IMG/VR virus record: IMGVR_UViG_3300020477_001008 | Span: 178,647-242,646 of that record | Reading direction: 5' to 3' (one strand) | DNA: 64,000 nt | Part shown: piece after piece, positions 1 through 64,000 of the stretch | Position numbering within the stretch: the first letter of the stretch is position 1 | Layout of the letters: every line of letters starts with the position of its first letter | The notes under the pieces: model-generated | What the model saw: only the letters and a program-made list of their open reading frames with translations | Told to the model about the DNA's origin: nothing | Database searches by the model: none | Translations under genes and position numbers: made by a program

Positions 1-2
1 AA

Positions 3-1412
3 ACAGCACCGTCGACACTTATTACACAAAAGATAGAACAGATAGATGAAAGACTAGTTCGTGAAAATGCTAAAGTAGAAAGATTTACATTAGATTTAGA
101 AAGATTAAACACAGGTACTAACGTAAGAATAGATACATTAGTAGATACAGAACAAGGCAAATTAGATTCAATTTATTCACGTATTGATAAAGAGATTGCT
201 GATATTACAGCAATTGCTAATACAAGTATTAATACGCAAAAAGAAAGAATAACTCAAGCTAAAGAAAGAGCTGATAGAGATATTGCACAATTAAATGAAG
301 CTAGAGCAAAAACTTGGGGTAAGAAAAGAATTGATGATGAAATAGCAAAGATTAGAGATAATGAATTAGCTGTGGCGGCCGCGGCACAAAAAGAAATAAT
401 AAAAATACAAGAAAAATTAAATGTTGATATACAAGCTATTAAAGACAAATATCAAGCTAGTATTGATGCTATTACAACCAATGTAACAAAGTTAACAGGC
501 GAAGCTGAAGCTACAACAGGTGAAATAGAAGTCAAAGCAGATGAACTTGAAGGAAAACTTACAGTTGTATATGCTAATATTGATGATTTAAATGAAGAAA
601 AATTTGTACTACAATCACAAATTAAAGAGATAGAAGTTGAAGTAGGACCAATAAAATACATAGCAGAATTTGTATATGGTATGGAAGCAGATGCTGATCT
701 ATTAGAAAAATCAGTTAGATGGGTTATTATTATAATTATATTTGTATTTGATCCACTTGCAGTATTATTATTGATTGCGGCAAACTTCTCTTTAAAAAGA
801 AGATTTGGTAGTGATATGGAAGAAATGGTTGAAGCCAAATTTGGTGGCGGAAAATTAGATGACTATTGGAAAGATAGATATCAAGATATGAAAGAAGATC
901 TTTCAAGATTTAATAAACAAAAAGAACACCAAGATACTACACAAGAAGAACATTCAGTTAGTGCCTCATATAATTTAGGTGAAGTTAATGTTGATAATAC
1001 TGATCAATCAGTTGAAGATTATTTAGATGAAGTACAATATGATATAGATCCTAAAGAATTTGAAGGTGTAGAAGAAAACGATTTAGGTCATCCAAATTAT
1101 GATTTAATTAAAGATGAAGAAACAGGTAAAAAGAAATATTGGGAAGACCAAAATAAAGAAGAACAGCTAGAAAGATTTAAACAGCGAGAAGAAGAAGAAA
1201 AACAAGCACTAGAAGAATATTCACGTAAAGCTAGGGAAGAAGATGGCTTTGATCCAGATGAAGTTGAAGGATATGAAGAATTTAATAAAAATTACGAGAA
1301 TAAAGAAGATGACGAATCAGTTAGTATTGCTGAAGATGAAGTAACGCCAACTATAATTGAAGATGTTAAGATTACAGATCTATCCGATGAGGATGTTAAA
1401 AAAAAGACTTAA
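3..1412 (+). CDS. Coiled-coil membrane protein (DUF4407-like phage protein), 5'-truncated by window edge
   Basis: Frame is open from base 3 (the ORF track starts it at GTG 372). Long heptad-like region, then GPIKYIAEFVYG...WVIIIIIFVFDPLAVLLLIAAN transmembrane segment and an acidic tail. Confidence 0.6.
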   Translation, partial: TAPSTLITQKIEQIDERLVRENAKVERFTLDLERLNTGTNVRIDTLVDTEQGKLDSIYSRIDKEIADITAIANTSINTQKERITQAKERADRDIAQLNEARAKTWGKKRIDDEIAKIRDNELAVAAAAQKEIIKIQEKLNVDIQAIKDKYQASIDAITTNVTKLTGEAEATTGEIEVKADELEGKLTVVYANIDDLNEEKFVLQSQIKEIEVEVGPIKYIAEFVYGMEADADLLEKSVRWVIIIIIFVFDPLAVLLLIAANFSLKRRFGSDMEEMVEAKFGGGKLDDYWKDRYQDMKEDLSRFNKQKEHQDTTQEEHSVSASYNLGEVNVDNTDQSVEDYLDEVQYDIDPKEFEGVEENDLGHPNYDLIKDEETGKKKYWEDQNKEEQLERFKQREEEEKQALEEYSRKAREEDGFDPDEVEGYEEFNKNYENKEDDESVSIAEDEVTPTIIEDVKITDLSDEDVKKKT

Positions 1413-1618
1413 AAACCAGGAAAGAGAGAATAAAAAAAATTGACATCAACGATGAAATTAGTGTACAATTAAAAGAAGTAAAAAAAACTATTGATATGGA
1501 AGGCATTAATCAAAGAACTCAAAAAACACTGGCACTCAATCACGGAGCAAAAGGTGAGACAGTAATATCCAAGGCTGACAAAGAATGGTTAGATCAGAAA
1601 TCAGATAATAATAAATGA
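1400..1618 (+). other. A_AAA_AAG slippery heptamer (1400-1406) and 70-codon -1 frame extension ending at TGA overlapping the clpX ATG
   Basis: 0 frame GTT AAA AAA AAG ACT TAA. The -1 frame has a stop just before the A-run, then is open 1406-1615 (DLKTRKERIKKIDIND...DQKSDNNK) and ends in an ATGA overlap. Confidence 0.55.
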
Positions 1619-2907
1619 GCGATAAAGAGATTAAAATGAAATGCTCGTTCTGTGAAAAGACTAGAGCCGAATCACATAAATTAATAGCAGGACCTAAAGA
1701 AACATTTATTTGCGATGAATGTGTAAAACTTTGCCACGATATTTTAAAAGAAGGAACAATTGAAAACGAAACAAAAGAGTTTGCTATTCCTGATCCAAAA
1801 AAATTACACGGATATTTAAATGAACACGTAATTGGTCAAGATAGAGCAAAGAAAATTGTTAGTGTAGCAGTTTATAACCATTATAAAAGAATTGTTAATA
1901 ATTTAATTAAAGAAGATGGGCAAGACGAAATTGAAAAATCTAATGTTATGATGTTAGGACCATCAGGTGTTGGAAAAACACTTTTAGCTAAAAAGGTTGC
2001 TGAATACGTAAATGTACCATTTGCTATTGCTGATGCAACAACAATAACAGAATCAGGTTATGTAGGTGATGACGTAGAGAATATTGTAACAAGATTATTG
2101 CAACAAGCAGACTTTAATGTTGAAAAAGCTGAACGTGGAATTATATACATTGATGAAATAGATAAAAAAGCAAAAAAAGGTGAGAACGTATCAATTACTA
2201 GAGATGTATCTGGTGAAGGTGTACAACAAGCTTTATTAAAAATTATTGAAGGAACAACTGTTAGAGTTCCGCCACAAGGTGGAAGAAAACATCCTGGTGC
2301 AGAAATGATTGAAGTTGATACATCAAATATATTGTTTATAGTTGGTGGAGCATTTGTTGGTATAGATAAAGTTATTAATAAAAGGGCTAATAAGTCAGCA
2401 GGTATTGGATTTAATCAACGAGTAGAAACTGTTGATACAGGATTTGATGAATGCGAACCAGATGATTTAATTAAGTATGGATTAATACCTGAACTTGTTG
2501 GAAGGTTACCAGTTATAGTAGGTTGTCATAATTTAGATAAAAAAGATTTAAAAGCAATTATGCTTGATGTAAAAAATTCATTGATTAAACAATCTCAACG
2601 TTTATTTAAAATGGAAAATGTAAATTTAATTATAACTGAAGATGCAGTAGATTATGTAGTAGATGAAGCACACGAAAAGAAATTAGGTGCTAGAGGATTA
2701 AAATCTGTGTTAGAAAAAGGTTTATTAGAAATACAATATGACTTACCAGAATACAGAGATGGTGGAGTTAGTGAAATTACAGTTACAGAAAAAACGCTCA
2801 AAGGAGAAAAACCGATGCTCACTTATGAGTTTGATGCTAAAGATATAAAAGCTAAAGAAACAAAAAAAGGGAAAAAGGAAGATAACGGTACAACAGGAAA
2901 AGAATGA
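1615..2907 (+). CDS. clpX: ATP-dependent Clp protease ATP-binding subunit ClpX
   Basis: CSFC...CDEC zinc domain, Walker [34 protein letters not shown] loop, GARGL. Confidence 0.97.
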
Positions 2908-3458
2908 AACAAAGATATAGTAATTACGAGTATCAAAAAAAGAAAGCATTAATTAACGAGAATATTAGAAGTAAAGAAGTTCGTTTAATATTAGAATCAT
3001 CACAAGAAATAGTAACTACACAAGAAGCATTAAGATTATCTAGAGAGCAAGATTTAGATCTAGTTTGTGTTAGCACAAAATCAAATCCACCTATATGTAA
3101 AATTATGGATTATGGGAAACATCTATATGAACAAAAAAAGAAACAAAAAATTGCTGATAAAAAACAAAGAGAAGCTATTGTGGATACAAAAGAAATCCAG
3201 TTTAGACCAGCAACTGGAATTGGAGATCTTAAAGTAAAAGCTAAAAAGGTACAAGAGTTTATAGATGATGGAGATAAGGTAAAATTAGTAATGAAATTGC
3301 GTGGCAGGGAAAATGCTATGAAGGATTTTGCTATGGAACAATTCAAAAAATTTGTTGATTTAATTGAGAATTATGACTACGATTATAGGCCAAATATACA
3401 GGGAAATAAAATACTTGCAATTTTAAAGAAAGGTGTTATAATAAAGAACAATGAGTGA
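2904..3458 (+). CDS. infC: Translation initiation factor IF-3
   Basis: [60 protein letters not shown]. Confidence 0.95.
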
Positions 3459-3807
3459 TAAACCAAGGAAAAAATACGACATCAAAAATTTCTCTAATTT
3501 TGGGAAATTTGAGCAAAAGCGAGATCGAAGACCAAGACGTGAGCCAGATCCACCTGGTTTAGCAGTTACAGTTCACGGCGACGATGTAATGAAAGCTTAT
3601 AGAAGGCTTAAAAAGAAACTAATGAAAGATAACCTTATGGATACAATAAGGGATAAAAGATATTACAAAAAGCCAAGTGAAATTAGACAAGAAAAATTAA
3701 AAGTGCAAAGAAGGAATATGCAAAAAGCTCAAAGAGATAGAGCTATGCAATATGGTATAAGATATAAAAACTATGATCCTAGCACAGCCAAAACACGTGG
3801 CTATTAA
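3451..3807 (+). CDS. rpsU: Ribosomal protein bS21 with N-terminal extension
   Basis: VTVHGDDVMKAYRRLKKKL...RDKRYYKKPSEIRQEK matches the bS21 core. Confidence 0.85.
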   Translation: MSDKPRKKYDIKNFSNFGKFEQKRDRRPRREPDPPGLAVTVHGDDVMKAYRRLKKKLMKDNLMDTIRDKRYYKKPSEIRQEKLKVQRRNMQKAQRDRAMQYGIRYKNYDPSTAKTRGY

Positions 3808-4133
3808 TGTTCGACCAAATAAAGTTTCATCAGCACCCCACAGAGAATAAAGGCAAACAAGCTATAATAGATTTTGTAGATTACAAAATGAGTATAGTAT
3901 GCTCACCTACATCTTATGGTGGAGATAAAGGTTTGTTTGAAATTGCAGTATTTGATAAAGCTGGAGAGTTTGTTGATTTAAAAGGTATTAGTGATAAAGA
4001 TGATCAAGTACACGGTTGGTTAAGAGAAGATGAAGTTGTATTAGTAATAGAAAAATTGTGTGAAATAACAGATATGGATGTTAGATTAGTTTTATTGCGT
4101 TCAGCATTTAGGGAGAACAAAAATGATAGATGA
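3807..4133 (+). CDS. Hypothetical phage protein
   Basis: Coupled ORF; SYGGDKGLFEIAVFD resembles a motif I recall from phage hypothetical proteins. Confidence 0.65.
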   Translation: MFDQIKFHQHPTENKGKQAIIDFVDYKMSIVCSPTSYGGDKGLFEIAVFDKAGEFVDLKGISDKDDQVHGWLREDEVVLVIEKLCEITDMDVRLVLLRSAFRENKNDR

Positions 4134-4275
4134 ACTTGTAGAACAAATAGCTAGAATGAACAAAGACGAAAGAAATGAATTTGTTGAAACTCTAGTTAAA
4201 AAATGGCCTGATTTATCAGAGTCAATTTATTTTTTATTAAATGTAAATTTAATGGAGAAGGAGAACATTAAATAG
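4123..4275 (+). CDS. Small hypothetical protein (50 aa; below ORF-track cutoff)
   Basis: ATG 4123 with GGGAG upstream; MIDELVEQIARMNKDERNEFVETLVKKWPDL...; TAG 4273-4275; fills the gap before the tRNAs. Confidence 0.6.
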   Translation: MIDELVEQIARMNKDERNEFVETLVKKWPDLSESIYFLLNVNLMEKENIK

Positions 4276-4288
4276 ATGTTTAATTCAA

Positions 4289-4364
4289 GGGCGGTTAGCT
4301 CAGTTGGTAGAGCATCTCGTTTACACCGAGGGGGTCAAAGGTTCGAGTCCTTTACTGCCCACCA
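4289..4364 (+). tRNA. tRNA-Val (TAC)
   Basis: Cloverleaf GGGCGGT/ACTGCCC, anticodon loop TT TAC AC, TTCGAGT, encoded CCA. Confidence 0.97.
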
Positions 4365-4368
4365 TTAC

Positions 4369-4444
4369 GGAGTATTAGTGTAGCGGTTAACACGTCGCCC
4401 TGTCACGGCGAAGACCACGGGTTCGAATCCCGTATACTCCGCCA
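4369..4444 (+). tRNA. tRNA-Asp (GTC)
   Basis: GGAGTAT/ATACTCC acceptor stem, TCGCC CT GTC AC GGCGA, TTCGAAT, CCA. Confidence 0.97.
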
Positions 4445-4450
4445 TCAACA

Positions 4451-4457
4451 ATAAATA
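4451..4457 (+). promoter_or_regulatory. T4-like late promoter box ATAAATA, 5 nt before sufS ATG
   Basis: One of at least 9 TAAATA-N5/N8-ATG instances in the window. Confidence 0.55.
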
Positions 4458-4462
4458 TTATT

Positions 4463-5668
4463 ATGCACAATATTCGAAAACAATTTCCCATATTTGATAA
4501 AACATTACCTAACGGTAAAAAATTAGTATATTTAGATAGTGCTAATTCTTCACAAAAACCGAAAAGGGTATTAGATAGATTATATGATTTTTATGCACAA
4601 GAATATAGTAGTGTTGGGAGAAGTATACACCAGTTAAGTACAGGTGCAAGTAAATGTTTAAATGATAGTAGAGAAGCAGTTGCAAAATTTTTAAATGCTG
4701 GTTCTGTAGATGAAATTGTTTTTACTAAAAGTGCCACAGAAGCTATTAATACGATTGCAGAAAGTTTTGGCAGAACTCAACGTGATCATTATGAAATAAT
4801 TTGTTCTGAATTAGAACATAATTCAAATTATCTTCCTTGGCATTTGCAAAGAGCTCATAAAAATGCAACAATTAAATTTATTCCTTTAAAAGATGATTAT
4901 ACATTAGATGTAGATAAGCTAGAAAGTTTAATTACTAAAAAAACTAAAATGATAGCAATAACTCATTTATCAAATGTTACTGGAGAAGTAATTAATGTTA
5001 AAAAAATATGTGAGATAGCACACAGTAAAGGAATAGCAGTTTTTGTAGATGGTACACAAGGTGCACCACATATGAAAGTTGATGTACAAGATATTGATTG
5101 TGATTTTTATTGTATTAGTGGTCATAAAATGTACGGACCTTCAGGCGTTGGGGCTTTGTACGCCAAAGAAAAATGGTTAGATGAATTATCGCCTTTTCAA
5201 GGTGGTGGTGGAACGGTACTTGATGCAACGCAAAGTGTTATTCAATATGCAGATGGACCAAAAAAATGGGAAGCTGGAACACACCCAGTTGCTGAAATTG
5301 TAGCATTAAAAGAAGCAATTGATTTTTATTATGATGTTGGATTTGATAATATGTTAAATCACGAAAAACAATTAGTTGAGTATTTGTATGAAAAATTAGC
5401 ATCTGATAATGATATTGAGTTACTATGTGGTAATAAGCCTAATGCTGTTTTATCATTTAATATTAAAGGAATACATCACGAAGATATGTCAATGTTTTTA
5501 GATGAATATGGTATTGCTACAAGACCAGGTCAACATTGTGCTATGTTATTCCATAAAAGGTACAGTTTAACTGGTTCTGTTAGAGTATCATTAGGTGTAT
5601 ATAATACCAAAGAAGAAATGGACTTTTTCTTACAGTCTTTGGGTGAAATTAAGAAGAGATTATCCTAA
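4463..5668 (+). CDS. sufS: Cysteine desulfurase, SufS type
   Basis: YLDSANSSQKP, DGTQG, SGHKMYGP (PLP Lys), EAGT, RPGQHCA (catalytic Cys). Confidence 0.93.
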   Translation: MHNIRKQFPIFDKTLPNGKKLVYLDSANSSQKPKRVLDRLYDFYAQEYSSVGRSIHQLSTGASKCLNDSREAVAKFLNAGSVDEIVFTKSATEAINTIAESFGRTQRDHYEIICSELEHNSNYLPWHLQRAHKNATIKFIPLKDDYTLDVDKLESLITKKTKMIAITHLSNVTGEVINVKKICEIAHSKGIAVFVDGTQGAPHMKVDVQDIDCDFYCISGHKMYGPSGVGALYAKEKWLDELSPFQGGGGTVLDATQSVIQYADGPKKWEAGTHPVAEIVALKEAIDFYYDVGFDNMLNHEKQLVEYLYEKLASDNDIELLCGNKPNAVLSFNIKGIHHEDMSMFLDEYGIATRPGQHCAMLFHKRYSLTGSVRVSLGVYNTKEEMDFFLQSLGEIKKRLS

Positions 5669-5673
5669 TCCTA

Positions 5674-5702
5674 TTGACTTCCTGATAAGTATTTTATATA
5701 AT
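5674..5702 (+). promoter_or_regulatory. Sigma70-type promoter
   Basis: TTGACT-N17-TATAAT upstream of rplL. Confidence 0.75.
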
Positions 5703-5739
5703 ACTGATGTACAATTAAATATAATTAATAAGGAAAACT

Positions 5740-6210
5740 ATGTCAGAAGATGAAGTAAAAAAAGCTGAAGAAACAAAGGCAGAAGAAAAGCCAGTAGAAC
5801 CAAAAGCTGAAGAAACATCTAAAACTATTACAAGAAATTTAGATGCTATTGTTGAAGAACTTGGACAATTAACAGTTATGGAAGCGGCCGATCTTGCTAA
5901 AAAATTAGCTAAAGCTTGGGATATTGATTTAGATAATATGGCGGCCGGTGTTGCACCAGCAGGTGGTGGCGCCGCGGGAGCTCCAGCAGACGCAGATGCT
6001 CCTGTAACAGTTATATTAAAAGATTTTAAAGAAGGTACTAAAATTAATGTCTTAAAAGCAATTAAGGCAATTAAAGGTTTAGGACTAATGGAATCTAAAC
6101 AATTTGTAGAAGCATTACCTAAAGAAGTTGATTCAGAAATACCAAGAGATAAAGCAGAAGAAATTAAAAAACAATTGGAAGAAGTTGGCGGTAACGTTGA
6201 AATAAAATAA
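5740..6210 (+). CDS. rplL: Ribosomal protein bL12 (L7/L12), divergent, with acidic N-terminal extension
   Basis: [20 protein letters not shown], Ala/Gly hinge, [41 protein letters not shown]. Confidence 0.9.
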
Positions 6211-7634
6211 TGTTAGATGAGCATAAGGTAGGAAAAGATTATAAAGAAGGCTTTACTACGGACATTGAAGCCTATACACTACCCCCTGGTCTAAATGAAG
6301 ACGTTATTAAAAAGATATCAAGTTTTAAAAAAGAACCACAATGGCTTTTAGACTGGAGACTAAAAGCTTATAAGGTTTGGCTGAATATGAAACAGCCTGA
6401 GTGGGCAAAGTTAGATATTAAGCCAATTGACTATCAAGCAATATCATATTATTCAACACCTAATCCTAAATTAAAATCTTTAGATGAATTAGATCCTAAA
6501 ATTTTAGAAACATATAATAAGTTAGGTATTCCATTACACGAACAAAAAGCATTAGCAGGTGTGGCCGTTGATGCAGTATTTGATTCTGTATCTGTAGCTA
6601 CAACGTACAAAGCAGATTTAGAAAAACAAGGTATACTTTTTTGTAGCTTTAGTGAAGCAGTAGAAAAATATCCAGAAATAGTTAAAAAATATTTAGGTAG
6701 TGTAGTACCACAAGGTGATAATTTTTTTGCTTGTTTAAATTCAGCTGTATTTACAGATGGTTCATTTGCTTATATTCCTAAAGGAGTTAGATGTCCTATG
6801 GAACTATCAACTTATTTTAGAATAAATGCGGCCAACACAGGACAATTTGAAAGAACATTAATTATATGTGAAGATGATGCATACGTATCTTATCTAGAAG
6901 GATGTACAGCACCAATGCGTGATGAAAATCAATTACACGCCGCGGTAGTTGAATTAGTAGCAAAAGAAAATGCAGAGATAAAATATTCAACAATACAAAA
7001 TTGGTATCCAGGAGATGAAGATGGAAAAGGTGGTGTATATAATTTTGTAACTAAACGTGGTAAATGTCAAGGACGTAAAAGTAAAATATCTTGGACACAA
7101 TTAGAAACAGGTTCAGCATTAACTTGGAAGTATCCTTCTTGTGTATTAATGGGAGATTATTCAGTAGGAGAGTTTTATTCAGTAGCAGTATCAACAGGTA
7201 AACAACAAGCTGATACAGGAACTAAAATGATACATTTAGGAAAACATACAAAATCAACAGTTATATCAAAAGGTATTTCAGCAAAACAAGGAAAGCAAAC
7301 TTATAGAGGATTAGTATCAATGGGTGGTAATGCTAAAAAATCACAAAACTATACTCAATGTGATTCGTTGCTTCTTGGAGATAAGTGTTCAGCACTTACT
7401 ATACCTTATATTAAAAGTAAAACAAAATCTTCTAAATGCGAACACGAAGCGTCAACATCAAAAGTATCTGATGAACAATTATTTTATTTAAGACAACGTG
7501 GACTTAAAGAAGAAGATGCTGTGAACTTAATTGTAAATGGTTTTGTAAAAGAAGTAACTAAACAGTTACCAATGGAGTTTGCAGTTGAGGCCAATAAACT
7601 TTTATCAGTAACATTAGAAGGATCAGTAGGATAA
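6210..7634 (+). CDS. sufB: Fe-S cluster assembly scaffold SufB
   Basis: [62 protein letters not shown]. Confidence 0.97.
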
Positions 7635-7855
7635 TGATAGATAAATTAGATTTAAGAACGTTGCAAAAAGAATCAGCAAGAGCATTAATAGTAATGCAAA
7701 ATGCTGACAATTTATCTTTATCTGAAATAAATCAAAAAGTTAGTCACGACTCAACTATATTTTATAAAAAAGTTTTAGAAAAATATGTAGAACTGTTTGG
7801 TGACTTACCAAGTAAAACAACAGAAGGACAAAAAATAAATTTAATAATGGAGTAG
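7634..7855 (+). CDS. Hypothetical protein
   Basis: Translationally coupled 73 aa ORF. Confidence 0.65.
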   Translation: MIDKLDLRTLQKESARALIVMQNADNLSLSEINQKVSHDSTIFYKKVLEKYVELFGDLPSKTTEGQKINLIME

Positions 7856-7859
7856 TTTT

Positions 7860-9230
7860 ATGAAAGTAGACAAATATATTAAAGTAATTGATGAGTCAAT
7901 TGAAGCACAGAAAAAATGGAGAACTGTTCCTGCACCTGTACGTGGTGAGGCAATTAGAAAGTTTGGAAATAAATTAAGAGAAAATTTAGTATCAGTTGGA
8001 AAAGGTGTTACTAGAGAAAGTAAAAAAATATTAGTAGAAGGTATAGGTGAAGTACAAGAAGTAATTGATATGTGTGATTTTGCAGTTGGGCTATCAAGAC
8101 AACTATATGGAAAAACAATGCCTTCTGAAAGACAGGATCATAGACTACAAGAAATTTGGAATCCTATTGGAGTAGTTGGTGTAATTACAGCTTTTAATTT
8201 TCCTGTTGCACCTTGGGGTTGGAATTTTTGTTTAGCAATTGTATGTGGTAATAGTGTTATTTGGAAACCATCTCCAAAAACAATGGAAGTATCTCATTTA
8301 TGTAAAAAGATTTGGGACGAAACTGTAGAAACTGATGATGAACGTAAACTTTTAGAAATTATAGATGGTGATGTAACTGAATCACGTTGGATGGCACAAG
8401 ACAAAAGGATTAATTTATTAAGTGCTACAGGTTCTTGTGAAATGGGTAAAGCATTAGCACCATTAGTATCAGAAAGAATGGGTAAAGGATTATATGAATT
8501 AGGTGGAAATAATGCAATGGTTGTGTCTAAACACGCAAATTTAGATTTGGCAGTAAGAGCTATTGTTTTTAGTGCAGTAGGAACTTGTGGACAAAGATGT
8601 ACAACATTAAGAAGATTAATAGTACACGAGTCTAAATATGATGAATTATTGGAAAGATTAACAAAATCATATGCAAGTTTACCTATAGGAAATCCAATAA
8701 AAAGAGAAAATTTAGTAGGTCCATTAATAAATCAACAAGCATTAGATAAAATGCAAGGTGTATTAAAAGAATGTAAAGAAAAAGGATATACAATACACGG
8801 CGGAGAACCATTAGCAGATCTTGGAGAAGGCTTTGTTAAACCTGCTATTGTTGAAGTACCAGAACAATGCGATATTGTAAGAACAGAAACATTTGCTCCT
8901 ATTTTGTATACTATGAAATATAATGAGCTAGATGAAGCAATAGCAATACAAAATGATGTAGATCAAGGATTAAGTTCTTGTATATTTACAGACAATATTC
9001 AAGAAGCTGAAACATTTATTTCTGCACAAGGTTCAGATTGTGGAATAGTAAATATTAACATAGGACCATCAGGTGCAGAGATTGGTGGAGCATTTGGTGG
9101 AGAAAAAGATACAGGCGGCGGAAGAGAATCAGGCTCTGATGCTTGGAAACAGTATATGAAAAGAACTACTGTTACAACAAACTATGGTAAAGACCTACCA
9201 TTAGCACAAGGAATAACATTCGATGCCTAA
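7860..9230 (+). CDS. Aldehyde dehydrogenase, ALDH7 / piperideine-6-carboxylate dehydrogenase family
   Basis: VPAPVRGE, ITAFNFPVA, WKPS, ATGS, ELGGNNA, GQRCT (catalytic Cys), ETFAP, GAEIGGAFGGEKDTGGGRESGSDAWKQY. Confidence 0.92.
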   Translation: MKVDKYIKVIDESIEAQKKWRTVPAPVRGEAIRKFGNKLRENLVSVGKGVTRESKKILVEGIGEVQEVIDMCDFAVGLSRQLYGKTMPSERQDHRLQEIWNPIGVVGVITAFNFPVAPWGWNFCLAIVCGNSVIWKPSPKTMEVSHLCKKIWDETVETDDERKLLEIIDGDVTESRWMAQDKRINLLSATGSCEMGKALAPLVSERMGKGLYELGGNNAMVVSKHANLDLAVRAIVFSAVGTCGQRCTTLRRLIVHESKYDELLERLTKSYASLPIGNPIKRENLVGPLINQQALDKMQGVLKECKEKGYTIHGGEPLADLGEGFVKPAIVEVPEQCDIVRTETFAPILYTMKYNELDEAIAIQNDVDQGLSSCIFTDNIQEAETFISAQGSDCGIVNINIGPSGAEIGGAFGGEKDTGGGRESGSDAWKQYMKRTTVTTNYGKDLPLAQGITFDA

Positions 9231-9813
9231 AGGCTTTTATAAAGATCCAGACTTAAATTTTGATATTAAGAAAATGCAATCAGCATTAAAAGAAGTTGAT
9301 TCAAGAGTAGCAAGACAATCTCCGTTAGGTGAAAGAGATATTAATGCAATTTGTTTAACACAGGTGCCAGGAGATCCAAATTCAATTACTGGCGGTAATG
9401 TTAGAGGATTGTTTTGGACTAAACCAGATAGTACATACGAAGAAGTTCAAAGAGAAGAACCAATTGATGAAACAAAGTATTCAGAATTTGTAAAACTATT
9501 CGAAGACACTTATTTTAAAGATGTGTATGATAGTATATGTAACAAATATAAAATTGGTAGAATTAGATTGTTATGGAAATTACCTCGTACAACTTTAAGT
9601 TGGCATAGAGATCCTGAACCAAGATTACATATTCCTATAGTTACAAACTATGGTGCTCGTATGTGTATTGATGATGTAGTTCATCATATGCCTGCAGATG
9701 GATCAACTTGGATTACTGATAATACAAAATATCATAATGCATTTAATGGTGGAGAAGAAGATAGAGTACATTTAGTTGCCACTGTTTTAGACTTTGATTT
9801 AGCTAAATTCTAA
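9223..9813 (+). CDS. Aspartyl/asparaginyl beta-hydroxylase-like Fe(II)/2OG cupin
   Basis: LSWHRDPEPRLHIPIVTN...HNAFNGGEEDRVHLV (HxD...H facial triad, basic Arg). Confidence 0.7.
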   Translation: MPKGFYKDPDLNFDIKKMQSALKEVDSRVARQSPLGERDINAICLTQVPGDPNSITGGNVRGLFWTKPDSTYEEVQREEPIDETKYSEFVKLFEDTYFKDVYDSICNKYKIGRIRLLWKLPRTTLSWHRDPEPRLHIPIVTNYGARMCIDDVVHHMPADGSTWITDNTKYHNAFNGGEEDRVHLVATVLDFDLAKF

Positions 9814-9863
9814 CATTTTTTATTTCATCCTCAACAATAACTTACACAACCTACAATATATGC

Positions 9864-9892
9864 TTGACAAAATACAACTTATACACTATATT
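9864..9892 (+). promoter_or_regulatory. Sigma70-type promoter for porin
   Basis: TTGACA-N17-TATATT. Confidence 0.7.
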
Positions 9893-9899
9893 GTATCTT

Positions 9900-9949
9900 G
9901 AGTATGAAAAAAATACATACTCTATTTTTAATGTTCCAATGAAGGAACA
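9900..9949 (+). promoter_or_regulatory. Two-hairpin 5' UTR of the porin gene
   Basis: GAGTATG/CATACTC (9900-9922) and TGTTCC/GGAACA (9932-9949), followed by GGAGG at 9955. Confidence 0.5.
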
Positions 9950-9961
9950 ATTAAGGAGGAA

Positions 9962-10891
9962 ATGATGAGAAAAATAATAAGCACAGCCTTGGTTGTATTA
10001 TTTGCAGGTTTTCTTTTTTCATTAACAGCTTGTAGTGAAGCTGAAGCAGTAGAAACAAATATCTACGGTTCAATAAACTATAAAGTTAGTAATGATGAAG
10101 ACACAAACGGCAAACACAATTTAAAGGCCGAAAATAACTCATCTTATGTTGGTATAGATGCCAGCGAAGGTATAGGCGAAGGCATAACAGGTTTCGCTAA
10201 ATTAGAAGTTGGCGTTGATACTGACGACAGTAATAACAATCCTTTTGATTCAAAGTTAGCCTATGTAGGTTTAAACTTTGGTGAGATTGGATCTGTATCT
10301 GCTGGGCGACAGTCATCTCCGTTCACTGATAATGTTAGTGGAAACACAGATGTATTTGAAGTTTATGGTTCAGGTGCTGATCAAAGTTTGTTCGTAAGAG
10401 ATACAAACACGATTGCGTACTCGAACGTATTAGGCCCACTTACATTTGATGGCTTGGCCAAAATAGATGGATCTACTGGTAAAAGTGGTGTAGATGTTGG
10501 AGAAGCAACAGTTACATACAATGGCAGTACGTTCACAGTATCAGGCGGTATGTCTAATGATAATGTCAATGACATTGATTATTATGGTGTTGGACTTACA
10601 GCAGATGCTTCATCTATAGGGCTTCCAATAACTGTGGGTTATACTCACACGTTAAAAGATGCCGCAACTGATGTAACAGGCAATGAAATCATTGGATCTT
10701 ATTCTACAGGTAATACAACAATTACAGGTGGATACGGTAAAATCGAAGATTCAACAGCATTTTATACTGCCGGTGCATCATTTGGAATAACTGATTCTTT
10801 ATCTACGTATGTTGAGTATGAACATTCAGATAAAACTGGATCATCTAATGATACAGACAATTATTCCACAGGTCTTAAATTTACTTTCTAA
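9962..10891 (+). CDS. Gram-negative outer-membrane porin
   Basis: Signal peptide, IYGSINY first strand, SSYVGIDASEGIGEG, AYVGLNFG...GR, amphipathic strands, C-terminal GLKFTF with terminal Phe. Confidence 0.85.
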   Translation: MMRKIISTALVVLFAGFLFSLTACSEAEAVETNIYGSINYKVSNDEDTNGKHNLKAENNSSYVGIDASEGIGEGITGFAKLEVGVDTDDSNNNPFDSKLAYVGLNFGEIGSVSAGRQSSPFTDNVSGNTDVFEVYGSGADQSLFVRDTNTIAYSNVLGPLTFDGLAKIDGSTGKSGVDVGEATVTYNGSTFTVSGGMSNDNVNDIDYYGVGLTADASSIGLPITVGYTHTLKDAATDVTGNEIIGSYSTGNTTITGGYGKIEDSTAFYTAGASFGITDSLSTYVEYEHSDKTGSSNDTDNYSTGLKFTF

Positions 10892-10925
10892 TTTAAGGCA
10901 TTTTCAAGTTAACTTGAGATAAATT

Positions 10926-10959
10926 GGGGGAAAGTTGGACAAACTTTCCACTTTTCCCC
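10926..10959 (+). terminator. Hairpin after porin, possible intrinsic terminator
   Basis: GGAAAGTT/AACTTTCC stem, with an alternative GGGGAAAG/CTTTTCCCC pairing; T-rich tract follows. Confidence 0.4.
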
Positions 10960-10991
10960 TCTTGACTTTTTTAAATTAATGTTTATATTAG

Positions 10992-10999
10992 TATAAATA
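10992..10999 (+). promoter_or_regulatory. T4 late promoter consensus TATAAATA upstream of hsp20
   Basis: Exact TATAAATA match. Confidence 0.65.
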
Positions 11000-11003
11000 A
11001 CTT

Positions 11004-11059
11004 TGTAGATTGCTTTAGATAGGATCTACATTACATAAACTTGCTTAAAAGGAGGAGTT
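11004..11059 (+). promoter_or_regulatory. Tandem ROSE-like RNA thermometer hairpins in hsp20 5' UTR
   Basis: Two hairpins each place UUGCU opposite purine-rich AGGA/GGAG with a bulged G; the second sequesters the SD. Confidence 0.55.
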
Positions 11060-11062
11060 AAA

Positions 11063-11506
11063 ATGACAAAAAATCTATCTATTTTTAATCAATTAAGACC
11101 AATAACAATAGGGTTCGATAATATATTTGACCATTTTGAGAATATGTTTGACGGAAACGTTATGACTATTCCACAAGTAAATTATCCACCATACAATATT
11201 GTAAGAACAGGAGACAACACTTATGATATTGAGTTAGCATTAGCAGGATTCAGCAAAGAAGATATTAATGTTGAATATGAAAATAATGTACTAACAGTAA
11301 AATCAATTAAAAAGGCAGAAGAAACAGAAGAACAAGCTGATGGAGTTATCCATAGAGGTATTTCTAAAAGAATGTTTTCTAAATCTTTTACAGTTGCCGA
11401 TGAAGTTGAGGTTAAAGGTGCAGAACTTAAAGATGGTTTGCTTAAAGTTTCTTTGGAAAGAATTATTCCAGAAGCTAAAAAGCCAAGAACTATCAAAATA
11501 AAATAA
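11063..11506 (+). CDS. hsp20: Small heat-shock protein Hsp20 (IbpA-like)
   Basis: IGFDNIFDHF, NYPPYNIVR, IELALAGFSKEDI, HRGISKRMF, AELKDGLLKVSLERIIPE. Confidence 0.95.
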   Translation: MTKNLSIFNQLRPITIGFDNIFDHFENMFDGNVMTIPQVNYPPYNIVRTGDNTYDIELALAGFSKEDINVEYENNVLTVKSIKKAEETEEQADGVIHRGISKRMFSKSFTVADEVEVKGAELKDGLLKVSLERIIPEAKKPRTIKIK

Positions 11507-11521
11507 AGACTTGATTAAGGG

Positions 11522-11541
11522 TAGGGTGTTTAGGCACCCTA
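11522..11541 (+). terminator. GC-rich hairpin between hsp20 and dnaK
   Basis: TAGGGTG-TTTAGG-CACCCTA; no U-tract, so it may be a stabiliser or processing site. Confidence 0.35.
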
Positions 11542-11599
11542 TCTAAAAGGTCGTAAATTAAAAAAACGTGCTTATATATAAAGGCGTAAAGGAGAAAAG

Positions 11600-13492
11600 A
11601 TGAGTAAAATAATTGGAATAGACTTAGGTACTACAAACTCTTGCGTTTCAGTAATGGAGGGTAAAGGTGCTAAAGTAATCGAAAATGCTGAAGGAAATAG
11701 AACAACACCTTCAGTTGTATCATTTGGAGATGAAAGATTAGTAGGTACACCGGCTAAAAGACAAGCGGTAACAAATCCAACTAATACAATTTTTGCAACC
11801 AAAAGATTAATTGGAAGAAAGTTTGATGGAGATTCTGTACAAAAAGATATACAGACATCACCATTTAAAATAGTAAAAGCAGATAACGGAGATGCTTGGG
11901 TAGAAAGTAATGGTGAAAAATACTCACCAAGTCAAATCTCAGCTTTCGTTTTACAAAAAATGAAAGAGACTGCTGAAAAGTATTTGGGACAAGAAGTAAC
12001 TAAAGCAGTTATTACCGTTCCTGCATACTTTAATGATTCACAAAGACAAGCAACTAAAGACGCAGGTAAAATTGCAGGACTTGATGTTGAACGTATAGTA
12101 AATGAACCAACAGCGGCGGCACTTGCTTATGGGCTTGATAAAAAGAAATCAGGTACAGTAGCAGTATACGATTTAGGTGGTGGTACATTTGATATTTCTA
12201 TATTAGAAATTGGCGATGGAGTATTTGAAGTTAAATCAACAAATGGTGATACATCATTAGGTGGTGAAGACTTTGATAATGTTTTAGTCAACTATATTGT
12301 TAGTGAATTTAAAAAAGATTCAGGTGTAGATTTAAAAAATGATAATCTTGCACTTCAACGTGTAAGAGAAGCGGCGGAAAAAGCAAAATGTGAATTATCA
12401 TCTGCAACACAAACAGATATTAGTTTACCATTTATTACCGCTGATAAATCTGGACCAAAACATTTAAATCTTAAACTTACAAGAGCTAAATTTGAAGCAC
12501 TTGTTGATAGTTTAATTGATAAAACACTAGAACCTTGTAAGACTGCCTTAAAAGATGCAGAACTTTCAGCAGGAGATATTAATGAAGTAATACTTGTTGG
12601 TGGTATGACAAGAATGCCAAAAGTTGAACAAGCAGTTAAAAACTTCTTTGGAAAAGATCCACATAAAGGAGTTAATCCAGATGAGGTAGTGGCAATTGGT
12701 GCCGCGATACAAGCCGGTGTGCTTCAAGGAGATGTAAAAGATGTATTGTTGTTAGACGTTACACCTTTATCACTTGGTATTGAAACATTAGGTAGTGTAT
12801 GTACAAAACTGATTGAAAAGAATACAACTATTCCTACAAGAAAAAGCCAAGTATTCTCTACAGCAGAAGATAGCCAACCTGCTGTTTCAATAAGAGTACT
12901 ACAAGGTGAAAGAGAAATGGCCGCTGATAATAAGTTATTAGGTAACTTTGAATTAGTTGGTATTGCACCTGCTCCAAGAGGAGTTCCACAAATCGAAGTA
13001 ACATTTGATATTGATGCAAATGGTATTGTAAATGTATCTGCTAAAGATAAAGGTACAGGCAAAGAACAAAAAATACAAATACAAGCATCAGGTGGATTGT
13101 CAGATGATGAAATTGACAAAATGGTTAAAGACGCAGAAGCAAATAAAGATGCTGATAAAAAGAAAAGAGAAGAAGTAGATACTAAAAACCAAGGAGATAC
13201 TTTAGTTCACTCTGTTGAAAAACAGTTAAAAGAACACGGAGACAAGTTATCTGCTGAAGATAAAAGTAAACTTGAAGAAGATGTTAATGCATTAAAAGAA
13301 GCATTAAAGTCTGACAATAGTGATGCTATTAAAGATAAAGTAAAATCTTTAACAGAGTCAGCAATGAAACTTGGTGAAGCAGTATACAAATCACAACAAT
13401 CAGAACAACCACAGCAAGAACAAAAAACAAAAGACGATAATGTAGTTGATGCTGATTTCGAAGAAGTCAATAAAAAAGACAGCAAACAGTAA
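11600..13492 (+). CDS. dnaK: Molecular chaperone DnaK (Hsp70)
   Basis: [76 protein letters not shown]. Confidence 0.99.
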
Positions 13493-13496
13493 AGTT

Positions 13497-13520
13497 ATTT
13501 CCCCCTTAATTGGGGGAAAT
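13497..13520 (+). terminator. Hairpin after dnaK
   Basis: ATTTCCCCC-TTAATT-GGGGGAAAT perfect 9-bp stem. Confidence 0.6.
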
Positions 13521-13539
13521 TCTAGATAAGTACTACTAT

Positions 13540-13704
13540 ATGAAATTTATGGTATTACTATTTTTTGTGTTAGTAGTTGGTTGTGCAAACAACAAAGTAA
13601 GAATTAACGAATCATACCAAATGGAAAAGCCATATACCTACCCTGAAGAAAGGAATGTATTACAGGCAGTTCCAATTATTCCTGTACACATTGAAAGATT
13701 ATGA
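13540..13704 (+). CDS. Small putative lipoprotein
   Basis: MKFMVLLFFVLVVGC lipobox-like signal; start moved from 13510, which lies inside the hairpin. Confidence 0.5.
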   Translation: MKFMVLLFFVLVVGCANNKVRINESYQMEKPYTYPEERNVLQAVPIIPVHIERL

Positions 13705-14033
13705 TTAAGATTATTATTTTAGCATATATGATGAATACAAACCCAATGGCAACAGCAGAAGAATTCCAAATGGGTAAAACATTTGAAACAATGGAAGCTT
13801 GTAAAAGAGAATTAACTTTGCAATCAAGAGGTATACCTCAAGTTTATGATGTCACTTGGGACTTTGTAGTTCAAGGTGATTTTAAATGGGATTGGGTAAT
13901 TGCGGCCTGTGTAGATGAATCAACCGGAGAAAAATTTAAAGTATTTCCTGCGTATGATAACGGTGTACCAGAAGGCATTGACGAACTTCTTAAAGCAACT
14001 GAAGAAGGATATGTACCAGGATTAGATGCATAA
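13701..14033 (+). CDS. Hypothetical protein
   Basis: Coupled 110 aa ORF. Confidence 0.65.
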   Translation: MIKIIILAYMMNTNPMATAEEFQMGKTFETMEACKRELTLQSRGIPQVYDVTWDFVVQGDFKWDWVIAACVDESTGEKFKVFPAYDNGVPEGIDELLKATEEGYVPGLDA

Positions 14034-14097
14034 TTAAACCTGTAACATACTTTTTTCGTTGCATTAGTTAAAATAACACTTTATACTAAATATTATT

Positions 14098-14700
14098 ATG
14101 AATAGATCCATTTTTTCAAAATACAATATATTTCTAGAGTGGTGGTGGTTTTTCTGCTCACTTATCTTAATTTTCTTTGTACTAGGAACAGTTAACTTAT
14201 ACGAAATAGTATGGAATGCTGACCAAACTAAAATATCTTATATTATTTTAGCATTGTTTGGTGCAGTATCAGTATTTTGTGGACGCGAAGCTTGGAAACT
14301 CTCTAAACTTAAAAGAGATAACTTAGATGCTGAAGTGTCTCTTAAAACAAAATATGAGACTGGTTGGTTTGCAAGTGAGATATGTTTAACATTAGGTTTG
14401 ATTGGAACGGTAAGTGGATTTATCTTAATGTTATATGGAGCATTCTCTGATTTGAACATTTCAGATCCTCATAGTGTTCAAGAAAGTTTAGGTAAAATGA
14501 GTGTAGGGATGAGTACAGCTCTATACACGACATTAGTTGGTTTGATATGTAGTGTATTATTGAAATTACAATTTTTTAGATTAGAAATGCATTTAGACAC
14601 TTACATAAAACATAGAGCAGTTGTATACAAAGCTAGGCTTATGGAAGAAGCACAAAAACTTACGGACCAAACTAATGAATCGAGATCGTTACAAGACTAG
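14098..14700 (+). CDS. MotA/TolQ/ExbB proton-channel family protein
   Basis: Four TM segments; LGLIGTVSGFI and GMSTALYTTLVGL motifs; preceded by CTAAATA box. Confidence 0.8.
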   Translation: MNRSIFSKYNIFLEWWWFFCSLILIFFVLGTVNLYEIVWNADQTKISYIILALFGAVSVFCGREAWKLSKLKRDNLDAEVSLKTKYETGWFASEICLTLGLIGTVSGFILMLYGAFSDLNISDPHSVQESLGKMSVGMSTALYTTLVGLICSVLLKLQFFRLEMHLDTYIKHRAVVYKARLMEEAQKLTDQTNESRSLQD

Positions 14701-15313
14701 TATAGCATTTATTGATTTGCTTTTTAACATAACCATTGGACTGGCTATGTTGTTTATCATTGCATTTCTTTTAATAAATCCAATTGCTAAAAAAGGTGAT
14801 ATCATTGTTAATGCAGAATTTATTATTACTATGTCTTGGCCAAAAGAAAGTAAAGACGATATTGATTTATATGTAATGGATCCAGCTGGAAATATAGTTT
14901 ATTTTAGAGATAAAGATAATGGTTTGATGCACTTAGATAGAGATGATTTAGGTGATAAAAATGATCAGATATCTACTGATGCAGGAATTATTAGTTTTGA
15001 TTTAAATGAAGAACACTTAACAATAAGAGGAATAGTGCCTGGCGAATATATTGTAAATGCACATTGGTATTCAAAAGCAACGTATTCATTTAAAACACAA
15101 GAAGGTAATAAGTATGAACCAAGTGATACGATTCCAGTAACTATTAAGGTAGAAAAATTAAATCCTTATTCTGTAGTTTATGTTGATACTAGAGTATTTT
15201 CTAAAGCTGGTGAAGAACAAACATTTCTTAGATTTTATGTAGATGCAAAAGGTAATGTAACAAAGAAAAACAATTTAGCTAAAGCTTTAGTTATGGGAGG
15301 CGATAGTAATTAA
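14675..15313 (+). CDS. ExbD/MotB-like single-pass partner with periplasmic beta domain
   Basis: AFIDLLFN (Asp in TM) then ITMSWP..DDIDLYV..P.G..VYF...LDRDD; start at ATG 14675. Confidence 0.6.
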   Translation: MNRDRYKTSIAFIDLLFNITIGLAMLFIIAFLLINPIAKKGDIIVNAEFIITMSWPKESKDDIDLYVMDPAGNIVYFRDKDNGLMHLDRDDLGDKNDQISTDAGIISFDLNEEHLTIRGIVPGEYIVNAHWYSKATYSFKTQEGNKYEPSDTIPVTIKVEKLNPYSVVYVDTRVFSKAGEEQTFLRFYVDAKGNVTKKNNLAKALVMGGDSN

Positions 15314-15838
15314 ATGGATATAATCACAGGACATATAGCAGTTATAATCAGTATAGCAATTTTAATTAGTTTTGTTATATTAGCAATCGTTAAAAGACCT
15401 AAAGTAAAACTTTTTGTTAAGATTGCATCTACTACAATGGCAGTTGGAACTGTTATTGCTTTATATTTTGCTTTAGAAACTATGTATGGATGGCCTTGGA
15501 AAACCACTTTCCCAACTGGAAAATATACATATATCAGTCATACCGTTAGTGCAGATGAAGAGGAAATTTACATATGGCTAATTGATAGGAATAAAACTAG
15601 TGACTATGCTTTTTGGCAAAAATGGTTAATTAATGATAGACAACCAAGGAACATTAGTGTATTATATGATGATATGTTACACGAACAGCTACAAAAAATT
15701 CAAGAAATGGCGGCTGGACAACCATATCCGGTTGAACTAAAATCTATGAAATTAAAAGATGTAAAAGAAGGTGAAATAAATCGTTCGGATGAAACTTTAA
15801 ATTATATCTTACCAGATGTCAACATACAGGCAAAATAA
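15314..15838 (+). CDS. Two-TM membrane protein, third gene of the Mot/Exb-like triad
   Basis: Two N-terminal hydrophobic helices, then GWPW and a soluble domain; tightly coupled. Confidence 0.6.
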   Translation: MDIITGHIAVIISIAILISFVILAIVKRPKVKLFVKIASTTMAVGTVIALYFALETMYGWPWKTTFPTGKYTYISHTVSADEEEIYIWLIDRNKTSDYAFWQKWLINDRQPRNISVLYDDMLHEQLQKIQEMAAGQPYPVELKSMKLKDVKEGEINRSDETLNYILPDVNIQAK

Positions 15839-16140
15839 TGACTGAAGAAAAATCAAATCAGCAAGTACAAACAGATGTAGAAATAAAAGAACCAAGTAGA
15901 TATAATGTTCTGTTTATGAATGATGATTATACACCAATTGATTTTGTTCAACAATTATTAACAGATATATTTTATCATAAGCCTGATGATGCATCAGAAT
16001 TAGCAAAATTAATTCACGAAAAAGGTAAAGCAATTGTAGGAACATATACATATGAGGTTGCTGAACAAAAATCAATAGAATCAACAACGATGGCTAGATC
16101 CGCTGGACATCCTTTACAAGTAACAATAGAACAAGAATAA
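15838..16140 (+). CDS. clpS: N-end-rule adaptor ClpS
   Basis: YNVLFMNDDYTPIDFV, IHEKGKAIVGTYTYEVAEQK, HPLQVTIE. Confidence 0.92.
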   Translation: MTEEKSNQQVQTDVEIKEPSRYNVLFMNDDYTPIDFVQQLLTDIFYHKPDDASELAKLIHEKGKAIVGTYTYEVAEQKSIESTTMARSAGHPLQVTIEQE

Positions 16141-17108
16141 TGTTTAGATTTTTTACCGCTAGAAAATGGCTATTATGGGCCTGGTTAGGTTCTGCTATTA
16201 TTTTAGGATCACTTTGGGTACAAGTAGAAATTGATGTTAAAATAAATGAATGGTTTGGTGTGTTTTATGATATGATTCAAAAAGCACTTGCAACACCGAA
16301 TGCAATTACAATAGAAGAATACTTTGGAAGTTTATTATCGTTTATAACACTTGCAGGAATATATGTTGGTGTTTATGTTTTAATAAGTTATTTTACAGCA
16401 CACTTTCTTTTTAGATGGCGTACAGCAATGGTAGAATGGTACCATAGTGTTTACGATAAAGCTCGTAAAATTGAAGGTGCGGCACAACGGGTTCAAGAAG
16501 ATACAATTAAATTTAGTCGTATTATGGAAGGACTTGGTACAAGTCTAATTGAAGCTATAATGATTTTAATTCAATTTATTCCAATCTTATTTGGTTTAAG
16601 TATTGGTATACCAATTTTCTTTTTTGGTGATTGGGAATATGGATTAATAGTTGGTGCATTAGTTTGGACAATTGGTGGTACTGTATTCTTGATTGGATTA
16701 GGATGGTTATTACGACTAGTTGGTGTAGAATATGATATACAAAAGAAAGAGGCCGCATATAGAAAAATACTTGTAATAGCAGAAGACGATAATACTGTAA
16801 GACCAAAAACAATTAATGAGTTGTTTGATGATGTCCGACAAATTCACTTTTTAAGTTATCTACGTTATCTATATTTTAATATTGGGCGAATGGCATACTT
16901 ACAAGCCAATGTTTTATCAGCCTATGTATTTTTAGCACCAGCCATAGTTGCTGGAGTAATGACACTTGGAGTTATGCAACAAATTATAAGAGCATTTGGA
17001 AGAGTTGAAGGTTCTATGCAATATTTGTTAAAAGCTTGGCCAACAATCATTGAATTAATGAGTGTTTATAGAAGATTACGAGAATTCGAAGCTAAATTAC
17101 CAAAATAA
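16140..17108 (+). CDS. sbmA: SbmA/BacA peptide transporter
   Basis: INEWFGVFYDMIQKAL, FRWRTAM, IEGAAQRVQEDT, EYDIQKKEAAYRKILV, FGRVEGSMQYL, SVYRRLREFE. Confidence 0.85.
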   Translation: MFRFFTARKWLLWAWLGSAIILGSLWVQVEIDVKINEWFGVFYDMIQKALATPNAITIEEYFGSLLSFITLAGIYVGVYVLISYFTAHFLFRWRTAMVEWYHSVYDKARKIEGAAQRVQEDTIKFSRIMEGLGTSLIEAIMILIQFIPILFGLSIGIPIFFFGDWEYGLIVGALVWTIGGTVFLIGLGWLLRLVGVEYDIQKKEAAYRKILVIAEDDNTVRPKTINELFDDVRQIHFLSYLRYLYFNIGRMAYLQANVLSAYVFLAPAIVAGVMTLGVMQQIIRAFGRVEGSMQYLLKAWPTIIELMSVYRRLREFEAKLPK

Positions 17109-17114
17109 TCATAC

Positions 17115-17143
17115 TTTACAAATAGTAAATATTGTAGTACAAT
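17115..17143 (+). promoter_or_regulatory. Sigma70-type promoter
   Basis: TTTACA-N17-TACAAT upstream of the Nfu gene. Confidence 0.6.
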
Positions 17144-17165
17144 AATTAAAAAATAGGAATGAATA

Positions 17166-17726
17166 ATGTTTATACAAACTGAAGCAACACCAAACCCAAA
17201 TGCTTTAATTTTTCAACCAGGTTGTGAAATTATGGGATCAAAGCCTTATAAATCTTATAACAGAAATAATCCTGTTGATGATTCACCATTAGCAGAAATT
17301 TTGTTTAATATTGATGGTATTGAAGATATAATGTTTGGAAAAGACTTTATAACAATAAGCAAAAAAGCTTCAATAGAGTGGGCAGTTTTAAAAGCACCAA
17401 TATTGCATAGTTTAAATGATTACTTGAGCAATAATAATCCAGTTGTAATAAATGATAATCCATCTCCGGCTTGTGAAGATATTAATGAAGATGATAATGA
17501 TGAAGTTATAGAACGAATTAAACAATTATTAGAAACAAAAGTTAGACCAGCAGTTGCAAAAGACGGTGGAGATATTATATTTCACAAATATGAAAAAGGA
17601 GTTGTCTATCTTGAAATGTTTGGTGCTTGTTCTGGTTGCCCAAGTTCAGAGTATACTTTAAAAATGGGTATTGAAAGTATGTTGAAACATTATATACCAG
17701 AAGTAAAAAGGGTTGATGCAATATGA
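17166..17726 (+). CDS. Nfu/NifU-like Fe-S carrier (alphaproteobacterial type)
   Basis: MFIQTEATPNPNALIF, SPLAEILF, VRPAVAKDGGDI, GACSGCPSS, GIESMLKHYIPEV. Confidence 0.9.
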   Translation: MFIQTEATPNPNALIFQPGCEIMGSKPYKSYNRNNPVDDSPLAEILFNIDGIEDIMFGKDFITISKKASIEWAVLKAPILHSLNDYLSNNNPVVINDNPSPACEDINEDDNDEVIERIKQLLETKVRPAVAKDGGDIIFHKYEKGVVYLEMFGACSGCPSSEYTLKMGIESMLKHYIPEVKRVDAI

Positions 17727-18028
17727 GTGATAAAGTAAAAGAAGAAATTATTAAAAATTTAAGAACAGTATTTGATCCAGAAATTTCTATTAACATTTAT
17801 GACCTTGGATTAATTTATAATATTGATATGAGTGAGTTACCTAAAGTAACAATTACTCATACATTAACATCAGTATTTTGCCCAGCCGCGGATCAAATTA
17901 TTGAAGATATCCAAATGGCAACTGAATCAGTAGCAGAAGTGGACCAATGTATGATTATTACTACATTTGATCCACCTTTTGGTCCAGAAATGATGAGTGA
18001 AGAAGCAAGATTAATATTAAACATTTGA
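17723..18028 (+). CDS. SufT / DUF59 Fe-S maturation protein
   Basis: LRTVFDPEISINIYDLGLIY, TLTSVFCP, FDPPF..EMMSEEARL. Confidence 0.85.
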   Translation: MSDKVKEEIIKNLRTVFDPEISINIYDLGLIYNIDMSELPKVTITHTLTSVFCPAADQIIEDIQMATESVAEVDQCMIITTFDPPFGPEMMSEEARLILNI

Positions 18029-18053
18029 CAAATTTAGGAAAGGGTAGTATTAT
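18025..18053 (+). promoter_or_regulatory. Sigma70-type promoter, 6 nt before clpP ATG (leaderless)
   Basis: TTGACA-N17-TATTAT-N6-ATG. Confidence 0.7.
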
Positions 18054-18059
18054 ATACAT

Positions 18060-18647
18060 ATGAGTAATTTAATTCCAATAGTAGTAGATCAAACTTCAAG
18101 AGGTGAAAGAAGTTATGACATCTACTCAAGACTTTTAAAAGAACGAATTGTATTTGTAACAGGTCCAATTGACGATTCAGTTTCAAGTGTAGTTTGTGCC
18201 CAATTATTATTTTTAGAATCACAAGATCCTAAAAAAGATATCTTTATGTACATTAATTCTCCAGGAGGTATTGTAACTTCTGGTTTAGCTATGTACGACA
18301 CAATGCAGTATGTAAAACCAGATATTTCAACTGTATGTATTGGACAGGCCGCTAGTGCTGGATCATTATTATTAATGGCAGGTACAAAAGGCAAAAGAAT
18401 TGCATTACCTCATAGTAAAGTAATGATACACCAACCATCAGGTGGATTTAGAGGACAAGCAACAGATATAGAGATTCACGCAAAAGATATATTAGATACT
18501 AAAGCAAGATTGAATCAACTATACGTTAAGCATACAGGGAAGGATCTTAAAACAATTGAACAAGCTATGGAAAGAGATAATTTTATGACAGCTCAACAAG
18601 CCATAGATTTTGGATTAATTGATAAGATAGAAGAAACCCGTGCTTAA
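18060..18647 (+). CDS. clpP: ATP-dependent Clp protease proteolytic subunit
   Basis: [51 protein letters not shown]. Confidence 0.98.
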
Positions 18648-19345
18648 TGTCATACGATATATTCCATTTAAGTTATAAAGAGCTATACGCAGACGAAACA
18701 TTTAAAAACTTAAAAGAAAAGTTTCCTTGGGCTAGACGAGTACAAGGTGTGAAAGGTATTTTTAATGCTCACAAAAAATGTGCCGAACAAGCCTATACAC
18801 AGATGTTTTATGTTATAGATGCTGATGCTGATTTAGATGATAATTTTGATTTAACTTATAAGCCAAACAAATGGGATTTAGATAAAATTCACGTATGGCG
18901 TTGTCGTAATCCAATTAATGATTTAATATATGGTTATGGTGGCGTTAAGTTATTCCCAACTTATACTTTACGTGATGCTACAGATTGGAAAATTGACTTT
19001 ACTAGTTCTGTAGGTGGTGCAAAAAAGTTTAAACCTATGCCGCCTGTTAGTAATACTACTAGATTCAATACTGATCCTTTTAACACTTGGAAGTCAGCAT
19101 TTAGAGAGTGTACAAAATTATCAAGTAAAATTATTGAAGAACAAAAAGATGATGAAACCAATGCACGATTAGATGTTTGGTGTACAAAAGGTGCTAATGA
19201 ACAGTTTGGAAATTATGCTATTGCAGGAGCAAAAGCAGGACGCCAATGGGGATTAGATAACAAAGATGATTTAGAAAAATTAAATTTAATAAATGACTTT
19301 GATTGGTTAAAGGAAAAATTTGATGAAGATACACGAAATACTTGA
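18647..19345 (+). CDS. GT-A-fold glycosyltransferase-like protein
   Basis: Ala-His-rich stretch (AHKKCA) followed by VIDADA DxD motif, as in GT2-like enzymes. Confidence 0.5.
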   Translation: MSYDIFHLSYKELYADETFKNLKEKFPWARRVQGVKGIFNAHKKCAEQAYTQMFYVIDADADLDDNFDLTYKPNKWDLDKIHVWRCRNPINDLIYGYGGVKLFPTYTLRDATDWKIDFTSSVGGAKKFKPMPPVSNTTRFNTDPFNTWKSAFRECTKLSSKIIEEQKDDETNARLDVWCTKGANEQFGNYAIAGAKAGRQWGLDNKDDLEKLNLINDFDWLKEKFDEDTRNT

Positions 19346-20162
19346 TAGGTTTGAAAAGTTATATCCAAATAATTCAATTATTATGGATATGCGTAGAGCT
19401 TATATTGATAAAGATTTAAATAGTATCTTTAGAATAGTAGAAACAGATAATAAAGAAGATCTACGTAAAGTTGTTTGTGAAAGCAATTATCAAAGCTTAT
19501 GGAGATTGCTAGAAAAATATTGTAAAACAAGACTTGCTACATCATTAAAATATTTTTATAATGAAGAAATTACAATAGCAGAAGATTGCTTTAGTCAAGG
19601 TCAAGTACAAAGTAAATCTTGGTTAGTAAAAGAACTATCAAAACTTGATTTAAATTTAGGTACAGTATTTTTGTGTGCTGGATGGTATGGTACACTAGCA
19701 ACTTTAATTTTTGAAAACCATAGAATAAATGTTGATAAAATAAGAAGTTTTGATATTGATGATAGTTGTTGGAAAATTGCTGAAGTGTTTAATAAGCCTT
19801 GGGTAATGGAAGACTGGAAATTTAAAGCGTCAACAAAAGATATTATGGATTTAACTTATGATGTTGATACTTACTACACTACTAAAAAGAATGGCGATGA
19901 ACAAGAGTTAAGAGAATCACCAGATACTATTATTAATACAAGTTGTGAACATATTGCAGACTTTGATACTTGGTATAATAAAATACCAAGCGGAAAAATA
20001 GTTATATTACAATCTAATAACTATATTGGATTACCTGAACACGTAAATTGCTCTAAAACCTTAAAAGATTTTAACAATAAAACACCTATGCAAGAAGTAT
20101 TATTCCAAGGTGAACTTTACCTAGACAAGTATTCTCGCTATATGAGAATCGGCGTTAAATAA
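19320..20162 (+). CDS. Class I SAM-dependent methyltransferase-like protein
   Basis: VFLCAGWYG (motif I-like), RSFDID, IINTSCEH. Confidence 0.55.
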   Translation: MMKIHEILDRFEKLYPNNSIIMDMRRAYIDKDLNSIFRIVETDNKEDLRKVVCESNYQSLWRLLEKYCKTRLATSLKYFYNEEITIAEDCFSQGQVQSKSWLVKELSKLDLNLGTVFLCAGWYGTLATLIFENHRINVDKIRSFDIDDSCWKIAEVFNKPWVMEDWKFKASTKDIMDLTYDVDTYYTTKKNGDEQELRESPDTIINTSCEHIADFDTWYNKIPSGKIVILQSNNYIGLPEHVNCSKTLKDFNNKTPMQEVLFQGELYLDKYSRYMRIGVK

Positions 20163-20168
20163 TGTTAG

Positions 20169-21245
20169 ATGTATACAATAGAACAAATAAAAACAATACA
20201 CTTAGAAATTACCCAAAAGTGTCAAGCCGCTTGTCCAATGTGCGACAGAAATCAAAATGGCGGAGACCTTAATCCACATATAAAATTAGACGAATTAACA
20301 TTACAAGACTGTAAACAAATTTTTACACCTTCATTTATATCACAATTAAAGAAAATGTATATGTGTGGTAATTTAGGTGATCCTGTAATTGCTACTGATA
20401 CTTTAGAAGTATTTGAATACTTTAGACAACACAATCCAAACATATGGTTGAATATGCATACAAACGGTGGTGCTAAAAAACCTGAGTGGTGGAAAGATTT
20501 AGCAAAAGTTATTGGCAAAAATGGAGACGTTACTTTTAGTGTTGATGGGTTAGAAGATACAAATCATTTATACAGGCAAAATGTTAATTGGAAACTTGTA
20601 GACCAATCAATGAAAGCATATATTGAAGGTGGTGGAAAAGTTAGATGGGATTATTTAATATTTGATCACAATCAACATCAAGTAGAAGAAGCAGAACAAT
20701 ATGCCAAGTCAATTGGTGTACATAAATTTCAAGCAAAGAAAACAGGTAGATTTATTACTACTACAAGTCAAGCTAAACAATCACACCAAGCAGTAAATCG
20801 TAAAGGTAAAGAAACTCAAGAATTAAAAAAGCCAGATGATAAGTTTGTAAACAAAGCTCTTAAAAAACAAGACTCTTTACTTGACAAATATGGTTCTATG
20901 GATGCATACTACGATAAAGTACCAATTTGGTGCAAAGTAAAAGATGAAGGTAGTTTATATATTAGTGCAGAAGGACTAGCATTACCTTGTTGTTGGACAG
21001 CAGGTAGAATGTACAAATGGTGGCATAAAGATCCTAAAGTAGAACAAATATGGAATCATATAGATGAAGTAGGTGGAAAACAAATGCTTGATGCTAAAAA
21101 CGGATTAGATAAAGTTTTTAATACTGGAATATTTGATTCAATTGAAAAGAGTTGGAATATTGATGGCTGTAATAACGGCAAATTAAAAGTATGTTCTATG
21201 AAATGTGGTAAAGAATTTGATCCATTTGCAGAACAGTTTAACTAA
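20169..21245 (+). CDS. Radical SAM protein, class B (core + C-terminal Cys module)
   Basis: CQAACPMC, GNLGDP, HTNGG, FSVDGLEDTNHLYR; C-terminal C...PCC...CSMKC. Confidence 0.9.
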   Translation: MYTIEQIKTIHLEITQKCQAACPMCDRNQNGGDLNPHIKLDELTLQDCKQIFTPSFISQLKKMYMCGNLGDPVIATDTLEVFEYFRQHNPNIWLNMHTNGGAKKPEWWKDLAKVIGKNGDVTFSVDGLEDTNHLYRQNVNWKLVDQSMKAYIEGGGKVRWDYLIFDHNQHQVEEAEQYAKSIGVHKFQAKKTGRFITTTSQAKQSHQAVNRKGKETQELKKPDDKFVNKALKKQDSLLDKYGSMDAYYDKVPIWCKVKDEGSLYISAEGLALPCCWTAGRMYKWWHKDPKVEQIWNHIDEVGGKQMLDAKNGLDKVFNTGIFDSIEKSWNIDGCNNGKLKVCSMKCGKEFDPFAEQFN

Positions 21246-21272
21246 TTAAATTACCAATAAATATAGTAAAAG

Positions 21273-22745
21273 ATGACTGATAAACCTAAACTACCATCGA
21301 AAACGTTTTGTGCTTTACCTTGGATGCACTTGTCAACAAGGCCTGACGGAAATATGCGAGTATGTTGTACAGCAAACGCAAGTTCTGTTGGTGCTACAAA
21401 TGATAAGGAATTTGGAGGACAAGTGGGACTATTACGTAATGAAGATGGTGTACCGGCAAATTTAAACAATGCAGATTTAATGTCTAGTTGGAATAACAGT
21501 TATATGAAAAATGTGCGTAAGCAGATGTTAACTGGAAAAAGACCACCAAGTTGTATTAAATGTTATAAAGAAGAAGATGCAGGACATATGAGTAAGCGTC
21601 AATGGGAAACTGAATATTGGTTAAACAGATATTCAATGGATGAAATAATTGGCGAAACAACTGAAGATGGTGCTATTCCACCTAAGATTAGATATATTGA
21701 TTTACGTATGGGATCTAAATGTAATTTAAAATGTATTATGTGTAGTCCACACGATAGTTCATTGTGGGTAAAAGACTGGCAGGCTGTTTATCCTAAAATT
21801 AAAAATCCTATATTAAAAGAATCAATGAGCTGGCAGAATAAAGGAAAAGTTCACGGAGCAAATTACAATTGGCATAAAGACAATCCTACATTCTGGGATC
21901 AATTATATGAGCAAATACCTCATATGTATCAGTTATATTTTGCTGGAGGCGAATCTACTATTATTGAAGAGCATTATACTTTATTAGAAGAAGTAATTAG
22001 ACGTGGATATGCTCACAAGATAGAATTACGATACAACTCAAATGGTGTCGAAATGCCTGATAGATTATTTGAGATTTGGAGCAAATTTAAGAGAGTAAGA
22101 TTTCATTATAGTGTTGACTCTATAGAAGAGATGAATAGTTATATACGTTTTCCAGCAGACTGGGATAATACAGTTAAGCAGTTTCATCTATTAGATAATA
22201 CAGATGATAAAGTTGAAGTTACAATTGCCTGTGCAGTACAGGCCTTGAATATACATTATATTCCTGACTTTATAAAATGGAAGCTTGAACAGAATTTTAA
22301 AAAGATTAATGTATGGCCATTTGGTGCTGGAATGATTAATTATCATTTTGTATATTGGCCACCTCAATTAAATGTAAAAGTATTACCACAATGGTTTAAA
22401 GAAAGAGTTAAACAGAAGTACGAGGAGTTTTATCCTTGGCTAGAAGAAAATTGGAAATTAAGTGGTGCTCCAAGTAAAGAAGCATTTTTAAACGCAGACT
22501 ACGGTATCAAAAGATTAAAAGGAATGGTTAAATTTATGATGTCAGAAGATTGGTCTGTGAGAATGCCAGAGTTTAGAGAGTACATAACACAATTTGATAT
22601 ACAGAGAAACACAGACTTTAAAAAAGTATTTCCTGATATGGCAGGCCTTTTAGATGAAACACTTGACAATAGTATTGAGACCAAACTAGGTGATAAAGTG
22701 GATGAAAAAACTGAAAAGGAACTTGCAGATGGCGGAACGATCTAA
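21273..22745 (+). CDS. Radical SAM protein, class A (N-terminal twitch-like module)
   Basis: CALPW...CC...CIKC, then DLRMGSKCNLKCIMC, AGGES, SVDS; ATAAATA 9 nt upstream. Confidence 0.92.
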   Translation: MTDKPKLPSKTFCALPWMHLSTRPDGNMRVCCTANASSVGATNDKEFGGQVGLLRNEDGVPANLNNADLMSSWNNSYMKNVRKQMLTGKRPPSCIKCYKEEDAGHMSKRQWETEYWLNRYSMDEIIGETTEDGAIPPKIRYIDLRMGSKCNLKCIMCSPHDSSLWVKDWQAVYPKIKNPILKESMSWQNKGKVHGANYNWHKDNPTFWDQLYEQIPHMYQLYFAGGESTIIEEHYTLLEEVIRRGYAHKIELRYNSNGVEMPDRLFEIWSKFKRVRFHYSVDSIEEMNSYIRFPADWDNTVKQFHLLDNTDDKVEVTIACAVQALNIHYIPDFIKWKLEQNFKKINVWPFGAGMINYHFVYWPPQLNVKVLPQWFKERVKQKYEEFYPWLEENWKLSGAPSKEAFLNADYGIKRLKGMVKFMMSEDWSVRMPEFREYITQFDIQRNTDFKKVFPDMAGLLDETLDNSIETKLGDKVDEKTEKELADGGTI

Positions 22746-24003
22746 AACATACTGTCCTTTACCTTTTATTCATTCACACGCAGGGTTAAATGGAAAATAT
22801 AAACCTTGTTGTAATTCAGATACATCAGTTCACGGTTACAAATATCATATAGAAAAATTAGGTTATAAAGATTGGTTTTATCATCCAGAAATGGATAAAC
22901 TAAGAAATGATTTATTAAATGGTGTACAAAATCCAATGTGTGATGTTTGTTGGAAACAAGAAGCATTTAGTTCAGATAGTTATAGAACAGTTTATATAAA
23001 AAAATATCAAGATGATAATATAAATCATAAAGATCCAAAAATAACTTATATTGATATGAAGCTATCAAATGAATGTAATTTAGCTTGTACTCATTGTGAT
23101 TATTCTAACTCATCACAAATTTATAAAGATATGTTATCTATAGAAGAGCAAGGTTTGGAGTTACCACCTCAATGGGAAAGAAGTCCTAATTTTGAAAAAA
23201 GATTAGAAGATAAAGATAGAAAAGATATGTATCATAAGCAACCACAAAACGTTGTTGATGAATTAATTGATTTAATGCCAGACCTTAAACACTTAAAAGT
23301 TACAGGTGGAGAGCCTACTATTACAAAAGAATTTTTTAGATTAGTAGATTATGCAGTTGAAAATAACTATGCAAAAAATCTTAATTTGTATATTACTACT
23401 AATGGAACAAGGTTTACTCCTGACTTTATAAAAAAATTACAACACTTTAAAAATTTACATTTAACAGTTAGTTGTGATGGATATGGAGATACTTACGAAT
23501 ATATTAGATATCCATTTACTTGGAAAATGTTTGAGAAAAGATTAAAAGTTGTTGCAGAACATTTAAAGTCAACTAATCATAATATTAGATCATTAAATTT
23601 TAACTGTGTAGCTCAGATGCAAAACATTGAAAACATACCAAAACTTGAAAATTGGATTTATGATTTATTTCAGCAACAAGCATCTCTTTATGTACAGCCA
23701 CATATTAATCCTGTTGATAGTACAAATCATTCTAAACTATTACCAAAGCATATTTTAGAAAAAGCACTAGAAGATATAAGAATATCAAATGCAAAATCAG
23801 GATATGATTTAAAAATGTATACAGATATGTTAGAATGGTTAATTAAAAACTTTAATAGTGATGAATTAAAAATATATAGATCAGTCAAATATCTAAAAAA
23901 TATGAAAAATGCACTTGTTAATCTTGACAAGATAAGAAAACAAGACTATAGAACTAATCTTGAACCATTAACAAGAGAATGGGTGGAGGGTTTAAATGTC
24001 TAA
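22729..24003 (+). CDS. Radical SAM protein, class A
   Basis: CPLPF...PCC...CDVC; CNLACTHC; TGGEP; SCDG; start set at MAERSK. Confidence 0.9.
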   Translation: MAERSKTYCPLPFIHSHAGLNGKYKPCCNSDTSVHGYKYHIEKLGYKDWFYHPEMDKLRNDLLNGVQNPMCDVCWKQEAFSSDSYRTVYIKKYQDDNINHKDPKITYIDMKLSNECNLACTHCDYSNSSQIYKDMLSIEEQGLELPPQWERSPNFEKRLEDKDRKDMYHKQPQNVVDELIDLMPDLKHLKVTGGEPTITKEFFRLVDYAVENNYAKNLNLYITTNGTRFTPDFIKKLQHFKNLHLTVSCDGYGDTYEYIRYPFTWKMFEKRLKVVAEHLKSTNHNIRSLNFNCVAQMQNIENIPKLENWIYDLFQQQASLYVQPHINPVDSTNHSKLLPKHILEKALEDIRISNAKSGYDLKMYTDMLEWLIKNFNSDELKIYRSVKYLKNMKNALVNLDKIRKQDYRTNLEPLTREWVEGLNV

Positions 24004-25246
24004 AACATTTAAGTTTTGTAAGGCACCATTTGGTAGTATATATGTAAGACCAAATGTAAGACCAAATCCACAAGCTGGTAAACAAACTGAGATTAGCTTC
24101 TGCTGTGTGCAGACTGAAAAATATATGTTAAAAGAAAATGAAACAGTTAATGATTTTTGGAAAAGCGACTGGGCAAAAGAACATAGGCAACAGTTTCTTA
24201 ATAAAGAGTGGCCTTCTTCTTGTAGTTATTGTGAATGGAAAGAAAATAACAATATTGAAAGCGATATTGGAACACACCAACAGATTACTATTAAAGAGTA
24301 TAATATTTCTGATGGCAATGAAATGGCTAAACCAAAATATGTTGATTATAGACCAGATAATTTATGCAACCTAATGTGTACAATGTGTGGTCCTAGTAAT
24401 AGTAATTTAATTGAAGATATGTGGCGTGAAATACCTATTAGTCCTGGGTGGCACCACGAAGCAAATGCAGGAATAGATGGTGATGTAACTATTGAAGAAG
24501 AAGAATTAGTAACCAAAGAATTACTTGGTAATCATACAATGCAATTAAAAGTTTTAGGTGGAGAACCTACTATTAATAAAAAAGTTCATTCAGTATTTCA
24601 ATATGCGATTGATAAAGGATATGCACAAAATATAGATTTAAAAATAACAACCAATTTTACTAATGTAAACAAAACTTATGATATGTTTGATAAGTTTAAG
24701 TCTTGCAGGATACAAGCTAGTATTGATGCAACAGGACCAACATATGATTATATTAGAAGACCAGCTAAATGGTCAGCTGTAAAAGAAAAGCTTTTACAAT
24801 TTGCTGATAGATACGAAAATTCTTATCCAAAAATGCAATGGAATTTTAATATTGTTTGGCAATTAGCAAATTGCTTTACTGTTAAAGATTGGTTACCTGA
24901 ATTACTTGATATGTTCTACAATGATCCAAAGCTAAAAAAAATAGCAAAACAAGACGTAGGATTATCATTAATTAATTGTGATGGAACAGGTATAACACTA
25001 GACGCTATACCAGATAGTATGAAACATTATATAATTGATGATTTAGAAGATTTATTAAAAGATTGGAAACATAATCCTTTCGCATTTAAAGATATTGAAA
25101 CATTAATCAAGTATACTGAAAATGCAAAGTTTACCAATTTGCAACATAGAGCATTTAAAAGAAAATTTACATTAATGGATCAATATAAAAAAACAAATAT
25201 GTTTGAATTAAGTCCAAGGTTTAAGGAGTTGTATGACTTTAGATAA
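23996..25246 (+). CDS. Radical SAM protein, class A
   Basis: CKAPF...FCC...CSYC; DNLCNLMCTMC; LGGEP; SIDA. Confidence 0.9.
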   Translation: MSKTFKFCKAPFGSIYVRPNVRPNPQAGKQTEISFCCVQTEKYMLKENETVNDFWKSDWAKEHRQQFLNKEWPSSCSYCEWKENNNIESDIGTHQQITIKEYNISDGNEMAKPKYVDYRPDNLCNLMCTMCGPSNSNLIEDMWREIPISPGWHHEANAGIDGDVTIEEEELVTKELLGNHTMQLKVLGGEPTINKKVHSVFQYAIDKGYAQNIDLKITTNFTNVNKTYDMFDKFKSCRIQASIDATGPTYDYIRRPAKWSAVKEKLLQFADRYENSYPKMQWNFNIVWQLANCFTVKDWLPELLDMFYNDPKLKKIAKQDVGLSLINCDGTGITLDAIPDSMKHYIIDDLEDLLKDWKHNPFAFKDIETLIKYTENAKFTNLQHRAFKRKFTLMDQYKKTNMFELSPRFKELYDFR

Positions 25247-26153
25247 AAAATTGTTTTTAACAAAACACGCCGCTATCTATGATCCTGAATTTCAAGATAG
25301 ATTGTGGAATGCACCTTGGCAAGATTGGTTAAGTAAATCAGGTTATTTTAATGTTAAAGATGAATATATAGAAACTATTGATAAATGGATTTATAATTCT
25401 AATGAAATTAAATTTAATGGGTTAGACAGATTTAAGTATAAAGATTTAATTCACGGAACAACTCAAGCTTTTGATGAAGCATATTACAGATATAAAGAAC
25501 GTAGGTTACGAACTTATAGAGGAGAGTATGCTTATCATAAAAGAGTGCAAGGAGTAAAGAATTTTATTGATACTAAAGAAGGTGATTATATACCAATTGA
25601 AGAAAATGATTGGGTAGTAATAAGTTTACCATTTTGTGGTAATGGTGCTGAGCCACCATTTTTAGAAAAAGTTTTAAATGATTGTGCAAATTTAAATGTA
25701 CCAGTATTAATTGATTGTGCTTGGTTTGGAACACACTATTGGAAAAAAACATTTACTTTAGATAATCCTTGTATTAAAGAAGTATGTTTTAGTATTTCAA
25801 AAGGAATAGGAATGGGTAATATGAGAACTGGTATTCGATATTCTAATTACGATGATCATTTACCTATTAGACAACATAATAATTATAACCATTTGCCTTT
25901 AGGATTATCACAAATTGGTATATGGCAAATGCAAAAGTTTAGTTCTGATTTTATTGGTAACAAGTATAATGAAATGGTAAAAACAGTTTGCGAACAAAAT
26001 AATATTATAATGACTCCAGTTATGCATATTGGGTTACTTGAAAAAGGACATCCTGATTATGAATATTTTTTAACTGATGATGTTTATAGTAAAGTTGGAA
26101 TACGTGAAGCTGTAAAAAAGTATAGAAAGGAATTGCGAAATGAAGAAAGATAA
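25233..26153 (+). CDS. PLP-dependent (aminotransferase fold I-like) protein inside the radical SAM array
   Basis: VISLPF..G, VLIDCAWFG, FSISKG (PLP Lys), RTGIR. Confidence 0.6.
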   Translation: MTLDKKLFLTKHAAIYDPEFQDRLWNAPWQDWLSKSGYFNVKDEYIETIDKWIYNSNEIKFNGLDRFKYKDLIHGTTQAFDEAYYRYKERRLRTYRGEYAYHKRVQGVKNFIDTKEGDYIPIEENDWVVISLPFCGNGAEPPFLEKVLNDCANLNVPVLIDCAWFGTHYWKKTFTLDNPCIKEVCFSISKGIGMGNMRTGIRYSNYDDHLPIRQHNNYNHLPLGLSQIGIWQMQKFSSDFIGNKYNEMVKTVCEQNNIIMTPVMHIGLLEKGHPDYEYFLTDDVYSKVGIREAVKKYRKELRNEER

Positions 26154-27444
26154 TTTTTGCATATTACCTTTTATACATTTAAGTACTAGGACTAACGGTG
26201 CTATGCAATTATGCTGTCACGCAAATAGTAGTACTACAAAAAATTATCGACAGCCAGGACTTAATAGAAAATCAAATGGCGAGTTTGTATATGTGTATAA
26301 AGACAAACCTTCTGATTATTGGAATACTGATTATATGAAAGCTGTTCGTAAAAAACTAATAAATGGCCAAATGCCAAAAGAATGTATGGTATGCTATAAA
26401 GAAGAAGCATCAGGATATAGATCAAAAAGACAATGGGAAAATGATGAGTGGTCTGAAAAAGTAAATTTTGATGATGTATTAGCAAAAGTAAAAGATGATG
26501 GCGAAGCACCTTTTGATATACGTTATGTAGATATGAAATTAGGTAATAAATGTGACCTGGCTTGTTTAATGTGTAATCCAGCAGATAGTTCTTTATGGAT
26601 ACCTGATTATAATAAATTAATTGATTCTAATATATCTGAAAAAGCTAAAGAAGAATTGTTATGGAAAAAAGGCGAAGGAAAATTAAATTGGTATAAAGTA
26701 GATGCAGTTTTTTGGAAAGATATAGAAAGCAAATTAGACAGTATTGAAAATCTATATATAATTGGTGGAGAACCAACAATCAATCCAGAGTTTAAAACTT
26801 TCTTGGAAATGTGCGTAGAATCAGGGCATTCCAGCCGGATAAACCTGCGTTTTAATACGAACGGGTATACTACTACAAAAGAGCTTGATCGCCTTTATAC
26901 GTGCTTTAAAACGTGTTTAATCCACCTTTCTTTAGACGGGTTTGGTGATTATCATAATCTTATACGTTATCCAAGTAATTGGGAAACAATGTTGGAAAAA
27001 TTAGATTATTGGGATAATACAGCAGACAATATACAAGTTACAATTGACTTAACAGCTTCAATATTAAACATTATGCATATACCAGATTTTATTAAGTGGA
27101 AAGTATCACAGAACTTTAAAAAAATTAATACAGATATAAATCAAGGATTTATAGGAATTCATTATTTGCATTCTCCTAATTTTTTAAAAGTAACATCATT
27201 GCCAAAACATATTAAAGAACAAGTAGTAAAACAGTATGAAGATTTATACCAATGGATAAGTGAAAACATTGAAGGTGGAGATAAAAAATTAAAAAAATAT
27301 CAAAAGTTCAAAGCACTTATAGATTTAATGAATGGTAAAGATGAAAGTCATATGTGGCCAACAGTAATAGAGTATTTAGATAAGATGGATAGTATACGAG
27401 GAACAAATTGGAGAAAGGTGTTAAAAGAATATGAAGAAAACTAG
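26140..27444 (+). CDS. Radical SAM protein, class A
   Basis: CILPF...LCC...CMVC; GNKCDLACLMC; IGGEP; SLDG. Confidence 0.92.
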   Translation: MKKDNFCILPFIHLSTRTNGAMQLCCHANSSTTKNYRQPGLNRKSNGEFVYVYKDKPSDYWNTDYMKAVRKKLINGQMPKECMVCYKEEASGYRSKRQWENDEWSEKVNFDDVLAKVKDDGEAPFDIRYVDMKLGNKCDLACLMCNPADSSLWIPDYNKLIDSNISEKAKEELLWKKGEGKLNWYKVDAVFWKDIESKLDSIENLYIIGGEPTINPEFKTFLEMCVESGHSSRINLRFNTNGYTTTKELDRLYTCFKTCLIHLSLDGFGDYHNLIRYPSNWETMLEKLDYWDNTADNIQVTIDLTASILNIMHIPDFIKWKVSQNFKKINTDINQGFIGIHYLHSPNFLKVTSLPKHIKEQVVKQYEDLYQWISENIEGGDKKLKKYQKFKALIDLMNGKDESHMWPTVIEYLDKMDSIRGTNWRKVLKEYEEN

Positions 27445-28831
27445 ACCTAGTGATTTATATTATAAACATCTTACAAAGAATAATAATTCTTGGTGCCCAG
27501 TACCGTGGACTCAGATAGCAGTCCATAACTCAGGAGAATATAGAAGTTGTATACAAGCCAGAACTTGTAAAAAAACAAAAGGTATTTTAAAAGACGAAAA
27601 TAATAAAATTATGAGAGCAGATACACACTCTATTGAAGATGTAAGAAATGCACCTTTATTAAAAGAAGTAAGAAAAGATATGCTAGACAGTAAACGCCAT
27701 AGTATGTGTATTAGATGTAATGAAGAAGATGATGCAAAAATGAATTCAAGACGTAGATATGCAATTAGAGAATACTATAACAAGTATGAATATGATTTTT
27801 GGAATGCTGAATCAAGTACAAAACCTGATGGGACTTTAGTTATAGAAAAGTCACCTATAATAGAGTGGGATATTAGATTAGGCAATTTATGTAATTTAAA
27901 ATGTAGAATGTGTGATCCAAGTGAAAGTACACAGTGGTACGACGAATGGTTTGATACAATGTTTAAAGGATTTAAAACTGATTTTACTGAAGTAGAGTTA
28001 GTTAAAGATAAAAATAGAGCTAAAGTAAAAAATGACATTTATAGTTGGTATGATGAAGTAAACTTTTATGACCAATTTGATACTAATGCAAGTGGAACAA
28101 GAAAAATACATTTCTCAGGTGGAGAACCTACTTTAGTAGAGAATATGTATGATATGTTACAAAAGTTAATTGATAGTGGTATAGCAAAAGAAATGGACCT
28201 TGATTATAATATTAATTTAACTAATATTCCAAAAAGAGCAATTAATTTATGGCACGAGTTTAAAAGTGTACAAATAGGTGGAAGTGTTGATGGTGTTGGA
28301 AAAATTAATGAATATATAAGATACCCTTCAAAATGGAGTAAAGTTGAAGAAAATATTAAATGGTTAGATGCTAATACCCAGCCTAACATTTCTTTATTCA
28401 ATACATTTACTTGGCAAATATTAAATGCTGTAGAAGTATTTGATTTAGTAAAATATCAAATTGAAAATGATTTTGTTAAGTTTAATGCAGAAGTTAATAG
28501 TGTTTTCTTTAGTATGCATTTTTTACATTCACCAGATTATTTAAATGTAAAAGCTCTACCTAAGGAATTAAAAGAATATGTACAACAAGAATTTGATAAA
28601 TTTGATAATGAATTTTTTAAATTGTGGGAAACTGATGACATAAGTTTAAAAGAAAGATTTAGAGATAAAATGCAATCAATGTTAGATTTTATGTGGAGTG
28701 AAGACAAATCAGACCATTTTATTGAGTTTGTTAAAAGAACTAAAATACAAGACAAATATAGGAATCAAAATTTTGCTGAATTATATCCAGTAATAAGCAA
28801 TTATATAAAGAGAAACTACAATGAGTTTTAA
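27431..28831 (+). CDS. Radical SAM protein, class A (paralog copy 1)
   Basis: CPVPW...SCIQARTC...CIRC; GNLCNLKCRMC; SGGEP. Confidence 0.92.
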   Translation: MKKTRPSDLYYKHLTKNNNSWCPVPWTQIAVHNSGEYRSCIQARTCKKTKGILKDENNKIMRADTHSIEDVRNAPLLKEVRKDMLDSKRHSMCIRCNEEDDAKMNSRRRYAIREYYNKYEYDFWNAESSTKPDGTLVIEKSPIIEWDIRLGNLCNLKCRMCDPSESTQWYDEWFDTMFKGFKTDFTEVELVKDKNRAKVKNDIYSWYDEVNFYDQFDTNASGTRKIHFSGGEPTLVENMYDMLQKLIDSGIAKEMDLDYNINLTNIPKRAINLWHEFKSVQIGGSVDGVGKINEYIRYPSKWSKVEENIKWLDANTQPNISLFNTFTWQILNAVEVFDLVKYQIENDFVKFNAEVNSVFFSMHFLHSPDYLNVKALPKELKEYVQQEFDKFDNEFFKLWETDDISLKERFRDKMQSMLDFMWSEDKSDHFIEFVKRTKIQDKYRNQNFAELYPVISNYIKRNYNEF

Positions 28832-30392
28832 AGATAGACATAATTATCGTCCTGTTGATTTATATTATCAACATATTAACAAGAGTAATAACTCTTGGTG
28901 TCCGTTGCCTTGGGCTCAAGTGGCAGTTCATAATTCTGGTGAATATAGAAGTTGTATACAAGCAAGATCTTGTAAAAAAACAAAAGGTATTTTAAAAGAC
29001 GAAAATAATAAAATTATGAGAGCAGAAGTTAATACTATTGATGAAGTTAGAAATGCACCGTTACTAAAAGATGTACGTAAAGATATGTTAGATGGAAAAC
29101 GCCATAGTATGTGTATTAGATGTAATGAAGAAGATGATGCAAAAATGAATTCAAGACGTAGAAATGCAATCAGAGAATATTATTTAAAATACAGTTATGA
29201 TATGTTTGATGCAGAATCAAGTACTAATTCTGATGGAACATTAATTACAGATAAAGCACCAATATTAGAATGGGATATTAGATTAGGTAATTTGTGTAAT
29301 TTAAGATGTCGTATGTGTAACCCAAGTGAAAGTACACAGTGGTATGATGAATGGTTTGATACTATGTTTTCAGGTTTTAAAACAGATTTCACAAGAGTTG
29401 AATTAATAAAAGATAGAGGAAAGGCCCAACCTAAAGATGACATATATGGTTGGTATGCAAAAGCTAATTTCTTTGATCAGTTTGATAATAGTTCAATTGG
29501 TACAAAGAAAATATATTTCTCAGGTGGAGAGCCAACGTTAGTAGAAAATATGTATGATATGTTACAAAAATTAATTGATAGCGGTATAGCAAAAGATATG
29601 GAATTAGAATATAATATTAATTTAACTAATATTCCAAGGAGAGCAATTAACTTATGGCACGAATTTAAAAAAGTACAGTTAGGATGTAGTATAGACGGTG
29701 TTGGAAAAATTAATGATTATATAAGATATCCAAGTAAGTGGAATAAGATAGATGAAAATATTAAATGGCTAGATACTAATACTAAATCAAATATTGTTTT
29801 ATTCAATACATTTACTTGGCAGATTTTAAATGCAGTTGAAGTATTAGATCTAGTTAAGTATCAAATAGAAAATAACTTTACTAAATTTAATTTTGCTGTC
29901 AATAGTGTATTTTTTAGTATGCATTTTTTACACTCTCCTGACTATTTAAATGTAAAAGCTTTACCTAGAGAGCTAAAAGAATATGTACAGCACGAGTTTG
30001 ATAAATTTGATAATGAATTTTTTAAACCTTGGGTAGATAATTTGCCAGATGATGCAAAAATATTAGGTCATAGATTTAAACAAAAAGATGATGATATAGA
30101 ACCTGAAATACCAATATTTCAAGAGATGCTTCCTTTACCTAAAAAATATCTTACTAAAGATAAGTTTAATGAACAAAATGAAAGTTATGATTGGTATGGA
30201 ACTAAAAGAAAGTTTTATTATAAATGGAAAGATAAAATGCAATCAATGTTAGACTTTATGTGGAGTGAAGACAAATCAGAACATTTTGACGAATTTGTTG
30301 AAAGAATGAAAATACAAGACAAATACAGAAATGAAAAATTAGAGGACTTATATCCACAAATAAGTAACTATATAAGGAAAAAATATCAATGA
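28821..30392 (+). CDS. Radical SAM protein, class A (paralog copy 2, with C-terminal insertion)
   Basis: CPLPW...SCIQARSC...CIRC; GNLCNLRCRMC; near-identical blocks to 27431. Confidence 0.92.
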   Translation: MSFKDRHNYRPVDLYYQHINKSNNSWCPLPWAQVAVHNSGEYRSCIQARSCKKTKGILKDENNKIMRAEVNTIDEVRNAPLLKDVRKDMLDGKRHSMCIRCNEEDDAKMNSRRRNAIREYYLKYSYDMFDAESSTNSDGTLITDKAPILEWDIRLGNLCNLRCRMCNPSESTQWYDEWFDTMFSGFKTDFTRVELIKDRGKAQPKDDIYGWYAKANFFDQFDNSSIGTKKIYFSGGEPTLVENMYDMLQKLIDSGIAKDMELEYNINLTNIPRRAINLWHEFKKVQLGCSIDGVGKINDYIRYPSKWNKIDENIKWLDTNTKSNIVLFNTFTWQILNAVEVLDLVKYQIENNFTKFNFAVNSVFFSMHFLHSPDYLNVKALPRELKEYVQHEFDKFDNEFFKPWVDNLPDDAKILGHRFKQKDDDIEPEIPIFQEMLPLPKKYLTKDKFNEQNESYDWYGTKRKFYYKWKDKMQSMLDFMWSEDKSEHFDEFVERMKIQDKYRNEKLEDLYPQISNYIRKKYQ

Positions 30393-32116
30393 GTGTAGAG
30401 AACTTTGAACAGAGACATAAGCATTATGATGTAGTTCCTGAGATAGGATCTAGGACAGATAAAGTACAACCTTTATGGCGTGATGATGACGGCAGAACAA
30501 TGTTTCAATATGAACGTGTTGATAGATTAGAGCTAGAATTTAATAATACCTGTTTCTTATATTGTGGTGGTTGTGGTAGAACATTTAATAGTAAAATTGA
30601 ACAAGCAGGTAAAAAAATTATTACATTAGAAAATATTAAAAGGTTTTTTCCACCTGAGTTTTGTAAACAACTTCGTTGGTTTTTAAGTTGCGGTAATTAT
30701 GGGGAACCAGCGGCACACCCTGAAATGTTAGATATTCTAAGATGGTTTAGAAATAATGGAACTAGAAATGTTTCAATTGGAACAAACGGTAGTTCTAGAG
30801 ATCCTGAGTTTTGGAAAGAAGTTGCAGGAATTATAAATGGCCCTGGTGGCTCAAGAGGCGATATTAAAAATTTCGGTGGTGGTAGAGTTACTTTTAGTAT
30901 TGACGGTTTAGAAGATACTAATCACTTGTATCGTATTGGTGCACGATGGGATAAGTTAATGGCTAACACAGAAGCATTTATAAATGCTGGCGGTAGAGCT
31001 AGATGGCAGTTTATTACATTTAATCATAATTCACATCAGTTACAAAAAGCTAGAGATATGGCTAAAGAACTTGGGTTTAGTGAATTTGTTGAAAAAATGA
31101 GTTTTAGATTTATTCCAGTACGTTTATCAAAACGTCACGCAGAACAGTTAGCGGATGAAGCCGAGTGGAAAATGGTTCAAGAAAAAGAAGCAACTGAAAG
31201 AGCTAGAAGAAAAAATACAAAAGATGATGGTAATAATGCTTTGACTCCTGAATCAGGTCGTCTACAGCCATCAAAAGATTTATTAGAAGGAAAATCAAAA
31301 AGAGCTGATAAAGTAGGAGGTATAATTGAACACCCTATTAACATTTCAGAAAAGCAAGAGTTTAGACATCCAGATAGAGAGATGTTAGCAAAACAAAGAC
31401 AAAAAGGTACTAAAGCTGTTAAAGGAAAAGATCACTATTCACAAAAACATAAAATTATTTGTCAAAATAGAACTGAACCAAGAATTTATGTTGATGCTAC
31501 TGGTAAAATATGGCCTTGTAATTGGTTAGGTGGAATTGAGTTTTATGAAACTGATAGTAATCCGTATAAACAACATTGGCCAATACCAAGTCAATTACAT
31601 CACGGTGTACCTATTGAATTCAACAATTTACACAATGAAGAATATAAAGATGATCCTAATCCAGTAAGAACTATTTTAGAAAGTCCGTGGTATTCACATT
31701 TATTAGAAGAAGATTGGACTAGAGAAGATGACCCAGAAGGAGTTTTACAACCAGCAAAATGTAAACAAATGTGTCATACAGAATTAGGTACAGGTATATT
31801 TGAAAAAATGCGTAGGAATGAACAAAACCTTGTTACAGGTGAATATAAAGATGTAAATGAAATTCACGGATTAACACCACCACAAGGTGGATCAGGTTGG
31901 GGTAAAGGATCTGCTATACAAATTGATGAGAAAAATACTACCAAAGTAGAAGATGTAGCAGGTATACATAAAGATTCTGCAACTGACGTAAAAATTATTG
32001 ATGAAGATGATATAAGACTTTACAAATCTTATAAGCAAATGGATGATGGTACTATTAAAACAAGAGTCACTGATGATGAAAGAAAGATATCTAAAAAAGA
32101 TGACAAAGGTGAATAA
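30389..32116 (+). CDS. Radical SAM protein, class B, with long charged insertion
   Basis: CFLYCGGC, GNYGEP, GTNGS, FSIDGLEDTNHLYR; C...WPCN...CKQMC. Confidence 0.88.
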   Translation: MSVENFEQRHKHYDVVPEIGSRTDKVQPLWRDDDGRTMFQYERVDRLELEFNNTCFLYCGGCGRTFNSKIEQAGKKIITLENIKRFFPPEFCKQLRWFLSCGNYGEPAAHPEMLDILRWFRNNGTRNVSIGTNGSSRDPEFWKEVAGIINGPGGSRGDIKNFGGGRVTFSIDGLEDTNHLYRIGARWDKLMANTEAFINAGGRARWQFITFNHNSHQLQKARDMAKELGFSEFVEKMSFRFIPVRLSKRHAEQLADEAEWKMVQEKEATERARRKNTKDDGNNALTPESGRLQPSKDLLEGKSKRADKVGGIIEHPINISEKQEFRHPDREMLAKQRQKGTKAVKGKDHYSQKHKIICQNRTEPRIYVDATGKIWPCNWLGGIEFYETDSNPYKQHWPIPSQLHHGVPIEFNNLHNEEYKDDPNPVRTILESPWYSHLLEEDWTREDDPEGVLQPAKCKQMCHTELGTGIFEKMRRNEQNLVTGEYKDVNEIHGLTPPQGGSGWGKGSAIQIDEKNTTKVEDVAGIHKDSATDVKIIDEDDIRLYKSYKQMDDGTIKTRVTDDERKISKKDDKGE

Positions 32117-33152
32117 GAAAATATATCCAAAATGTTTGTTTACTACAAAAGCAAAAGCAACTTATATTAGTCACGATGGCTATGTAAGACCTTGTTGCTT
32201 TGTTCATAGGCATAATAAAACTGAAAGAGATGAACCGTGGATGGTTGATTTTAAACATAATATTGGTTCTGGTAAAAGTTTAGAAGAAATGTTTAGTACT
32301 CCTGAGTATACAGATTTTTTTAATAGGTTAAAGACTGGAAAAGATATACCTGAAAGATGTTATGAAGTCTGTGGAAAAGTTCAAACAAATGTTGGAACAG
32401 ATCATAGAAAAGAAAAAACAACAAATGAAGTACCAAGATGGACTAAAGCAGTTGAGCAGTCATATGAAGAAACATATAAAGTACAAAAGAAATTACAAGT
32501 AGATGTAACTCACAGATGCAGTTTAGGTTGTCCTAAATGTATGAGGTTTGAAGCAAATTGGACAGATCCAGTAACTAAAAAGAAATATGCCCTAGCTCAT
32601 CAAGTTTTAAAAAAAGTAGAATTACAAGTAGATGATTTTAAAAAGTTATTTAAAGAAAATCCGCAGATGTGTAAAGGTGATGTTGATTTTTGTGGTACTT
32701 GGAGTGATGCAATTTATCATCCTGAATTTTTAGAAATTTGTAGAGTAATTAAAAACAATGGTGCTAATATTAATATTGCAACAAATGGATCTCGTAAAAA
32801 ACCAGAATGGTGGGATGAATTATATAGTATGATGGATCCTGCTTGGGATTCAATTGTATTTGGAATGGACGGTTTAAAAGATACAGCAGACAAATATAGA
32901 AAATATATTATATACGATGATGTTATTACAGCAATGAAAAAAGGTGCTGATGCTGGATTTGTTAAAAATAAATGGTCCTTTATTGTTTTTAATTTTAATC
33001 AACATCAAGTTTATGAAGCAGAACAATTAGCAAAAGATATTGGAATAAAATTTGAAATAGTAAAATCACATAGATGGGATGGACCAAATGATCCATACAT
33101 ACCTACTAAAGAATGGTTACCACAATCAACAATCAAGGAGTACAATTTATAA
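32100..33152 (+). CDS. Radical SAM protein, class B core with the Cys module moved to the N-terminus
   Basis: PKC...RPCC...CYEVC precedes CSLGCPKC, ATNGS, FGMDGLKDTADKYR; start may be GTG 32109. Confidence 0.88.
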   Translation: MTKVNKKIYPKCLFTTKAKATYISHDGYVRPCCFVHRHNKTERDEPWMVDFKHNIGSGKSLEEMFSTPEYTDFFNRLKTGKDIPERCYEVCGKVQTNVGTDHRKEKTTNEVPRWTKAVEQSYEETYKVQKKLQVDVTHRCSLGCPKCMRFEANWTDPVTKKKYALAHQVLKKVELQVDDFKKLFKENPQMCKGDVDFCGTWSDAIYHPEFLEICRVIKNNGANINIATNGSRKKPEWWDELYSMMDPAWDSIVFGMDGLKDTADKYRKYIIYDDVITAMKKGADAGFVKNKWSFIVFNFNQHQVYEAEQLAKDIGIKFEIVKSHRWDGPNDPYIPTKEWLPQSTIKEYNL

Positions 33153-34363
33153 TGCATAGGGCAAATGAATTAAAAGAAGTACAACTTGAAATATCAAGTA
33201 ATTGTCAAGCAGGCTGTATGGAATGCAGTAGATGGAAAATGTTAGATGGAAAACAAATACCTAATCCAAATGTAAAATTTGGTGCCGCAGGTAATATGAG
33301 TATTGATTTAATTAAAGAAACGTTTGATAGAAAAATATTACCTGTGTTTGAATTTATAGCACTTGATGGTAATTATGGAGATAGTTTAATACATCCACAA
33401 AGTCTTGAAATTATAGAACACTTGCTTTTAACATTTGGAGATAGAAAAAATCCTGCACTTAAAACTAATGTTCCAGTACATATTGAAATAAATTCAAATG
33501 GTGGTTATCATAATAAAGATTATTGGTATGAATTAGGAAAGCTGTTTGCTAAACATAGAGAATTAAATGGAGATAGAGAAAGTTCAGTTTGTTTTGGAAT
33601 AGATGGAACTGATAATGAAACACACGACAAATATAGAAGAAATGTTGTATATGATAAAGTTATTGAACACGCAGAACAATTTATAAAAGGTGGTGGCAGA
33701 GCTGAATGGAAATATTTGGAGTTTGATCATAATGTACATCAAACAGATGAAGCTAGGAAGATAGCTAAAGAAATGGGATTTAAAAAATTTTTTGTAAAAA
33801 GATCTAGATGGGTTGATGCCGCATTACGTGAAATTGTAGAACAAAAGCAAACAGGCGACTCGTCAGGAACAACTATACAAGGTGCAAAATTAGGTAAAAA
33901 AGCTGGAGCGACATATAGCAGGATACCAAAAGCAAAAAAAGATTTTGTTAAAAAAGTAGAACAGCAAGTTAGCAAGTATAAAGATTATTTTAATGAAGTA
34001 CCAATAAGTTGTTATTGGAGGAATCAAAAAAGAATACAAATAGAGTATGATGGTGCTGTATGGCAATGTTGTCATTTTCCACCAGTTTATAGTGTTGATA
34101 TGAGACCAGATAATCAAAGAGGAAAATGGGAATTAGAAAAAGCTAAAGAATATGATTATTATCGTGCAACATATGGCAATGATTGGAATAATTTAAACAA
34201 GCATAATTTAGTTAATATATTAGAACACCCTTATTTTGATTCTATTGAGAGAAGTTGGAGCCATACAACTAAAGATAAAATAGAACCAAGATTGTCGCGA
34301 TGTGTTGAAAAATGTGCTATAACTACTAAAGCATTAACAAAAGATAAAAGGGAAAGATTATAA
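33152..34363 (+). CDS. Radical SAM protein, class B
   Basis: CQAGCMEC, GNYGD, NSNGG, FGIDGTDNETHDKYR; C...QCC...CVEKC; AAGGAG SD upstream of ATG 33152. Confidence 0.88.
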   Translation: MHRANELKEVQLEISSNCQAGCMECSRWKMLDGKQIPNPNVKFGAAGNMSIDLIKETFDRKILPVFEFIALDGNYGDSLIHPQSLEIIEHLLLTFGDRKNPALKTNVPVHIEINSNGGYHNKDYWYELGKLFAKHRELNGDRESSVCFGIDGTDNETHDKYRRNVVYDKVIEHAEQFIKGGGRAEWKYLEFDHNVHQTDEARKIAKEMGFKKFFVKRSRWVDAALREIVEQKQTGDSSGTTIQGAKLGKKAGATYSRIPKAKKDFVKKVEQQVSKYKDYFNEVPISCYWRNQKRIQIEYDGAVWQCCHFPPVYSVDMRPDNQRGKWELEKAKEYDYYRATYGNDWNNLNKHNLVNILEHPYFDSIERSWSHTTKDKIEPRLSRCVEKCAITTKALTKDKRERL

Positions 34364-35742
34364 TGTCAGCAAAAGATGTATATTGTCCAATACCGTGGAT
34401 GTTCCAAGCAGTCAGGAACAATGGTGATGTGAGAATATGCTGTCAAGCCAATGTTACTAAAAATCAAGGAGTAGTAAGAAAAGAAGATGGATCATCATAT
34501 AATGCTGGAAAAGATGATATGGATGAAGCCAGAAATGCTGAGCTAATGAAAATTGTTAGAAAAAATATGCTTGAAGGACGTTGGAGTCACGAATGTGGTA
34601 GATGTAAAAAAGAAGAAGAAGCTGGTTTACGAAGTAGAAGACAATATGAACAGGAATGGGGATTTAAATTAGAAGACGCAATACGAATTACTAATGAAGA
34701 TGGTACTATTAAAACTGATGATACACCTTTAGTATATTATGATTTACGTTTTGGTAACTTATGTAATTTAAAATGTAGAATGTGCGGACCAACAGATAGT
34801 CACAGTTGGTATGAAGACTGGCTTGCCTTACACGGAGGTGATGGGTTTCAAGATACTCACGGATATGTAAAATTAAACAAAAATAATAAAGGCAGATTGG
34901 AAACAAACGATTATGATTGGCACAGTAGTGAAAGTTTCTGGAATAATATAGAAAAAAATATTCCTAATATGCAACACGTTTATATGGCAGGTGGAGAACC
35001 TTTAATGATAGAAAGACATTATGACTTTTTACAAAAATGTGTTGATATGGGTCAAGCAGAAAAAATGATAATTGAATATAATACTAATATGACTAATTTG
35101 CAACCTCGTGTTTTAAAATTATGGGAAAAATTTAAAACAGTAAGAGTTGGAGCGTCGATCGATGGAATAGGTAAAGTATTAGAGTATCAAAGGTATCCAG
35201 CTAAATGGAAATCAGTTTTAAAAAATTTACAAGCAGTTGATAACCTAGGACCAAATGTTCAAGGTTGGTTAGCTTGTACAGTTACAACGGTAAATGTATT
35301 TCATATACCAGAATTTATAAAATGGAAAATTATGGAGAGTGGATTTAAAAAGTTTAATACTGGAAAAAAATTACCAGTGTTAACTATACACGTAGCACAC
35401 TCACCAGGCCACGCCTGTATTAAAACTCTACCTCCTGAGTTAAAACAAATAGTTAGAGAAAAGTATGATAATTTTAAAGATTGGCTAATCAATGCAGATT
35501 TAGATGAAAAATATGTACACGCATCTATGAAAATTATTAATAGTATAGTTGACTATATGATGAGTGGCGACAATGGTGGTAAAGGTTGGGGCTGGTTTAA
35601 AATGTATACAAGAACATTAGATTTACGTAGAAAACAAAATATATTAGATATAGCACCTGAGTATGAACCATATTTTAGAGATTTAGATCATATTGATCAG
35701 AACATAAGAGAGAGTGAAAATGCAAGAGTCGGACAAACCTAA
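34363..35742 (+). CDS. Radical SAM protein, class A
   Basis: CPIPW...ICC...CGRC; GNLCNLKCRMC; AGGEP; SIDG. Confidence 0.92.
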   Translation: MSAKDVYCPIPWMFQAVRNNGDVRICCQANVTKNQGVVRKEDGSSYNAGKDDMDEARNAELMKIVRKNMLEGRWSHECGRCKKEEEAGLRSRRQYEQEWGFKLEDAIRITNEDGTIKTDDTPLVYYDLRFGNLCNLKCRMCGPTDSHSWYEDWLALHGGDGFQDTHGYVKLNKNNKGRLETNDYDWHSSESFWNNIEKNIPNMQHVYMAGGEPLMIERHYDFLQKCVDMGQAEKMIIEYNTNMTNLQPRVLKLWEKFKTVRVGASIDGIGKVLEYQRYPAKWKSVLKNLQAVDNLGPNVQGWLACTVTTVNVFHIPEFIKWKIMESGFKKFNTGKKLPVLTIHVAHSPGHACIKTLPPELKQIVREKYDNFKDWLINADLDEKYVHASMKIINSIVDYMMSGDNGGKGWGWFKMYTRTLDLRRKQNILDIAPEYEPYFRDLDHIDQNIRESENARVGQT

Positions 35743-36973
35743 AACTTTTTGCGTTGCCCCATTTTCTCATATGTGGTATCGTAATTCTGGAAACTATTAT
35801 GTCTTTAAACCTTGTTGTGAGGTAAGAGATAATGATGTTTATTATATTGATAAAAATAAAAATCATAAAGATAATGTAATTGCTGAATATTGGAATAGTG
35901 AATGGATTAAAGATATTCGAAAAACTATGTTGGAAAATAAACCGCATAAGATTTGTACAGATTGTTATAAAGTTGAAAAAACAACTGGACGTAAGCACAG
36001 AGATGATTATGCTGGATATTTAAAAGATAATACTATAGAGTTTAATGTTGATACTGGAAATAAATGGAATACACCATTAACACTTGATTATAGACCAAGT
36101 AACTTATGTAATTTAAAATGTAGAATGTGTGGCCCTGGTAGTAGTACTGAGTGGGCTAAAGAAATTGAAAGATATAAAAATTCACATTATCAAAATTTAG
36201 ATAAAATGGAAGATGGCACAGAAGTTATAATGATGTCAACGGACAATGCATTTATGTTTGATAGGGAAACAAATGCAGATGACCAATATAAAAATTTACC
36301 TTTAGACAACATAAGAAGAGCCGCTTTCTTAGGTGGAGAACCTTTATTAAATGAAGAAGTTTTTAATATAATGTCTAATTGGATAAAATTAGGAAAAGAT
36401 AATATTAAGATACAAATAACTACAAATGGTACAAGTTTTACAGATAGATGGTTAAAGTTATTTTCTAAATTCAAAAGAATAAAACTTGTAATTAGTTTAG
36501 ATGGTGTAGGTAATACTTTTGATTATATTAGAACAAATGCAAACTGGGATAAAGTTTTAGAAAATTGTAAAAATTTATCTAAATTAGATCATATTACAAT
36601 ATGTTTTAGTTATTGTATACAGATGTATAATGTTTTTGGTTTAGTTGAGATACTTGAATTTTTAAAGACTTGGAAACAACCAAAAGATGATACTCATATT
36701 TTTGAAGTAGTATTCCAAAATTTTCTTTCAACATCAATGTTAGATACAGAAGATTATAATAAAGTTATTTCAGAGTTACAAGATTATAGAAATAAAAATT
36801 TAGATAGAACTATTGAAGTGGATGAAATATTAGGTATTCTAAAGTATGATAGGAATAGAGTTGTATCAGATGCAGAGAAAAAGTATTTTATAAGTTATAC
36901 AAATAAACTAGACGAAGCTAGGAAAACTAGCCTTATTGATTTAAATCAGGATTTTAAAAAATACTTGATTTAA
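35720..36973 (+). CDS. Radical SAM protein, class A
   Basis: CVAPF...PCC...CTDC; SNLCNLKCRMC; LGGEP; SLDG. Confidence 0.92.
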   Translation: MQESDKPKTFCVAPFSHMWYRNSGNYYVFKPCCEVRDNDVYYIDKNKNHKDNVIAEYWNSEWIKDIRKTMLENKPHKICTDCYKVEKTTGRKHRDDYAGYLKDNTIEFNVDTGNKWNTPLTLDYRPSNLCNLKCRMCGPGSSTEWAKEIERYKNSHYQNLDKMEDGTEVIMMSTDNAFMFDRETNADDQYKNLPLDNIRRAAFLGGEPLLNEEVFNIMSNWIKLGKDNIKIQITTNGTSFTDRWLKLFSKFKRIKLVISLDGVGNTFDYIRTNANWDKVLENCKNLSKLDHITICFSYCIQMYNVFGLVEILEFLKTWKQPKDDTHIFEVVFQNFLSTSMLDTEDYNKVISELQDYRNKNLDRTIEVDEILGILKYDRNRVVSDAEKKYFISYTNKLDEARKTSLIDLNQDFKKYLI

Positions 36974-36993
36974 TGGGAAAGTTATTATATAAT
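36965..36993 (+). promoter_or_regulatory. Sigma70-type promoter for tRNA-Glu/fpr
   Basis: TTGATT-N17-TATAAT. Confidence 0.65.
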
Positions 36994-37003
36994 ATAGGTG
37001 CGT

Positions 37004-37078
37004 GGTCCCTTCGTCTATCGGTTAGGACAGCGGTTTTTCATACCGCAAAGAGGAGTTCGATTCTCCTAGGGACTACCA
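37004..37078 (+). tRNA. tRNA-Glu (TTC)
   Basis: GGTCCCT/AGGGACT, GCGGT TT TTC AT ACCGC, TTCGATT, CCA. Confidence 0.96.
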
Positions 37079-37096
37079 GAATAAAAAGGAATTAAA

Positions 37097-37864
37097 ATGG
37101 CGTTAGTAAAAGAAAAAGTAACAGAAGTTAAACATTGGTCTGATAAGACCTTCACATTTAAAACAACACGTAGTCCGGGCTTTAGATTTAACAATGGTGA
37201 ATTTGTAATGATGGGCTTAGAGCACGAAGGTAAAAAAATTGTTAGGGCTTATAGTGTAGCTTCAGCAAATTATGAAGATTATTTAGAATGGGTATCAATA
37301 AAAATTCAAGATGGACCGTTAACATCTAAATTACAACATATAAAAGTTGGTGATGAAGTTATTATGATGGATAAAGCAACAGGTACACTTGTAATTGATT
37401 ATTTGAAGCCAGGCCGTAATTTATATCTAGTTTCAACAGGTACAGGACTAGCACCATTTTTAGGTATTATAAAAGATTTAGAAACTTATAATAGATTTGA
37501 AAATGTTATTTTAACTCATACAGTACAATATGAAGAAGAATTAGTTTATAGGGAATATTTAGAATCTTTTAATAAGGAAAAAGAATTTATTACACAAGGA
37601 AATTTTCAATACTTTAATACTTTAACAAAAGGTCCTTGGTTAAGACAAGGTAGAATTACAACTTGGATTAAAGGAAACATATTAACATTATGGAAAGCTG
37701 TTGATAAACCAGAGTTTGATCCAACAAAAGATAGAATGATGATATGTGGATCAATGGGCCTGAATGAAGATTTAATGGAATGGTTAAACGGTACAGGCGC
37801 AAAAGAAGGTAACACGTCAACACCAGGGGACTATGTTGTAGAAAAAGCTTTCGTACAAAAATAA
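37097..37864 (+). CDS. fpr: Ferredoxin/flavodoxin-NADP+ reductase
   Basis: FTFKTTR, RAYSVAS, KIQDGPLTSKL, GTLVID, STGTGLAPF, MICGS, PGDYVVEKAF. Confidence 0.93.
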   Translation: MALVKEKVTEVKHWSDKTFTFKTTRSPGFRFNNGEFVMMGLEHEGKKIVRAYSVASANYEDYLEWVSIKIQDGPLTSKLQHIKVGDEVIMMDKATGTLVIDYLKPGRNLYLVSTGTGLAPFLGIIKDLETYNRFENVILTHTVQYEEELVYREYLESFNKEKEFITQGNFQYFNTLTKGPWLRQGRITTWIKGNILTLWKAVDKPEFDPTKDRMMICGSMGLNEDLMEWLNGTGAKEGNTSTPGDYVVEKAFVQK

Positions 37865-37867
37865 TAA

Positions 37868-38653
37868 ATGAAATATTGGCAAAAAAACGTAGATCAAAAA
37901 CCAAATTGGCATATTTGGGGTACTGGACAATCTTTCTGGCCTAAAAATTATTCTAATCAAGTACTGAATTGGTGTGACTCAGACAATAAATCTCGTTTTA
38001 ATTTTAATATGAAAACACATAAAAGTAAATTAGAGAAACTAGGATGGACTAATTCAAACATCACGTATTCTTTTAATAAAGAGAGTTTTCGTAGTGATAG
38101 TTTTAGAAAAAAATGTAGTATACTTTTTAATGGATGTTCACAAACAATGGGGACAGGATTACCTTTAGAAAAAACTTGGACAAATCAAGTTGCTAATTAT
38201 TATAAAGTAAATTATCACAATCTTGCAATAGCTGGTTCTGATTGGAATGCTATAGCACAGAGATCAGTATTTTGGTTGCCTAGACTTAAACCAAAAGTAC
38301 ATATTATCAAAGCACCACCTTCACAAAGATTTACTTGGTGGAAGGACCGAGTACTTATAGGGTCTTCTGATATGTCACGGCAAGAATTATTAAAAAATAA
38401 AGCAGTAGTTGATATAATTGATGATGGTGCAAACTATGAATGGATGAGATATTCAGCTATGAAAGTAATAGAAACTATCTGTAAAGATTTAGATATTAAA
38501 TTACTATATGTTCCTATGGGTAGGATCAGTAAATCTAACTCCGGTGATTTAGCTAGAGATTTAGTGCATTGGGGTTGTATTGAAAATGATAAACTAGCAG
38601 ACTGGGTTATTAAAAAAATGAAAGAGAAAAAATATGAAAATTTTATTAACTGA
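37868..38653 (+). CDS. SGNH/GDSL hydrolase-like protein
   Basis: FNGCSQTMG (block I), NLAIAGSD, DLVHWG (DxxH). Confidence 0.45.
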   Translation: MKYWQKNVDQKPNWHIWGTGQSFWPKNYSNQVLNWCDSDNKSRFNFNMKTHKSKLEKLGWTNSNITYSFNKESFRSDSFRKKCSILFNGCSQTMGTGLPLEKTWTNQVANYYKVNYHNLAIAGSDWNAIAQRSVFWLPRLKPKVHIIKAPPSQRFTWWKDRVLIGSSDMSRQELLKNKAVVDIIDDGANYEWMRYSAMKVIETICKDLDIKLLYVPMGRISKSNSGDLARDLVHWGCIENDKLADWVIKKMKEKKYENFIN

Positions 38654-39236
38654 TATAGACGGTGTAGTATTAGATTGGGTAAAACATTTTGAAGCTTATC
38701 TAGACAAGTACTATCCAGATAATAAATTAGCAAATCCAAAAGAATTTGATTTGACTTTAAGATATACGGATTTAAAACCAATGTCAGAATCAATGGGTAA
38801 AGATAAAGACTTTATGAGAAATGTAGTTAAAAATTTTAACACTACAGCCTGGATTGGATTTTTAGAACCTTTTAGAGATGCAAAAGAAGTATTACCAAAG
38901 TTTAAAGATGCAGGCTACAAAATAATTGCTTGTACGTCAATGGGCACTGATCCTTACTCAAATGCTTTAAGAAAAATGAATTTAGAACAACATTTTCCTG
39001 GAGTATTTGATCAAGTAGATATTATTCCATTTGCTGAACCTAAAGGAAATTGGTTAAAGCAATATAGAGATTCTGGAGCATATTGGATAGAAGACAAATG
39101 GACTAATGCAGTTGCAGGAGCAGATGTGGGGTTAAATACACTTATAATGAAGCACGAATATAATGCTTTTATGAAGGATAGTAGAATAAGACACGTTGAT
39201 AACTGGCAACAAATATATTCTATAATAAAAAAATAA
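38634..39236 (+). CDS. HAD-family 5'(3')-nucleotidase-like phosphatase
   Basis: TDIDGVVLDW, CTS, K, WIEDK motifs. Confidence 0.75.
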   Translation: MKILLTDIDGVVLDWVKHFEAYLDKYYPDNKLANPKEFDLTLRYTDLKPMSESMGKDKDFMRNVVKNFNTTAWIGFLEPFRDAKEVLPKFKDAGYKIIACTSMGTDPYSNALRKMNLEQHFPGVFDQVDIIPFAEPKGNWLKQYRDSGAYWIEDKWTNAVAGADVGLNTLIMKHEYNAFMKDSRIRHVDNWQQIYSIIKK

Positions 39237-40220
39237 ATGTACGGACAACAAAAACTATTAAGAATTAAAAATATTATTGATATCTATAAGAATGATGCTT
39301 GTAGTAAATGTGGTACTGCGATAGCATCAGATCAAAAAGAGCAGATTCTTCTTTATTCAAGAAATGATGTATCTCCTATTAGAGATTACTATAAAAAGAT
39401 TAATTTCTTATCAGTTAAAATGTTTGTTGGAAATACAAAAGTTTCTCAAGTGAACTTTTTAGATAATAAAGTAAAAATATTACATTCTGAATACTTTAGA
39501 GATAAAGAGTTTCATTTTGATGATACTATATATTTGTTACCATTTTTAAAAGCACTTCATATATATTCAAGAAATAACTTACCTACTACATTAAGAAAAT
39601 TATTAATTGATGATTATAATCAATTTTTAATTAAAGCTGTTCAATCAAATAGTGATTCAGATAATGCAACGTATGGAAAACATATTTCTAATTATAGTCC
39701 ATCAGAGAAGTTAGTAAAAATGTTTCAGAGTGCTAAACCAATTATAGTAGACCAAGAAATAAAAGGATTTGTTTCTCAAAAGTTTTATGAAAAATATGAA
39801 GGACAAGAACTATTCCTTATTATTAATGAAAATTCTCAAGAAAATTTTTTAAATCAATATACAACATCAGATAAAGATAATCATCTTGTTTGGTTAATGA
39901 TAGATGATTTTACTAAATGGTATATTAAAAATAGTGACAATTATAAATTTTTATGTAGTATATGTTTAGGAAAAGCTGAATTCAAAAGATCTAGAAGACT
40001 TTTACCAATATTAGATGAGACGTTTGAAAATAAAGAAATAGTAGATTTAAGACAAGAGTTTAGAGATAAAGTAATTGCTCGAGTTAAACGCGATCAAGAA
40101 GAAACAAAGCGAATGTATAAAGAGTTTAGACCTAAGGCGTATGAAGCCCAATACGGAACTACAGAAACAATTATTAAAGACGGTAAAAAAACTACTATCA
40201 CAAATATCAAAAAAAAATAA
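39237..40220 (+). CDS. Hypothetical protein
   Basis: 327 aa coupled ORF; no motif recognised. Confidence 0.6.
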   Translation: MYGQQKLLRIKNIIDIYKNDACSKCGTAIASDQKEQILLYSRNDVSPIRDYYKKINFLSVKMFVGNTKVSQVNFLDNKVKILHSEYFRDKEFHFDDTIYLLPFLKALHIYSRNNLPTTLRKLLIDDYNQFLIKAVQSNSDSDNATYGKHISNYSPSEKLVKMFQSAKPIIVDQEIKGFVSQKFYEKYEGQELFLIINENSQENFLNQYTTSDKDNHLVWLMIDDFTKWYIKNSDNYKFLCSICLGKAEFKRSRRLLPILDETFENKEIVDLRQEFRDKVIARVKRDQEETKRMYKEFRPKAYEAQYGTTETIIKDGKKTTITNIKKK

Positions 40221-40238
40221 CAAGTAAATATACTTGTT

Positions 40239-41408
40239 ATGGAAATTAATCTTAAAGACAATAAAACCTTTTGTGCTTTTGGCTTTAAAGGAGCAATGAT
40301 TGAAGTTGATGGCAGAGTAAGGCCGTGCTGTCGTTTTAAGATTAAAAAATCACAAAGATTAAAAGTAAATGAAGATAGATCTATTACTGATATTTTTAAT
40401 TCAGAACTTTATAAAGATATAAGAAAAAAAATGTTAGCTGGCGAAAAAGTAGATGGTTGCCAGAGATGTTATAGAGAAGAAGAAGCAGGATATCTTAGTA
40501 TGCGTTTATCTGATATTATCCAATCAACTAATACTGATGTAGAGTTACAATATCTTGAGTTTGAATCAGGAAGACATTGTAATTTAAAATGTAGAAGTTG
40601 CTCAGCTGATGTGTCAACTAAATGGAATGAAGATATAAAAAGACTTCCATCATTACAAGATCCAGATTTTGATTATGAAGCACATTATTATAATGAAGCA
40701 TTAGAAAAATTATCTAAAGATGAGTGTTCTAAATTAAGGTCTATAAAAGTTACAGGTGGTGAGCCATTTTTAAGTAAAACATTTTTAACTTTTATGAATA
40801 ATATGGTTGAATGGGATTATGCAAAAAATGTAACTTTGAAAGTTTATACAAATACTTCTTTTTTACCAAAAAAAAAGTTTCTTGATCAATTATTAAAATT
40901 TCGAAATTTATATTTGTATATGAGTATTGATGATATTAAAGAAAGAAATGATTATTTAAGATCAGGTAGTGAGTGGAAACTAGTAGAACTTGTAGCTCGT
41001 TATTGGATGGAGTTAGCATCAAAAGAGAAAAAAGTACATTTAGTTGTTAGTAATACAGTGAGTATTTTTAATCTGTTAACTTTAAATGAATTTGATGAAT
41101 GGCTAAAACAAAAAGAAAAAGAATATAATATTTTTATAGAATGCAATTATCAGCCTTTGCATTATCCAACAGAATTAGCATACTACAATTGGCCAAGACA
41201 TATTAAAAATCAAATGAAAGAATCTTTAGCTAGATACAAAAACCCATCTAATAAAATTAAAAGGCTTTATGATTTATTAGATTCACATAAGGTGACTACA
41301 ATTAGTGTTAAAAAGCAATTCTTATCCACTACAAATAGTATCGATTATGTTAGAAATGAGAGTTGGAAACAAGTATTTCCTGAACTTTTCAAGCTATTAA
41401 ATGGTTGA
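40239..41408 (+). CDS. Radical SAM protein, class A (13th copy, outside main array)
   Basis: CAFGF...PCC...CQRC; GRHCNLKCRSC; TGGEP; SIDD; GTAAATA-N8-ATG. Confidence 0.9.
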   Translation: MEINLKDNKTFCAFGFKGAMIEVDGRVRPCCRFKIKKSQRLKVNEDRSITDIFNSELYKDIRKKMLAGEKVDGCQRCYREEEAGYLSMRLSDIIQSTNTDVELQYLEFESGRHCNLKCRSCSADVSTKWNEDIKRLPSLQDPDFDYEAHYYNEALEKLSKDECSKLRSIKVTGGEPFLSKTFLTFMNNMVEWDYAKNVTLKVYTNTSFLPKKKFLDQLLKFRNLYLYMSIDDIKERNDYLRSGSEWKLVELVARYWMELASKEKKVHLVVSNTVSIFNLLTLNEFDEWLKQKEKEYNIFIECNYQPLHYPTELAYYNWPRHIKNQMKESLARYKNPSNKIKRLYDLLDSHKVTTISVKKQFLSTTNSIDYVRNESWKQVFPELFKLLNG

Positions 41409-41432
41409 CAGATCTGGATTCTATGTTATATT
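41405..41432 (+). promoter_or_regulatory. Sigma70-type promoter, leaderless spacing
   Basis: TTGACA-N16-TATATT (extended TGn), then N6-ATG 41439. Confidence 0.6.
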
Positions 41433-41438
41433 AATAAT

Positions 41439-42086
41439 ATGGAACAGAAACAATACAATTTAAAAACAGCACTTTCTATAGCTTGTGACATTTTTGATAA
41501 GCAAGGCTATGTAAAAGAAATACAACCAGGTAAAGACGTTGATACTAATAAATCCGTTTTATCTAAAAGGTTGGACAAAGAACCTAATTTTGTCCATTCT
41601 AATATAAAAGACATATTAAACTTTAAGCAAGAATTGGTTTTTAAAAAATTGAGTGGTAAATTATCTGACTATGAACATTTAGTTATTAAAATTTTAGAAA
41701 AAGAAAAAATGGATTTAAGAGAAATGGGCATAGTAGCAAGTGTACCATTAATGTATAGTAATGCTATGAAGAAAAGAGCAAAACAAGAAAAATACGAGAG
41801 TTTTCAACAAACAAGTCAGTTTCGTGGAGTACTTGGACAAAAATATTATGCACCAGTTGTATTATTAGACAAGATGTATCATAATAGAGGATTTTGGATT
41901 TACACATTTGTTGAAGATGGTAAGCATATTTTAAAATGGTTAACTGGAAAAGATTATGAAGAGTTTACTAAAGGATCTAAGATTAAATTAAGTGGTGTAG
42001 TTAAATTACATAATACTACAGGATACTATGGTGATGAAACTACATTAAGAAGTTGTAAACTAATAAGGGATATTGAAAATGCATAA
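41439..42086 (+). CDS. Hypothetical protein, possible C-terminal OB-fold
   Basis: Beta-rich C-terminus (G..VKLH...YG..TTL) resembling phage OB domains. Confidence 0.55.
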   Translation: MEQKQYNLKTALSIACDIFDKQGYVKEIQPGKDVDTNKSVLSKRLDKEPNFVHSNIKDILNFKQELVFKKLSGKLSDYEHLVIKILEKEKMDLREMGIVASVPLMYSNAMKKRAKQEKYESFQQTSQFRGVLGQKYYAPVVLLDKMYHNRGFWIYTFVEDGKHILKWLTGKDYEEFTKGSKIKLSGVVKLHNTTGYYGDETTLRSCKLIRDIENA

Positions 42087-43368
42087 ACCTTGGAAAATTA
42101 TACAAGAGCTAGAAGCTGATAATAGTAGATTAAAAAAAGAATCAATTATTAAACGAGAAAGTGATGCAGACAACATTAGATTTTTTGATGGTGTGTGTAT
42201 GGCGTTAGATGGATTTAGAACGTTTGGTGTACAAAAGGTTCCAGTAGCTACAAAAGATGGTCCAGGCATACCAGAAGCAGAATTTTTAGATACTATTCAA
42301 AAATTAGAAGATAGAACTCTTACAGGTAATGATATGAGAGATAAGATTGAAGATTTATGTAATAGATCTAATATGGAAGAATGGAACGATTGGTATAGAA
42401 GAATTTTAATTAAAGATTTAAGATGTGGTGTAACACATAAGACAGTTAATAAGTTTTCTACTTACAAAGTGCCTGTGTTTGAATGTATGTTGGCAACAGA
42501 TTCAGCAAAACACGAAAAGAAAATGGTAGGAGATGTTATTGTAGAACCAAAATTAGATGGAGTTAGAGTTGTAGTTATTTGTGATGTAGATAAAGATGAA
42601 GTAAAACTTTTTAGTAGAAACGGTAAAGAGCTTACAAACTTTCCACACATAAACGAGCAATTTGATGATATGTTAGACCAGATGGGCGAGTCAATGGTGT
42701 TTGATGGAGAAGTAATGAGTGATGACTTCCAAACATTAATGAGAGAGATACACAGAAAACAAGGTGCTAAAACAAAAGATGCAATACTTAATTTATTTGA
42801 TTGTATACCATTAGAAGATTTTAAGCAAGGCGAATGTGGATTATCAATAACAAAAAGAAAACAATTATTAGAAGATTTTAAATATGGACCAAATATTAAT
42901 TTAGTAGAGTATGTTAAAATTAATTTAAGTGACGATGATGGCCAAAAACAATTTGCTGATTACAATAAAATTTGCATTGATAAAGGATATGAAGGAATAA
43001 TGGTTAAACCAATTGGCGGTTTATATGAATGTAAGAGATCTACATTGTGGTTAAAAGTAAAACCATTTATAGAAGTATCATTAACAGTTAAAGCAACAGA
43101 AGAAGGTACAGGACGTAATATAGGTAAACTAGGTGCTCTTATTGTTGAAGGCGAAGATGATAGTAAATTTATTAAAACAAATGTTGGCTCAGGTTTAACT
43201 GATAATAATAGAGAAGAATTTTGGAAAGCAAAAGAAAAGTTAATTGGGCAAGTTGTTGAAATTAGAGCTGATGCTATTACACAAAATCAAGATGCTAAAG
43301 ATGAATACAGTTTAAGATTTCCAAGATTTTTAAGATTTAGAGGTTTTGAAGTTGGGGAGAAAATGTAA
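42073..43368 (+). CDS. ATP-dependent DNA ligase
   Basis: EPKLDGVR (motif I), FSRNGK, VFDGE, GYEGIMVK, WLKVK, VGSG, SLRFPRF. Confidence 0.95.
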   Translation: MKMHKPWKIIQELEADNSRLKKESIIKRESDADNIRFFDGVCMALDGFRTFGVQKVPVATKDGPGIPEAEFLDTIQKLEDRTLTGNDMRDKIEDLCNRSNMEEWNDWYRRILIKDLRCGVTHKTVNKFSTYKVPVFECMLATDSAKHEKKMVGDVIVEPKLDGVRVVVICDVDKDEVKLFSRNGKELTNFPHINEQFDDMLDQMGESMVFDGEVMSDDFQTLMREIHRKQGAKTKDAILNLFDCIPLEDFKQGECGLSITKRKQLLEDFKYGPNINLVEYVKINLSDDDGQKQFADYNKICIDKGYEGIMVKPIGGLYECKRSTLWLKVKPFIEVSLTVKATEEGTGRNIGKLGALIVEGEDDSKFIKTNVGSGLTDNNREEFWKAKEKLIGQVVEIRADAITQNQDAKDEYSLRFPRFLRFRGFEVGEKM

Positions 43369-43559
43369 TGAAAGTAAATTATCAAATTTGGTATATACCA
43401 AGAATACAAGACGAATTAGCAGTAGCAAATTTTAATACTTTAGACGATGCAGTAGAACAAATGAATCAACTAAAAGAAAAAAGACCAAAAGCATTTCCAC
43501 ATCATTATATATGGGACGTTACTAAAAAGCAAAAGGTCAACTATGACAAAGAAATTTAA
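43368..43559 (+). CDS. Hypothetical protein
   Basis: Coupled small ORF. Confidence 0.55.
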   Translation: MKVNYQIWYIPRIQDELAVANFNTLDDAVEQMNQLKEKRPKAFPHHYIWDVTKKQKVNYDKEI

Positions 43560-43767
43560 AATACTTGATAAAAAGAAAGTAATAAAGGAAATACAAATTG
43601 AGGAACCAAAATTTACATATCAGCAGGCAGTTAACCATTTGAGTTCAATTGGTTCGGTATATTTAGATAAACACGGAAAATCAATGCATAAAACAGATAG
43701 ACAAATGCTAGAAGAATCAATTAAAATAGTAGATGGATATTATGATTATATAAAATGGCCGAAATAA
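43543..43767 (+). CDS. Hypothetical protein
   Basis: Coupled small ORF. Confidence 0.55.
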   Translation: MTKKFKILDKKKVIKEIQIEEPKFTYQQAVNHLSSIGSVYLDKHGKSMHKTDRQMLEESIKIVDGYYDYIKWPK

Positions 43768-44054
43768 TAAATTTAAAAAAATATAGAAACGTAAAAATTA
43801 AAAAAACTGAAAAGCAGTTAAATGAAATTTGGAGACAAATTATGGAAAATGCTTTAGGTAAATTAATGGCAAGTGGAGTTAAGTTTGATGAAAGAACGGA
43901 ATTAGCAGTAGTACCAGCTTTTAAAATTTTACAAAGTATATTATTTAAAGCACACGGTCTTAAACATAATTTAGATAAACCTTTAGATCAATTTATAAAA
44001 CAATATTATGGCAAAGACATACATTCACGTAAACCAACACAAGATAAGGAGTAA
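43755..44054 (+). CDS. Hypothetical protein
   Basis: Coupled ORF with MAEIINL N-terminus. Confidence 0.6.
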   Translation: MAEIINLKKYRNVKIKKTEKQLNEIWRQIMENALGKLMASGVKFDERTELAVVPAFKILQSILFKAHGLKHNLDKPLDQFIKQYYGKDIHSRKPTQDKE

Positions 44055-44238
44055 TAAAAAGAATGGTACTAACGAACCTGTTATTACGATCAAAAGAGGT
44101 ACTAAAAATACTTACTGTCACGAAGTTAAAATTCTTGGCCCGTCATCCGTTGTTTATGGCGGTAATGATAAACCTTTGCTTTCTTGTGGCGCTAGGGTGG
44201 TCGTATTAACTGAAGCAGAAGTTGAGGTTGTAAAATAA
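44008..44238 (+). CDS. Conserved phage hypothetical protein
   Basis: IHVNQHKIRSN...EPVITIK...YCHEV...LSCGARV motif recalled from phage hypotheticals. Confidence 0.7.
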   Translation: MAKTYIHVNQHKIRSNKKNGTNEPVITIKRGTKNTYCHEVKILGPSSVVYGGNDKPLLSCGARVVVLTEAEVEVVK

Positions 44239-44798
44239 TGTTCGAAGTTCCATTTGTCCATAAGAACATTGAAGAAACTTTAGATATCAACAAAGTCGTT
44301 AATGAAATTAGAGAACATTGTAAAACATTAAAACTTCCAAATCCCTGGGCAAAGCAATCTCACGTGATAACATCAATTGCCGCTGGTGGCGAAGATTCTT
44401 GGCAAAGTGAAGATGTTTTAAAAGCCTGTATGCCTATAATAAAAGAGTATGTTGATAAAGCAATAGGACTTAATATAAAGTTAAATTGCCATATGTGGTA
44501 CAATATCTATAATGAAGGATTTAACCAAGAACAACATAATCATATTACAGTTGGTAATGTAGCAAGTGGAGTAGTATACCTATCAGTTCCAGAAAAATCC
44601 ACAGGTACAACCTTTATAAATCCAAATACACTATTTCTTAATTCTACTGAATATAAAGAAGAATTTAAGTATTATACACCTAAAGTAAAGAAGGGTGATG
44701 TTATAATTTTTCCACCTTGGGTAGAACATAGAGTTGATAAGCAGTTTGATATAGAAAATACCAGAATAACAGTAGCATTTAATATTTCCAACAGTTAA
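44238..44798 (+). CDS. Putative 2OG-Fe(II) oxygenase
   Basis: WYNIY...QEQHNH...SGVVYL...GDVIIFPPWVEHRV...RITVAFN. Confidence 0.7.
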   Translation: MFEVPFVHKNIEETLDINKVVNEIREHCKTLKLPNPWAKQSHVITSIAAGGEDSWQSEDVLKACMPIIKEYVDKAIGLNIKLNCHMWYNIYNEGFNQEQHNHITVGNVASGVVYLSVPEKSTGTTFINPNTLFLNSTEYKEEFKYYTPKVKKGDVIIFPPWVEHRVDKQFDIENTRITVAFNISNS

Positions 44799-44834
44799 AA
44801 CAGATTAACCATAGTTTTTATAAATATATATGTT

Positions 44835-45077
44835 ATGAAAACTATTTGTCCTGTAATTGATATTACATATCTTATCGAGCAACGTAAGATTAAAAGAGCT
44901 ATACGTGAGCAGTTAAAGAAGCTAGAAATAGCTGATATGTTTGTTGAAGAATGTATAGTTAACTTTAAGAACGGAAAAGCAGAATATACTGGATATGTTT
45001 GGTGCAGAGAATCAGGCGAAAAAGTTCAGCTAGGTAAAACTTACGATGTAACAGAAGCATTGGCTTGGCTAGGATAA
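44835..45077 (+). CDS. Hypothetical protein
   Basis: TATAAATA (44819-44826) then N8-ATG. Confidence 0.6.
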   Translation: MKTICPVIDITYLIEQRKIKRAIREQLKKLEIADMFVEECIVNFKNGKAEYTGYVWCRESGEKVQLGKTYDVTEALAWLG

Positions 45078-45127
45078 TATACCCATATTACCTTTTTGTT
45101 CATAAATAGATAAAGTAATACATAATT

Positions 45128-45169
45128 ACAAGACTAGAATAATTTTCTAGACTGTGGAAACAGACTTGT
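45128..45169 (+). promoter_or_regulatory. Three-way-junction RNA structure directly before the SD of a structural gene
   Basis: ACAAG/CTTGT closes CTAGAA/TTCTAG and CTGT-GGAA-ACAG (GNRA loop); GAGGA follows; CATAAATA at 45101. Confidence 0.5.
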
Positions 45170-45177
45170 GAGGAAAA

Positions 45178-45891
45178 ATGGCAGTAACATATAATATAAA
45201 AGGAACTACAAATAGTTCATTTAAAGTTGGGAAAAGTGGAACCGGAACGGTTTACCTTAATACTTTATCTGCCGACGATCTTTCAGCAACAGGTAATTTA
45301 ACAATATCAGGAAATCTTGTAGTATCAGGAACAACGACAACAGTAAATTCAACTACTATAGAAGTTAAAGATAGATTTATTTTTGAAGGTGCAACAACAG
45401 ATGCACACGAAACAACATTGATTGTTGAAGACCCAACAGCAGATAGAACAGTTACTATACCAAATGCTACAACAACATTAGTAGGTAGAGATACAACAGA
45501 TACGTTAACAAATAAAACATTAACAAGTCCTGTGATTACAGGTTTAAATATTTCTGATAATATTGTTTTTGAAGGTGCAACAGCAGATGCTCACGAACTG
45601 ACACTAGCAGTTGCAGATCCAACAACAGATAGAACAGTTACTATACCAGATGAAACAGGAATATTAATAGTAAAAAATACTGTAACAGGAATGATACAGT
45701 TACCTGTAGGTACAACGGCGGAAAGACCGACACCATCAGCAGGTATGCTAAGATTTAATTCAACAACAAAACGTTTTGAAGGCTATAATGGAATTAACTG
45801 GACACCATTATCATCTTCACCAAATGACTTGTCATCACGTGATGGTACAGAAGTTGATGTACACGCAAGTGACTTTGGTAACATAACGTAA
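45178..45891 (+). CDS. Virion structural / tail-fibre-like protein with duplicated module
   Basis: Two copies of FEGAT.DAHE.TL.V.DPT.DRTVTIP; LPVGTTAERP...GMLRFNSTTKRFEGYNG motif typical of myovirus fibre/baseplate proteins. Confidence 0.65.
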   Translation: MAVTYNIKGTTNSSFKVGKSGTGTVYLNTLSADDLSATGNLTISGNLVVSGTTTTVNSTTIEVKDRFIFEGATTDAHETTLIVEDPTADRTVTIPNATTTLVGRDTTDTLTNKTLTSPVITGLNISDNIVFEGATADAHELTLAVADPTTDRTVTIPDETGILIVKNTVTGMIQLPVGTTAERPTPSAGMLRFNSTTKRFEGYNGINWTPLSSSPNDLSSRDGTEVDVHASDFGNIT

Positions 45892-45912
45892 ATACACTAG
45901 GAGAATAATAAT

Positions 45913-46176
45913 ATGTGGAATATGATAAAATATGAAATACCTGAAATGTTAGACAATTGGAGAGTAATTCCAAGATTGTTAATATTTTTATATGCGGTGG
46001 TATTTTATCAAACAATGAATTGGTTTATGTTATTAGAAAATCCAAACAATGCACAGGCAGGTTTTGTATCAGTGATAGTTGGTGCAGGTGCGGCCTGGTT
46101 TGGTTTATATGTAAATTCAGGTTCAGGTAAAAAAGTAAGATTTGAAACTACAAGAACAGGAAGTAAAAGTAGCTAA
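45913..46176 (+). CDS. Two-TM membrane protein
   Basis: DNWRVIPRLL, two hydrophobic helices. Confidence 0.6.
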   Translation: MWNMIKYEIPEMLDNWRVIPRLLIFLYAVVFYQTMNWFMLLENPNNAQAGFVSVIVGAGAAWFGLYVNSGSGKKVRFETTRTGSKSS

Positions 46177-46610
46177 TGACACCGGATCTTAACTCATTGT
46201 CAATGGATTTAACAGGTATGCTATTACCTTGGATTGCAGTATTAATATCTTTAGTAGTAGCAATTTGGTTTAAAGACTTTGCAACAGGATTAGCAAAAGG
46301 ACTAAAGTTCAAATATGATCCTGCGTTCAAAGAAGGTGACGAAGTTATCTTAGATGGACAAACAGCAATGATAGTTAAGATTGGTGTAAGCCAAACAGTA
46401 TTTGGAATATATTCAGAAAAAGGTTATACTTGGAGATATGTTCCAAATGAAAGAATACCATATTTAAAACTTGAAAAAGTTGTTAAGAAAGATTTACACC
46501 TTGACTCTGAAGAAGAAAAAGCAGAGAAATTAAAATCAATGATTGATAAAATACAAGACCAACAAATTGCTAAAAATCAAGAAGCAATAGAGAAAATGAA
46601 AAATGAATAA
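46176..46610 (+). CDS. MscS-like mechanosensitive channel beta-domain protein
   Basis: TM helix then PAFKEGDEVILDG...IVKIGV...T...RYVPN. Confidence 0.55.
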   Translation: MTPDLNSLSMDLTGMLLPWIAVLISLVVAIWFKDFATGLAKGLKFKYDPAFKEGDEVILDGQTAMIVKIGVSQTVFGIYSEKGYTWRYVPNERIPYLKLEKVVKKDLHLDSEEEKAEKLKSMIDKIQDQQIAKNQEAIEKMKNE

Positions 46611-46962
46611 AATAATGTTAAAATTTGAATCTGAGTTGAATACTGAATCTTTGGAATCATTATTTGATACAGTTGCAACTGTTTTATCAGAAGAACTATA
46701 TGCAGAACAAAATGTTATAGGTGGAGATGGAATTGAATCCAACTATAATTTAATACATCACGAAACACACGGCTATCATTGTTATGATATGCCAATAGCC
46801 AGACCTCTTTCTATTTCAGAAAGTAAAGCACTTTACCAAGTTTTGGATAAAGCTATAACTGGAGATTATATGTTGGAAATATCAGCAGATTCTACAGAGC
46901 TACAAAACAGGTATAAATTTAATAGTTTTGAAGGTGCTATCCAAGAAGGCGATTTAGACTAG
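46603..46962 (+). CDS. Hypothetical protein
   Basis: Coupled acidic ORF. Confidence 0.6.
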   Translation: MNKIMLKFESELNTESLESLFDTVATVLSEELYAEQNVIGGDGIESNYNLIHHETHGYHCYDMPIARPLSISESKALYQVLDKAITGDYMLEISADSTELQNRYKFNSFEGAIQEGDLD

Positions 46963-46987
46963 ACATAATTTTTATTTGTGTTATACT
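46960..46987 (+). promoter_or_regulatory. Sigma70-type promoter, leaderless spacing
   Basis: TAGACA-N16-TATACT (extended TGn), then N6-ATG 46994. Confidence 0.6.
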
Positions 46988-46993
46988 AGTAGT

Positions 46994-47542
46994 ATGACAC
47001 AGCACATTATGATCGATCTGGAGACGTTAGCCACAACTATAGATGCCAATATTCTAACAATAGGTGCTATAAAGTTTGACCCCAATGAAGATTATAGTAA
47101 CTGGAAGTGGGGAGAGTATCCTAAGACGCAGGTTTTCTATAGAAGAATTGATCCTGAATCTGGATCCAAAATTGGATTGAAAAATGATGATGAAACTATT
47201 GCTTGGTGGAGTCAGCAATCAGATGAAGTTAAAGCTGAAGCATTCGCTGAAGAAGAAAGATATCCAATTGACCAAGTAATGAAAGAGTTTTATAAATTTT
47301 GTTTGCCTGGAAAATATTTTTGGGCTCAAGGTGTAGCTTTTGATACTGTAATATGTGAACAAGTATTTAAAAAATTAAAACGTGGTGCTCCTTGGATGTT
47401 TTATAATTTACGTGATACTAGAACATTATTTGATTTAAAAGATCCAAATATGCCAAGTGCTAGACACCATCACGCATTATTTGATTGTTGGAGACAAATT
47501 GTAGGGGTACAAAATGTTTATAGACAAATCTACAAAAATTAA
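46994..47542 (+). CDS. DEDDh 3'-5' exonuclease
   Basis: IMIDLETL, QGVAFD, RDTRTL, HHALFD. Confidence 0.8.
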   Translation: MTQHIMIDLETLATTIDANILTIGAIKFDPNEDYSNWKWGEYPKTQVFYRRIDPESGSKIGLKNDDETIAWWSQQSDEVKAEAFAEEERYPIDQVMKEFYKFCLPGKYFWAQGVAFDTVICEQVFKKLKRGAPWMFYNLRDTRTLFDLKDPNMPSARHHHALFDCWRQIVGVQNVYRQIYKN

Positions 47543-48602
47543 AAGAATAGGTTTTTGTTGTAAATGGTTAAACGATCCTAGTGAAACTAGGGGTATGAAA
47601 ATCAATGCTAAAGATAGAGATCTAAATGGTAGAGCAACTACTATGCGTTGGTTACGAGAACATCCAGAAGAAGCAGAACAAAGACAATGGGACATTATGA
47701 ATCATAATGCCACAGCCGCTCGTAAAATGATTGAACGTGTAGCAACATTACCTTTAGAACGTAGAATGGTTAGATTAGGTAGTGAAATGTTACAAGGTTA
47801 CACAGAACCTAATTGGATTGATTGGTGGCAACAAAAAAATGTCCAAGATCATTTAGAAAAAATATTTGCACCTGTTGGTGATGCTTCAAGAAAACATAAT
47901 GTTAAGATAAGTTTTCATCCTGGGCAATTTTGTGTACTTGCAAGTGCCACACCTGATATTGTAGAACGTAGTATATTAGAATTTGAATATCACGCAGATA
48001 TGGCTCGTTGGATGGGTTTTGGCAAAAGCTTTCAAGATGGTTGCAAACTAAATGTACATATTTCAGGTAAGCAAGGTCCAGAAGGCATTATTAAAGTATT
48101 ACCCAAATTATCATCAGAAGCAAGAAATCTTATTACTATTGAAAATGATGAAATGGGTTGGGGCCTAGATGCTAGTTTACAATTAGAAAATCATTTAGCA
48201 TTAGTATTAGATATACATCATCATTGGATACGTGATGAAGAATATATACGACCTACAGATGATAGGGTTAAAAGAGTTATTGATAGTTGGCGTGGTCAAC
48301 GTCCTACTTTACATTATTCATATAGTAGAGATGAAGCACTTGCTCCTGCAAATTTAGGAAACAAAATGCATACAGAAATGCACAATATAAAAGATTTAAT
48401 AGCCAAAGGCTGTAAAAAACAAAAATTAAGAGCTCATAGCGACTTTTATCCTAATAAAAAAGCAAATGATTGGGCTTTAAGTTTTAATGAAGAATTTGAC
48501 ATACAGGCAGAGTCCAAGGGTAAAAATTTAGCTTCGCAGATGCTTTATGAACAGTCTATTGGTGTAAAACAGTTAAATGAAGAGTGGCAAGCCGTTTGTT
48601 AA
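47514..48602 (+). CDS. uvsE: UV-damage endonuclease (UvsE/UVDE)
   Basis: RIGFCC, RMVRLGSE, ISFHPGQF, NVHISG, TIENDE, LVLDIHHH, LHYS, RAHSD, QAESKGKN. Confidence 0.9.
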   Translation: MFIDKSTKIKRIGFCCKWLNDPSETRGMKINAKDRDLNGRATTMRWLREHPEEAEQRQWDIMNHNATAARKMIERVATLPLERRMVRLGSEMLQGYTEPNWIDWWQQKNVQDHLEKIFAPVGDASRKHNVKISFHPGQFCVLASATPDIVERSILEFEYHADMARWMGFGKSFQDGCKLNVHISGKQGPEGIIKVLPKLSSEARNLITIENDEMGWGLDASLQLENHLALVLDIHHHWIRDEEYIRPTDDRVKRVIDSWRGQRPTLHYSYSRDEALAPANLGNKMHTEMHNIKDLIAKGCKKQKLRAHSDFYPNKKANDWALSFNEEFDIQAESKGKNLASQMLYEQSIGVKQLNEEWQAVC

Positions 48603-48634
48603 CACAGAGCTAGGTACAGATAAATATTTGTGTT

Positions 48635-50209
48635 ATGAGAGCAACGCATTTAAATACGGCAGTTTTTGCATTTGGAAGGTTTAATCCACCTACAATTGGT
48701 CACGGTAGATTGGTAGAAGTTGTTAAAAAACAGCCAGGAACACCTTTCTTATTTTTAACTCATACGCAAAAACCAAAAACAGATCCATTAACATTTGAGC
48801 AAAAAGTAAAGTATGCTAAAGCTAGTTTTACTAATATTAAAATTGGTGATAGTTCTGTAAGAACATTAATACAAGCTTTACAAAAACTAGAGTCTTTAGG
48901 ATTCTTAAATGTAATAATGGTTGCTGGAGATGATAGACTACAACAGTTTACAGACTTTTTACCAAAGTACAATGGTAAAGATTATAGTTTTGAAAGTGTT
49001 AAAGTTGTTAGTGCTGGAGAAAGAGATCCAGATTCAGATGGTGCTATAGGTATGTCAGCAAGTAAAATGAAAGCTATGGCAGTTGCCGGTGACTTTAAAG
49101 GATTTCAAAAAGGAACTATTAATCCTGATATAGCAAAAAGTATGTATGATGATGTAAGAGCAGGTATGGGAATTACCGAAATTAAAGAAGCACAATATCC
49201 AATGCCAAAAGTTTATGTTGATATGGATGGTGTGTTAGCAGACTTCTTTACAGCTTTAGCAAAATTTAGAGGAGTTGACCATTGGAAAGATGGCGGCCAC
49301 GATAGTGTACAAGATTCAATTGAAGCAATTCAAGGAACAGATTTCTTTTCAACATTACCAGTATTCAATACCGCACCAAATATTATTAATAGTGTAAAAG
49401 CATTTACTGGTGGCGAATGGTATATTAATTCATCTCCATTAAGAGGAGATCACGAAAATTCTACAAAGCATAAATTAGATTGGCTTAAGAAGAATAATTT
49501 TGATCCAACAGATGTTGTTATAACAGGAAGAAAAGAATCGTATGCAATTAATAAACAAACAAATCAACCAAACATATTAATTGATGATAAGCCATCTAAT
49601 TTAGAAAGATGGACATCTAAAGGTGGTATTGGAATTAGATATCAAGCAACACAAGATAATCCAATGAGAGTACAAAAAGGTTTAGAAGTAATTAAAAATT
49701 ATTTAGAAAAAAATAATGGATTAATAGATCCTAAAGATGTTGCTGAATTAAATAAAGCAATTGATACAGGACAACTAATGGAGAATGGTGGAAAAATTAT
49801 TCCAGGTGTTAATACTACTCACGATGTTGGTCCTAATGAAATAAAAATACAAGCAAAGAAAATGGGATTTACAGTTAGTAAAGATGGAGTACCACCAATT
49901 ATGAAACCAAAAAATTTAAGAGAATATATTAAACTTATTGAAGAAAGAGATACAAGAGAATTGAAATTTCAAAATAGAGATGGAAAATATTCTATGTTGA
50001 GTTTACCAGGAACACAAAAATGGCAAAAAGATAAAAAGACTGCAGAACCAGGAACAGACAAATGGTTTAAAACTTGGAAAACATTACCATATTTAACTAA
50101 AGGTAGAAAGAATCATTATATGCTACCTATAAAAGAAAAGTTAAATGAGTTAGAAAATTTATTAAAAGAATACGGAGTTATTAAAAATGAAAATAAAAGA
50201 GATAGCTAA
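48635..50209 (+). CDS. Nucleotidyltransferase (cytidylyl/NMN adenylyltransferase-like) fused to HAD 5'-nucleotidase and extra modules
   Basis: FGRFNPPTIGH...SAGERDPD...MSASKMK, then VYVDMDGVLADF...ILIDD...GGIGI; ATAAATA-N8-ATG. Confidence 0.8.
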   Translation: MRATHLNTAVFAFGRFNPPTIGHGRLVEVVKKQPGTPFLFLTHTQKPKTDPLTFEQKVKYAKASFTNIKIGDSSVRTLIQALQKLESLGFLNVIMVAGDDRLQQFTDFLPKYNGKDYSFESVKVVSAGERDPDSDGAIGMSASKMKAMAVAGDFKGFQKGTINPDIAKSMYDDVRAGMGITEIKEAQYPMPKVYVDMDGVLADFFTALAKFRGVDHWKDGGHDSVQDSIEAIQGTDFFSTLPVFNTAPNIINSVKAFTGGEWYINSSPLRGDHENSTKHKLDWLKKNNFDPTDVVITGRKESYAINKQTNQPNILIDDKPSNLERWTSKGGIGIRYQATQDNPMRVQKGLEVIKNYLEKNNGLIDPKDVAELNKAIDTGQLMENGGKIIPGVNTTHDVGPNEIKIQAKKMGFTVSKDGVPPIMKPKNLREYIKLIEERDTRELKFQNRDGKYSMLSLPGTQKWQKDKKTAEPGTDKWFKTWKTLPYLTKGRKNHYMLPIKEKLNELENLLKEYGVIKNENKRDS

Positions 50210-50651
50210 AGATCCTTGTTGGAGCGGTTATAAACAAATTGGAATGAAAAAGAAAAATGGTAAACAAGTACCAAACTGTGTACCAAACGAATCAATTGAA
50301 GTTACATTAGATGATAATCAAGACTTTCACGAAGAATATGGATATCTAGGTTATAGTATTGATGAAAATGATTTATTTGAAGCTGAGTATCAAGGTAGAA
50401 CAGTTAAATTAAACAAACCAACACGTGGTGATGTTAAAAAGTTTAAAGTGTATGTCAAAGATCCAAAAACAGGAAACGTTAAAAAAGTTAATTTTGGACA
50501 CGGCGGTACAAGTGCTAAAAAAGCCGGACAGAAAACTATGAAAATTAAAAAGTCAAATCCTGAAAGAAGAAGATCTTTTAGAGCAAGACATAATTGTAAA
50601 AATCCAGGACCTAAAACAAAAGCAAGGTATTGGAGTTGTAAGGCTTGGTAA
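50187..50651 (+). CDS. Basic phage protein (DUF6321-like C-terminus), putative head protein
   Basis: MKIKEI N-terminus; KKVNFG...RRRSFRARHNC...KARYWSCKAW. Confidence 0.6.
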   Translation: MKIKEIAKDPCWSGYKQIGMKKKNGKQVPNCVPNESIEVTLDDNQDFHEEYGYLGYSIDENDLFEAEYQGRTVKLNKPTRGDVKKFKVYVKDPKTGNVKKVNFGHGGTSAKKAGQKTMKIKKSNPERRRSFRARHNCKNPGPKTKARYWSCKAW

Positions 50652-50652
50652 T

Positions 50653-50856
50653 ATGAGATTATACGAGATAGTTGAAGCTAGTTGGTATCAAGATGTAAGG
50701 TTACAGCCAAAGAGACTTACGACTAAAAAGCCTCGTAAACTTTTACCAAAACCTATAAGAAAAATAATTGTTAAAAGACCAAAAAGAATTAAAAGTCATA
50801 TGAAAACTGACTTTACTAGAAGAGCTGATAAATCATCTTGGTTAGCAGGAAAGTAA
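50653..50856 (+). CDS. Small basic protein with capsid-targeting-like N-terminus
   Basis: MRLYEIVE followed by a Lys/Arg-rich body. Confidence 0.6.
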   Translation: MRLYEIVEASWYQDVRLQPKRLTTKKPRKLLPKPIRKIIVKRPKRIKSHMKTDFTRRADKSSWLAGK

Positions 50857-50857
50857 A

Positions 50858-51556
50858 ATGAAACTTGCAGAATTTTTTTTAAAAGAAAACTTTGATTTAA
50901 CCGATTTGGTTTATTATGATGAAGTCCAACTTAAAAAGTCAGAGAAAAAAGTAGAAGAATATGAAGCACATCATTTAAAAGATGGTTGGCAAGATATTAA
51001 ATTAGAATCACCACCTGATAATAATAGTGATGAAACTAAAAATGAATTAGTTACTATTACTAACATACAAGAAAAAAGAACTGAAGAAGATGAAAATTCT
51101 ATTCACGTTTCTGATATGATGGACGCATTTCATTTTAGAGAATTTTTAAATGCAAAGAAAATAGATTATAGATCTAGCGAAATATCAGCTATTATTGATG
51201 ATGTATGGAAAGTAGTTAGAACATATAAAAATATGTATAATAGACCTAGGCCATATCAAATTGCTGAAGCATATAATATGGAGTTTGATACAATGTACGG
51301 TCAGAGTAACAAAACACCTGCTTATCCTAGTGGTCACAGTTGTGGTGCTAGAGTAGTTGCTGAATACCTATCAAAAAAATATCCTGAGCATAAAGAAAAA
51401 TTTTTAGAGATAGCTGAAAAAATTGGCATAGGAAGAATACAAGCTGGTTTTCATTATCCATCAGATCACGTAGCAGGAATAGATCTTGCATTAAAAGTTT
51501 TTCCTTATTTAGAAATATCAGAACAACATTTGGACGATTATAAAAATGAAAATTAA
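50858..51556 (+). CDS. PAP2-superfamily acid phosphatase
   Basis: KNMYNRPRP, PAYPSGH, GRIQAGFHYPSD; MKLAEFFLKE leader. Confidence 0.85.
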   Translation: MKLAEFFLKENFDLTDLVYYDEVQLKKSEKKVEEYEAHHLKDGWQDIKLESPPDNNSDETKNELVTITNIQEKRTEEDENSIHVSDMMDAFHFREFLNAKKIDYRSSEISAIIDDVWKVVRTYKNMYNRPRPYQIAEAYNMEFDTMYGQSNKTPAYPSGHSCGARVVAEYLSKKYPEHKEKFLEIAEKIGIGRIQAGFHYPSDHVAGIDLALKVFPYLEISEQHLDDYKNEN

Positions 51557-52016
51557 AGATATTACAAATGAATGGATTCCAATATATAGCACAATGAAAG
51601 CTTATGGTATGAAACGTGCTAAACATCCAGACGGTTCAAGATATTTTAAATTAGCTGAACAAGAAATTACAGATCAAGATTTACAGCAATTAGAAACGTA
51701 TGCTGATAGATTATTTGCATCATTAGGAATTGATGTTGCATTTTCAAAACATTTTAAAGACAGATTAAATGATCCAAGAAATAAAAAACCAATAACAATG
51801 GGAGAACTTACTAGGTTATTTAGACAGGTCTATAAACAACACGGTAAGCCAATTGCACAATTAGGTCCAGACGCAGAAGCAGTAATGAAAGATATGAAAA
51901 CTGATGTAAATGTTCCATTTGCTTTACAATGGGATGGCAACGAATTAGATTTAGTTGCAAAAACAGTTATGCGTAAACAAAACTTTGCAACGCCTAATCC
52001 TGAATTTAGAATTTAA
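51546..52016 (+). CDS. Hypothetical phage protein with capsid-targeting-like leader
   Basis: MKIKDITNE leader; FSKHFKDRLNDPRN...KTVMRK core. Confidence 0.65.
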   Translation: MKIKDITNEWIPIYSTMKAYGMKRAKHPDGSRYFKLAEQEITDQDLQQLETYADRLFASLGIDVAFSKHFKDRLNDPRNKKPITMGELTRLFRQVYKQHGKPIAQLGPDAEAVMKDMKTDVNVPFALQWDGNELDLVAKTVMRKQNFATPNPEFRI

Positions 52017-52026
52017 GAGAGTTTTT

Positions 52027-52230
52027 ATGAAATGGGCGTTGGTGATTTTATATTTTGTAGTGGGACCTGAAGGTGGTTGGTATGAAAGTGAACGTAAATT
52101 TTTTAAAACAGAAACAGAATGTAAAGAGCATATGGAGTTCTTTAATTCTATGCCAAAGCCAGGAACAATGACATCAAGATGTATTACTAGTACAGATGAA
52201 GGTTGGTGGAATAAAAAGGATAGTATATAA
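52027..52230 (+). CDS. Small secreted/membrane protein
   Basis: MKWALVILYFV, F.TETEC...C; start at ATG 52027. Confidence 0.55.
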   Translation: MKWALVILYFVVGPEGGWYESERKFFKTETECKEHMEFFNSMPKPGTMTSRCITSTDEGWWNKKDSI

Positions 52231-52556
52231 TGGAATTATTACTTAAAGCAATTATTGGTGGTATAGTAATTGCAACAGTTAGTACAGTTGGACAACGTTA
52301 TCCCACTATAGGAGCCTTTGTGTTAGGTGTACCATTAGCAACATTTGTGTCATTTATTTTTATGCATTATGCTGGAGTAGATGTACAAACATTTAAAACT
52401 ATTAGTATACAAACTGTATACTTTGTGTTAATTAGTTTATTATTCTTTCCTGTATTTGTTTTTATGTTACCGCAATATGGATTTTTAATGTCAATGCTTT
52501 CTGGAGTTGTAATTTCAGGTTCATTGATGCTATTATTATTAAAGTATGTCAGCTAA
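52230..52556 (+). CDS. Four-TM membrane protein (DUF3147-like)
   Basis: KAIIGGIVIATVS...YPTIGAFVLGVPL. Confidence 0.55.
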   Translation: MELLLKAIIGGIVIATVSTVGQRYPTIGAFVLGVPLATFVSFIFMHYAGVDVQTFKTISIQTVYFVLISLLFFPVFVFMLPQYGFLMSMLSGVVISGSLMLLLLKYVS

Positions 52557-52761
52557 TTTTGATAAAACACATAATCAGTTTTGTAAAGTTTACGTGGCTA
52601 ATGAGAAAAAGACTGATACATTTCATTGGGGATACTTTACTAAACGTATGGTTGATAAAGAGTTTAAAGAATTAGTTAAGTCAGACGAATGGGATGTTAT
52701 AGTAGTTGATGATATTACTAAAGAAGAATTTGATAAAATAATGGAACCATATACAGGATGA
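52546..52761 (+). CDS. Hypothetical protein
   Basis: Coupled ORF. Confidence 0.55.
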   Translation: MSANFDKTHNQFCKVYVANEKKTDTFHWGYFTKRMVDKEFKELVKSDEWDVIVVDDITKEEFDKIMEPYTG

Positions 52762-52988
52762 TTGATTGGGATAGACATAAAAGACCACAGTATGAACCAC
52801 CAAGTTGGATTGAGTGGCAACCAACTAATCCTATGAAATATTTGTTTATGCTTTGTCTTGTTCTTTGGATACTTCCAGTTTTATTTGGATTAATTTTAAC
52901 ACCCTTAGGTGCAATAGTTAATATTTTATTTGTTGATTGGGTTATGTATAAAAGAGATACTTCTTTTTTAAACCGTGATCGTGATTAA
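52758..52988 (+). CDS. Small membrane protein
   Basis: Two hydrophobic segments. Confidence 0.55.
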   Translation: MIDWDRHKRPQYEPPSWIEWQPTNPMKYLFMLCLVLWILPVLFGLILTPLGAIVNILFVDWVMYKRDTSFLNRDRD

Positions 52989-52996
52989 ATATTATT

Positions 52997-53542
52997 ATGC
53001 ACAAAGAATATTTTTTTCATATACCTAAACTAGATTTAAATGATGAACAAAGGTCTATATTACATAAAAAATATCTAGTTTCTAAAATTACACATAAAGG
53101 TTATAATAAAAATACGCATCAATATCTTAAAACATTTCATACTGAAATTGATGTTTTAAAAGACATTTATTCAAGTAAAATAATTAAGCAAATAGAAGAT
53201 TTATGTGAAGGATTACCTATAGATAAATTTAATAGACACACGTCATACGAATTTTTAAAAACAGAAGGTAAAGTTGAAATACATAGAGATCCTGTACGTT
53301 TAGCAGTTTTAGTTATTCCTTTGTTTAGTAAAGAAAACAATAAATTAGAATTTTGGAATGAAGAAGAAACAAAAATTGTTAATGAATTAGATTATGGTAC
53401 TAAAACCTATATAATGAGAACTCGTGTGCCTCATAGTGTATCAACTAGTAAAAAACCAAGGGTTTTTTGGCAGGGAAGTATTTTTACAAGAGATTTTGAT
53501 GAAGTGTTAAAAGATTATCGTCAAGGACGACTTTTTAAATAA
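52997..53542 (+). CDS. Cupin / 2OG-Fe(II) oxygenase-like protein
   Basis: IHRDPVR...PHSV...PRV; TTAAATA-N5-ATG. Confidence 0.5.
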   Translation: MHKEYFFHIPKLDLNDEQRSILHKKYLVSKITHKGYNKNTHQYLKTFHTEIDVLKDIYSSKIIKQIEDLCEGLPIDKFNRHTSYEFLKTEGKVEIHRDPVRLAVLVIPLFSKENNKLEFWNEEETKIVNELDYGTKTYIMRTRVPHSVSTSKKPRVFWQGSIFTRDFDEVLKDYRQGRLFK

Positions 53543-53550
53543 ATATTGTT

Positions 53551-53754
53551 ATGATAGAATGGATAAAAAAATTGTTCGCATCGCAGACTTACGAACTAAT
53601 TATAGAGCATTTAGGAACAGTAAAAAATTATACAGTTACTAAGGTTTATACATTAAATGATCGTACTGCTCATTTTAAAGCAATAGATGGCGAAAAATAT
53701 ACATTAAGAAGTGCTGATAAAATGAGTTGGTCTTTAAGAAAGATTACAAAATGA
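53551..53754 (+). CDS. Hypothetical protein
   Basis: ATAAATA-N5-ATG. Confidence 0.6.
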   Translation: MIEWIKKLFASQTYELIIEHLGTVKNYTVTKVYTLNDRTAHFKAIDGEKYTLRSADKMSWSLRKITK

Positions 53755-53951
53755 GTAAATTTAGAGTAATTGAAAAATCAAATAAAACGTTTATTCTTAA
53801 ACAAGAGAACGTAATTGAAGCTATTGCTAACTTTCTTGCTGATGCTGGTATGCTAGAAGAAGACGAAACTGAAGGTAAAATGACTTATAAAATGAACAAA
53901 GATGCTTCAATAACAGTTGAATTGCACTTTGCAAAAACCACTGTAAACTAA
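53751..53951 (+). CDS. Hypothetical protein
   Basis: ATGA-coupled to upstream ORF. Confidence 0.55.
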   Translation: MSKFRVIEKSNKTFILKQENVIEAIANFLADAGMLEEDETEGKMTYKMNKDASITVELHFAKTTVN

Positions 53952-53974
53952 AATAAACACTAAATACAGCTATT

Positions 53975-54475
53975 ATGCGTTATTCGGAAATAATTAATGA
54001 GTCAATGAGCTTTTCAGCAGGACATTCTGAGAAAAGAGAAGACGGAAACTACTGGATAAGCGACACAGATTCAGGTGATAGATATGCTCCAGAATTTTAT
54101 AAGAATATGGACAAGTATTCTAAAGATCTTGATTTAGAGCCACCTGAAAACCCAGATTATAAAGAAGAATTAGATTTATCATTATCAAACGCAAGTATGC
54201 GTGAAGTATTTCACGAATTAGGATATCCTACAGATTTAGAGGACAGAGCACCTTTTCCAATAGATGAATTTATTGGTAGAACTACACAATGGTTACAAAA
54301 AGCAATTGGCAAGCCATCTCCAGAGCAAAAACCAGAAATAGTTAAACAACCATATGGGGCTACAATGATTAGTGGTGGCAAACCAGAAGGATATTTTAAT
54401 AGAGTTATCAAAAGAATGAATGAGATTGCTAGAGCTGGGAAACAAAATGGTGCAACTCACGTGTGGGCAAGTTAG
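53975..54475 (+). CDS. Hypothetical protein with capsid-targeting-like leader
   Basis: MRYSEIINE; CTAAATA-N8-ATG. Confidence 0.65.
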   Translation: MRYSEIINESMSFSAGHSEKREDGNYWISDTDSGDRYAPEFYKNMDKYSKDLDLEPPENPDYKEELDLSLSNASMREVFHELGYPTDLEDRAPFPIDEFIGRTTQWLQKAIGKPSPEQKPEIVKQPYGATMISGGKPEGYFNRVIKRMNEIARAGKQNGATHVWAS

Positions 54476-54487
54476 GTAAATATTACT

Positions 54488-56500
54488 ATGAGACTTACAA
54501 AACTTTTTGAAGCATTAGATAAACAAGCTAAAAAGCCAAATCCAATGGCTAAAGCATTATCAGATCCTAAATTTAAGCCAAAAACAGAAACAGATAAAAA
54601 GAAAGAAGCTAAAAAAGGTTATCAAAAGCATAAAGGTAAGATAGATGAAGCAGGCTACGAAGGACAAGTAGAGCCAACACACCACGATTTTAAAAATGTA
54701 AATTTAGATTCAATTAAAAAAATTATAGCTGATAGAGATTTATCAGCAGATGCTGAAGAAGTAGATGGTGCTATTAGAGTACACACATATGATACTGATA
54801 GAAAATCAGTAGCAAAATCATTAGGAATCAATGAAGAACTTTATATTAATGGTATGAAAGATGTTGAAGATGTTATTAATATGATTAAAGACACACTTGA
54901 TGATGGTCAAATTGATAGTGCTAAAGATTATTTAGAACAGTTTAAAGAATATCTACACTCAAAAGGAATTACAGATTCAGTTGATCCTATTAGACACGAT
55001 CAAGATGCTAAAGAAGAACTTGCAAAAGAAATTTATGCTAACAATGAATATTACCAAAGTGAGTATGAAGATTGGGAAGCATTTATGAATTCAGATGATT
55101 TTGAAGAAGAAAATATGAGACTATGGAGTAAGTTTGGTGAATCAAAAATTAAACCATATGTGTCTATGTATAATGATAAAGACACAGGTAAGATGACGTA
55201 TGACGTATTAGATAGCGATGGAAAATCAGCATTTAAAACTAAAGACAAGAAAGCGGCTATGGGTTTCTTTAATAAAAACTTTGATGCTTTAAGAAAAGGT
55301 TTTGATTCATTAAAAGATGAAAATGTTTCAGCTATAGCTAAAGCAATAAATTCAGCTTATGATCCAACTTTTGGAGATACTGATAATAGATTTATGAAAA
55401 CTGTAAAAAAATTAAATCCTTTTAAAAGTGATGAATATAAAAAATTGCAAATGGCAAAACAAGCTGAAAGAGATAATCCAAATTGGAAAGGTGAGCCTGG
55501 CGACCAAGCTGGTGAAACTTTACCAAATGGAAGAAGAGCATATTACAGAAATGTAAATGGACAGAAGCAAAGAGTAGATATTTACAAAGACATATATCCA
55601 AGTGAAGCAGTTGCAGAATTTGATGGTCCAGATGAAACTAAAGATAATGCAGACTTTACAGATAAAGAAATTAAAATGGCGTTTGGTGTTTTAAATGATC
55701 CAAGATTTAAAGGTGGTAATTACAGTGGTGCTGTTAATGTTATTAATAAAATTGCACCAGGTTTAGCAGATCACCCATCAGTAGCAAATGCTTTAAAAAG
55801 AACAAATGAAAATTTAACTGAAGATCAAATGACAGATGAAGTTAAAGCAATATTAGACAAACACGGTATTAAAAGTACAGACGATATTGAATATGGTGGA
55901 GAAGCTTTTAGTGATTTATTTGATTATTTCTCAAGTGATCCTGATGAAATGCCATATGGTGTTCAAAAAGCAAGAACAGGAATGCCAGATGAATGGATTG
56001 CAAATAGAATTTTAGATTTAGGTTTACTTAAAGAAGTAGAGCCACAAATGAATCCAGAACCTAATAGACCACAACCTACTACTCCACAAAGAGGACCAGA
56101 TGATACAAGATTAAAAACAAATGTTTCTTTACAACAAATTGCTAACTTATTTCCTGGAATAGAAGATAAGCAAACATTTTTACAATCATTGTTAAGATTA
56201 AAGCAAGGGCAAAAAATTTCAATGCAACACGCATATACTTTAGCTAATGCATTTAAAGAATTAATTTCAAAAGATCCACAAGACACACAAAGAGCAATGA
56301 TACAATTAAAAAAAATCGGAGCTCAAGAGTCAATAAACGAAACTAAAGAAGATGATGCACCTGGTTATCCACACCAATATAAAACTATGAATCAAGGTAA
56401 GACGCCAGAAGAAGCATTACAAGATGAAAGAATTGAAGATAGTAAAGAATTAGAACGAATTCAAATGTTAGCAGGGTTATTTCATAGCGAGAAGGAATAA
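54488..56500 (+). CDS. Large modular putative head-internal polyprotein
   Basis: MRLTKLFE leader; unrelated short modules separated by (I/L/V)xE sites; ends ELERIQMLAGL. Confidence 0.65.
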   Translation: MRLTKLFEALDKQAKKPNPMAKALSDPKFKPKTETDKKKEAKKGYQKHKGKIDEAGYEGQVEPTHHDFKNVNLDSIKKIIADRDLSADAEEVDGAIRVHTYDTDRKSVAKSLGINEELYINGMKDVEDVINMIKDTLDDGQIDSAKDYLEQFKEYLHSKGITDSVDPIRHDQDAKEELAKEIYANNEYYQSEYEDWEAFMNSDDFEEENMRLWSKFGESKIKPYVSMYNDKDTGKMTYDVLDSDGKSAFKTKDKKAAMGFFNKNFDALRKGFDSLKDENVSAIAKAINSAYDPTFGDTDNRFMKTVKKLNPFKSDEYKKLQMAKQAERDNPNWKGEPGDQAGETLPNGRRAYYRNVNGQKQRVDIYKDIYPSEAVAEFDGPDETKDNADFTDKEIKMAFGVLNDPRFKGGNYSGAVNVINKIAPGLADHPSVANALKRTNENLTEDQMTDEVKAILDKHGIKSTDDIEYGGEAFSDLFDYFSSDPDEMPYGVQKARTGMPDEWIANRILDLGLLKEVEPQMNPEPNRPQPTTPQRGPDDTRLKTNVSLQQIANLFPGIEDKQTFLQSLLRLKQGQKISMQHAYTLANAFKELISKDPQDTQRAMIQLKKIGAQESINETKEDDAPGYPHQYKTMNQGKTPEEALQDERIEDSKELERIQMLAGLFHSEKE

Positions 56501-56503
56501 GCT

Positions 56504-57142
56504 ATGGACCTTGAATATCTAAAAAAATTAGCAGGGATAGGTGAGCAGAATCAAATGAAAAGTTTGGCTCAAGAAATGGCCGAACGTAGAAGAGACATTA
56601 TGAAAAATGTAATGAAAGAACAAAAAGAAGAACAATTGGAATTACAAGCACTTCCTTACAAAATTACAGATTTAGCACCAGTACTATCAAAAGAAAATGT
56701 TGATTATCATTATGATATATTAAGTAGAGGATACGTAAACAGATATAATAATAATGAAGGCGATTCAGACTTTAATTATGGTGGTGCAAAACTACACAAT
56801 TTATGGTGGCAACAATTTAAACCAGCAAAAGAAACATCAAATTACAGCGGTCCTATAAAGCAAACTATAGATGCTAATTATGGTGATTTAAAAGGTTTAG
56901 AAGAAAAATTAGTTGAAGCCGCAATGACTATACAAGGATCAGGATGGGTTTATCTAACTAAAACTGGAACAATTAAAACAACACCAAATCAAAGTTACAA
57001 ACCAGATGTGTTTATGCCTATAGATATGTGGGAACACAGCTTCACGGACTATGTACCAGCCAAAGACGCAAAGGTTAAATACATTAAAGCAGTTCTTAAA
57101 TTAATAGATTGGAATGCGATTAATAGAAGGTTAGAAGGATGA
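56504..57142 (+). CDS. sod: Fe/Mn superoxide dismutase with N-terminal extension
   Basis: LPY...YHY, LHNLWW, QGSGW, PNQ, DMWEH: all four metal ligands present; Gly-Gly and NQ suggest Mn-type. Confidence 0.9.
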   Translation: MDLEYLKKLAGIGEQNQMKSLAQEMAERRRDIMKNVMKEQKEEQLELQALPYKITDLAPVLSKENVDYHYDILSRGYVNRYNNNEGDSDFNYGGAKLHNLWWQQFKPAKETSNYSGPIKQTIDANYGDLKGLEEKLVEAAMTIQGSGWVYLTKTGTIKTTPNQSYKPDVFMPIDMWEHSFTDYVPAKDAKVKYIKAVLKLIDWNAINRRLEG

Positions 57143-57957
57143 ATTTAAAAGATTTTACTAAAGAAGATATTACACCTGCAGATTTAAAAAGGCTAGGTGC
57201 TTCTGAGCCTCAAATTTATATGCACAAAGATGGCAAAACAATAATGGTGCCTAAATCTAAAGAACAAGAATATGCAAAACAAGGTTATCAAAAGTCTTCA
57301 TTAAGAGCTGAAACAAAAGTAAATGAAAGAATGCCTGCGTCAGTTATCAAGCATAAAGAAAGATTAGCACATATGACGGATCAAGAACTTGCTGATAGAC
57401 ACGGTGATACTGATGAAGAAAGATTAAGACAAATGGCTTGGAGACACGGCTATGGTAAAATGAGTTCACATTATGTTGACAGAATTCGTAGAGCTAAAGA
57501 AAAAGTTGAAGGCTTACAAGAAGACTATGCAAAAATGACAAAAGATTTAATTATTAAATTAGTTAAAAAAGGTAAAACAGATGATGAAATTCAACAAGCA
57601 ACAGGGGAAACTGGTTTGCGAATTAGACTTATTAGAAAAAGTGTCGACTACGATAAAAAAGAAGAAGCAATTAAAATAGCAGAAGAAAACGCAAGAAGAG
57701 ATTTTATGAAAAAAGCGGCCGCTGGAATGGGTGCAGTAGCATTGGGAACAATGGCACCATCAGTAGCTTGGCCAGATGAACCACCTGAAAATTTTGATTT
57801 TATGGATCAGTTCTTTAGTGATAAAATTTTAAATGATCCAAAATATAAAGAGTTTAAATTAAAAGGAAATGATTTTTTAAATATGATGAAAGATTTAGAA
57901 AAGAAATGGGAAAAAGATAAACAAAAAAATAAAGATGATGGTTCAGTAGAGGTATAA
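57139..57957 (+). CDS. Modular putative head protein with internal twin-arginine signal
   Basis: MNLKDFTKE leader; ARRDFMKKAAAGMGAVALGTMAPSVA at 57691-57768. Confidence 0.65.
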   Translation: MNLKDFTKEDITPADLKRLGASEPQIYMHKDGKTIMVPKSKEQEYAKQGYQKSSLRAETKVNERMPASVIKHKERLAHMTDQELADRHGDTDEERLRQMAWRHGYGKMSSHYVDRIRRAKEKVEGLQEDYAKMTKDLIIKLVKKGKTDDEIQQATGETGLRIRLIRKSVDYDKKEEAIKIAEENARRDFMKKAAAGMGAVALGTMAPSVAWPDEPPENFDFMDQFFSDKILNDPKYKEFKLKGNDFLNMMKDLEKKWEKDKQKNKDDGSVEV

Positions 57958-57958
57958 T

Positions 57959-58210
57959 ATGTTAATATCAGAAATTTGCAATAAAAAATTAAAAGAAGAT
58001 GCCACAGCAGGAGCAACTACTTCAGGTGTAGTAGCTTCAGTTAATATGCCGATGTTTACAGGTAAAAGAGGTGGCGATCATTATGCAACAGCCAGAAAGG
58101 CTATTGATCCAATGGGTAAAATCTTTAAGAAAAAGAATTTAAGAAAAGCACCACACAAATTAAAAGATAGTGTTGACAAATTAGTATATACAAAGGAAAT
58201 CACTAAATAA
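57959..58210 (+). CDS. Small putative head protein
   Basis: MLISEICNKKLKE leader, then DATAGATTSGVVASV. Confidence 0.6.
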   Translation: MLISEICNKKLKEDATAGATTSGVVASVNMPMFTGKRGGDHYATARKAIDPMGKIFKKKNLRKAPHKLKDSVDKLVYTKEITK

Positions 58211-58239
58211 CAAAGCAGAGATAGGTGAGCGGAATTATT

Positions 58240-58725
58240 ATGAAAAACAATATAAGAAAATGGAAACAATTAATTGAAAGCTGTGGTGAAATAAACCACA
58301 CTGATTCTGGCGAACACGACCACGAAGCTTCAATGGCACGTGGACAATTATATCATATAGCCAAAGATGCAATTAACTTAATCAAATTTATTGAAAAAGG
58401 TGAAAACCTAGAAGGTTGGGTTGCATCTAAAATTACTAAAGCAAAAGAAAATATATCAGTAGTTGCAGACTATATTGAGTCAGAAAAAACTGTTAACAAT
58501 AACGATTCACCTGAAGAATATACAAAAGTACCTGAAGAAATGCCTACAGAAGAAGATAGCAAATATACAAGTATGAACAAATACGGTATCTATACTACAA
58601 AAAGTAAAGATGGTGATTTTCAAGTTTGGCAACACGACAAACATTTAGGCTCTTTTAAAACTATTCAAGATGTAGATAAGTTCTTAACTACACATCTAAA
58701 CAAAGAATCCGTTGACAATCAATAA
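58240..58725 (+). CDS. Putative head protein
   Basis: KQLIE leader; DHEASMARGQL...LEGWVASKITKA module; CTAAATA at 58203. Confidence 0.6.
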   Translation: MKNNIRKWKQLIESCGEINHTDSGEHDHEASMARGQLYHIAKDAINLIKFIEKGENLEGWVASKITKAKENISVVADYIESEKTVNNNDSPEEYTKVPEEMPTEEDSKYTSMNKYGIYTTKSKDGDFQVWQHDKHLGSFKTIQDVDKFLTTHLNKESVDNQ

Positions 58726-58740
58726 TTAATATTGTATTCT
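58712..58740 (+). promoter_or_regulatory. Sigma70-type promoter for tRNA-Thr/Asn and fdx
   Basis: TTGACA-N17-TATTCT. Confidence 0.65.
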
Positions 58741-58750
58741 ATTAACTTAT

Positions 58751-58826
58751 GCCGCTTTAGCTCAGTTGGTAGAGCAACTGATTTGTAATCAGTAGGTCCG
58801 CGGTTCGAGTCCGTGAAGCGGCACCA
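58751..58826 (+). tRNA. tRNA-Thr (TGT)
   Basis: GCCGCTT/AAGCGGC, ACTGA TT TGT AA TCAGT, CCA. Confidence 0.97.
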
Positions 58827-58837
58827 GGCTACCACAT

Positions 58838-58913
58838 TCCTCGGTAGCTCAGTTGGTAGAGCAGTTGACTGTTAATCAATTGGTCGCAGGTTCGAGTCCT
58901 GCCCGAGGAGCCA
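58838..58913 (+). tRNA. tRNA-Asn (GTT)
   Basis: TCCTCGG/CCGAGGA, GTTGA CT GTT AA TCAAT, CCA. Confidence 0.97.
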
Positions 58914-58926
58914 AAAAGGATTAACA

Positions 58927-59232
58927 ATGACACTGACTATTAATGTTATAGATAGAGACGGAAATAATCATAAAATTGAAACATTTGAAGGCCAATCTAT
59001 AGCTCAAGCAATTGTTCAACATATAAAACCAAGTGAATTTATGATATGTGGAGGTTGTTGTGCTTGTGGTACGTGTGCTGTTGATATTGATAAAAAAGGC
59101 GAACTACCTGAAATGGATGTTGATGAAGATGCATTATTAGATACAGTAGATGATAGAAATCCTAATAGTAGATTAAGTTGCCAAGTACCAATGACTAAAG
59201 AGCTTGATGGAGTTACAGTAAAGATAATATGA
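58927..59232 (+). CDS. fdx: [2Fe-2S] ferredoxin, adrenodoxin/Fdx type
   Basis: CGGCCACGTC...EDALLD...SRLSCQ. Confidence 0.9.
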   Translation: MTLTINVIDRDGNNHKIETFEGQSIAQAIVQHIKPSEFMICGGCCACGTCAVDIDKKGELPEMDVDEDALLDTVDDRNPNSRLSCQVPMTKELDGVTVKII

Positions 59233-59969
59233 TAAAATCATTTACGGTATTTGCACCACAACGTTCCGGAACCAATTACACAGAACATCTTATAACTCAA
59301 AATTTTAAAAATATACATTGTCATTTACCTATGAATGAGTATGCGTGGAAGCACGAACCTAGTGCAAAAAGAATTTATGGAAATTATAAAGAGCATAGAA
59401 AAGAATTAAGACAACATTTACATTTACTTGTAACAAAATATGTTTATAAATGGATTGAAAGTATACAACGGAATGCAGTTGATATTGTTATAAGAAGACC
59501 TGAACTATTAGATATTTCATATTGTAGTTCACACGAAAAATTAAAAACAGAAAACAATATGCAAGTACCAATATCTTGGGTAGTTGGTGAAATAAATTTA
59601 ATTGAACTTGTAAAATTATGGAATGAATTTTATAATAATTGGTTAGAAATGGGACCAAAGTTTAAGCATTGGGGAATAGTAAAGTATGAAAGTCTATTAG
59701 TAAGAGAGTTAAGGCAAAATTTTTTACAAGCTATGCAAAAAACTTATGGATTAGAAAAAGTTAACTTAACTGGCTGGAATTTACCAGTAGCAGTACCAAT
59801 GTCTCCAAGATGGAATAAATCTTTAGCAATAGTTAAGAGCAGAGATTATTCAGATTTAAGTAGATGTTATAAATTAACACAAAATCAAATAGATATTATA
59901 GATACGTTAGTAGACAAAGATTTGCTAGACAAATTAGGATACCCTACAGAAAAACCTATATCCAATTGA
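59229..59969 (+). CDS. Sulfotransferase-fold protein
   Basis: APQRSGTN (5'-PSB loop), KH, VTKYVYKWIES (3'-PB-like), VKYESL. Confidence 0.6.
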   Translation: MIKSFTVFAPQRSGTNYTEHLITQNFKNIHCHLPMNEYAWKHEPSAKRIYGNYKEHRKELRQHLHLLVTKYVYKWIESIQRNAVDIVIRRPELLDISYCSSHEKLKTENNMQVPISWVVGEINLIELVKLWNEFYNNWLEMGPKFKHWGIVKYESLLVRELRQNFLQAMQKTYGLEKVNLTGWNLPVAVPMSPRWNKSLAIVKSRDYSDLSRCYKLTQNQIDIIDTLVDKDLLDKLGYPTEKPISN

Positions 59970-59994
59970 CACATTATACTTTATAGTATATAAT
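59966..59994 (+). promoter_or_regulatory. Perfect sigma70 promoter, leaderless spacing
   Basis: TTGACA-N17-TATAAT-N6-ATG 60001. Confidence 0.8.
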
Positions 59995-60000
59995 CTTAAT

Positions 60001-60231
60001 ATGACAGAATTTACTAATGGAATATTTAAAGTAGTTGCCGGTACTAGTATAGGCCGTGCGTTAATTTATACACTTGGTCATATTATAATTGCAATGACAG
60101 TTGTAAGTTTAGTTACGGGTGCTAGTTTATGGGAAGCGGGGTTAGTTGCTTTAATAGAGCCTACTATAAATGGTTGTTGGTATTATTGTCTTGATAAATT
60201 ATGTACAAAGTACATAAGACAAAGTACATAA
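60001..60231 (+). CDS. DUF2061-like small membrane protein
   Basis: RALIYTLGHIIIAMTV...ALIEP.ING.WYY.LDK. Confidence 0.6.
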   Translation: MTEFTNGIFKVVAGTSIGRALIYTLGHIIIAMTVVSLVTGASLWEAGLVALIEPTINGCWYYCLDKLCTKYIRQST

Positions 60232-60233
60232 GA
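60206..60233 (+). repeat. Perfect 14-bp tandem duplication
   Basis: CAAAGTACATAAGA x2. Confidence 0.9.
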
Positions 60234-60240
60234 TCTTAAT

Positions 60241-60316
60241 GGGGGATTAGCTCATCTGGGAGAGCGCCTGATTTGCATTCAGGAGGTGGCTGGTTCGAGT
60301 CCAGTATCCTCCACCA
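60241..60316 (+). tRNA. tRNA-Ala (TGC)
   Basis: GGGGGAT/ATCCTCC with G3:U70, CCTGA TT TGC AT TCAGG, CCA. Confidence 0.97.
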
Positions 60317-60409
60317 AATTCATTAATAATTATAATAGCATATTTTAAATCATTAACTCATCATTTAAATACAGTTATACGGTATAGGAATAACTAAAAA
60401 GAGAGAGCG

Positions 60410-61390
60410 ATGAGTTTAAAACAAATTATTGAAACAGTTGGTATAGTTGGAATGGCGGCATTATTTTGCTGGTTCCTATTAATGAGTGCTACAAGTATGA
60501 ATAGAGCATACGCAGATGTAACAAACTCAGGTGCAACTACAAATACGCAAACAAATACTTCAGGTTCAAACACTACTATCTCAGGTGGTTATGCGGCTGA
60601 AACAACAAACACATATCAGGATGGCTCATCAAACAATACTACTACTAATAACGATACTACTAATACAACAAATAACAAATCAACTATTCCAGTACCAAGT
60701 GCAGGTGCTCCAAGTATGAGTGCTTACTCTCAAGATGTTTGTGCTGTTGGTAGATCAGGTGGTTTACAATTACCAGGTGTTGGTTTATCAGGTGGTAGTA
60801 CAGCAAGAGATATGAATTGTGAACGTATGAAGCTTTCTAAATTATTAAATGATTATGGTATGAAGGTTGCCGCGGTGGCAATACTCTGCCAAGACGAAAG
60901 AGTGTTTGAAGCAATGGAACAAGCAGGTACTCCTTGTCCGTTTGAAGGTCGAATTGGTAAAGATGCAAAAGCACAATGGGAAAAATACGATATTGAAAGA
61001 CCAGATTACGACAAGTATGTTGAGAAAATGGATGAACGTTTAGAAATAGATGAACGTATTATGAAAGAAGAAGGTGTACTTGAAGAAAACGAAACTTTAA
61101 AAGTAAACATAAAACAAATTGCAAAAGATAATAAAAAATTACAAAAAGAAATACAAAAGTTACAAAAAATGCAGGCAGAATTACTAGCGGCGGCTGAGGA
61201 AGAAGCATCTAAAACAGAAAAGATGATATTACCAAAGAAAAAGCCAGTAGTAGAAACAGTGAATCCAGAAGTGCATACTGATAATAATGATGAGCAGGCT
61301 TGGAATGAGCTTGATGATGAAGCTGTAGAAGATCCATCTGAAGTAATTGAGCCAGTAGCAGAGACAGAATACAATTCAGCAGGGAAGTAA
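60410..61390 (+). CDS. Secreted/membrane protein with Cys-containing conserved domain
   Basis: N-terminal hydrophobic segment, Thr/Asn-rich repeats, SQDVC...NCERMKLSK...LCQDERVFEAM..AGTPCP, coiled coil. Confidence 0.7.
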   Translation: MSLKQIIETVGIVGMAALFCWFLLMSATSMNRAYADVTNSGATTNTQTNTSGSNTTISGGYAAETTNTYQDGSSNNTTTNNDTTNTTNNKSTIPVPSAGAPSMSAYSQDVCAVGRSGGLQLPGVGLSGGSTARDMNCERMKLSKLLNDYGMKVAAVAILCQDERVFEAMEQAGTPCPFEGRIGKDAKAQWEKYDIERPDYDKYVEKMDERLEIDERIMKEEGVLEENETLKVNIKQIAKDNKKLQKEIQKLQKMQAELLAAAEEEASKTEKMILPKKKPVVETVNPEVHTDNNDEQAWNELDDEAVEDPSEVIEPVAETEYNSAGK

Positions 61391-61393
61391 TAG

Positions 61394-63247
61394 ATGAGAG
61401 TGTTTCTTTCAACACTCGTTATAACACTAGGACTGGTGTTATTTTCTACAAACGTGGGCGGTGAAACAGCAACGTCATCAAACTTGTTACCTCAAGGTTC
61501 AGGTTGTAGTCAAACTTATGATGATAATAGTGTAAGTGTACCAGGAGTAGGTTGTTCGGGTAGTGGAAAAAATTTATCAACAGGGGATACAACTAATCAA
61601 GGTTTTGATGTAAGATCAGGTACAGGATACGAATTTGGTACAAGTGGAACTCAAGATTTAGAATCAAATGGTAACATAACAATAGGCTCATCAGGTTCAC
61701 TAGAAAATCTTAATATCATAACAGAGAACGCCACAAGTCATACAACTACAACAGATAGTTTAGATGGTGGTGTTACACTAAAGTCAACCACAGAAACGCA
61801 GAACTGTGAATGGACAGGATCAAGTTATCAATGTGGACAAGCACGTTCAGGCAGAGACACATTCACAGTCAGAGTACAGATCAAAGATGCTAGTGGTAAC
61901 GTGTTGGCCACAGTAGAACAACAAAGGAACACAGATGCTGGTTATTATGGTAACTCAGCTGTACACGATGATACAGTAACTTATACAGGAGAAGGCTCAA
62001 GAAGCTGGGACTGGCAATGGACAGGTACAGATGGTAACAATCCAAATGCTACCAGCAGTAGGCAAGGACCAAACTTGTTAGGTGCGGCACTATATTTGAC
62101 ACTAGCAGACGTTAACTATACGCCAACGCCACCTATATCAGAAGAAACACAAGAAGAAATTAATGAAGCAAATGAAGCCATAGAAGAAGTAGAGGAAATT
62201 ATTGAAAATATTCCAATAGAAGAAATAGTAGAAGGTGTTGAAGAAGTTGCTATAGAAGAACCAACTGTTGAAGTAGCGGAACCTACAATAGAAGAACCAA
62301 CAGTAGAGATTGAACAACAAGCATTCCAAGAATCATTTGAAGAAAACTTTACAGCAATAATTGAAGAAGAAGGTTTAACAGAAACATTTGAACAAGCATT
62401 AGAAGAAGAAGGTATTACAGAAGAACAATTTTTTGAATCAGTAACAGAAATGGTTACAGAAGAATTTGCAACGCCTACAGAATCAGAACCTACTGTAGAA
62501 GAACCTACTGTAGAAGAAGAACCAGTAGTGGAAGAAAGTCCAGTAGTAGAAGAAACACCTACAGAAGAAGAAACAGTAAATACTAACGAAGAGTCAGTAG
62601 AAACAGAAACTGAGCCAACTACAGAAACAGAAGCGGAAACAACTGAAAGTGAGCCTAGTACTGAAACATCATCAGAACCTGAAACGTCAGAAACTGAAAC
62701 GGAAAGCACAGAGAGTGAGACCGAGTCTACAGAATCAGAAGAAGCTGAGACAACTGAACAAGAAGAGTCCACTGGTAATGAGGAAGAGTCAGTGGAAGAA
62801 GGTAACGAGGAAGCATCCACTGATGAACAAGATGGTGCAGATGGAAGTGTTGATACCGATAGTGTAGAATCAGCAGTTAGTGAAATTCAAGCTAAAGTAG
62901 AAAAAGTACTTAAAAAATTAGAATCAAAATTAAAAACAATTGATCAAAAATTAAAAGTTATATCAATTGTAACTTTACAAGGTATGGTTGAAGATCAACC
63001 TGATATGACAGAATATACTCAAACGCAATTTTATGATACAAGAAAAATGTCTGATAATCCAGATTGGTATGCAGAAGATCAATTATTAAATGCTTACAGT
63101 AGATCAATATATCAAAATATTACGTTAGCAGAGTATCAAACTAGCGATCCTGTGTTCCAACATACAGAATCGGTAAATAGAGTAAACGAAACAATAGGCC
63201 GATTAGAGGCTGAACTAGAGGTATTAAGAAATGAACTTAATGAATAA
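61394..63247 (+). CDS. Secreted protein with long Glu/Thr-rich low-complexity stalk
   Basis: Signal peptide, beta-rich domain, EEPTVEE/ETE repeats, C-terminal coiled coil. Confidence 0.7.
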   Translation: MRVFLSTLVITLGLVLFSTNVGGETATSSNLLPQGSGCSQTYDDNSVSVPGVGCSGSGKNLSTGDTTNQGFDVRSGTGYEFGTSGTQDLESNGNITIGSSGSLENLNIITENATSHTTTTDSLDGGVTLKSTTETQNCEWTGSSYQCGQARSGRDTFTVRVQIKDASGNVLATVEQQRNTDAGYYGNSAVHDDTVTYTGEGSRSWDWQWTGTDGNNPNATSSRQGPNLLGAALYLTLADVNYTPTPPISEETQEEINEANEAIEEVEEIIENIPIEEIVEGVEEVAIEEPTVEVAEPTIEEPTVEIEQQAFQESFEENFTAIIEEEGLTETFEQALEEEGITEEQFFESVTEMVTEEFATPTESEPTVEEPTVEEEPVVEESPVVEETPTEEETVNTNEESVETETEPTTETEAETTESEPSTETSSEPETSETETESTESETESTESEEAETTEQEESTGNEEESVEEGNEEASTDEQDGADGSVDTDSVESAVSEIQAKVEKVLKKLESKLKTIDQKLKVISIVTLQGMVEDQPDMTEYTQTQFYDTRKMSDNPDWYAEDQLLNAYSRSIYQNITLAEYQTSDPVFQHTESVNRVNETIGRLEAELEVLRNELNE

Positions 63248-63584
63248 ATTAACTCAATGGGGATCTTTGATCGGAGTCATTTGTGCTATCGGTGGTGGAT
63301 TTTATGCTTGGGGTGAATTTAATACAAGATTATCATCAATTGAAAATAGCGGTAACGTTAACGAATTAAGAGTAGATATGGTTGACAGAATTACAGCTAT
63401 TGAAGATAAACTTGAAGCACAATCAGAATCAGATTTAGGATCTATCCAATCTGACATTAGTGCTATTAAAGAAGATTTATCTAAAGCATTAAAAGAAATC
63501 GAAATTGGCAAAAAAGTGGACGAACTTCAAGATACTAAAATTGAAGCAGTAAGATTAAAAGCAACAAATCCACTCGCAAACTAA
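63231..63584 (+). CDS. Single-TM coiled-coil protein
   Basis: LIGVICAIGGGFYAWGEF..RL..IE, then heptads. Confidence 0.65.
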   Translation: MNLMNKLTQWGSLIGVICAIGGGFYAWGEFNTRLSSIENSGNVNELRVDMVDRITAIEDKLEAQSESDLGSIQSDISAIKEDLSKALKEIEIGKKVDELQDTKIEAVRLKATNPLAN

Positions 63585-63588
63585 ACTA

Positions 63589-63617
63589 TTGACAAAAACC
63601 AATTTGTACAATAGTAT
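63589..63617 (+). promoter_or_regulatory. Sigma70-type promoter for tRNA-Gly
   Basis: TTGACA-N17-TAGTAT. Confidence 0.65.
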
Positions 63618-63627
63618 AGAAGTATAG

Positions 63628-63702
63628 GCGGGTGTAGCTCAGTGGTAGAGCGTCTCGTTGCCAACGAGAAGGTCAAGGGTTCGAACCCCTTTACCCGCTC
63701 CA
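63628..63702 (+). tRNA. tRNA-Gly (GCC)
   Basis: GCGGGTG/TACCCGC, TCTCG TT GCC AA CGAGA, CCA. Confidence 0.97.
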
Positions 63703-63716
63703 GACAAAGGATTGAA

Positions 63717-64000
63717 ATGCAAGAAGAAAAATTTAAAAAATTCACTGGAATGGTCCAGCAAGAAATATACAGTGAGCCAGACTCAGAATTACATCAAAAA
63801 TTAATTGATGAAATATTTCCTGCTTTAGCACAAAGGCCAGATGGTCCAAAAAAGGATGAAAAAATTCTTGATATTGGTTGTGGACCAGGTTTAGTTATGG
63901 ACAAGTTAGTTGAACTAGGTTATAAAAAAGAAAATTTAGTTGGGCTTACAAAAGGTAAATCAGATATTCAAAGAGTAACAGAAAAAGGTTATCGTGTTGT
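63717..64000 (+). CDS. Class I SAM-dependent methyltransferase, 3'-truncated
   Basis: MQEEKF...KILDIGCGPG; runs off the window end. Confidence 0.75.
   Translation, partial: MQEEKFKKFTGMVQQEIYSEPDSELHQKLIDEIFPALAQRPDGPKKDEKILDIGCGPGLVMDKLVELGYKKENLVGLTKGKSDIQRVTEKGYRV

What the first reader, a model, noticed from the sequence alone, without database searches (positions are those of the whole stretch)
4451..60003. Pervasive leaderless architecture: promoter boxes at fixed short distances from ATG with no SD
Seen: TAAATA-N5-ATG at 4463, 14098, 52997, 53551 and 54488 (spacers TTATT, TTATT, TTATT, TTGTT, TTACT). TAAATA-N8-ATG at 40239, 44835, 48635 and 53975 (spacers ending TGTT/TATT). Four sigma70 promoters have exactly 6 nt from -10 to ATG (18060, 41439, 46994, 60001). 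Known: T4 late promoters are a TATAAATA -10-only element; transcription starts about 6-7 nt after a -10 box; IF3 disfavours and IF2 favours leaderless initiation. Inference: many early and late mRNAs begin at or within 1-3 nt of AUG, and phage IF3/bS21 may tune leaderless versus SD-led translation.
Basis: partly seen in the sequence, partly recalled or inferred. Interest (0 to 1): 0.75.

Follow-up and report, generated by a model that had tools for sequence, protein, structure and literature searches.

The report
Phage promoters fused to start codons
A huge marine T4-related phage places its late (TAAATA) promoters and some host-type promoters so close to ATG that about one gene in six should be made from mRNAs with no ribosome-binding leader; a cultured SAR11 phage has the same layout, so it can be tested.

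Summary
All 13 quoted sites exist as written. The window is part of a 242.6-kb marine virus contig. Across that contig, TAAATA five bases before ATG is the commonest hexamer-and-spacing pair before gene starts (19 of 294; simulated mean 0.8, max 4).

The element is a promoter, not a ribosome site:
- Its full form is TAAATA-N4-T-R, and the T-R stays fixed to the box rather than to the ATG. N8 sites therefore give 3-nt leaders.
- The same motif sits 13-40 nt upstream of genes with normal Shine-Dalgarno sequences.
- TAAATA is depleted on both strands.
- There is no -35 element.
- The geometry matches T4 late promoters (box at -13 to -6).
- The phage encodes a gp55-like late sigma factor.

TTGACA/TATAAT promoters show two spacing classes: -10 to ATG of 5-8 nt, or 21-37 nt with an SD.

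The layout is conserved in uncultured relatives (TerL 56-95% identity) and in Pelagibacter phage HTVC008M. It is absent from T4, PA5oct and two cyanophages.

No transcription start was mapped; the metatranscriptome contigs were uninformative.

The IF3/bS21 idea is not supported. Both genes are real, but relatives carrying them (bS21 in PA5oct, the whole module in Atu_ph07) mostly use SD-led genes.

This is a new variant of known kinds: the T4 late promoter and leaderless phage mRNAs as in φYS40.

The parts
4452..4465 (+). Late-type promoter TAAATA (4452-4457) + TTAT-T + ATG 4463. Predicted leaderless start of a NifS/IscS-like cysteine desulfurase gene (4463-5668). It lies 8 nt after tRNA-Asp.
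14087..14100 (+). TAAATA-N5-ATG. Predicted leaderless start of a MotA/ExbB-like gene (14098-14700).
20156..20171 (+). TAAATA-atgt-TA-g-ATG (N7, predicted 2-nt leader). Radical-SAM gene 20169-21245.
21258..21275 (+). TAAATA-N9-ATG, with positions 5-6 = AA rather than T-R (weaker candidate). Radical-SAM gene 21273-22745.
40225..40241 (+). TAAATA-tact-TG-tt-ATG (N8). Predicted +1 = G and a 3-nt leader. Radical-SAM gene 40239-41408.
44821..44837 (+). TAAATA-tata-TG-tt-ATG (N8, predicted 3-nt leader). 80-aa gene 44835-45077.
48621..48637 (+). TAAATA-tttg-TG-tt-ATG (N8, predicted 3-nt leader). Cytidyltransferase/deoxyribonucleotidase-like gene 48635-50209. The start codon is confirmed by N-terminal conservation (MRAT.LN) in relatives that lack this promoter.
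52986..52999 (+). TAAATA-N5-ATG. The TAA of the box is also the stop codon of the upstream ORF. Gene 52997-53542.
53540..53553 (+). TAAATA-N5-ATG. The TAA of the box is also the stop codon of the upstream gene. Gene 53551-53754.
53961..53977 (+). TAAATA-cagc-TA-tt-ATG (N8, predicted 3-nt leader). Gene 53975-54475.
54477..54490 (+). TAAATA-N5-ATG. 670-aa gene 54488-56500.
18025..18062 (+). Sigma70-type promoter TTGACA-N17-TATTAT-N6-ATG. Predicted leaderless start of a ClpP-like/prohead protease gene (18060-18647).
41405..41441 (+). TTGACA-N16-TATATT-N6-ATG. Predicted leaderless gene 41439-42086.
46960..46996 (+). TAGACA-N16-TATACT-N6-ATG. Predicted leaderless exonuclease-like gene 46994-47542.
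59966..60003 (+). TTGACA-N17-TATAAT-N6-ATG (perfect consensus). Predicted leaderless 76-aa gene 60001-60231.
5716..5742 (+). The same late motif with a leader: TAAATA-taat-TA-ataaggaaaact-ATG. Predicted 13-nt leader carrying an AAGGA SD. Gene 5740-6210.
45889..45915 (+). Late motif with a leader: TAAATA-cact-AG-gagaataataat-ATG. The SD (AGGAG) sits at the predicted 5' end. Gene 45913-46176.
1615..3807 (+). Apparent ClpX (1615-2907) - IF3 (2904-3458) - bS21 (3451-3807) operon: the translation genes named in the finding. A TTGCAA-N16-TATAAT-N8-ATG candidate promoter (3415-3453) lies before bS21.

Best explanation
**What the phage is.** The window belongs to a large marine phage of the T4 superfamily. 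The contig is 242.6 kb and estimated about 55% complete. Its nearest cultured relatives by terminase are PA5oct, Atu_ph07 and Rak2-like phages.

**Two promoter types.**
- Host-type promoters: TTGACA-N16-18-TAnnnT.
- A -10-only late-type promoter, TAAATA-N4-T-R. It is most likely read by host RNA polymerase core carrying the phage's gp55-like sigma factor.

**Late-type promoters.**
- Taking the T4 geometry (box ending at -6), transcription would start at the purine 6 nt after the box.
- In about half of these promoters that purine is the A of the ATG (N5).
- In a further set it lies 1-3 nt upstream of the ATG (N6-N8).
- The resulting mRNA has no, or almost no, 5' leader and no Shine-Dalgarno sequence.
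- The other late promoters start 12-25 nt upstream, often exactly at an AGGAG-type SD.

**Host-type promoters.** About 12-17 place the -10 hexamer 5-8 nt (mostly 6) before ATG, with the same consequence.

**Translation.** The first cistron of each such transcript would be translated by the leaderless route, in which a 5'-terminal AUG is bound by a ribosome carrying fMet-tRNA. Downstream cistrons use an SD or coupling.

**Shown here:** motif, spacing, statistics, conservation, the sigma-factor homologue, and SD depletion.

**Inferred:** the exact 5' ends, which polymerase holoenzyme reads the box, and the translation mode.
For: - **Sites and enrichment.** The sites are real and the enrichment is extreme.
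- **Start dinucleotide.** T at position 5 and a purine at position 6 after the box occur in 19/19 N5 sites, 9/9 N8 sites and 19/31 intergenic sites with 10-60 nt leaders. They occur in only 20/137 intragenic sites (P = 3e-7 and 2e-7). The start dinucleotide is therefore tied to the box, not to the ATG.
- **Leadered copies.** The leadered copies sit before canonical GGAG-type SDs.
- **No upstream element.** The logo shows no -35 or other upstream conservation.
- **Depletion.** TAAATA is 2.3-2.7-fold depleted, and about equally on sense and antisense strands inside genes. This is expected for a DNA-level signal.
- **T4 geometry.** The T4 late box spans -13 to -6, so N5 puts +1 on the A of ATG.
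- **Sigma factor.** A gp55-family late sigma factor is encoded at contig 83009-83878 (phrog_12791 E = 3e-87; T4 gp55 family phrog_234 E = 2e-24).
- **Downstream genes.** They include portal, large terminase and virion proteins.
- **SD depletion.** SD-like 4-mers occur in 3/54 leaderless-class genes against 128/240 others.
- **Start codon.** After the box at N5, ATG opens 20 long ORFs, GTG 1 and TTG 0.
- **Host-type spacing.** The sigma70-type spacing is bimodal: N5-8, or N21-37 with an SD.
- **Conservation at terL.** terL keeps (A)TAAATA or TAAGTA-N4-T-ATG across relatives of 56-95% TerL identity while the flanks diverge. One subclade has switched to the same box plus an approximately 17-22-nt leader.
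- **N5 peak in relatives.** The N5 peak dominates in the relatives' loci.
- **Density of TAAATA-N4-TATG, sites per 100 kb:**

| Genome | Density |
|---|---|
| This contig | 9.5 |
| Relative G001 | 8.4 |
| Relative G002 | 10.3 |
| HTVC008M | 6.1 |
| T4, PA5oct, Syn9, P-SSM2, Vibrio phage 2.275.O | at control level |

- **HTVC008M.** It has 12 gene starts at N5, and 5 of 5 checked coincide with annotated starts.
- **True start codon.** N-terminal conservation confirms the ATGs of terL and of gene 48635 as true starts.
Against: - No transcription start site was observed.
- Metatranscriptome contigs from the source sample run across three predicted starts: 52887-53050, 53924-54234 and 54463-54638. 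So transcripts, or contaminating DNA, that include the promoter region exist. Contig ends there coincide with strain-variant breakpoints and say nothing about 5' ends.
- Seven of 39 sites use the TAA of the box as the upstream stop codon, and many lie within 0-12 nt of the upstream gene. Read-through mRNAs must therefore also carry these ATGs without an SD.
- The clamp (gp45 family) was not found, and gp33 was not searched, in this roughly 55%-complete contig.
- Some downstream genes are metabolic rather than classical late genes: RNR beta, radical SAM, cysteine desulfurase.
- The host is unknown.
- 5'-end folding is only marginally weaker than in other genes (P = 0.03).
Confidence: 0.78

Rival explanations
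1. TAAATA is an mRNA-level translation signal: an AU-rich, non-SD ribosome-binding element sitting 5-8 nt before AUG inside polycistronic mRNAs. It might be read by ribosomes carrying the phage bS21. On this view it is not a promoter.
For: - The box occupies the position where an SD normally sits.
- Many sites are 0-12 nt from the upstream gene's end.
- RNA contigs span three of the sites.
- The phage encodes bS21 and IF3.
Against: - T-R is fixed relative to the box, not the ATG, in the N8 class.
- The identical motif lies 13-40 nt upstream of genes with their own canonical SD.
- Depletion is equal on antisense strands.
- There is an exact match to T4 late-promoter geometry, and a gp55 homologue is present.
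- Thirteen of 39 sites lie more than 30 nt from any upstream ORF, for example behind tRNA genes.
- bS21-bearing relatives lack the layout.
Confidence: 0.1
2. The box is read by a phage-encoded, non-canonical RNA polymerase, as in phiKZ. The phiKZ late promoters carry TATG. On this view the reader is not the host core with a gp55-like sigma factor.
For: - N5 sites read T-ATG, resembling the phiKZ late TATG motif.
- Only about 55% of the genome is in hand, so polymerase genes could lie in the missing part.
Against: - No RNA polymerase domain was found: Rpb1 domain 2 and T7-type families gave no hits, although the T7-type search rang in no control genome.
- The phage is T4-superfamily by terminase and encodes gp55.
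- N8 and leadered sites have T-R, not TATG.
- phiKZ starts at the G, and an early-infection dRNA-seq map of phiKZ found no leaderless transcripts.
Confidence: 0.05
3. The pattern is a by-product of AT-rich intergenic composition, of stop codons (TAA), or of mis-called start codons. No special architecture exists.
For: - The genome is 31% G+C.
- Seven sites share TAA with an upstream stop.
- My gene calls are home-made.
Against: - Simulations and same-composition hexamers give nothing similar.
- The reversed-pattern control gives 2 against 23.
- The analysis did not depend on gene calls, only on the first ATG of long ORFs.
- Starts were confirmed by N-terminal conservation and by the GenBank annotation of HTVC008M.
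Confidence: 0.02

Closest known systems
Bacteriophage T4 late promoters (TATAAATA; gp55 sigma, gp33 co-activator, gp45 clamp)
   Same: - A -10-only AT-rich box with no -35 element.
- The box ends at -6, so the start is 6 nt downstream.
- A gp55-family sigma factor is encoded.
- Structural genes lie downstream.
   Different: - Only the TAAATA core is invariant; the first two T4 positions are free. T(-1) and purine(+1) are invariant.
- In T4 the box-N4-TATG arrangement is at chance level: 3 sites against 2 in the reversed control in 169 kb. Late mRNAs there carry SD leaders (established knowledge).
- Here about half of the boxes abut the ATG.
- gp45 was not found and gp33 was not searched in this partial contig.
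Thermus phage φYS40 (Sevostyanova et al. 2007) leaderless middle/late transcripts
   Same: A large phage most of whose middle/late mRNAs lack a leader. The effect is linked in the literature to the IF2/IF3 balance.
   Different: - The host belongs to the Deinococcus-Thermus phylum, where a -10 element abutting the ORF is a common host expression mode.
- φYS40 is reported to alter host IF2/IF3 expression, not to encode IF3.
- Here the promoter is of the T4 gp55 type and the host is an unknown marine bacterium.
Pelagibacter phage HTVC008M (cultured T4-like phage of SAR11, NC_020484)
   Same: - The same (A)TAAATA-N5-ATG peak: 12 gene starts.
- All nine TAAATA-N4-TATG matches lie on the coding strand, and 5 of 5 checked are annotated starts, four of them structural genes.
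- It encodes gp55, gp33, gp45 and bS21.
   Different: - A different family (Kyanoviridae), 147 kb.
- T(-1) is less strict.
- No annotated IF3.
- Only distantly related proteins: bS21 33% and gp55 core 29% identity.
- I found no paper describing the layout in it.
Jumbo phages PA5oct and Atu_ph07 (nearest cultured relatives by terminase, 50-54% identity)
   Same: - T4-superfamily terminase.
- ATAAATA boxes lie upstream of PA5oct structural genes.
- bS21 is in both. The ClpX-IF3 neighbourhood is in Atu_ph07, whose IF3 is 37% identical.
   Different: - PA5oct's boxes sit 15-25 nt upstream of AGGAG-type SDs, and only one clear N5 case was seen.
- TAAATA-N4-TATG is at control level in PA5oct and marginal in Atu_ph07.
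phiKZ/AR9 non-virion RNA polymerase late promoters (TATG; AACA-N6-TA/G)
   Same: A short motif ending in T-purine at the start site.
   Different: - Those phages encode their own multisubunit polymerases.
- AR9 5' UTRs are 26-491 nt.
- An early-infection dRNA-seq map of phiKZ found no leaderless transcripts.
- No polymerase genes were found here.

Membership tests
T4-type late promoter (gp55-dependent) | An AT-rich TATAAATA-like box placed at -13 to -6, about one helical turn before the start | tested here: inconclusive
   The TAAATA core (-11 to -6) is invariant, and the spacing to the predicted +1 matches T4. Positions -13/-12 are not conserved. The real +1 was not mapped.
T4-type late promoter (gp55-dependent) | No conserved -35 element | tested here: met
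   A logo of 30 sites shows no conservation upstream of the box.
T4-type late promoter (gp55-dependent) | The phage encodes a gp55-family sigma factor | tested here: met
   Contig 83009-83878: phrog_12791 E = 2.6e-87 and phrog_234 (the T4 gp55 family) E = 2.1e-24. It is 29% identical to HTVC008M gp55 over the core.
T4-type late promoter (gp55-dependent) | gp45 sliding clamp (activator) and gp33 co-activator encoded | tested here: inconclusive
   The gp45 family (phrog_223) was not found in this roughly 55%-complete contig. gp33 was not searched.
T4-type late promoter (gp55-dependent) | Drives late (virion and packaging) genes | tested here: met
   Portal, large terminase and virion structural proteins lie downstream. 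So do RNR beta, radical-SAM and other metabolic genes.
Leaderless mRNA | The primary transcript starts at, or within a few nt of, the start codon | not testable with these tools
   Only assembled metatranscriptome contigs were available. They cross three sites and carry no 5'-end information.
Leaderless mRNA | No Shine-Dalgarno sequence before the start codon | tested here: met
   An SD-like 4-mer is present in 3/54 against 128/240 other genes, P = 7e-12.
Leaderless mRNA | AUG, rather than GUG or UUG, at the 5' end | tested here: met
   TAAATA-N5 followed by a long ORF: ATG 20, GTG 1, TTG 0.
Sigma70-type promoter | TTGACA-like -35 and TATAAT-like -10 hexamers 16-18 bp apart | tested here: met
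   The four window sites have 0-2 mismatches in all. Activity was not tested.
Bacterial IF3 / bS21 (the phage copies) | IF3_N plus IF3_C domains; Ribosomal_S21 domain | tested here: met
   Pfam IF3_N 93 bits, IF3_C 69 bits, S21 42 bits, all above cut-off. The IF3 aligns along most of a solved 180-residue IF3 chain.

The most novel reading that the evidence does not exclude
Lineages of marine T4-superfamily phages have moved their gp55-type late promoters onto the start codons. They include this huge phage, its uncultured relatives and the cultured SAR11 phage HTVC008M. Late infection would then run largely on leaderless mRNAs. Phage-encoded ribosome parts (bS21, here also IF3) would then be part of a regime that shifts initiation between SD-led and leaderless messages. 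If so, the old question of why phages carry bS21 becomes testable in a culturable system.
Probability: 0.15. Interest if true: 0.85.

Novelty: new variant of a known kind. Interest (0 to 1): 0.6.

Why it matters
T4-type late promoters and leaderless phage mRNAs are each well known. I found no description of gp55-type promoters fused to start codons in the literature I could search.

If the 5' ends are confirmed, three things follow.
- A widespread group of ocean phages makes much of its late proteome, including portal and terminase, without Shine-Dalgarno-guided initiation.
- Gene callers that expect an RBS will mis-set starts in these genomes.
- The motif TAAATA-N4-T-ATG becomes a cheap marker of true start codons and of late operons.

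The same layout is in HTVC008M, which grows on a cultured SAR11 strain. So the prediction can be tested directly, and the role of phage bS21 can be examined alongside it.

Tried and rejected
- **blastn against GenBank phages.** No match for a 3.8-kb window stretch.
- **Pfam searches of the contig.** Sigma70 region 2, RNA polymerase Rpb1 domain 2 and T7-type polymerase gave no hits. The T7-type search rang in no control, so it is uninformative.
- **Metatranscriptome check.** Three RNA runs hold patchy contigs over 52.9-55.8 kb and none over 50.2-52.8 kb in the best run. Contigs cross three predicted starts, and their ends coincide with strain-variant breakpoints. I treat this as inconclusive, neither support nor refutation.
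- **Host inference from IF3.** The nearest cellular IF3s are only 35-45% identical and mostly Bacteroidota or CPR. The search is word-biased towards AT-rich genomes. The phage's TTGACA/TATAAT promoters and GGAGG SDs do not fit Bacteroidota, so I left the host open.
- **Stop-codon or translational-coupling artefact.** Rejected: only 7 of 39 sites share TAA with an upstream stop.
- **phiKZ/AR9-like promoter reading.** Considered because of 'TATG' and rejected.
- **Orthologues of gene 48635.** Relatives lack the box, so promoter positions turn over. This confirmed the start codon but gave no test of N8 conservation.
- **5'-end folding.** The difference between leaderless-class genes and the rest is marginal (P = 0.03).
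- **The φYS40 primary paper (PMC1885378).** Not held. I cite it only through a review.

Full report
**What the sequence is**

The window is the last 64 kb of a single 242,646-bp virus contig from IMG/VR. The contig is linear and CheckV estimates it at 55% complete. Its DNA is held by many marine metagenome runs.

The contig is 31% G+C, and nearly all genes in the window lie on the + strand. The large terminase is of the T4 superfamily. The best cultured matches are PA5oct (54% identity), Atu_ph07 (50%) and Rak2-like jumbo phages (45%). No close relative is in GenBank phages at the DNA level.

**Check of the observation**

Every one of the 13 sites is present as written. I tested the pattern on the whole contig in ways that do not rely on gene calls.

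- TAAATA occurs only 225 times on both strands. Hexamers of the same composition occur 476-956 times. Expectation from its sub-words is 511-598.
- Twenty-four of the 225 have ATG exactly five bases downstream, and 13 have it eight bases downstream. Of these, 19 and 9 are the first ATG of an ORF of at least 60 codons.
- I tabulated all 4096 hexamers at 40 spacings upstream of 294 gene starts. TAAATA at N5 is the single most frequent entry (19), ahead of any Shine-Dalgarno hexamer. Simulated upstream regions give a mean of 0.79 and at most 4.
- For TTGACA-N16-18-TAnnnT sites, the distance from the -10 hexamer to the gene's ATG is bimodal. One spike is at 5-8 nt (seven at exactly 6, P about 6e-5). 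A broad group lies at 21-37 nt and carries AGGAG or AGAGAGG-type SDs.

**Promoter or ribosome site?**

The box sits where an SD normally would, so this was the main rival. Four results decide for a promoter.

1. The full motif is TAAATA-N4-T-R.
   - T at position 5 and a purine at position 6 after the box are invariant in all 19 N5 sites. There the purine is the A of ATG.
   - They are also invariant in all 9 N8 sites, where the purine lies three bases before the ATG.
   - The dinucleotide is therefore fixed to the box, not to the start codon.
2. The same TAAATA-N4-T-R occurs in 19 of 31 intergenic sites that lie 10-60 nt upstream of genes.
   - Many of these run straight into a canonical SD, for example TAAATA-gaaa-TA-GGAGcaactaata-ATG.
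   - It occurs in only 20 of 137 intragenic copies, P = 3e-7.
3. TAAATA is depleted about equally on the sense and antisense strands of genes (66 and 76 copies). This fits a DNA-level signal.
4. There is no conservation upstream of the box.

The review of T4 late transcription places the TATAAATA box with its first base at -13, hence its last at -6. Five bases between box and ATG therefore put +1 on the A.

The contig encodes a gp55-family late sigma factor at 83009-83878. Genes behind the box include the portal, the large terminase and virion proteins. They also include RNR beta, radical-SAM enzymes and a cysteine desulfurase.

**Consequences for translation**

Of 294 gene starts:

| Class | Number |
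|---|---|
| TAAATA box 5-9 nt upstream | 37 |
| Sigma70-type -10 hexamer 5-8 nt upstream | about 17 |
| SD-like motif | 129 |
| Neither (many overlap the upstream stop) | 111 |

Source.

- The leaderless class almost never has an SD-like 4-mer: 3 of 54 against 128 of 240, P = 7e-12.
- It uses ATG: 20 long ORFs, against 1 for GTG and 0 for TTG at the same spacing.
- So SD-led initiation is normal in this phage. The leaderless design applies to promoter-proximal genes, roughly half of the recognisable promoters.
- Only 7 of 39 sites reuse the TAA of the box as the upstream stop, so translational coupling does not explain the motif.

**Comparative evidence**

*terL in 80 IMG/VR relatives (TerL 56-95% identity)*
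- The terL start keeps (A)TAAATA, or the variant TAAGTA, followed by N4-T-ATG in most lineages, while the flanks diverge.
- One subclade has the same box plus T-A and an approximately 17-22-nt leader.
- Close relatives also keep a second, tandem box 12 nt upstream.
- Pooled over these loci, the N5 peak is overwhelming: 52 of 170 and 106 of 631 boxes. A second broad peak lies at N17-28. These counts are not independent, since orthologous sites recur.

*Density of TAAATA-N4-TATG*

| Genome | Sites per 100 kb | Note |
|---|---|---|
| This contig | 9.5 | reversed control 2 against 23 |
| Relative G001 | 8.4 | |
| Relative G002 | 10.3 | |
| Relative G003 | 4.3 | at control level |
| T4 | | at control level |
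| PA5oct | | at control level |
| Syn9, P-SSM2, Vibrio phage 2.275.O | | at control level |
| Atu_ph07 | | marginal |
| HTVC008M | 6.1 | nine matches, all on the coding strand |

*HTVC008M and PA5oct*
- Pelagibacter phage HTVC008M has 12 gene starts at N5. Five of five checked are annotated starts, four of them structural genes.
- In PA5oct, ATAAATA boxes lie 15-25 nt upstream of AGGAG SDs, with only one clear N5 case.

*Promoter turnover*
- Orthologues of window gene 48635 lack the box but keep the same N-terminus. This confirms the start codon.

**RNA evidence**

Three metatranscriptome runs contain pieces of window 52.9-55.8 kb. They are stored only as assembled contigs. Three contigs run across predicted starts. 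Contig ends coincide with strain-variant breakpoints seen in the DNA run. This shows that the region is present in RNA libraries and that read-through RNA (or DNA carry-over) exists. It neither supports nor refutes the predicted 5' ends.

**IF3 and bS21**

- The window encodes, in an apparent operon:
  - ClpX at 1615-2907;
  - a two-domain IF3 at 2904-3458, which aligns along most of a solved 180-residue IF3 chain;
  - a 118-aa bS21 at 3451-3807.
- Atu_ph07 has the same ClpX-IF3 neighbourhood, with an IF3 37% identical, and has bS21 nearby across the origin of its circular map. PA5oct and G003 also carry bS21.
- Those phages show no more than marginal enrichment of the leaderless layout.
- HTVC008M has the layout with bS21 but no annotated IF3.
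[quoted passage not shown] 2001, as cited).
- I therefore see no support for a dedicated link. Only biochemistry can settle it.

**Comparison with the known**

- The promoter behaves like a T4 late promoter with a shortened core. Membership is likely but not proven, because the start site, gp33 and gp45 are unconfirmed.
- Leaderless late expression has a precedent in Thermus phage φYS40, whose host phylum uses this mode widely.
- AR9 has 5' UTRs of 26-491 nt, and an early-infection map of phiKZ found no leaderless transcripts.
- Full-text searches combining leaderless with T4-like, gp55, late promoter, cyanophage or huge phages found no description of this layout.
- I class it as a new variant of a known kind.

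**Verdict**

- The leaderless reading is well supported but indirect (confidence 0.78).
- The IF3/bS21 reading is not supported.

Noticed in passing
window 1615-3807; Atu_ph07 (NC_042013) 244-2066 and 489120-489257: A ClpX-IF3-bS21 gene cluster is shared between this marine phage and the cultured Agrobacterium jumbo phage Atu_ph07 (IF3 37% identical). bS21 is also in PA5oct and in relative G003. It looks like a lineage trait of this jumbo-phage group.
   Followed up: partly
window 20169-36973, 40239-41408 and 4463-5668: There is a run of about ten paralogous radical-SAM genes (360-575 aa each), with one more at 40239 and further similar genes elsewhere in the contig. A NifS/IscS-like cysteine desulfurase lies at 4463. 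This is an unusually large Fe-S / radical-SAM investment for a phage. Its function is unknown.
   Followed up: partly
window 36965-37004, 58712-58751, 63589-63628: Three tRNA units (Glu, Thr, Gly) each have a TTGAnn-N17-TAnnnT promoter. In each, the -10 hexamer ends exactly 10 nt before the mature tRNA 5' end. The precursors would therefore carry only about 3-4 nt of 5' leader.
   Followed up: no
Pelagibacter phage HTVC008M, NC_020484 (loci L182-L184): This cultured SAR11 phage shows the same (A)TAAATA-N5-ATG peak. It has 12 such gene starts, for example gp019, gp026, gp027, gp053 and gp063. It encodes gp55, gp33, gp45, RegA and bS21.
   Followed up: yes
contig 137288-137313 (outside the window; locus L008 about 4288-4313): terL has two tandem TAAATA-N4-TA boxes 12 nt apart. 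One gives a 12-nt leader and one gives none. Both are conserved in relatives L013-L025.
   Followed up: partly
contig 83009-83878 (locus L005 7009-7878): The gp55-like late sigma gene is 289 aa, against 185 aa in T4. It sits itself behind a TTGACC...TATAAT-N5-ATG leaderless-type host promoter.
   Followed up: partly
contig 10-25 kb (locus L001/L002): A dense block of about 15 strong promoters of the form GGTTGACA-N16-TAnnnT lies here. Each has a 22-35-nt leader and an AGAGAGG or GGAGG SD before a small gene. It is probably the early region. Two promoters in the block (23619, 25133) are the leaderless N6 type.
   Followed up: no
contig 57689-69874 (- strand): A 4061-aa ORF is followed downstream by an 839-aa gene (55161-57680) that starts at TAAATA-N5-ATG and has structural-protein and tail-protein matches.
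   Followed up: no
window about 50048-55960: The DNA run from the likely source sample holds several variant contigs that break at 50122, 52883, 54254-54307 and 55602. So closely related strains of this phage co-occur in the sample.
   Followed up: no

What the first reader, a model, noticed from the sequence alone, without database searches (positions are those of the whole stretch)
4463..59232. Phage-encoded Fe-S assembly and electron-supply chain alongside its radical SAM array
Seen: SufS (sulfur donor), SufB (scaffold), adjacent Nfu and SufT (carriers/maturation), Fpr directly after the radical SAM array, a [2Fe-2S] ferredoxin and SOD. Known: radical SAM enzymes need a [4Fe-4S] cluster plus a one-electron donor (ferredoxin/flavodoxin with Fpr and NADPH); Nfu and SufT assist under high cluster demand; superoxide destroys [4Fe-4S] clusters. 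Inference: 13 enzymes, each probably with two clusters, create an Fe-S burden that the virus meets with its own build-deliver-reduce-protect pipeline. This is the leading candidate for an undescribed viral system.
Basis: partly seen in the sequence, partly recalled or inferred. Interest (0 to 1): 0.88.

Follow-up and report, generated by a model that had tools for sequence, protein, structure and literature searches.

The report
Huge marine phage's own Fe-S machinery
A very large ocean phage carries a complete but scattered set of genes for building, delivering and reducing iron-sulfur clusters, together with at least 18 radical SAM enzymes that need such clusters; related phages keep the same genes side by side, but the basic idea was already proposed in 2017.

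Summary
Observation: confirmed. SufS, SufB, Nfu, SufT, Fpr, a [2Fe-2S] ferredoxin and an Fe/Mn-type SOD are all at the stated coordinates, with catalytic or ligand residues intact. Thirteen ORFs in the window carry the CX3CX2C radical SAM motif.

New evidence from outside the window: the same phage genome (at least 311 kb, Tara Oceans) also encodes SufE, a 7Fe ferredoxin FdxA, SufC, a truncated SufD, an A-type carrier and five more radical SAM enzymes. The SUF pathway is therefore complete but dispersed.

In other IMG/VR viral contigs these genes form tight clusters:
- SOD-sufB-C-D-S-T-carrier.
- Fpr-sufBCD.
- Radical SAM followed directly by Fpr.
- A radical SAM gene embedded between sufS and sufT.

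Most viral SufB sequences form one clade apart from the 80 best cellular hits. In a scan seeded with Fpr alone, radical SAM was by far the commonest neighbour (22 of 56 groups).

Interpretation: partly supported. The functional link rests on gene neighbourhood only. The related contigs are phylogenetically non-independent. Most radical SAM arrays have no Fe-S gene within 10 kb. Nishimura et al. 2017 had already proposed that phage Fe-S assembly genes serve phage radical SAM enzymes.

Verdict: a new, much more complete variant of a known kind of viral auxiliary gene set.

The parts
4463..5668 (+). SufS, type II cysteine desulfurase (sulfur donor)
   Evidence: Pfam Aminotran_5 E 3e-123. TIGR01979 sufS 466.9 bits, cutoff 475.1. 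Solved SufS/CsdB relatives reach 380 bits, and the PLP-Lys and active-site Cys motifs align.
6210..7634 (+). SufB, Fe-S scaffold subunit
   Evidence: NF008773 856.5 bits, above the 717 cutoff. E. coli SufB 5awf 627 bits, with C254, C405 and E434 equivalents conserved. It sits in a mostly viral SufB clade.
17166..17726 (+). Nfu-type carrier (Nfu_N + NifU C-terminal domain with CxxC)
   Evidence: Pfam Nfu_N E 2e-24 and NifU E 4e-27. CSGC motif seen in the translation.
17723..18028 (+). SufT-like DUF59 maturation factor; its start overlaps the nfu stop by 4 bp
   Evidence: Pfam FeS_assembly_P E 1.6e-13. TIGR02945 SUF_assoc 104.6 bits, below the 143.4 cutoff. Homologs sit directly after sufS in viral suf operons.
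20169..36973 (+). Array of 13 consecutive ORFs: 12 radical SAM enzymes with CX3CX2C (9 of them N-terminal-twitch type) and one ORF without the motif (25233-26153)
   Evidence: Pfam Radical_SAM/SPASM hits. NF033640 N_Twi_rSAM 277-430 bits, cutoff 170. Cysteine motif count.
37004..37078 (+). tRNA-Glu in the gap between the array and fpr
   Evidence: ARAGORN and Rfam.
37097..37864 (+). Fpr, bacterial subclass I ferredoxin-NADP+ reductase
   Evidence: Pfam FAD_binding_6 + NAD_binding_1. 268 bits to 6rr3 and 247 bits to A. vinelandii 1a8p, with FAD and NADP motifs aligned. Homologs follow radical SAM genes or flank sufB in other viral contigs.
40239..41408 (+). Further N-terminal-twitch radical SAM enzyme, 2.4 kb downstream of fpr
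   Evidence: SPASM + Radical_SAM. NF033640 292 bits. CX3CX2C at residue 114.
56504..57142 (+). Divergent Fe/Mn-type superoxide dismutase, cytoplasmic
   Evidence: Sod_Fe_N + Sod_Fe_C. The four metal ligands align to 1ues. No signal peptide. Homologs sit directly upstream of sufB in other viral contigs.
58927..59232 (+). Adrenodoxin/ISC-type [2Fe-2S] ferredoxin
   Evidence: Pfam Fer2 28 bits, above the 21 cutoff. Weak fdx_isc hit. CX5CX2C...C pattern in the translation.
15838..16140 (+). ClpS adaptor. This is context: together with ClpX (1615-2907), ClpP (18060-18647), Hsp20 (11063-11506) and DnaK (11600-13492) it forms the proteostasis genes interleaved with the suf genes
   Evidence: Pfam. 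Hsp20-ClpS lies directly upstream of sufB in 18 of 73 viral SufB groups.

Best explanation
The window is the last 64 kb of a 242.6-kb IMG/VR contig from a tailed marine phage whose genome is at least 311 kb.

The phage encodes a complete SUF-type Fe-S cluster pathway, spread over several places in the genome:
- SufS plus SufE mobilise sulfur from cysteine.
- SufB, SufC and a truncated SufD form the ATP-dependent scaffold.
- An A-type carrier, Nfu and SufT hand finished clusters to apo-proteins.

It also encodes a subclass I ferredoxin-NADP+ reductase, two ferredoxins (7Fe FdxA and a [2Fe-2S] Fdx) and an Fe/Mn-type SOD.

The most likely role is to raise Fe-S supply during infection of an iron-poor, oxic-water host, above all for the phage's own cluster-hungry enzymes. 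These are at least 18 radical SAM proteins (most with two clusters), a Cas4-like nuclease and the ferredoxins themselves. NADPH -> Fpr -> ferredoxin then supplies the single electrons needed both for cluster assembly and for reductive SAM cleavage.

Shown here: gene identities, intact key residues, completeness of the set, and recurrent neighbourhood in other viral contigs.
Inferred: every biochemical step, the client specificity and the timing.
For: Identity and residues.

Same genome, outside the window:
- SufE, CtaG and FdxA lie about 5 kb upstream.
- SufC (TIGR01978 244.9 bits, above the 212.8 cutoff) and a 198-aa SufD that keeps the C358/H360 equivalents sit next to two radical SAM genes, about 90 kb upstream.
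- An A-type carrier (TIGR00049 98 bits, above 58.8) and two more N-twitch radical SAM genes lie just past the window end.

Phage identity:
- IMG/VR membership.
- PAAR, virion structural, tail-fibre and phage exonuclease PHROG hits.
- 7 tRNAs, all genes on one strand, and about half the ORFs without a family.

Neighbourhood conservation:
- SOD-sufB-C-D-S-T-ATC is contiguous in L089 and L095.
- Fpr-sufB-C-D in L085.
- Radical SAM-Fpr...sufB in L236/L237.
- sufB..C-D..3 radical SAM genes in L090.
- A 10-gene radical SAM array followed by Fpr-HAD-ligase in L228.
- A radical SAM gene between sufS and sufT in L044.

Counts:
- 11 of 90 dereplicated viral SUF groups carry an N-twitch-like radical SAM gene in their flanks, against 0 of 80 cellular sufB loci.
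- In the Fpr-seeded scan, radical SAM is the top co-occurring family (22 of 56 groups; the next family is in 4).
- All 8 long groups with Fpr at least 64% identical to the window's have 2-9 radical SAM genes within 10 kb.
- 63 of 70 viral SufB sequences plus the window form one supported clade apart from the 80 best cellular hits.

Precedent for the logic: PMC5332604. SufT and Nfu are needed under high Fe-S demand: PMC4982691 (listed).
Against: - There is no expression or biochemical data.
- In this genome the genes are dispersed and interleaved with Clp, chaperone, ribosomal, porin and transporter genes. A general host-support island explains the layout equally well.
- Only 15 of the 80 loci found with a radical SAM query (14 besides the window's own locus) show any Fe-S or redox gene within 10 kb.
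- 79 of 90 viral SUF groups show no radical SAM gene in their flanks.
- The contigs that do show the association are related large phages, so the independent events are fewer than the counts suggest.
- In a genome this rich in radical SAM genes, lying within 10 kb of one is not rare by chance.
- SufD is truncated, so its competence is unknown.
- SufT, SufE, SOD, Fdx and Fpr all score below the cutoffs of the best-matching NCBIfam models.
- The promoter and terminator scans gave nothing above shuffled sequence.
Confidence: 0.55

Rival explanations
1. General host maintenance. The Fe-S, redox and SOD genes are auxiliary metabolic genes that keep the host's own Fe-S dependent metabolism running (respiration, amino-acid and cofactor synthesis) under iron scarcity and oxidative stress during a long infection by a huge phage. 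They would be part of a broad takeover island of chaperones, proteases and translation factors, with no special tie to the phage radical SAM enzymes.
For: - The suf genes in the window are interleaved with ClpX, IF3, bS21, bL12, Hsp20, DnaK, ClpS, ClpP, a porin and SbmA.
- Hsp20-ClpS sits directly upstream of sufB in 18 of 73 viral SufB groups.
- Most viral SUF loci have no radical SAM gene nearby.
- The literature reads viral Fe-S genes as stress-response boosters (PMC8940887).
Against: - A radical SAM gene is embedded inside a viral suf operon.
- sufC-sufD of this genome lies next to two radical SAM genes.
- Fpr directly follows radical SAM genes in several groups, and radical SAM is its top neighbour.
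- The two explanations are not exclusive.
Confidence: 0.3
2. No functional coupling. A very large genome has accumulated many host-like genes independently. The Fe-S genes and the radical SAM genes merely coexist, and their proximity in some contigs reflects shared ancestry and the high density of radical SAM genes.
For: - The genes are dispersed over at least 158 kb in this genome.
- The related contigs are phylogenetically non-independent.
- Radical SAM clusters occupy several places in the genome, so random proximity within 10 kb is likely.
Against: - The same families recur in at least six different orders in contigs whose SufB is only 62-70% identical.
- Complete contiguous suf operons with SOD and carrier genes are conserved.
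- Key residues are intact in every component, and identical SufB protein is found on at least 24 contigs from different samples. Both indicate purifying selection.
Confidence: 0.1
3. The sulfur and electron genes serve something other than Fe-S client maturation. For example, SufS/SufE could supply sulfur for thio-modification of tRNA or DNA, and Fpr/ferredoxin could drive a desaturase, oxygenases or nucleotide metabolism.
For: - The genome carries a fatty-acid desaturase.
- It has several 2OG/Asp-Arg hydroxylase-like oxygenases.
- It has 7-deazaguanine pathway genes: PTPS and GTP cyclohydrolase I.
- It has 7 tRNAs in the window.
- Cysteine desulfurases are known sulfur donors for many pathways (established knowledge).
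Against: SufS is accompanied by the whole scaffold (SufB, SufC, SufD) and by three kinds of cluster carrier, which have no role outside Fe-S assembly. In relatives sufS is inside sufBCDS operons.
Confidence: 0.05

Closest known systems
E. coli-type SUF pathway (sufABCDSE) with SufT and Nfu accessory factors
   Same: - Type II SufS with SufE.
- SufB with the conserved sulfur-acceptor and ligand residues.
- SufC ATPase above the equivalog cutoff.
- An A-type carrier.
- Nfu and a DUF59 SufT, as in bacteria under high Fe-S demand (PMC4982691).
   Different: - It is encoded by a virus.
- The genes are scattered instead of forming one operon in this genome.
- SufD is cut down to its C-terminal 198 residues. 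Short forms of 144-228 aa are common in viral loci and absent from 64 cellular loci.
- SufB lacks the N-terminal Cys-rich insert of E. coli SufB.
- Viral SufB forms its own clade.
Fe-S related auxiliary gene sets of ocean phages (Nishimura et al. 2017, mSphere, PMC5332604; earlier virome reports of sufA and iscU)
   Same: A marine phage genome combines Fe-S carrier genes, a DUF59/PaaD protein and a dozen radical SAM genes. The authors proposed that viral assembly proteins serve virally encoded Fe-S proteins.
   Different: - Those genomes carry only carriers or scaffolds of the ATC/IscU type.
- Here the whole SUF core (SufS, SufE, SufB, SufC, SufD) is present, plus Nfu, Fpr, two ferredoxins and SOD.
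- This genome is at least 311 kb against 183 kb.
- No paper describing a complete viral SUF set was found.
Flavodoxin or ferredoxin / Fpr / NADPH reducing system for radical SAM enzymes, and the A. vinelandii FPR-FdI pair
   Same: The Fpr is a close relative of subclass I bacterial FPRs (1a8p, 6rr3). The genome also encodes FdxA, the 7Fe ferredoxin type that partners such FPRs (the partnership is established knowledge).
   Different: - No flavodoxin was seen.
- The coupling to radical SAM enzymes is inferred from gene adjacency only.
- No bona fide isolated phage in GenBank carries such an Fpr.
SOD-like genes of PA5oct-type Pseudomonas jumbo phages
   Same: Fe/Mn SOD homologs encoded by very large phages, about 30% identical.
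   Different: - The window protein has a shortened N-terminal hairpin and a 45-residue extension.
- In relatives it sits directly upstream of sufB, a context not reported for PA5oct-type phages.
Microcystis phage MaAM05 sufBCDS-iscU
   Same: It is the only GenBank phage record with a plausible sufB, 64% identical and followed by sufC, sufD, sufS and iscU.
   Different: There the operon sits at the end of the record among host-like panB, panC and pxpA genes. It is a standard cellular-type operon with full-length sufD, so it may be host-derived DNA.

Membership tests
SUF Fe-S cluster assembly system | SufB scaffold subunit with the conserved sulfur-acceptor Cys and cluster-ligand Cys/Glu | tested here: met
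   NF008773 856.5 bits, above 717. Alignment to 5awf keeps the C254, C405 and E434 equivalents.
SUF Fe-S cluster assembly system | SufC ABC-type ATPase partner | tested here: met
   Not in the window. It is on the same contig at about 89-90 kb (L332:4992-5690). TIGR01978 244.9 bits, above 212.8.
SUF Fe-S cluster assembly system | SufD paralog completing a SufBC2D scaffold | tested here: inconclusive
   Only a 198-aa C-terminal SufD (L332:5659-6255), scoring 134.5 bits on TIGR01981, below 222. It keeps the C358/H360 equivalents. Whether it forms a working scaffold is unknown.
SUF Fe-S cluster assembly system | Type II cysteine desulfurase SufS with PLP lysine and catalytic cysteine, plus the sulfur acceptor SufE with its cysteine | tested here: met
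   SufS. SufE: L318:8163-8567, Pfam SufE, with the Cys51 equivalent conserved; 68 bits, below the 160 cutoff.
SUF Fe-S cluster assembly system | Genes organised as one suf operon | tested here: not met
   In this genome sufCD, sufE, sufS-(bL12)-sufB, nfu-sufT and the carrier lie at five separate places spanning at least 158 kb. Related viral contigs do have contiguous operons.
SUF Fe-S cluster assembly system | Cluster assembly and transfer activity | not testable with these tools
   Needs biochemistry or genetics.
Bacterial subclass I ferredoxin-NADP+ reductase (Fpr) | Two-domain FAD/NAD(P) fold with the FAD-binding RxYS motif, the NADP-binding GTGxAP motif and the subclass I C-terminus | tested here: met
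   Pfam domains. Full-length alignment to 6rr3 at 268 bits, with the motifs aligned. The only NCBIfam Fpr model is the E. coli subclass II type and scores 121 bits, below 390.
N-terminal twitch radical SAM family (NF033640) | Model score above the cutoff, CX3CX2C motif and an N-terminal Cys-rich twitch domain | tested here: met
   Three window members score 277-430 bits and three off-window members 223-302 bits, against a cutoff of 170. CX3CX2C is in 13 of 14 ORFs and the N-terminal Cys pattern in 10. Three array members have the motif near the N-terminus instead and are a different architecture.
Fe/Mn superoxide dismutase | His, His, Asp, His metal ligands in a two-domain fold | tested here: inconclusive
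   The ligands align and both Pfam domains hit. However, the N-terminal hairpin is shortened, second-sphere His residues are replaced, and scores are far below the equivalog cutoffs (57 bits against 348).
Viral Fe-S auxiliary gene sets (Nishimura 2017 type) | A phage genome that combines Fe-S assembly or carrier genes with many radical SAM genes | tested here: met
   Phage hallmarks. A-type carrier, DUF59 and at least 18 radical SAM genes. Comparison with PMC5332604.

The most novel reading that the evidence does not exclude
A lineage of huge marine phages owns a self-sufficient Fe-S economy. It consists of a virus-specific SufB clade with SufC and a miniaturised SufD scaffold, SufS/SufE, three carrier types, an NADPH-Fpr-ferredoxin chain and an SOD. 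It evolved together with, and is dedicated to, large arrays of two-cluster radical SAM enzymes. If so, the virus builds and powers a whole cofactor-dependent enzyme factory independently of host Fe-S capacity.
Probability: 0.35. Interest if true: 0.8.

Novelty: new variant of a known kind. Interest (0 to 1): 0.66.

Why it matters
Viral Fe-S genes have so far been reported as single carriers or scaffolds. They have been read as boosters of host stress responses.

A complete virus-encoded SUF pathway with its own reductase, ferredoxins and SOD would be different in kind. Its genes are conserved as operons in many ocean phage contigs and repeatedly placed beside radical SAM genes. That would be one of the fullest cofactor-biogenesis systems known in a virus.

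It would bear on three questions:
- How huge phages cope with iron scarcity in the surface ocean.
- What the widespread, uncharacterised N-terminal-twitch radical SAM arrays of phages make.
- How small a SUF scaffold can be, given the truncated SufD.

It also gives a practical route to active phage radical SAM enzymes: co-express them with their own maturation and reduction partners.

Tried and rejected
- **Megablast to GenBank phages.** The 20-kb core gave only a 40-bp match, so there is no close sequenced relative.
- **PHROG scan of window ORFs without a family.** It gave almost nothing. Phage hallmarks had to be found by walking outside the window.
- **First SufC motif search.** My regular expression demanded LSGG and wrongly showed no SufC anywhere. 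Reading the ORFs showed ASGGEKKK-type SufC, and I redid the search.
- **First SufC alignment scan.** A narrower lineage alignment found it.
- **Ten-member radical SAM alignment.** It was too divergent to scan with, so four closer members were used.
- **Single-protein Fpr scan.** It found only two relatives. An alignment scan was needed.
- **Distant Fpr loci (44-50% identity).** They have adenylate-cyclase-like neighbours and look like cellular-type fragments inside IMG/VR. I gave them little weight.
- **Microcystis phage MaAM05 sufBCDS.** It lies in a host-like context at the end of the record and is doubtful as a viral operon.
- **Other GenBank 'phage' hits for SufB, Fpr and Nfu.** They are prophage flanks or mislabelled bacterial contigs.
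- **Promoter and terminator scans.** Counts equalled those of shuffled sequence.
- **Host inference.** The best cellular SufB hits are only 68-72% identical and spread over many Proteobacteria and other phyla.
- **Sharon et al. 2011.** The paper is not held in the library.
- **Mis-binned cellular DNA or a giant eukaryotic virus.** Considered and rejected on the PAAR, tail fibre and virion protein hits, the bacterial-type translation genes and the one-strand gene layout.

Full report
**What the window is.** All ORFs of note lie on the + strand, and G+C is about 30%. The window is identical to the last 64 kb (178647-242646) of IMG/VR contig IMGVR_UViG_3300020477_001008. That contig is 242,646 bp and comes from a Tara Oceans sample. 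The same sequence is also part of a 311,421-bp ENA assembly contig. No sequenced phage is close at the DNA level.

Several lines of evidence point to a tailed phage:
- IMG/VR membership.
- Seven scattered tRNA genes.
- About half the ORFs have no Pfam family.
- Just outside the window there are a PAAR protein (PHROG 281), virion structural protein hits, a phage-type exonuclease, a strong hit to PHROG 455 and a tail-fibre-like protein.

**Checking the observation.**
- SufS (4463-5668) is a type II cysteine desulfurase. It scores 466.9 bits on the SufS family model and 380 bits to a solved SufS-type enzyme, with the PLP lysine and catalytic cysteine motifs present.
- SufB (6210-7634) passes the SufB equivalog cutoff (856.5 against 717). 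It keeps the residues equivalent to E. coli C254, C405 and E434.
- Nfu (17166-17726) has Nfu_N and NifU domains with the CxxC motif.
- SufT (17723-18028) is a single DUF59 domain whose start overlaps the nfu stop.
- Fpr (37097-37864) aligns end to end with bacterial subclass I ferredoxin-NADP+ reductases, at 268 bits to 6rr3 and 247 bits to the A. vinelandii enzyme.
- The SOD (56504-57142) is divergent but keeps all four metal ligands. Its 45-residue N-terminal extension is charged and helical, not a signal peptide, so the protein is cytoplasmic.
- The ferredoxin (58927-59232) has the adrenodoxin/ISC-type cysteine pattern.

The radical SAM array runs from 20169 to 36973 as 13 consecutive ORFs.
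- Twelve carry CX3CX2C; the ORF at 25233-26153 does not.
- A further radical SAM gene lies at 40239-41408, so the window has 13 motif-bearing enzymes.
- Ten of these have the N-terminal cysteine-rich twitch domain. The three window members that were scanned pass the NCBIfam model NF033640. Two clusters per enzyme is therefore reasonable.
- Fpr begins 124 bp after the last array gene, with tRNA-Glu in the gap.

**The rest of the pathway is in the same genome.** They do.
- A scan of IMG/VR with an alignment of SufC proteins from the nearest relatives hit this same contig at about 84-95 kb, on the other strand.
- The gene order there is: radical SAM-SPASM, unknown, B12-type radical SAM, unknown, SufC, a 198-residue SufD, then a 2OG oxygenase.
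- SufC scores 244.9 bits, above the 212.8 equivalog cutoff.
- The short SufD is the C-terminal part only, but it keeps the equivalents of E. coli SufD C358 and H360.

Walking upstream of the window found three more genes. SufE has its active cysteine conserved. A Cox11/CtaG-like protein follows it. FdxA is a 7Fe ferredoxin scoring 145 bits against a cutoff of 135. FdxA is the ferredoxin type that partners subclass I FPRs in A. vinelandii; that partnership is established knowledge and was not tested here.

Walking downstream found an A-type carrier (98 bits against a cutoff of 58.8) and two more N-twitch radical SAM genes. A further N-twitch gene sits between the ribonucleotide reductase genes and the PAAR gene.

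In about 127 kb read, the genome therefore has the following:
- SufS, SufE, SufB, SufC and a short SufD.
- An A-type carrier, Nfu and SufT.
- Fpr, FdxA and a [2Fe-2S] Fdx.
- An SOD.
- At least 18 radical SAM enzymes.
- A Cas4-like nuclease; Cas4 nucleases are known Fe-S proteins, but its cluster cysteines were not checked here.

The set is complete but dispersed over at least 158 kb.

**Related sequences.**
- SufB relatives occur on 73 IMG/VR loci with low G+C.
- Local searches showed two layouts. Thirty-two loci have contiguous sufB-sufC-sufD-sufS-sufT. The rest, including the window's lineage, have sufB without sufC nearby.
- In 18 of 73 dereplicated viral SufB groups, Hsp20 and ClpS lie directly upstream of sufB.
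- The best cellular SufB hits among 185,579 species genomes are only 68-72% identical and taxonomically scattered.
- In a FastTree of 152 sequences, 63 of 70 viral SufB plus the window form one supported set (SH-like support 95) that excludes all 80 cellular sequences. The cellular sample is only the best 80 hits, so this shows a distinct viral lineage, not its origin.

**Does the Fe-S set go with radical SAM genes?**

For:
- The families recur side by side in different orders in divergent contigs: SOD-sufB-C-D-S-T-carrier (L089, L095), Fpr-sufB-C-D (L085), radical SAM-Fpr with sufB 9 kb away (L236/L237), sufB..sufC-sufD..three radical SAM genes (L090, a 328-kb contig from the same sample), and a 10-gene array followed by Fpr-HAD-ligase as in the window (L228).
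- In L044 an N-twitch-type radical SAM gene (CNLRCRMC) sits between sufS and sufT, with abutting or overlapping ORFs.
- After dereplication, 11 of 90 viral SUF groups have such a radical SAM gene in their flanks, against 0 of 80 cellular sufB loci.
- The least biased test was a scan seeded only with an Fpr alignment. It gave 295 relatives, and the best 80 collapse to 56 groups. Radical SAM was the commonest of all window families in their flanks (22 groups; the next family is in 4).
- All eight long groups with Fpr at least 64% identical to the window's have 2-9 radical SAM genes within 10 kb. In four groups Fpr directly follows a radical SAM gene on the same strand.

Against:
- N-twitch radical SAM arrays are very common in viral contigs. 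More than 531 relatives were confirmed, and 76 of the best 80 loci have 2-12 copies. Only 15 of those 80 loci (14 besides the window's own locus) show any Fe-S or redox gene within 10 kb.
- Flanks of 5-10 kb cannot see the rest of each genome.
- The positive contigs are related phages, so the events are not independent.
- In a genome with several radical SAM clusters, proximity within 10 kb is not rare by chance.
- The more distant Fpr loci (44-50% identity) have adenylate-cyclase-like neighbours and probably are cellular-type fragments.

**Most likely mechanism.**
1. SufS and SufE pass persulfide sulfur to SufB.
2. SufB with SufC and the short SufD assembles clusters, using ATP and reducing equivalents.
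3. The A-type carrier, Nfu and SufT deliver [4Fe-4S] clusters to apo-proteins.
4. NADPH, Fpr and FdxA or Fdx provide single electrons. These could serve assembly (reduction of persulfide and ferric iron, as ferredoxin does in the ISC system), the reduction of radical SAM clusters, or both.
5. SOD limits superoxide damage to exposed clusters.

The identities, the intact residues and the neighbourhoods are shown. Each chemical step and the choice of clients are inferred. I put 0.55 on the version in which the phage's own radical SAM enzymes are the main clients. I put 0.30 on general host maintenance; the two can both be true.

**Comparison with what is known.**
- Viral Fe-S genes such as sufA, iscU, sufE and nifU are established auxiliary metabolic genes.
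- Nishimura et al. 2017 described a 183-kb T4-like ocean phage genome with an A-type carrier, PaaD/DUF59, glutaredoxin, Cas4 and 12 radical SAM genes. They proposed that viral assembly proteins serve viral Fe-S proteins.
- What I could not find in the library is any description of a complete viral SUF core, a viral Fpr/FdxA chain or truncated viral SufD.
- In GenBank phage records, sufB occurs only in Microcystis phage MaAM05, in a host-like context at the end of the record, and in prophage flanks.
- Fpr and Nfu hits in GenBank phage records are mislabelled or fragmentary.
- SOD-like genes do occur in PA5oct-type jumbo phages.

**Verdict.** The finding is a new and much more complete variant of a known kind of viral auxiliary gene set, and it is worth experimental follow-up. 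Interest: 0.66.

Noticed in passing
L332:5659-6255 (same contig, about 89 kb); also L019:11398-11991, L044:12107-12688, L069:8730-9314: Truncated SufD is a viral trait in this data set. Many viral SufD ORFs are 144-228 aa and consist of the C-terminal part only. All 64 cellular SufD next to sufB are at least 401 aa. The short form keeps the C358/H360 equivalents.
   Followed up: partly
window 20169-36973; loci L155-L234: Arrays of N-terminal-twitch radical SAM genes (NF033640) are widespread in IMG/VR. More than 531 relatives were confirmed, and 76 of the best 80 loci have 2-12 copies within 10 kb. Their substrate and product are unknown.
   Followed up: partly
window 9223-9813; L332:7497-8327 (- strand); L366:1905-2633: Asp/Arg beta-hydroxylase-like oxygenase genes accompany radical SAM arrays in 15 of 80 viral loci, and the genome has at least three copies. 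This hints that the arrays modify a peptide or protein.
   Followed up: no
window 2904-3807 and 5740-6210: Translation genes are present in the phage: IF3, ribosomal protein bS21 and bL12. The bL12 gene lies between sufS and sufB, an order also kept in the relative L008.
   Followed up: no
window 1615-2907, 11063-13492, 15838-16140, 18060-18647; L319:1-411: There is a full proteostasis set: ClpX, ClpS, two ClpP, Hsp20, DnaK and a Cpn10-like gene downstream. Hsp20-ClpS sits directly upstream of sufB in 18 of 73 viral SufB groups. A plant preprint reports that Clp protease controls SUFB levels (10.1101/2024.11.01.621566, listed), so a regulatory tie is conceivable.
   Followed up: partly
window 25233-26153: This member of the radical SAM array has no CX3CX2C motif and no Pfam hit. 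It is nevertheless conserved at 59% identity in the related array of L228. It may be a non-catalytic partner or the substrate-binding component.
   Followed up: no
window 14098-15838: A MotA/TolQ/ExbB-like membrane protein is followed by two membrane ORFs without a family. The first pair recurs near suf genes in L019, L036, L038 and L069. A link to TonB-type iron uptake is only a guess.
   Followed up: no
L318:7799-10004 (5-7 kb upstream of the window): AdoMet decarboxylase, SufE, a Cox11/CtaG-like copper chaperone and FdxA lie together, making a small metal-cofactor corner of the genome.
   Followed up: no
L366:6852-7604; L154:15925-18602; L318:12887-13351: The genome has other unusual metabolic genes: a fatty-acid desaturase (a possible further client of Fpr/ferredoxin), GTP cyclohydrolase I, an IMPDH-like gene, PRPP synthetase and PTPS/QueD. 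These suggest a 7-deazaguanine pathway.
   Followed up: no
window 9962-10891 and 16140-17108: A Gram-negative porin-like gene and a strongly matching SbmA/BacA transporter gene (453 bits) are carried by the phage. SbmA is 86-87% identical in relatives L009 and L019.
   Followed up: no
loci L376-L443: Many IMG/VR 'viral' contigs carrying Fpr at 44-50% identity have conserved neighbours such as an adenylate-cyclase-domain protein. They look like cellular fragments, so co-occurrence counts from IMG/VR need this caveat.
   Followed up: partly

What the first reader, a model, noticed from the sequence alone, without database searches (positions are those of the whole stretch)
10992..11065. Tandem ROSE-like thermometer hairpins under a late promoter upstream of hsp20
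Seen: hairpin 1 UGUAGA-UUGCU-UUAGAU-AGGA-UCUACA (11004-11030) and hairpin 2 AAC-UUGCUU-AAAA-GGAG-GAGUU (11038-11059). Both have UUGCU with a bulged G facing AGGA/GGAG, and the second covers the SD. Known: ROSE elements of alphaproteobacterial small heat-shock genes use U(U/C)GCU paired to the SD. Inference: temperature-gated translation of the viral sHSP, with the motif present twice.
Basis: partly seen in the sequence, partly recalled or inferred. Interest (0 to 1): 0.6.

Follow-up and report, generated by a model that had tools for sequence, protein, structure and literature searches.

The report
Phage hsp20 leader: ROSE-like RNA thermometer
A giant marine phage carries a small heat-shock gene behind a conserved two-hairpin RNA leader, shared with SAR11 bacteria and many marine T4-like phages, that hides the ribosome-binding site and most likely lets the protein be made only when the RNA melts.

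Summary
Both hairpins lie exactly where stated (11004-11030 and 11038-11059) and are the minimum-energy fold. The whole leader aligns end to end with Rfam ROSE_3, the short two-hairpin ibpA thermometer of Pseudomonas, but below threshold (25 bits; the gathering score is 43).

The decisive evidence is comparative. The same leader precedes hsp20 in 80 viral contigs, in cultured pelagiphages, an OM43 phage and cyanophages, and in SAR11 genomes.
- In 55 distinct sequences, 97% of predicted pairs hold.
- 14 of 17 pairs show compensatory changes.
- Both bulged G residues are invariant.

Hairpin 1 is always the more stable of the two. Hairpin 2 hides the Shine-Dalgarno sequence and is marginal (about -2 kcal/mol at 37 C).

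It is one bipartite element, not two tandem thermometers.

SAR11 copies sit behind a sigma-32-type promoter. The phage copy sits behind TATAAATA, which overlaps a sigma-70-like promoter. TATAAATA-type motifs mark gene starts across this genome, and the genome encodes a T4 gp55-type late sigma factor.

Temperature gating itself is inferred from homology and predicted energies; it has not been shown. Autoregulation by the Hsp20 protein remains a live alternative or addition.

I call it a new member of a known kind, in a phage setting I did not find described.

The parts
10926..10959 (+). Strong hairpin followed by a U-rich tail: probable intrinsic terminator of the upstream porin gene, which would isolate the hsp20 transcription unit
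   Evidence: -18.2 kcal/mol, z -2.57. The pattern scan did not flag it because the T run starts more than 2 nt after the stem. RNA contigs of run X8 do not cover 10747-10988.
10962..10989 (+). Sigma-70-like promoter TTGACT-N16-TATATT (probable early or host-type promoter)
   Evidence: 10 of 12 matches, the best in 10700-11700. Similar CTTGAC / TTGTAA-N16-TATAT(A/T) boxes lie upstream of hairpin 1 in related loci.
10992..10999 (+). T4-type late promoter motif TATAAATA. With T4 geometry the transcript would start at about 11005, the foot of hairpin 1
   Evidence: only 2 copies in the window against 16 expected; 28 NATAAATA on the + strand of the genome, 20 of them intergenic and just upstream of starts; gp55-type late sigma factor (phrog_12791, E 5.5e-86). 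NATAAATA is conserved 1-5 nt before hairpin 1 in many relatives.
11004..11030 (+). Hairpin 1: an 8-bp outer stem closed by U11011-G11023, bulged G11012, C11013-G11022, U11014-A11021, and a 6-nt loop. It is the stable 5' hairpin
   Evidence: -7.3 kcal/mol at 37 C; 99% of cells paired, 7 of 9 pairs with compensatory changes; bulged G, the following C and its G partner are invariant in 55 of 55.
11031..11037 (+). Single-stranded A/U-rich linker of variable length in relatives
   Evidence: A 97%-identical relative has AA inserted at 11032 and no other change in the leader.
11038..11059 (+). Hairpin 2, the predicted sensor. Anti-SD CUUGCUU (11040-11046) with bulged G11043 pairs with G11052-G11057 of the SD stretch; G11051 sits in the loop
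   Evidence: -2.0 kcal/mol at 37 C, -6.1 at 15 C; 95% paired, 7 of 8 pairs with double changes; bulged G in 55 of 55; removing the bulge in silico gives -5.8.
11063..11506 (+). hsp20 / ibpA-type small heat-shock protein gene (147 aa). The equivalents of E. coli IbpA Y34 and R93 are conserved
   Evidence: PF00011, E 3.4e-19; phrog_432; alignment with E. coli IbpA and IbpB.
11600..13492 (+). dnaK (Hsp70) downstream, behind its own sigma-70-like promoter and without a thermometer leader in this phage
   Evidence: The 15.6-bit model hit at 11529-11591 overlaps the promoter -10 box and was rejected. In relative L007, dnaK does have a full copy of the leader.

Best explanation
The 58-59 nt hsp20 leader is a short, two-hairpin ROSE-like translational control element. 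It is homologous to the ibpA leader of SAR11 bacteria and to leaders of hsp20 in many marine T4-like phages. Transcription starts at or a few bases before hairpin 1, from TATAAATA (phage late sigma factor) and/or the overlapping sigma-70-like promoter. Hairpin 1 is a stable 5' stem-loop that does not melt; it probably protects the mRNA and helps hairpin 2 to fold. Hairpin 2 pairs the anti-SD CUUGCUU with the Shine-Dalgarno sequence. A conserved bulged G keeps that helix only marginally stable, so at the usual sea temperature the ribosome site is mostly closed. It opens gradually as temperature rises, or when the helix is otherwise destabilised, and translation of the phage sHSP then rises. Shown here: sequence, fold, conservation, covariation, homology, promoter motifs and the presence of the mRNA in metatranscriptomes. 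Inferred: the transcription start, the repression, and the temperature response.
For: Structure: both hairpins are the minimum-energy fold. Homology to a tested class: the leader aligns over all 69 positions of Rfam ROSE_3, with both bulged G residues in register (25 bits, E 0.0035 on 351 nt); a relative scores 30.3 bits. The Pseudomonas members of that class are experimentally shown thermometers with 61-62 nt leaders, a non-melting hairpin I and a melting hairpin II (PMC3669281). Conservation: all 48 distinct viral leaders parse into the same two bulged-G hairpins. Covariation: model R2 finds the leader in front of hsp20 in the viral loci, in 13 SAR11 loci and in six of seven cultured-phage loci, namely Mosig, HTVC008M, HTVC115P, Melnitz, P-SSM4 and, weakly, S-RIM12. 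Across these, 97.3% of cells are paired against 76.7% in shuffles (0 of 500) and 46-64% with slid partners, and 14 of 17 pairs carry double changes. Both bulged G residues are invariant. Energetics: hairpin 1 is more stable than hairpin 2 in 61 of 61 leaders. Hairpin 2 has a median of -2.0 kcal/mol at 37 C and -5.2 at 15 C, and would be -5.6 at 37 C without the bulge. In the window, predicted SD unpairing rises from 0.00-0.04 at 5 C to 0.16-0.23 at 35 C. Specificity: one copy in this genome and one copy in each of 35 of 81 Pelagibacterales genomes. Expression: metatranscriptome contigs identical or nearly identical to the window begin at 11012, 11033 and 11048. None of those three runs covers 10868-10988.
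Against: No experiment exists. Nearest-neighbour energies predict only gradual opening, with half-opening near 50-55 C, far above sea temperature; ROSE helices contain non-canonical pairs that these parameters do not model. The folding-energy z-score of the leader is unremarkable. The Rfam score is below the curated threshold. The covariation alignment was fitted to the structure by the model, which inflates pair counts somewhat; the anchor-based parse and single-sequence folds (55 of 61 and 46 of 61 reproduce the two motifs) are independent of it. Contig ends do not prove a transcription start, and a contig from run X16, from a 97%-identical relative, spans porin to hsp20. A pelagic phage sees little temperature change, so the physiological signal may be something else.
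Confidence: 0.75

Rival explanations
1. Autoregulatory operator (aggregation sensor). The leader is mainly a binding site for the Hsp20 protein itself. Free Hsp20 binds its own 5' UTR and blocks translation, and when it is titrated by unfolded or aggregating proteins (for example during mass production of virion proteins) translation is released. Temperature would be secondary. This could coexist with the thermometer, as it does in E. coli.
For: E. coli and other gamma-proteobacterial IbpA proteins repress their own translation through the ibpA 5' UTR, which is itself a ROSE-type thermometer. This needs R93 (irreplaceable) and an aromatic residue at Y34, and the authors note both residues are conserved in alpha-proteobacterial IbpAs (PMC10474464). 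The window protein, SAR11 IbpA, HTVC008M and P-SSM4 Hsp20 all keep the aligned Arg and Tyr, whereas IbpB lacks the Arg. The identical Y-[G]-C-Y / R-G-G motif is invariant in hairpin 1, which hides no ribosome site; base pairing alone does not explain such sequence conservation. A pelagic phage rarely meets heat shock.
Against: No binding was tested. The RNA determinants of IbpA binding are not defined in the papers read. K98 of E. coli IbpA is Ser in the window protein. The marginal, bulge-limited stability of hairpin 2 in all 61 leaders is what a thermosensor needs and is not required for a protein operator.
Confidence: 0.3
2. Constitutive mRNA-stability and translation-damping element. The 5' hairpin only protects the transcript from 5'-end-dependent decay, and the weak SD hairpin only lowers translation to a fixed level, with no sensing.
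For: Hairpin 1 sits at the predicted 5' end and is stable. A 5'-terminal stem-loop stabilising ibpA mRNA was proposed for Pseudomonas (PMC3669281). Predicted SD opening within 5-30 C is small.
Against: A fixed damper would not need an invariant bulged G and U(U/C)GCU in 55 of 55 leaders from phages with very different hosts. The homologous Pseudomonas elements do sense temperature. The leader is attached specifically to heat-shock genes: hsp20 everywhere, and dnaK in L007.
Confidence: 0.1
3. Chance hairpins in A+T-rich intergenic DNA, or a transcription terminator or attenuator.
For: The energy z-scores are weak, and A+T-rich sequence folds into many small hairpins.
Against: Covariation, invariant motifs and single-copy specificity argue against chance. 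No U tract follows either hairpin, and the terminator scan found none.
Confidence: 0.02

Closest known systems
Short ROSE-like RNA thermometers of Pseudomonas ibpA (Rfam ROSE_3, RF02523; Krajewski et al. 2013, PMC3669281)
   Same: Both have two hairpins in a leader of about 60 nt upstream of ibpA/hsp20. Hairpin I is stable and carries a U-G closing pair, a bulged G and a C-G pair. Hairpin II pairs U(U/C)GCU imperfectly with the SD across a bulged G. The window aligns to all 69 model positions.
   Different: The window element is A+T-rich (31% G+C) and lacks the G-C clamps that flank the SD/anti-SD core in Pseudomonas. It scores 25 bits against a threshold of 43. It is driven by phage late and sigma-70-like promoters instead of sigma-32. 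It is carried by a virus. Its temperature response is untested.
ibpA leader of Pelagibacterales (SAR11); found here, no description found in the literature searched
   Same: Same two hairpins, same invariant bulged G residues and same anti-SD. The protein is 66-72% identical. It occurs as one copy per genome in 35 of 81 genomes sampled.
   Different: The bacterial copies lie behind a sigma-32-type promoter (CTTGAAA, about 14 nt, CCCATAT). The phage copies have NATAAATA and/or TTGACT-type promoters.
Classical ROSE elements of Rhizobiales (ROSE1 of Bradyrhizobium; Rfam RF00435)
   Same: They use U(U/C)GCU against the SD with a bulged G in the last hairpin, upstream of sHSP genes. Rhizobiales loci L094 and L095 show GCAAC[G]CCC...GGG|TTGC and UUGCUU...AAGGAA.
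   Different: They have three to four hairpins and leaders of about 100 nt. There is no RF00435 match to the window at E up to 10.
Phage lambda cIII RNA thermometer (from my own knowledge, not checked here)
   Same: It is a phage-encoded mRNA whose translation depends on a temperature-sensitive structure.
   Different: It is a switch between two alternative structures that favours translation at physiological temperature. It is unrelated in sequence and gene, and it is not an SD-zipper of the ROSE type.
Single-hairpin hsp17 thermometer of Synechocystis (cited in PMC3669281)
   Same: It is an SD-masking hairpin in front of a small heat-shock gene, in the host group of the cyanophages that also carry the present leader.
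   Different: It has one hairpin and no ROSE motif. The cyanophage hsp20 leaders (P-SSM4 29.6 bits, S-RIM12 17.3 bits) follow the proteobacterial ROSE-like design, not the cyanobacterial one.

Membership tests
ROSE-like RNA thermometers (as defined in PMC3669281) | Lies in the 5' UTR of a small heat-shock protein gene | tested here: met
   hsp20 (PF00011, E 3.4e-19) starts at 11063, 3 nt after hairpin 2.
ROSE-like RNA thermometers (as defined in PMC3669281) | The 3'-proximal hairpin holds the SD, imperfectly paired with U(U/C)GCU | tested here: met
   UUGCU at 11041-11045 pairs with G11052-A11056 in the minimum-energy fold. The feature is conserved, with U/C alternation at the position facing G (columns 74/92: UG 36, CG 10, UA 9).
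ROSE-like RNA thermometers (as defined in PMC3669281) | Bulged G opposite the SD | tested here: met
   G11043 is unpaired in all folds and is G in 55 of 55 distinct relatives. Its non-canonical geometry cannot be tested here.
ROSE-like RNA thermometers (as defined in PMC3669281) | 5' hairpin(s) stable, SD hairpin labile | tested here: met
   -7.3 against -2.0 kcal/mol at 37 C in the window. Hairpin 1 is more stable in 61 of 61 leaders. These are predicted energies only.
ROSE-like RNA thermometers (as defined in PMC3669281) | Translation and SD accessibility rise with temperature | not testable with these tools
   Only predicted: SD unpaired probability goes from 0.00-0.04 at 5 C to 0.16-0.23 at 35 C.
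ROSE-like RNA thermometers (as defined in PMC3669281) | Sigma-32 promoter upstream (a usual context, not a feature of the RNA) | tested here: not met
   The window has TTGACT-N16-TATATT and TATAAATA. The SAR11 homologues do have CTTGAAA, about 14 nt, then CCCATAT.
Rfam ROSE_3 (RF02523) | Score at or above the curated gathering threshold (43 bits) | tested here: not met
   The window scores 25.0 bits, the best relative L034 30.3 bits and SAR11 locus L084 21.3 bits. There was no hit at genome scale.
Rfam ROSE_3 (RF02523) | Full-length alignment with both helices and both bulges in register | tested here: met
   Model positions 1-69 align to 11004-11068.
Rfam ROSE (RF00435) and ROSE_2 (RF01832) | Any match | tested here: not met
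   Neither is listed at E up to 10 on 10850-11200.
T4-type late promoter | TATAAATA box, used genome-wide just upstream of genes | tested here: met
   There are 28 NATAAATA on the + strand, 20 of them in the 7% of the genome that is non-coding, and most are 5-70 nt before a start. Only 2 copies occur in the window against 16 expected.
T4-type late promoter | Phage late sigma factor (gp55) and co-factors (gp33, gp45) | tested here: inconclusive
   A gp55 homologue is present (G000:C1:83009-83878; T4 gp55 E 2.4e-7, phrog_12791 E 5.5e-86). T4 gp45 gave no hit, but the record is only 55% complete. gp33 was not searched.
T4-type late promoter | Transcript 5' end about 6 nt after the box | not testable with these tools
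   RNA contigs begin at 11012, 11033 and 11048, and those three runs (X8, X17, X18) do not cover 10868-10988. This is compatible, but contig ends are not starts.
IbpA self-repression through its own 5' UTR (PMC10474464) | Arg equivalent to E. coli R93 and an aromatic residue equivalent to Y34 | tested here: met
   Both are conserved in the window protein, SAR11 IbpA, HTVC008M and P-SSM4; IbpB lacks the Arg.
IbpA self-repression through its own 5' UTR (PMC10474464) | Protein binds the leader and represses translation | not testable with these tools

The most novel reading that the evidence does not exclude
The leader is a dual sensor that marine T4-like phages have kept for a very long time. 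The two copies of the invariant bulged-G motif (one per hairpin) would be contact points for the phage's own IbpA-type Hsp20. Translation of this near-universal but functionally unexplained phage gene would then be set by the load of unfolded virion or host protein as well as by temperature. Because the same proteobacterial-style element also precedes hsp20 in cyanophages, the gene and its RNA switch would have travelled together across phages of unrelated hosts, as a self-contained regulatory cassette that needs no host factor.
Probability: 0.3. Interest if true: 0.75.

Novelty: new member of a known kind. Interest (0 to 1): 0.55.

Why it matters
hsp20 is one of the most widespread auxiliary genes of marine T4-like phages, yet how it is controlled and why it is kept are unclear. 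The results here show three things. The gene comes with a conserved, covarying ROSE-like leader in pelagiphages, an OM43 phage and cyanophages. SAR11, among the most abundant bacteria in the sea, uses the same leader behind a heat-shock promoter. The phages replaced only the promoter. This gives a concrete, testable mechanism: post-transcriptional gating by temperature and/or protein damage. It also provides a covariance model that finds these elements where the Rfam models do not reach threshold. Cultured systems in which it can be tested already exist (HTVC008M or Mosig on HTCC1062; P-SSM4 on Prochlorococcus). It would also add a virus-borne branch to a thermometer family so far described in cellular alpha- and gamma-proteobacteria. 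This matters for how ocean warming might change phage-host outcomes.

Tried and rejected
1. MAFFT alignments of the leaders (A1, A2, A3) misaligned the 3' arms because loop and linker lengths vary. RNAalifold on A1 predicted no pairs. This was an alignment failure, not evidence against structure. I replaced it with an anchor-based parse and a bootstrapped covariance model.

2. Rfam at gathering thresholds found only tRNAs in the window. A genome-scale ROSE_3 search found nothing. SAR11 and Rhizobiales loci were not recognised either, apart from L084 at 21 bits.

3. The folding-energy z-scores are not significant, so energy alone cannot support the finding.

4. A second copy in front of the window's dnaK was considered. 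The 15.6-bit hit at 11529-11591 contains ACGU[G]CUU...AAG|GCGU, but it overlaps the -10 box of a conserved TCGTAA-N16-TATATA promoter and does not fold. I rejected it. The dnaK leader in L007 is a real copy.

5. The CAU (11034-11036): AUG (11063-11065) extension of hairpin 2 appears in folds at or below 25 C. It is not part of the covarying model and I did not pursue it.

6. The direction of transfer between phage and SAR11 cannot be settled. The Hsp20 tree puts SAR11 sequences inside a mixed clade with the pelagiphages and the window, with cyanophages and Melnitz outside. The tree is midpoint-rooted, has only 149 columns and contains long branches, so no donor can be named.

7. T4 gp45 gave no hit in the 55%-complete record.

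8. Literature searches for a thermometer on SAR11 ibpA or on pelagiphage or cyanophage hsp20 found nothing relevant. The library lacks most subscription journals, so prior description cannot be excluded.

Full report
WHAT IS THERE. The window is the last 64 kb of a 242,646-bp IMG/VR virus record that CheckV estimates to be 55% complete. All large ORFs are on the + strand. A porin-like gene occupies 9962-10891 (PF00267) and an Hsp20/alpha-crystallin gene occupies 11063-11506 (PF00011, E 3.4e-19; phrog_432). dnaK follows at 11600-13492.

In the unconstrained minimum-energy fold both hairpins form, each with one unpaired G. In hairpin 1 that is G11012, lying between the U11011-G11023 pair and the C11013-G11022 pair. 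In hairpin 2 it is G11043, lying between U11042-G11055 and C11044-G11054. The second hairpin pairs CUUGCUU with G11052-G11057 of the Shine-Dalgarno stretch.

IS IT MORE THAN CHANCE? Folding energy alone says little (z -0.6 and -1.55). Three other tests are clear.
- Among 304 predicted genes of the genome, only hsp20 has both hairpin types, and only hsp20 combines U(U/C)GCU with an SD-covering bulged-G hairpin.
- A covariance model built from relatives hits the genome once at 67.1 bits (E 3e-13); the next hit scores 15.6 bits.
- The comparative evidence described in the next two paragraphs.

RELATIVES. A scan of viral contigs with the Hsp20 protein returned 80 loci. All 48 distinct upstream sequences parse into the same two hairpins. 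Hairpin 1 has an outer stem of wholly variable sequence, closed by a Y-G pair, then an invariant bulged G, an invariant C-G pair, a covarying Y-R pair and a loop of 3-7 nt. Hairpin 2 has CU(U/C)[G]CU(U), or in one clade ACU[G]UCU, facing AAG|GAG or GGA|GGUU of the SD, and lies 0-8 nt from the ATG.

The closest cellular homologues (66-72% identity) are all from Pelagibacterales, and their ibpA has the same leader. Cultured phages have it too: Methylophilales phage Melnitz (43.3 bits), Pelagibacter phages HTVC008M (42.9), Mosig (41.0) and HTVC115P (32.5), Prochlorococcus phage P-SSM4 (29.6) and, weakly, cyanophage S-RIM12 (17.3). Sinorhizobium phage Phosso gave no hit. In 81 sampled Pelagibacterales genomes, 35 have exactly one copy.

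COVARIATION. MAFFT could not align the variable loops, and RNAalifold then saw nothing. I therefore built a model from three near-identical leaders with a hand-written structure. I used it to collect and align 38 hits, rebuilt the model (R2), and aligned 61 hits, of which 55 are distinct. On that alignment:
- 97.3% of cells form standard pairs, against 76.7% in column shuffles (0 of 500 reach the observed value) and 46-64% when partners are slid by 1-3 columns;
- 14 of 17 pairs show changes on both sides;
- helix 1 is 99.0% paired, with 7 of 9 pairs compensatory;
- helix 2 is 95.3% paired, with 7 of 8 pairs compensatory.

Both bulged G residues, the C after the first one and its G partner are invariant. 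The alignment is fitted to the model, which favours the structure. Two checks are independent of it. One is the anchor-based parse. The other is the set of single-sequence folds, which reproduce the hairpin 1 motif in 55 of 61 leaders and the hairpin 2 motif in 46 of 61.

RELATION TO ROSE. On 351 nt, the only thermoregulator hit is Rfam ROSE_3, which aligns over all 69 model positions at 11004-11068 with 25.0 bits (gathering score 43, E 0.0035). The ROSE_3 consensus itself has the U-G pair, bulged G and C-G pair in hairpin I, and CUc[G]Cu...gAG in hairpin II. ROSE_3 represents the short ibpA thermometers of Pseudomonas. Those are experimentally shown to have a 61-62 nt leader and a hairpin I that does not melt. 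Their hairpin II melts, pairs U(U/C)GCU with the SD and suffices for control, and they sit behind a sigma-32 promoter (PMC3669281). No relative reaches the Rfam threshold (best 30.3 bits), and classical ROSE and ROSE_2 do not match. The element is therefore a divergent, A+T-rich branch of the short ROSE-like class. It is one bipartite element, not two thermometers in tandem.

ENERGETICS (predicted only). In the window, hairpin 1 is -7.3 kcal/mol at 37 C and -12.6 at 15 C. Hairpin 2 is -2.0 at 37 C and -6.1 at 15 C. Across 61 leaders, hairpin 1 is always the more stable. Hairpin 2 stays in a narrow marginal band (median -2.0, range 0 to -4.0 at 37 C) and would be -5.6 without the bulge. The predicted unpaired probability of the SD bases rises smoothly, from 0.00-0.04 at 5 C to 0.16-0.23 at 35 C and about 0.5 near 50-55 C. 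The pattern fits a zipper-type thermometer. The absolute midpoint is far above sea temperature and cannot be trusted for a helix with non-canonical pairs.

PROMOTERS. TATAAATA occurs twice in the window against 16 expected. In the whole record, NATAAATA occurs 28 times on the + strand. Twenty of these lie in the 7% of the genome that is non-coding, nearly all just upstream of a start codon. The record encodes a T4 gp55-type late sigma factor at G000:C1:83009-83878. The late-promoter reading is therefore well founded. With T4 geometry the start would be about 11005, the first bases of hairpin 1.

NATAAATA lies 1-5 nt before hairpin 1 in many relatives. The SAR11 copies instead have a sigma-32-type promoter: CTTGAAA, about 14 nt, then CCCATAT. 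The phage and bacterial versions thus share the RNA and differ in the promoter.

The window also has a good sigma-70-like promoter at 10962-10989 (10 of 12 matches), whose start would fall inside the late box. Related loci have the same two promoters, sometimes fused as TATATAAATA. Transcription may therefore run both early and late, which would leave translation as the regulated step; this is inference. A strong hairpin with a U-rich tail at 10926-10959 probably terminates the porin transcript.

EXPRESSION. Twenty public runs from 11 studies hold the stretch or part of it, six of them metatranscriptomes. Laid on 9900-13500, RNA-library contigs identical or nearly identical to the window begin at 11033 (X8, 377 nt, no differences), 11012 (X18, 430 nt, one substitution and two gaps) and 11048 (X17). 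None of these three runs covers 10868-10988; X8 has nothing from 10747. A contig in X16, from a 97% relative, spans porin to hsp20. Within the leader, that relative differs only by an AA insertion in the linker at 11032. This is compatible with an mRNA that starts near hairpin 1, but contigs cannot prove a start, and DNA carry-over cannot be excluded.

ALTERNATIVE OR ADDITIONAL MECHANISM. E. coli IbpA and other gamma-proteobacterial IbpAs bind their own thermometer-containing 5' UTR and repress translation. This requires R93 and an aromatic residue at position 34 (PMC10474464). The window protein, SAR11 IbpA, HTVC008M and P-SSM4 Hsp20 all keep both residues, whereas IbpB does not keep the Arg. 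Hairpin 1 hides no ribosome site, yet its bulged-G motif is invariant in sequence. That fits a recognition element better than a mere stem. I give autoregulation about 0.3, not exclusive of the thermometer.

EVOLUTION. In an Hsp20 tree, the window groups with giant-phage contigs L001, L002 and L003 (support 100/95). L001 lies in a complete 328,149-bp genome with terminal repeats. SAR11 sequences fall inside a well-supported mixed clade with the pelagiphages and the window. Other viral clades, the cyanophages and Melnitz lie outside. Gene and leader clearly share one origin, but the direction of transfer cannot be read from this short, midpoint-rooted tree. A SAR11-type host for this phage is an inference from these similarities and the 32% G+C content.

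VERDICT. It is corrected on architecture (one two-hairpin element, with an overlapping sigma-70-like promoter). It remains unproven on temperature response. I found no description of this element in SAR11, pelagiphages or cyanophages in the searchable literature, but that library is incomplete.

Noticed in passing
window 4450-4465 and 53538-53553; G000:C1 109317, 132968, 137298, 138920, 153004, 170994, 178348: In nine genes the ATG lies exactly 5 nt after NATAAATA, and in five more it lies 6-9 nt after. With T4 late-promoter geometry the transcript would begin at the A of the ATG, so many late genes of this phage may be translated from leaderless mRNAs. hsp20, with 63 nt between box and ATG, is a conspicuous exception.
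   Followed up: partly
L007:543-600 (upstream of dnaK, 602-2491): In a related phage contig the gene order is dnaK then hsp20. dnaK has its own full copy of the two-hairpin leader (56.6 bits) behind AATAAATA, so the cassette also serves a second chaperone gene. In the window, dnaK lacks it.
   Followed up: yes
window 11552-11577 and upstream of hairpin 1 in loci L007, L009, L014, L016, L024, L032, L040 and others: A conserved sigma-70-like promoter with an extended -35 region, (G)TTGTAATTT / TCGTAA / TCGCAA, then N16, then TATAT(A), recurs in front of hsp20 and dnaK. In several loci its -10 box is fused to the late box as TATATAAATA.
   Followed up: partly
window 11506-11600: Metatranscriptome contigs from two runs (X8, X18) come from a relative in which the 93-nt hsp20-dnaK spacer is replaced by 28 other letters that carry their own GGAG. 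In that relative dnaK would have no separate promoter (tables 5 and 5c).
   Followed up: no
window 21273-36973: A run of twelve consecutive + strand ORFs of 306-575 aa. The three tested (21273, 28821, 30389) match radical SAM PHROGs. This is a large paralogous radical-SAM cluster in a phage.
   Followed up: no
window 7860-10891 and 14098-14700: Cell-type genes sit beside the chaperones: an aldehyde dehydrogenase (PF00171), an Asp/Asn beta-hydroxylase-like protein (PF05118), a Gram-negative porin with a lipoprotein-like N-terminus (PF00267) and a MotA/ExbB-family channel (PF01618). There are also seven tRNA genes in the window.
   Followed up: no
L012, L015, L021, L022, L026, L035-L051, L058-L066 (one clade of viral contigs): In this clade the anti-SD is ACU[G]UCU rather than CUUGCU. 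The bulge sits two bases further along the SD (GGA|GGUU), so the register of the SD helix has shifted while the bulged G was kept. These short contigs may be phage or cellular; I did not check their gene content.
   Followed up: partly
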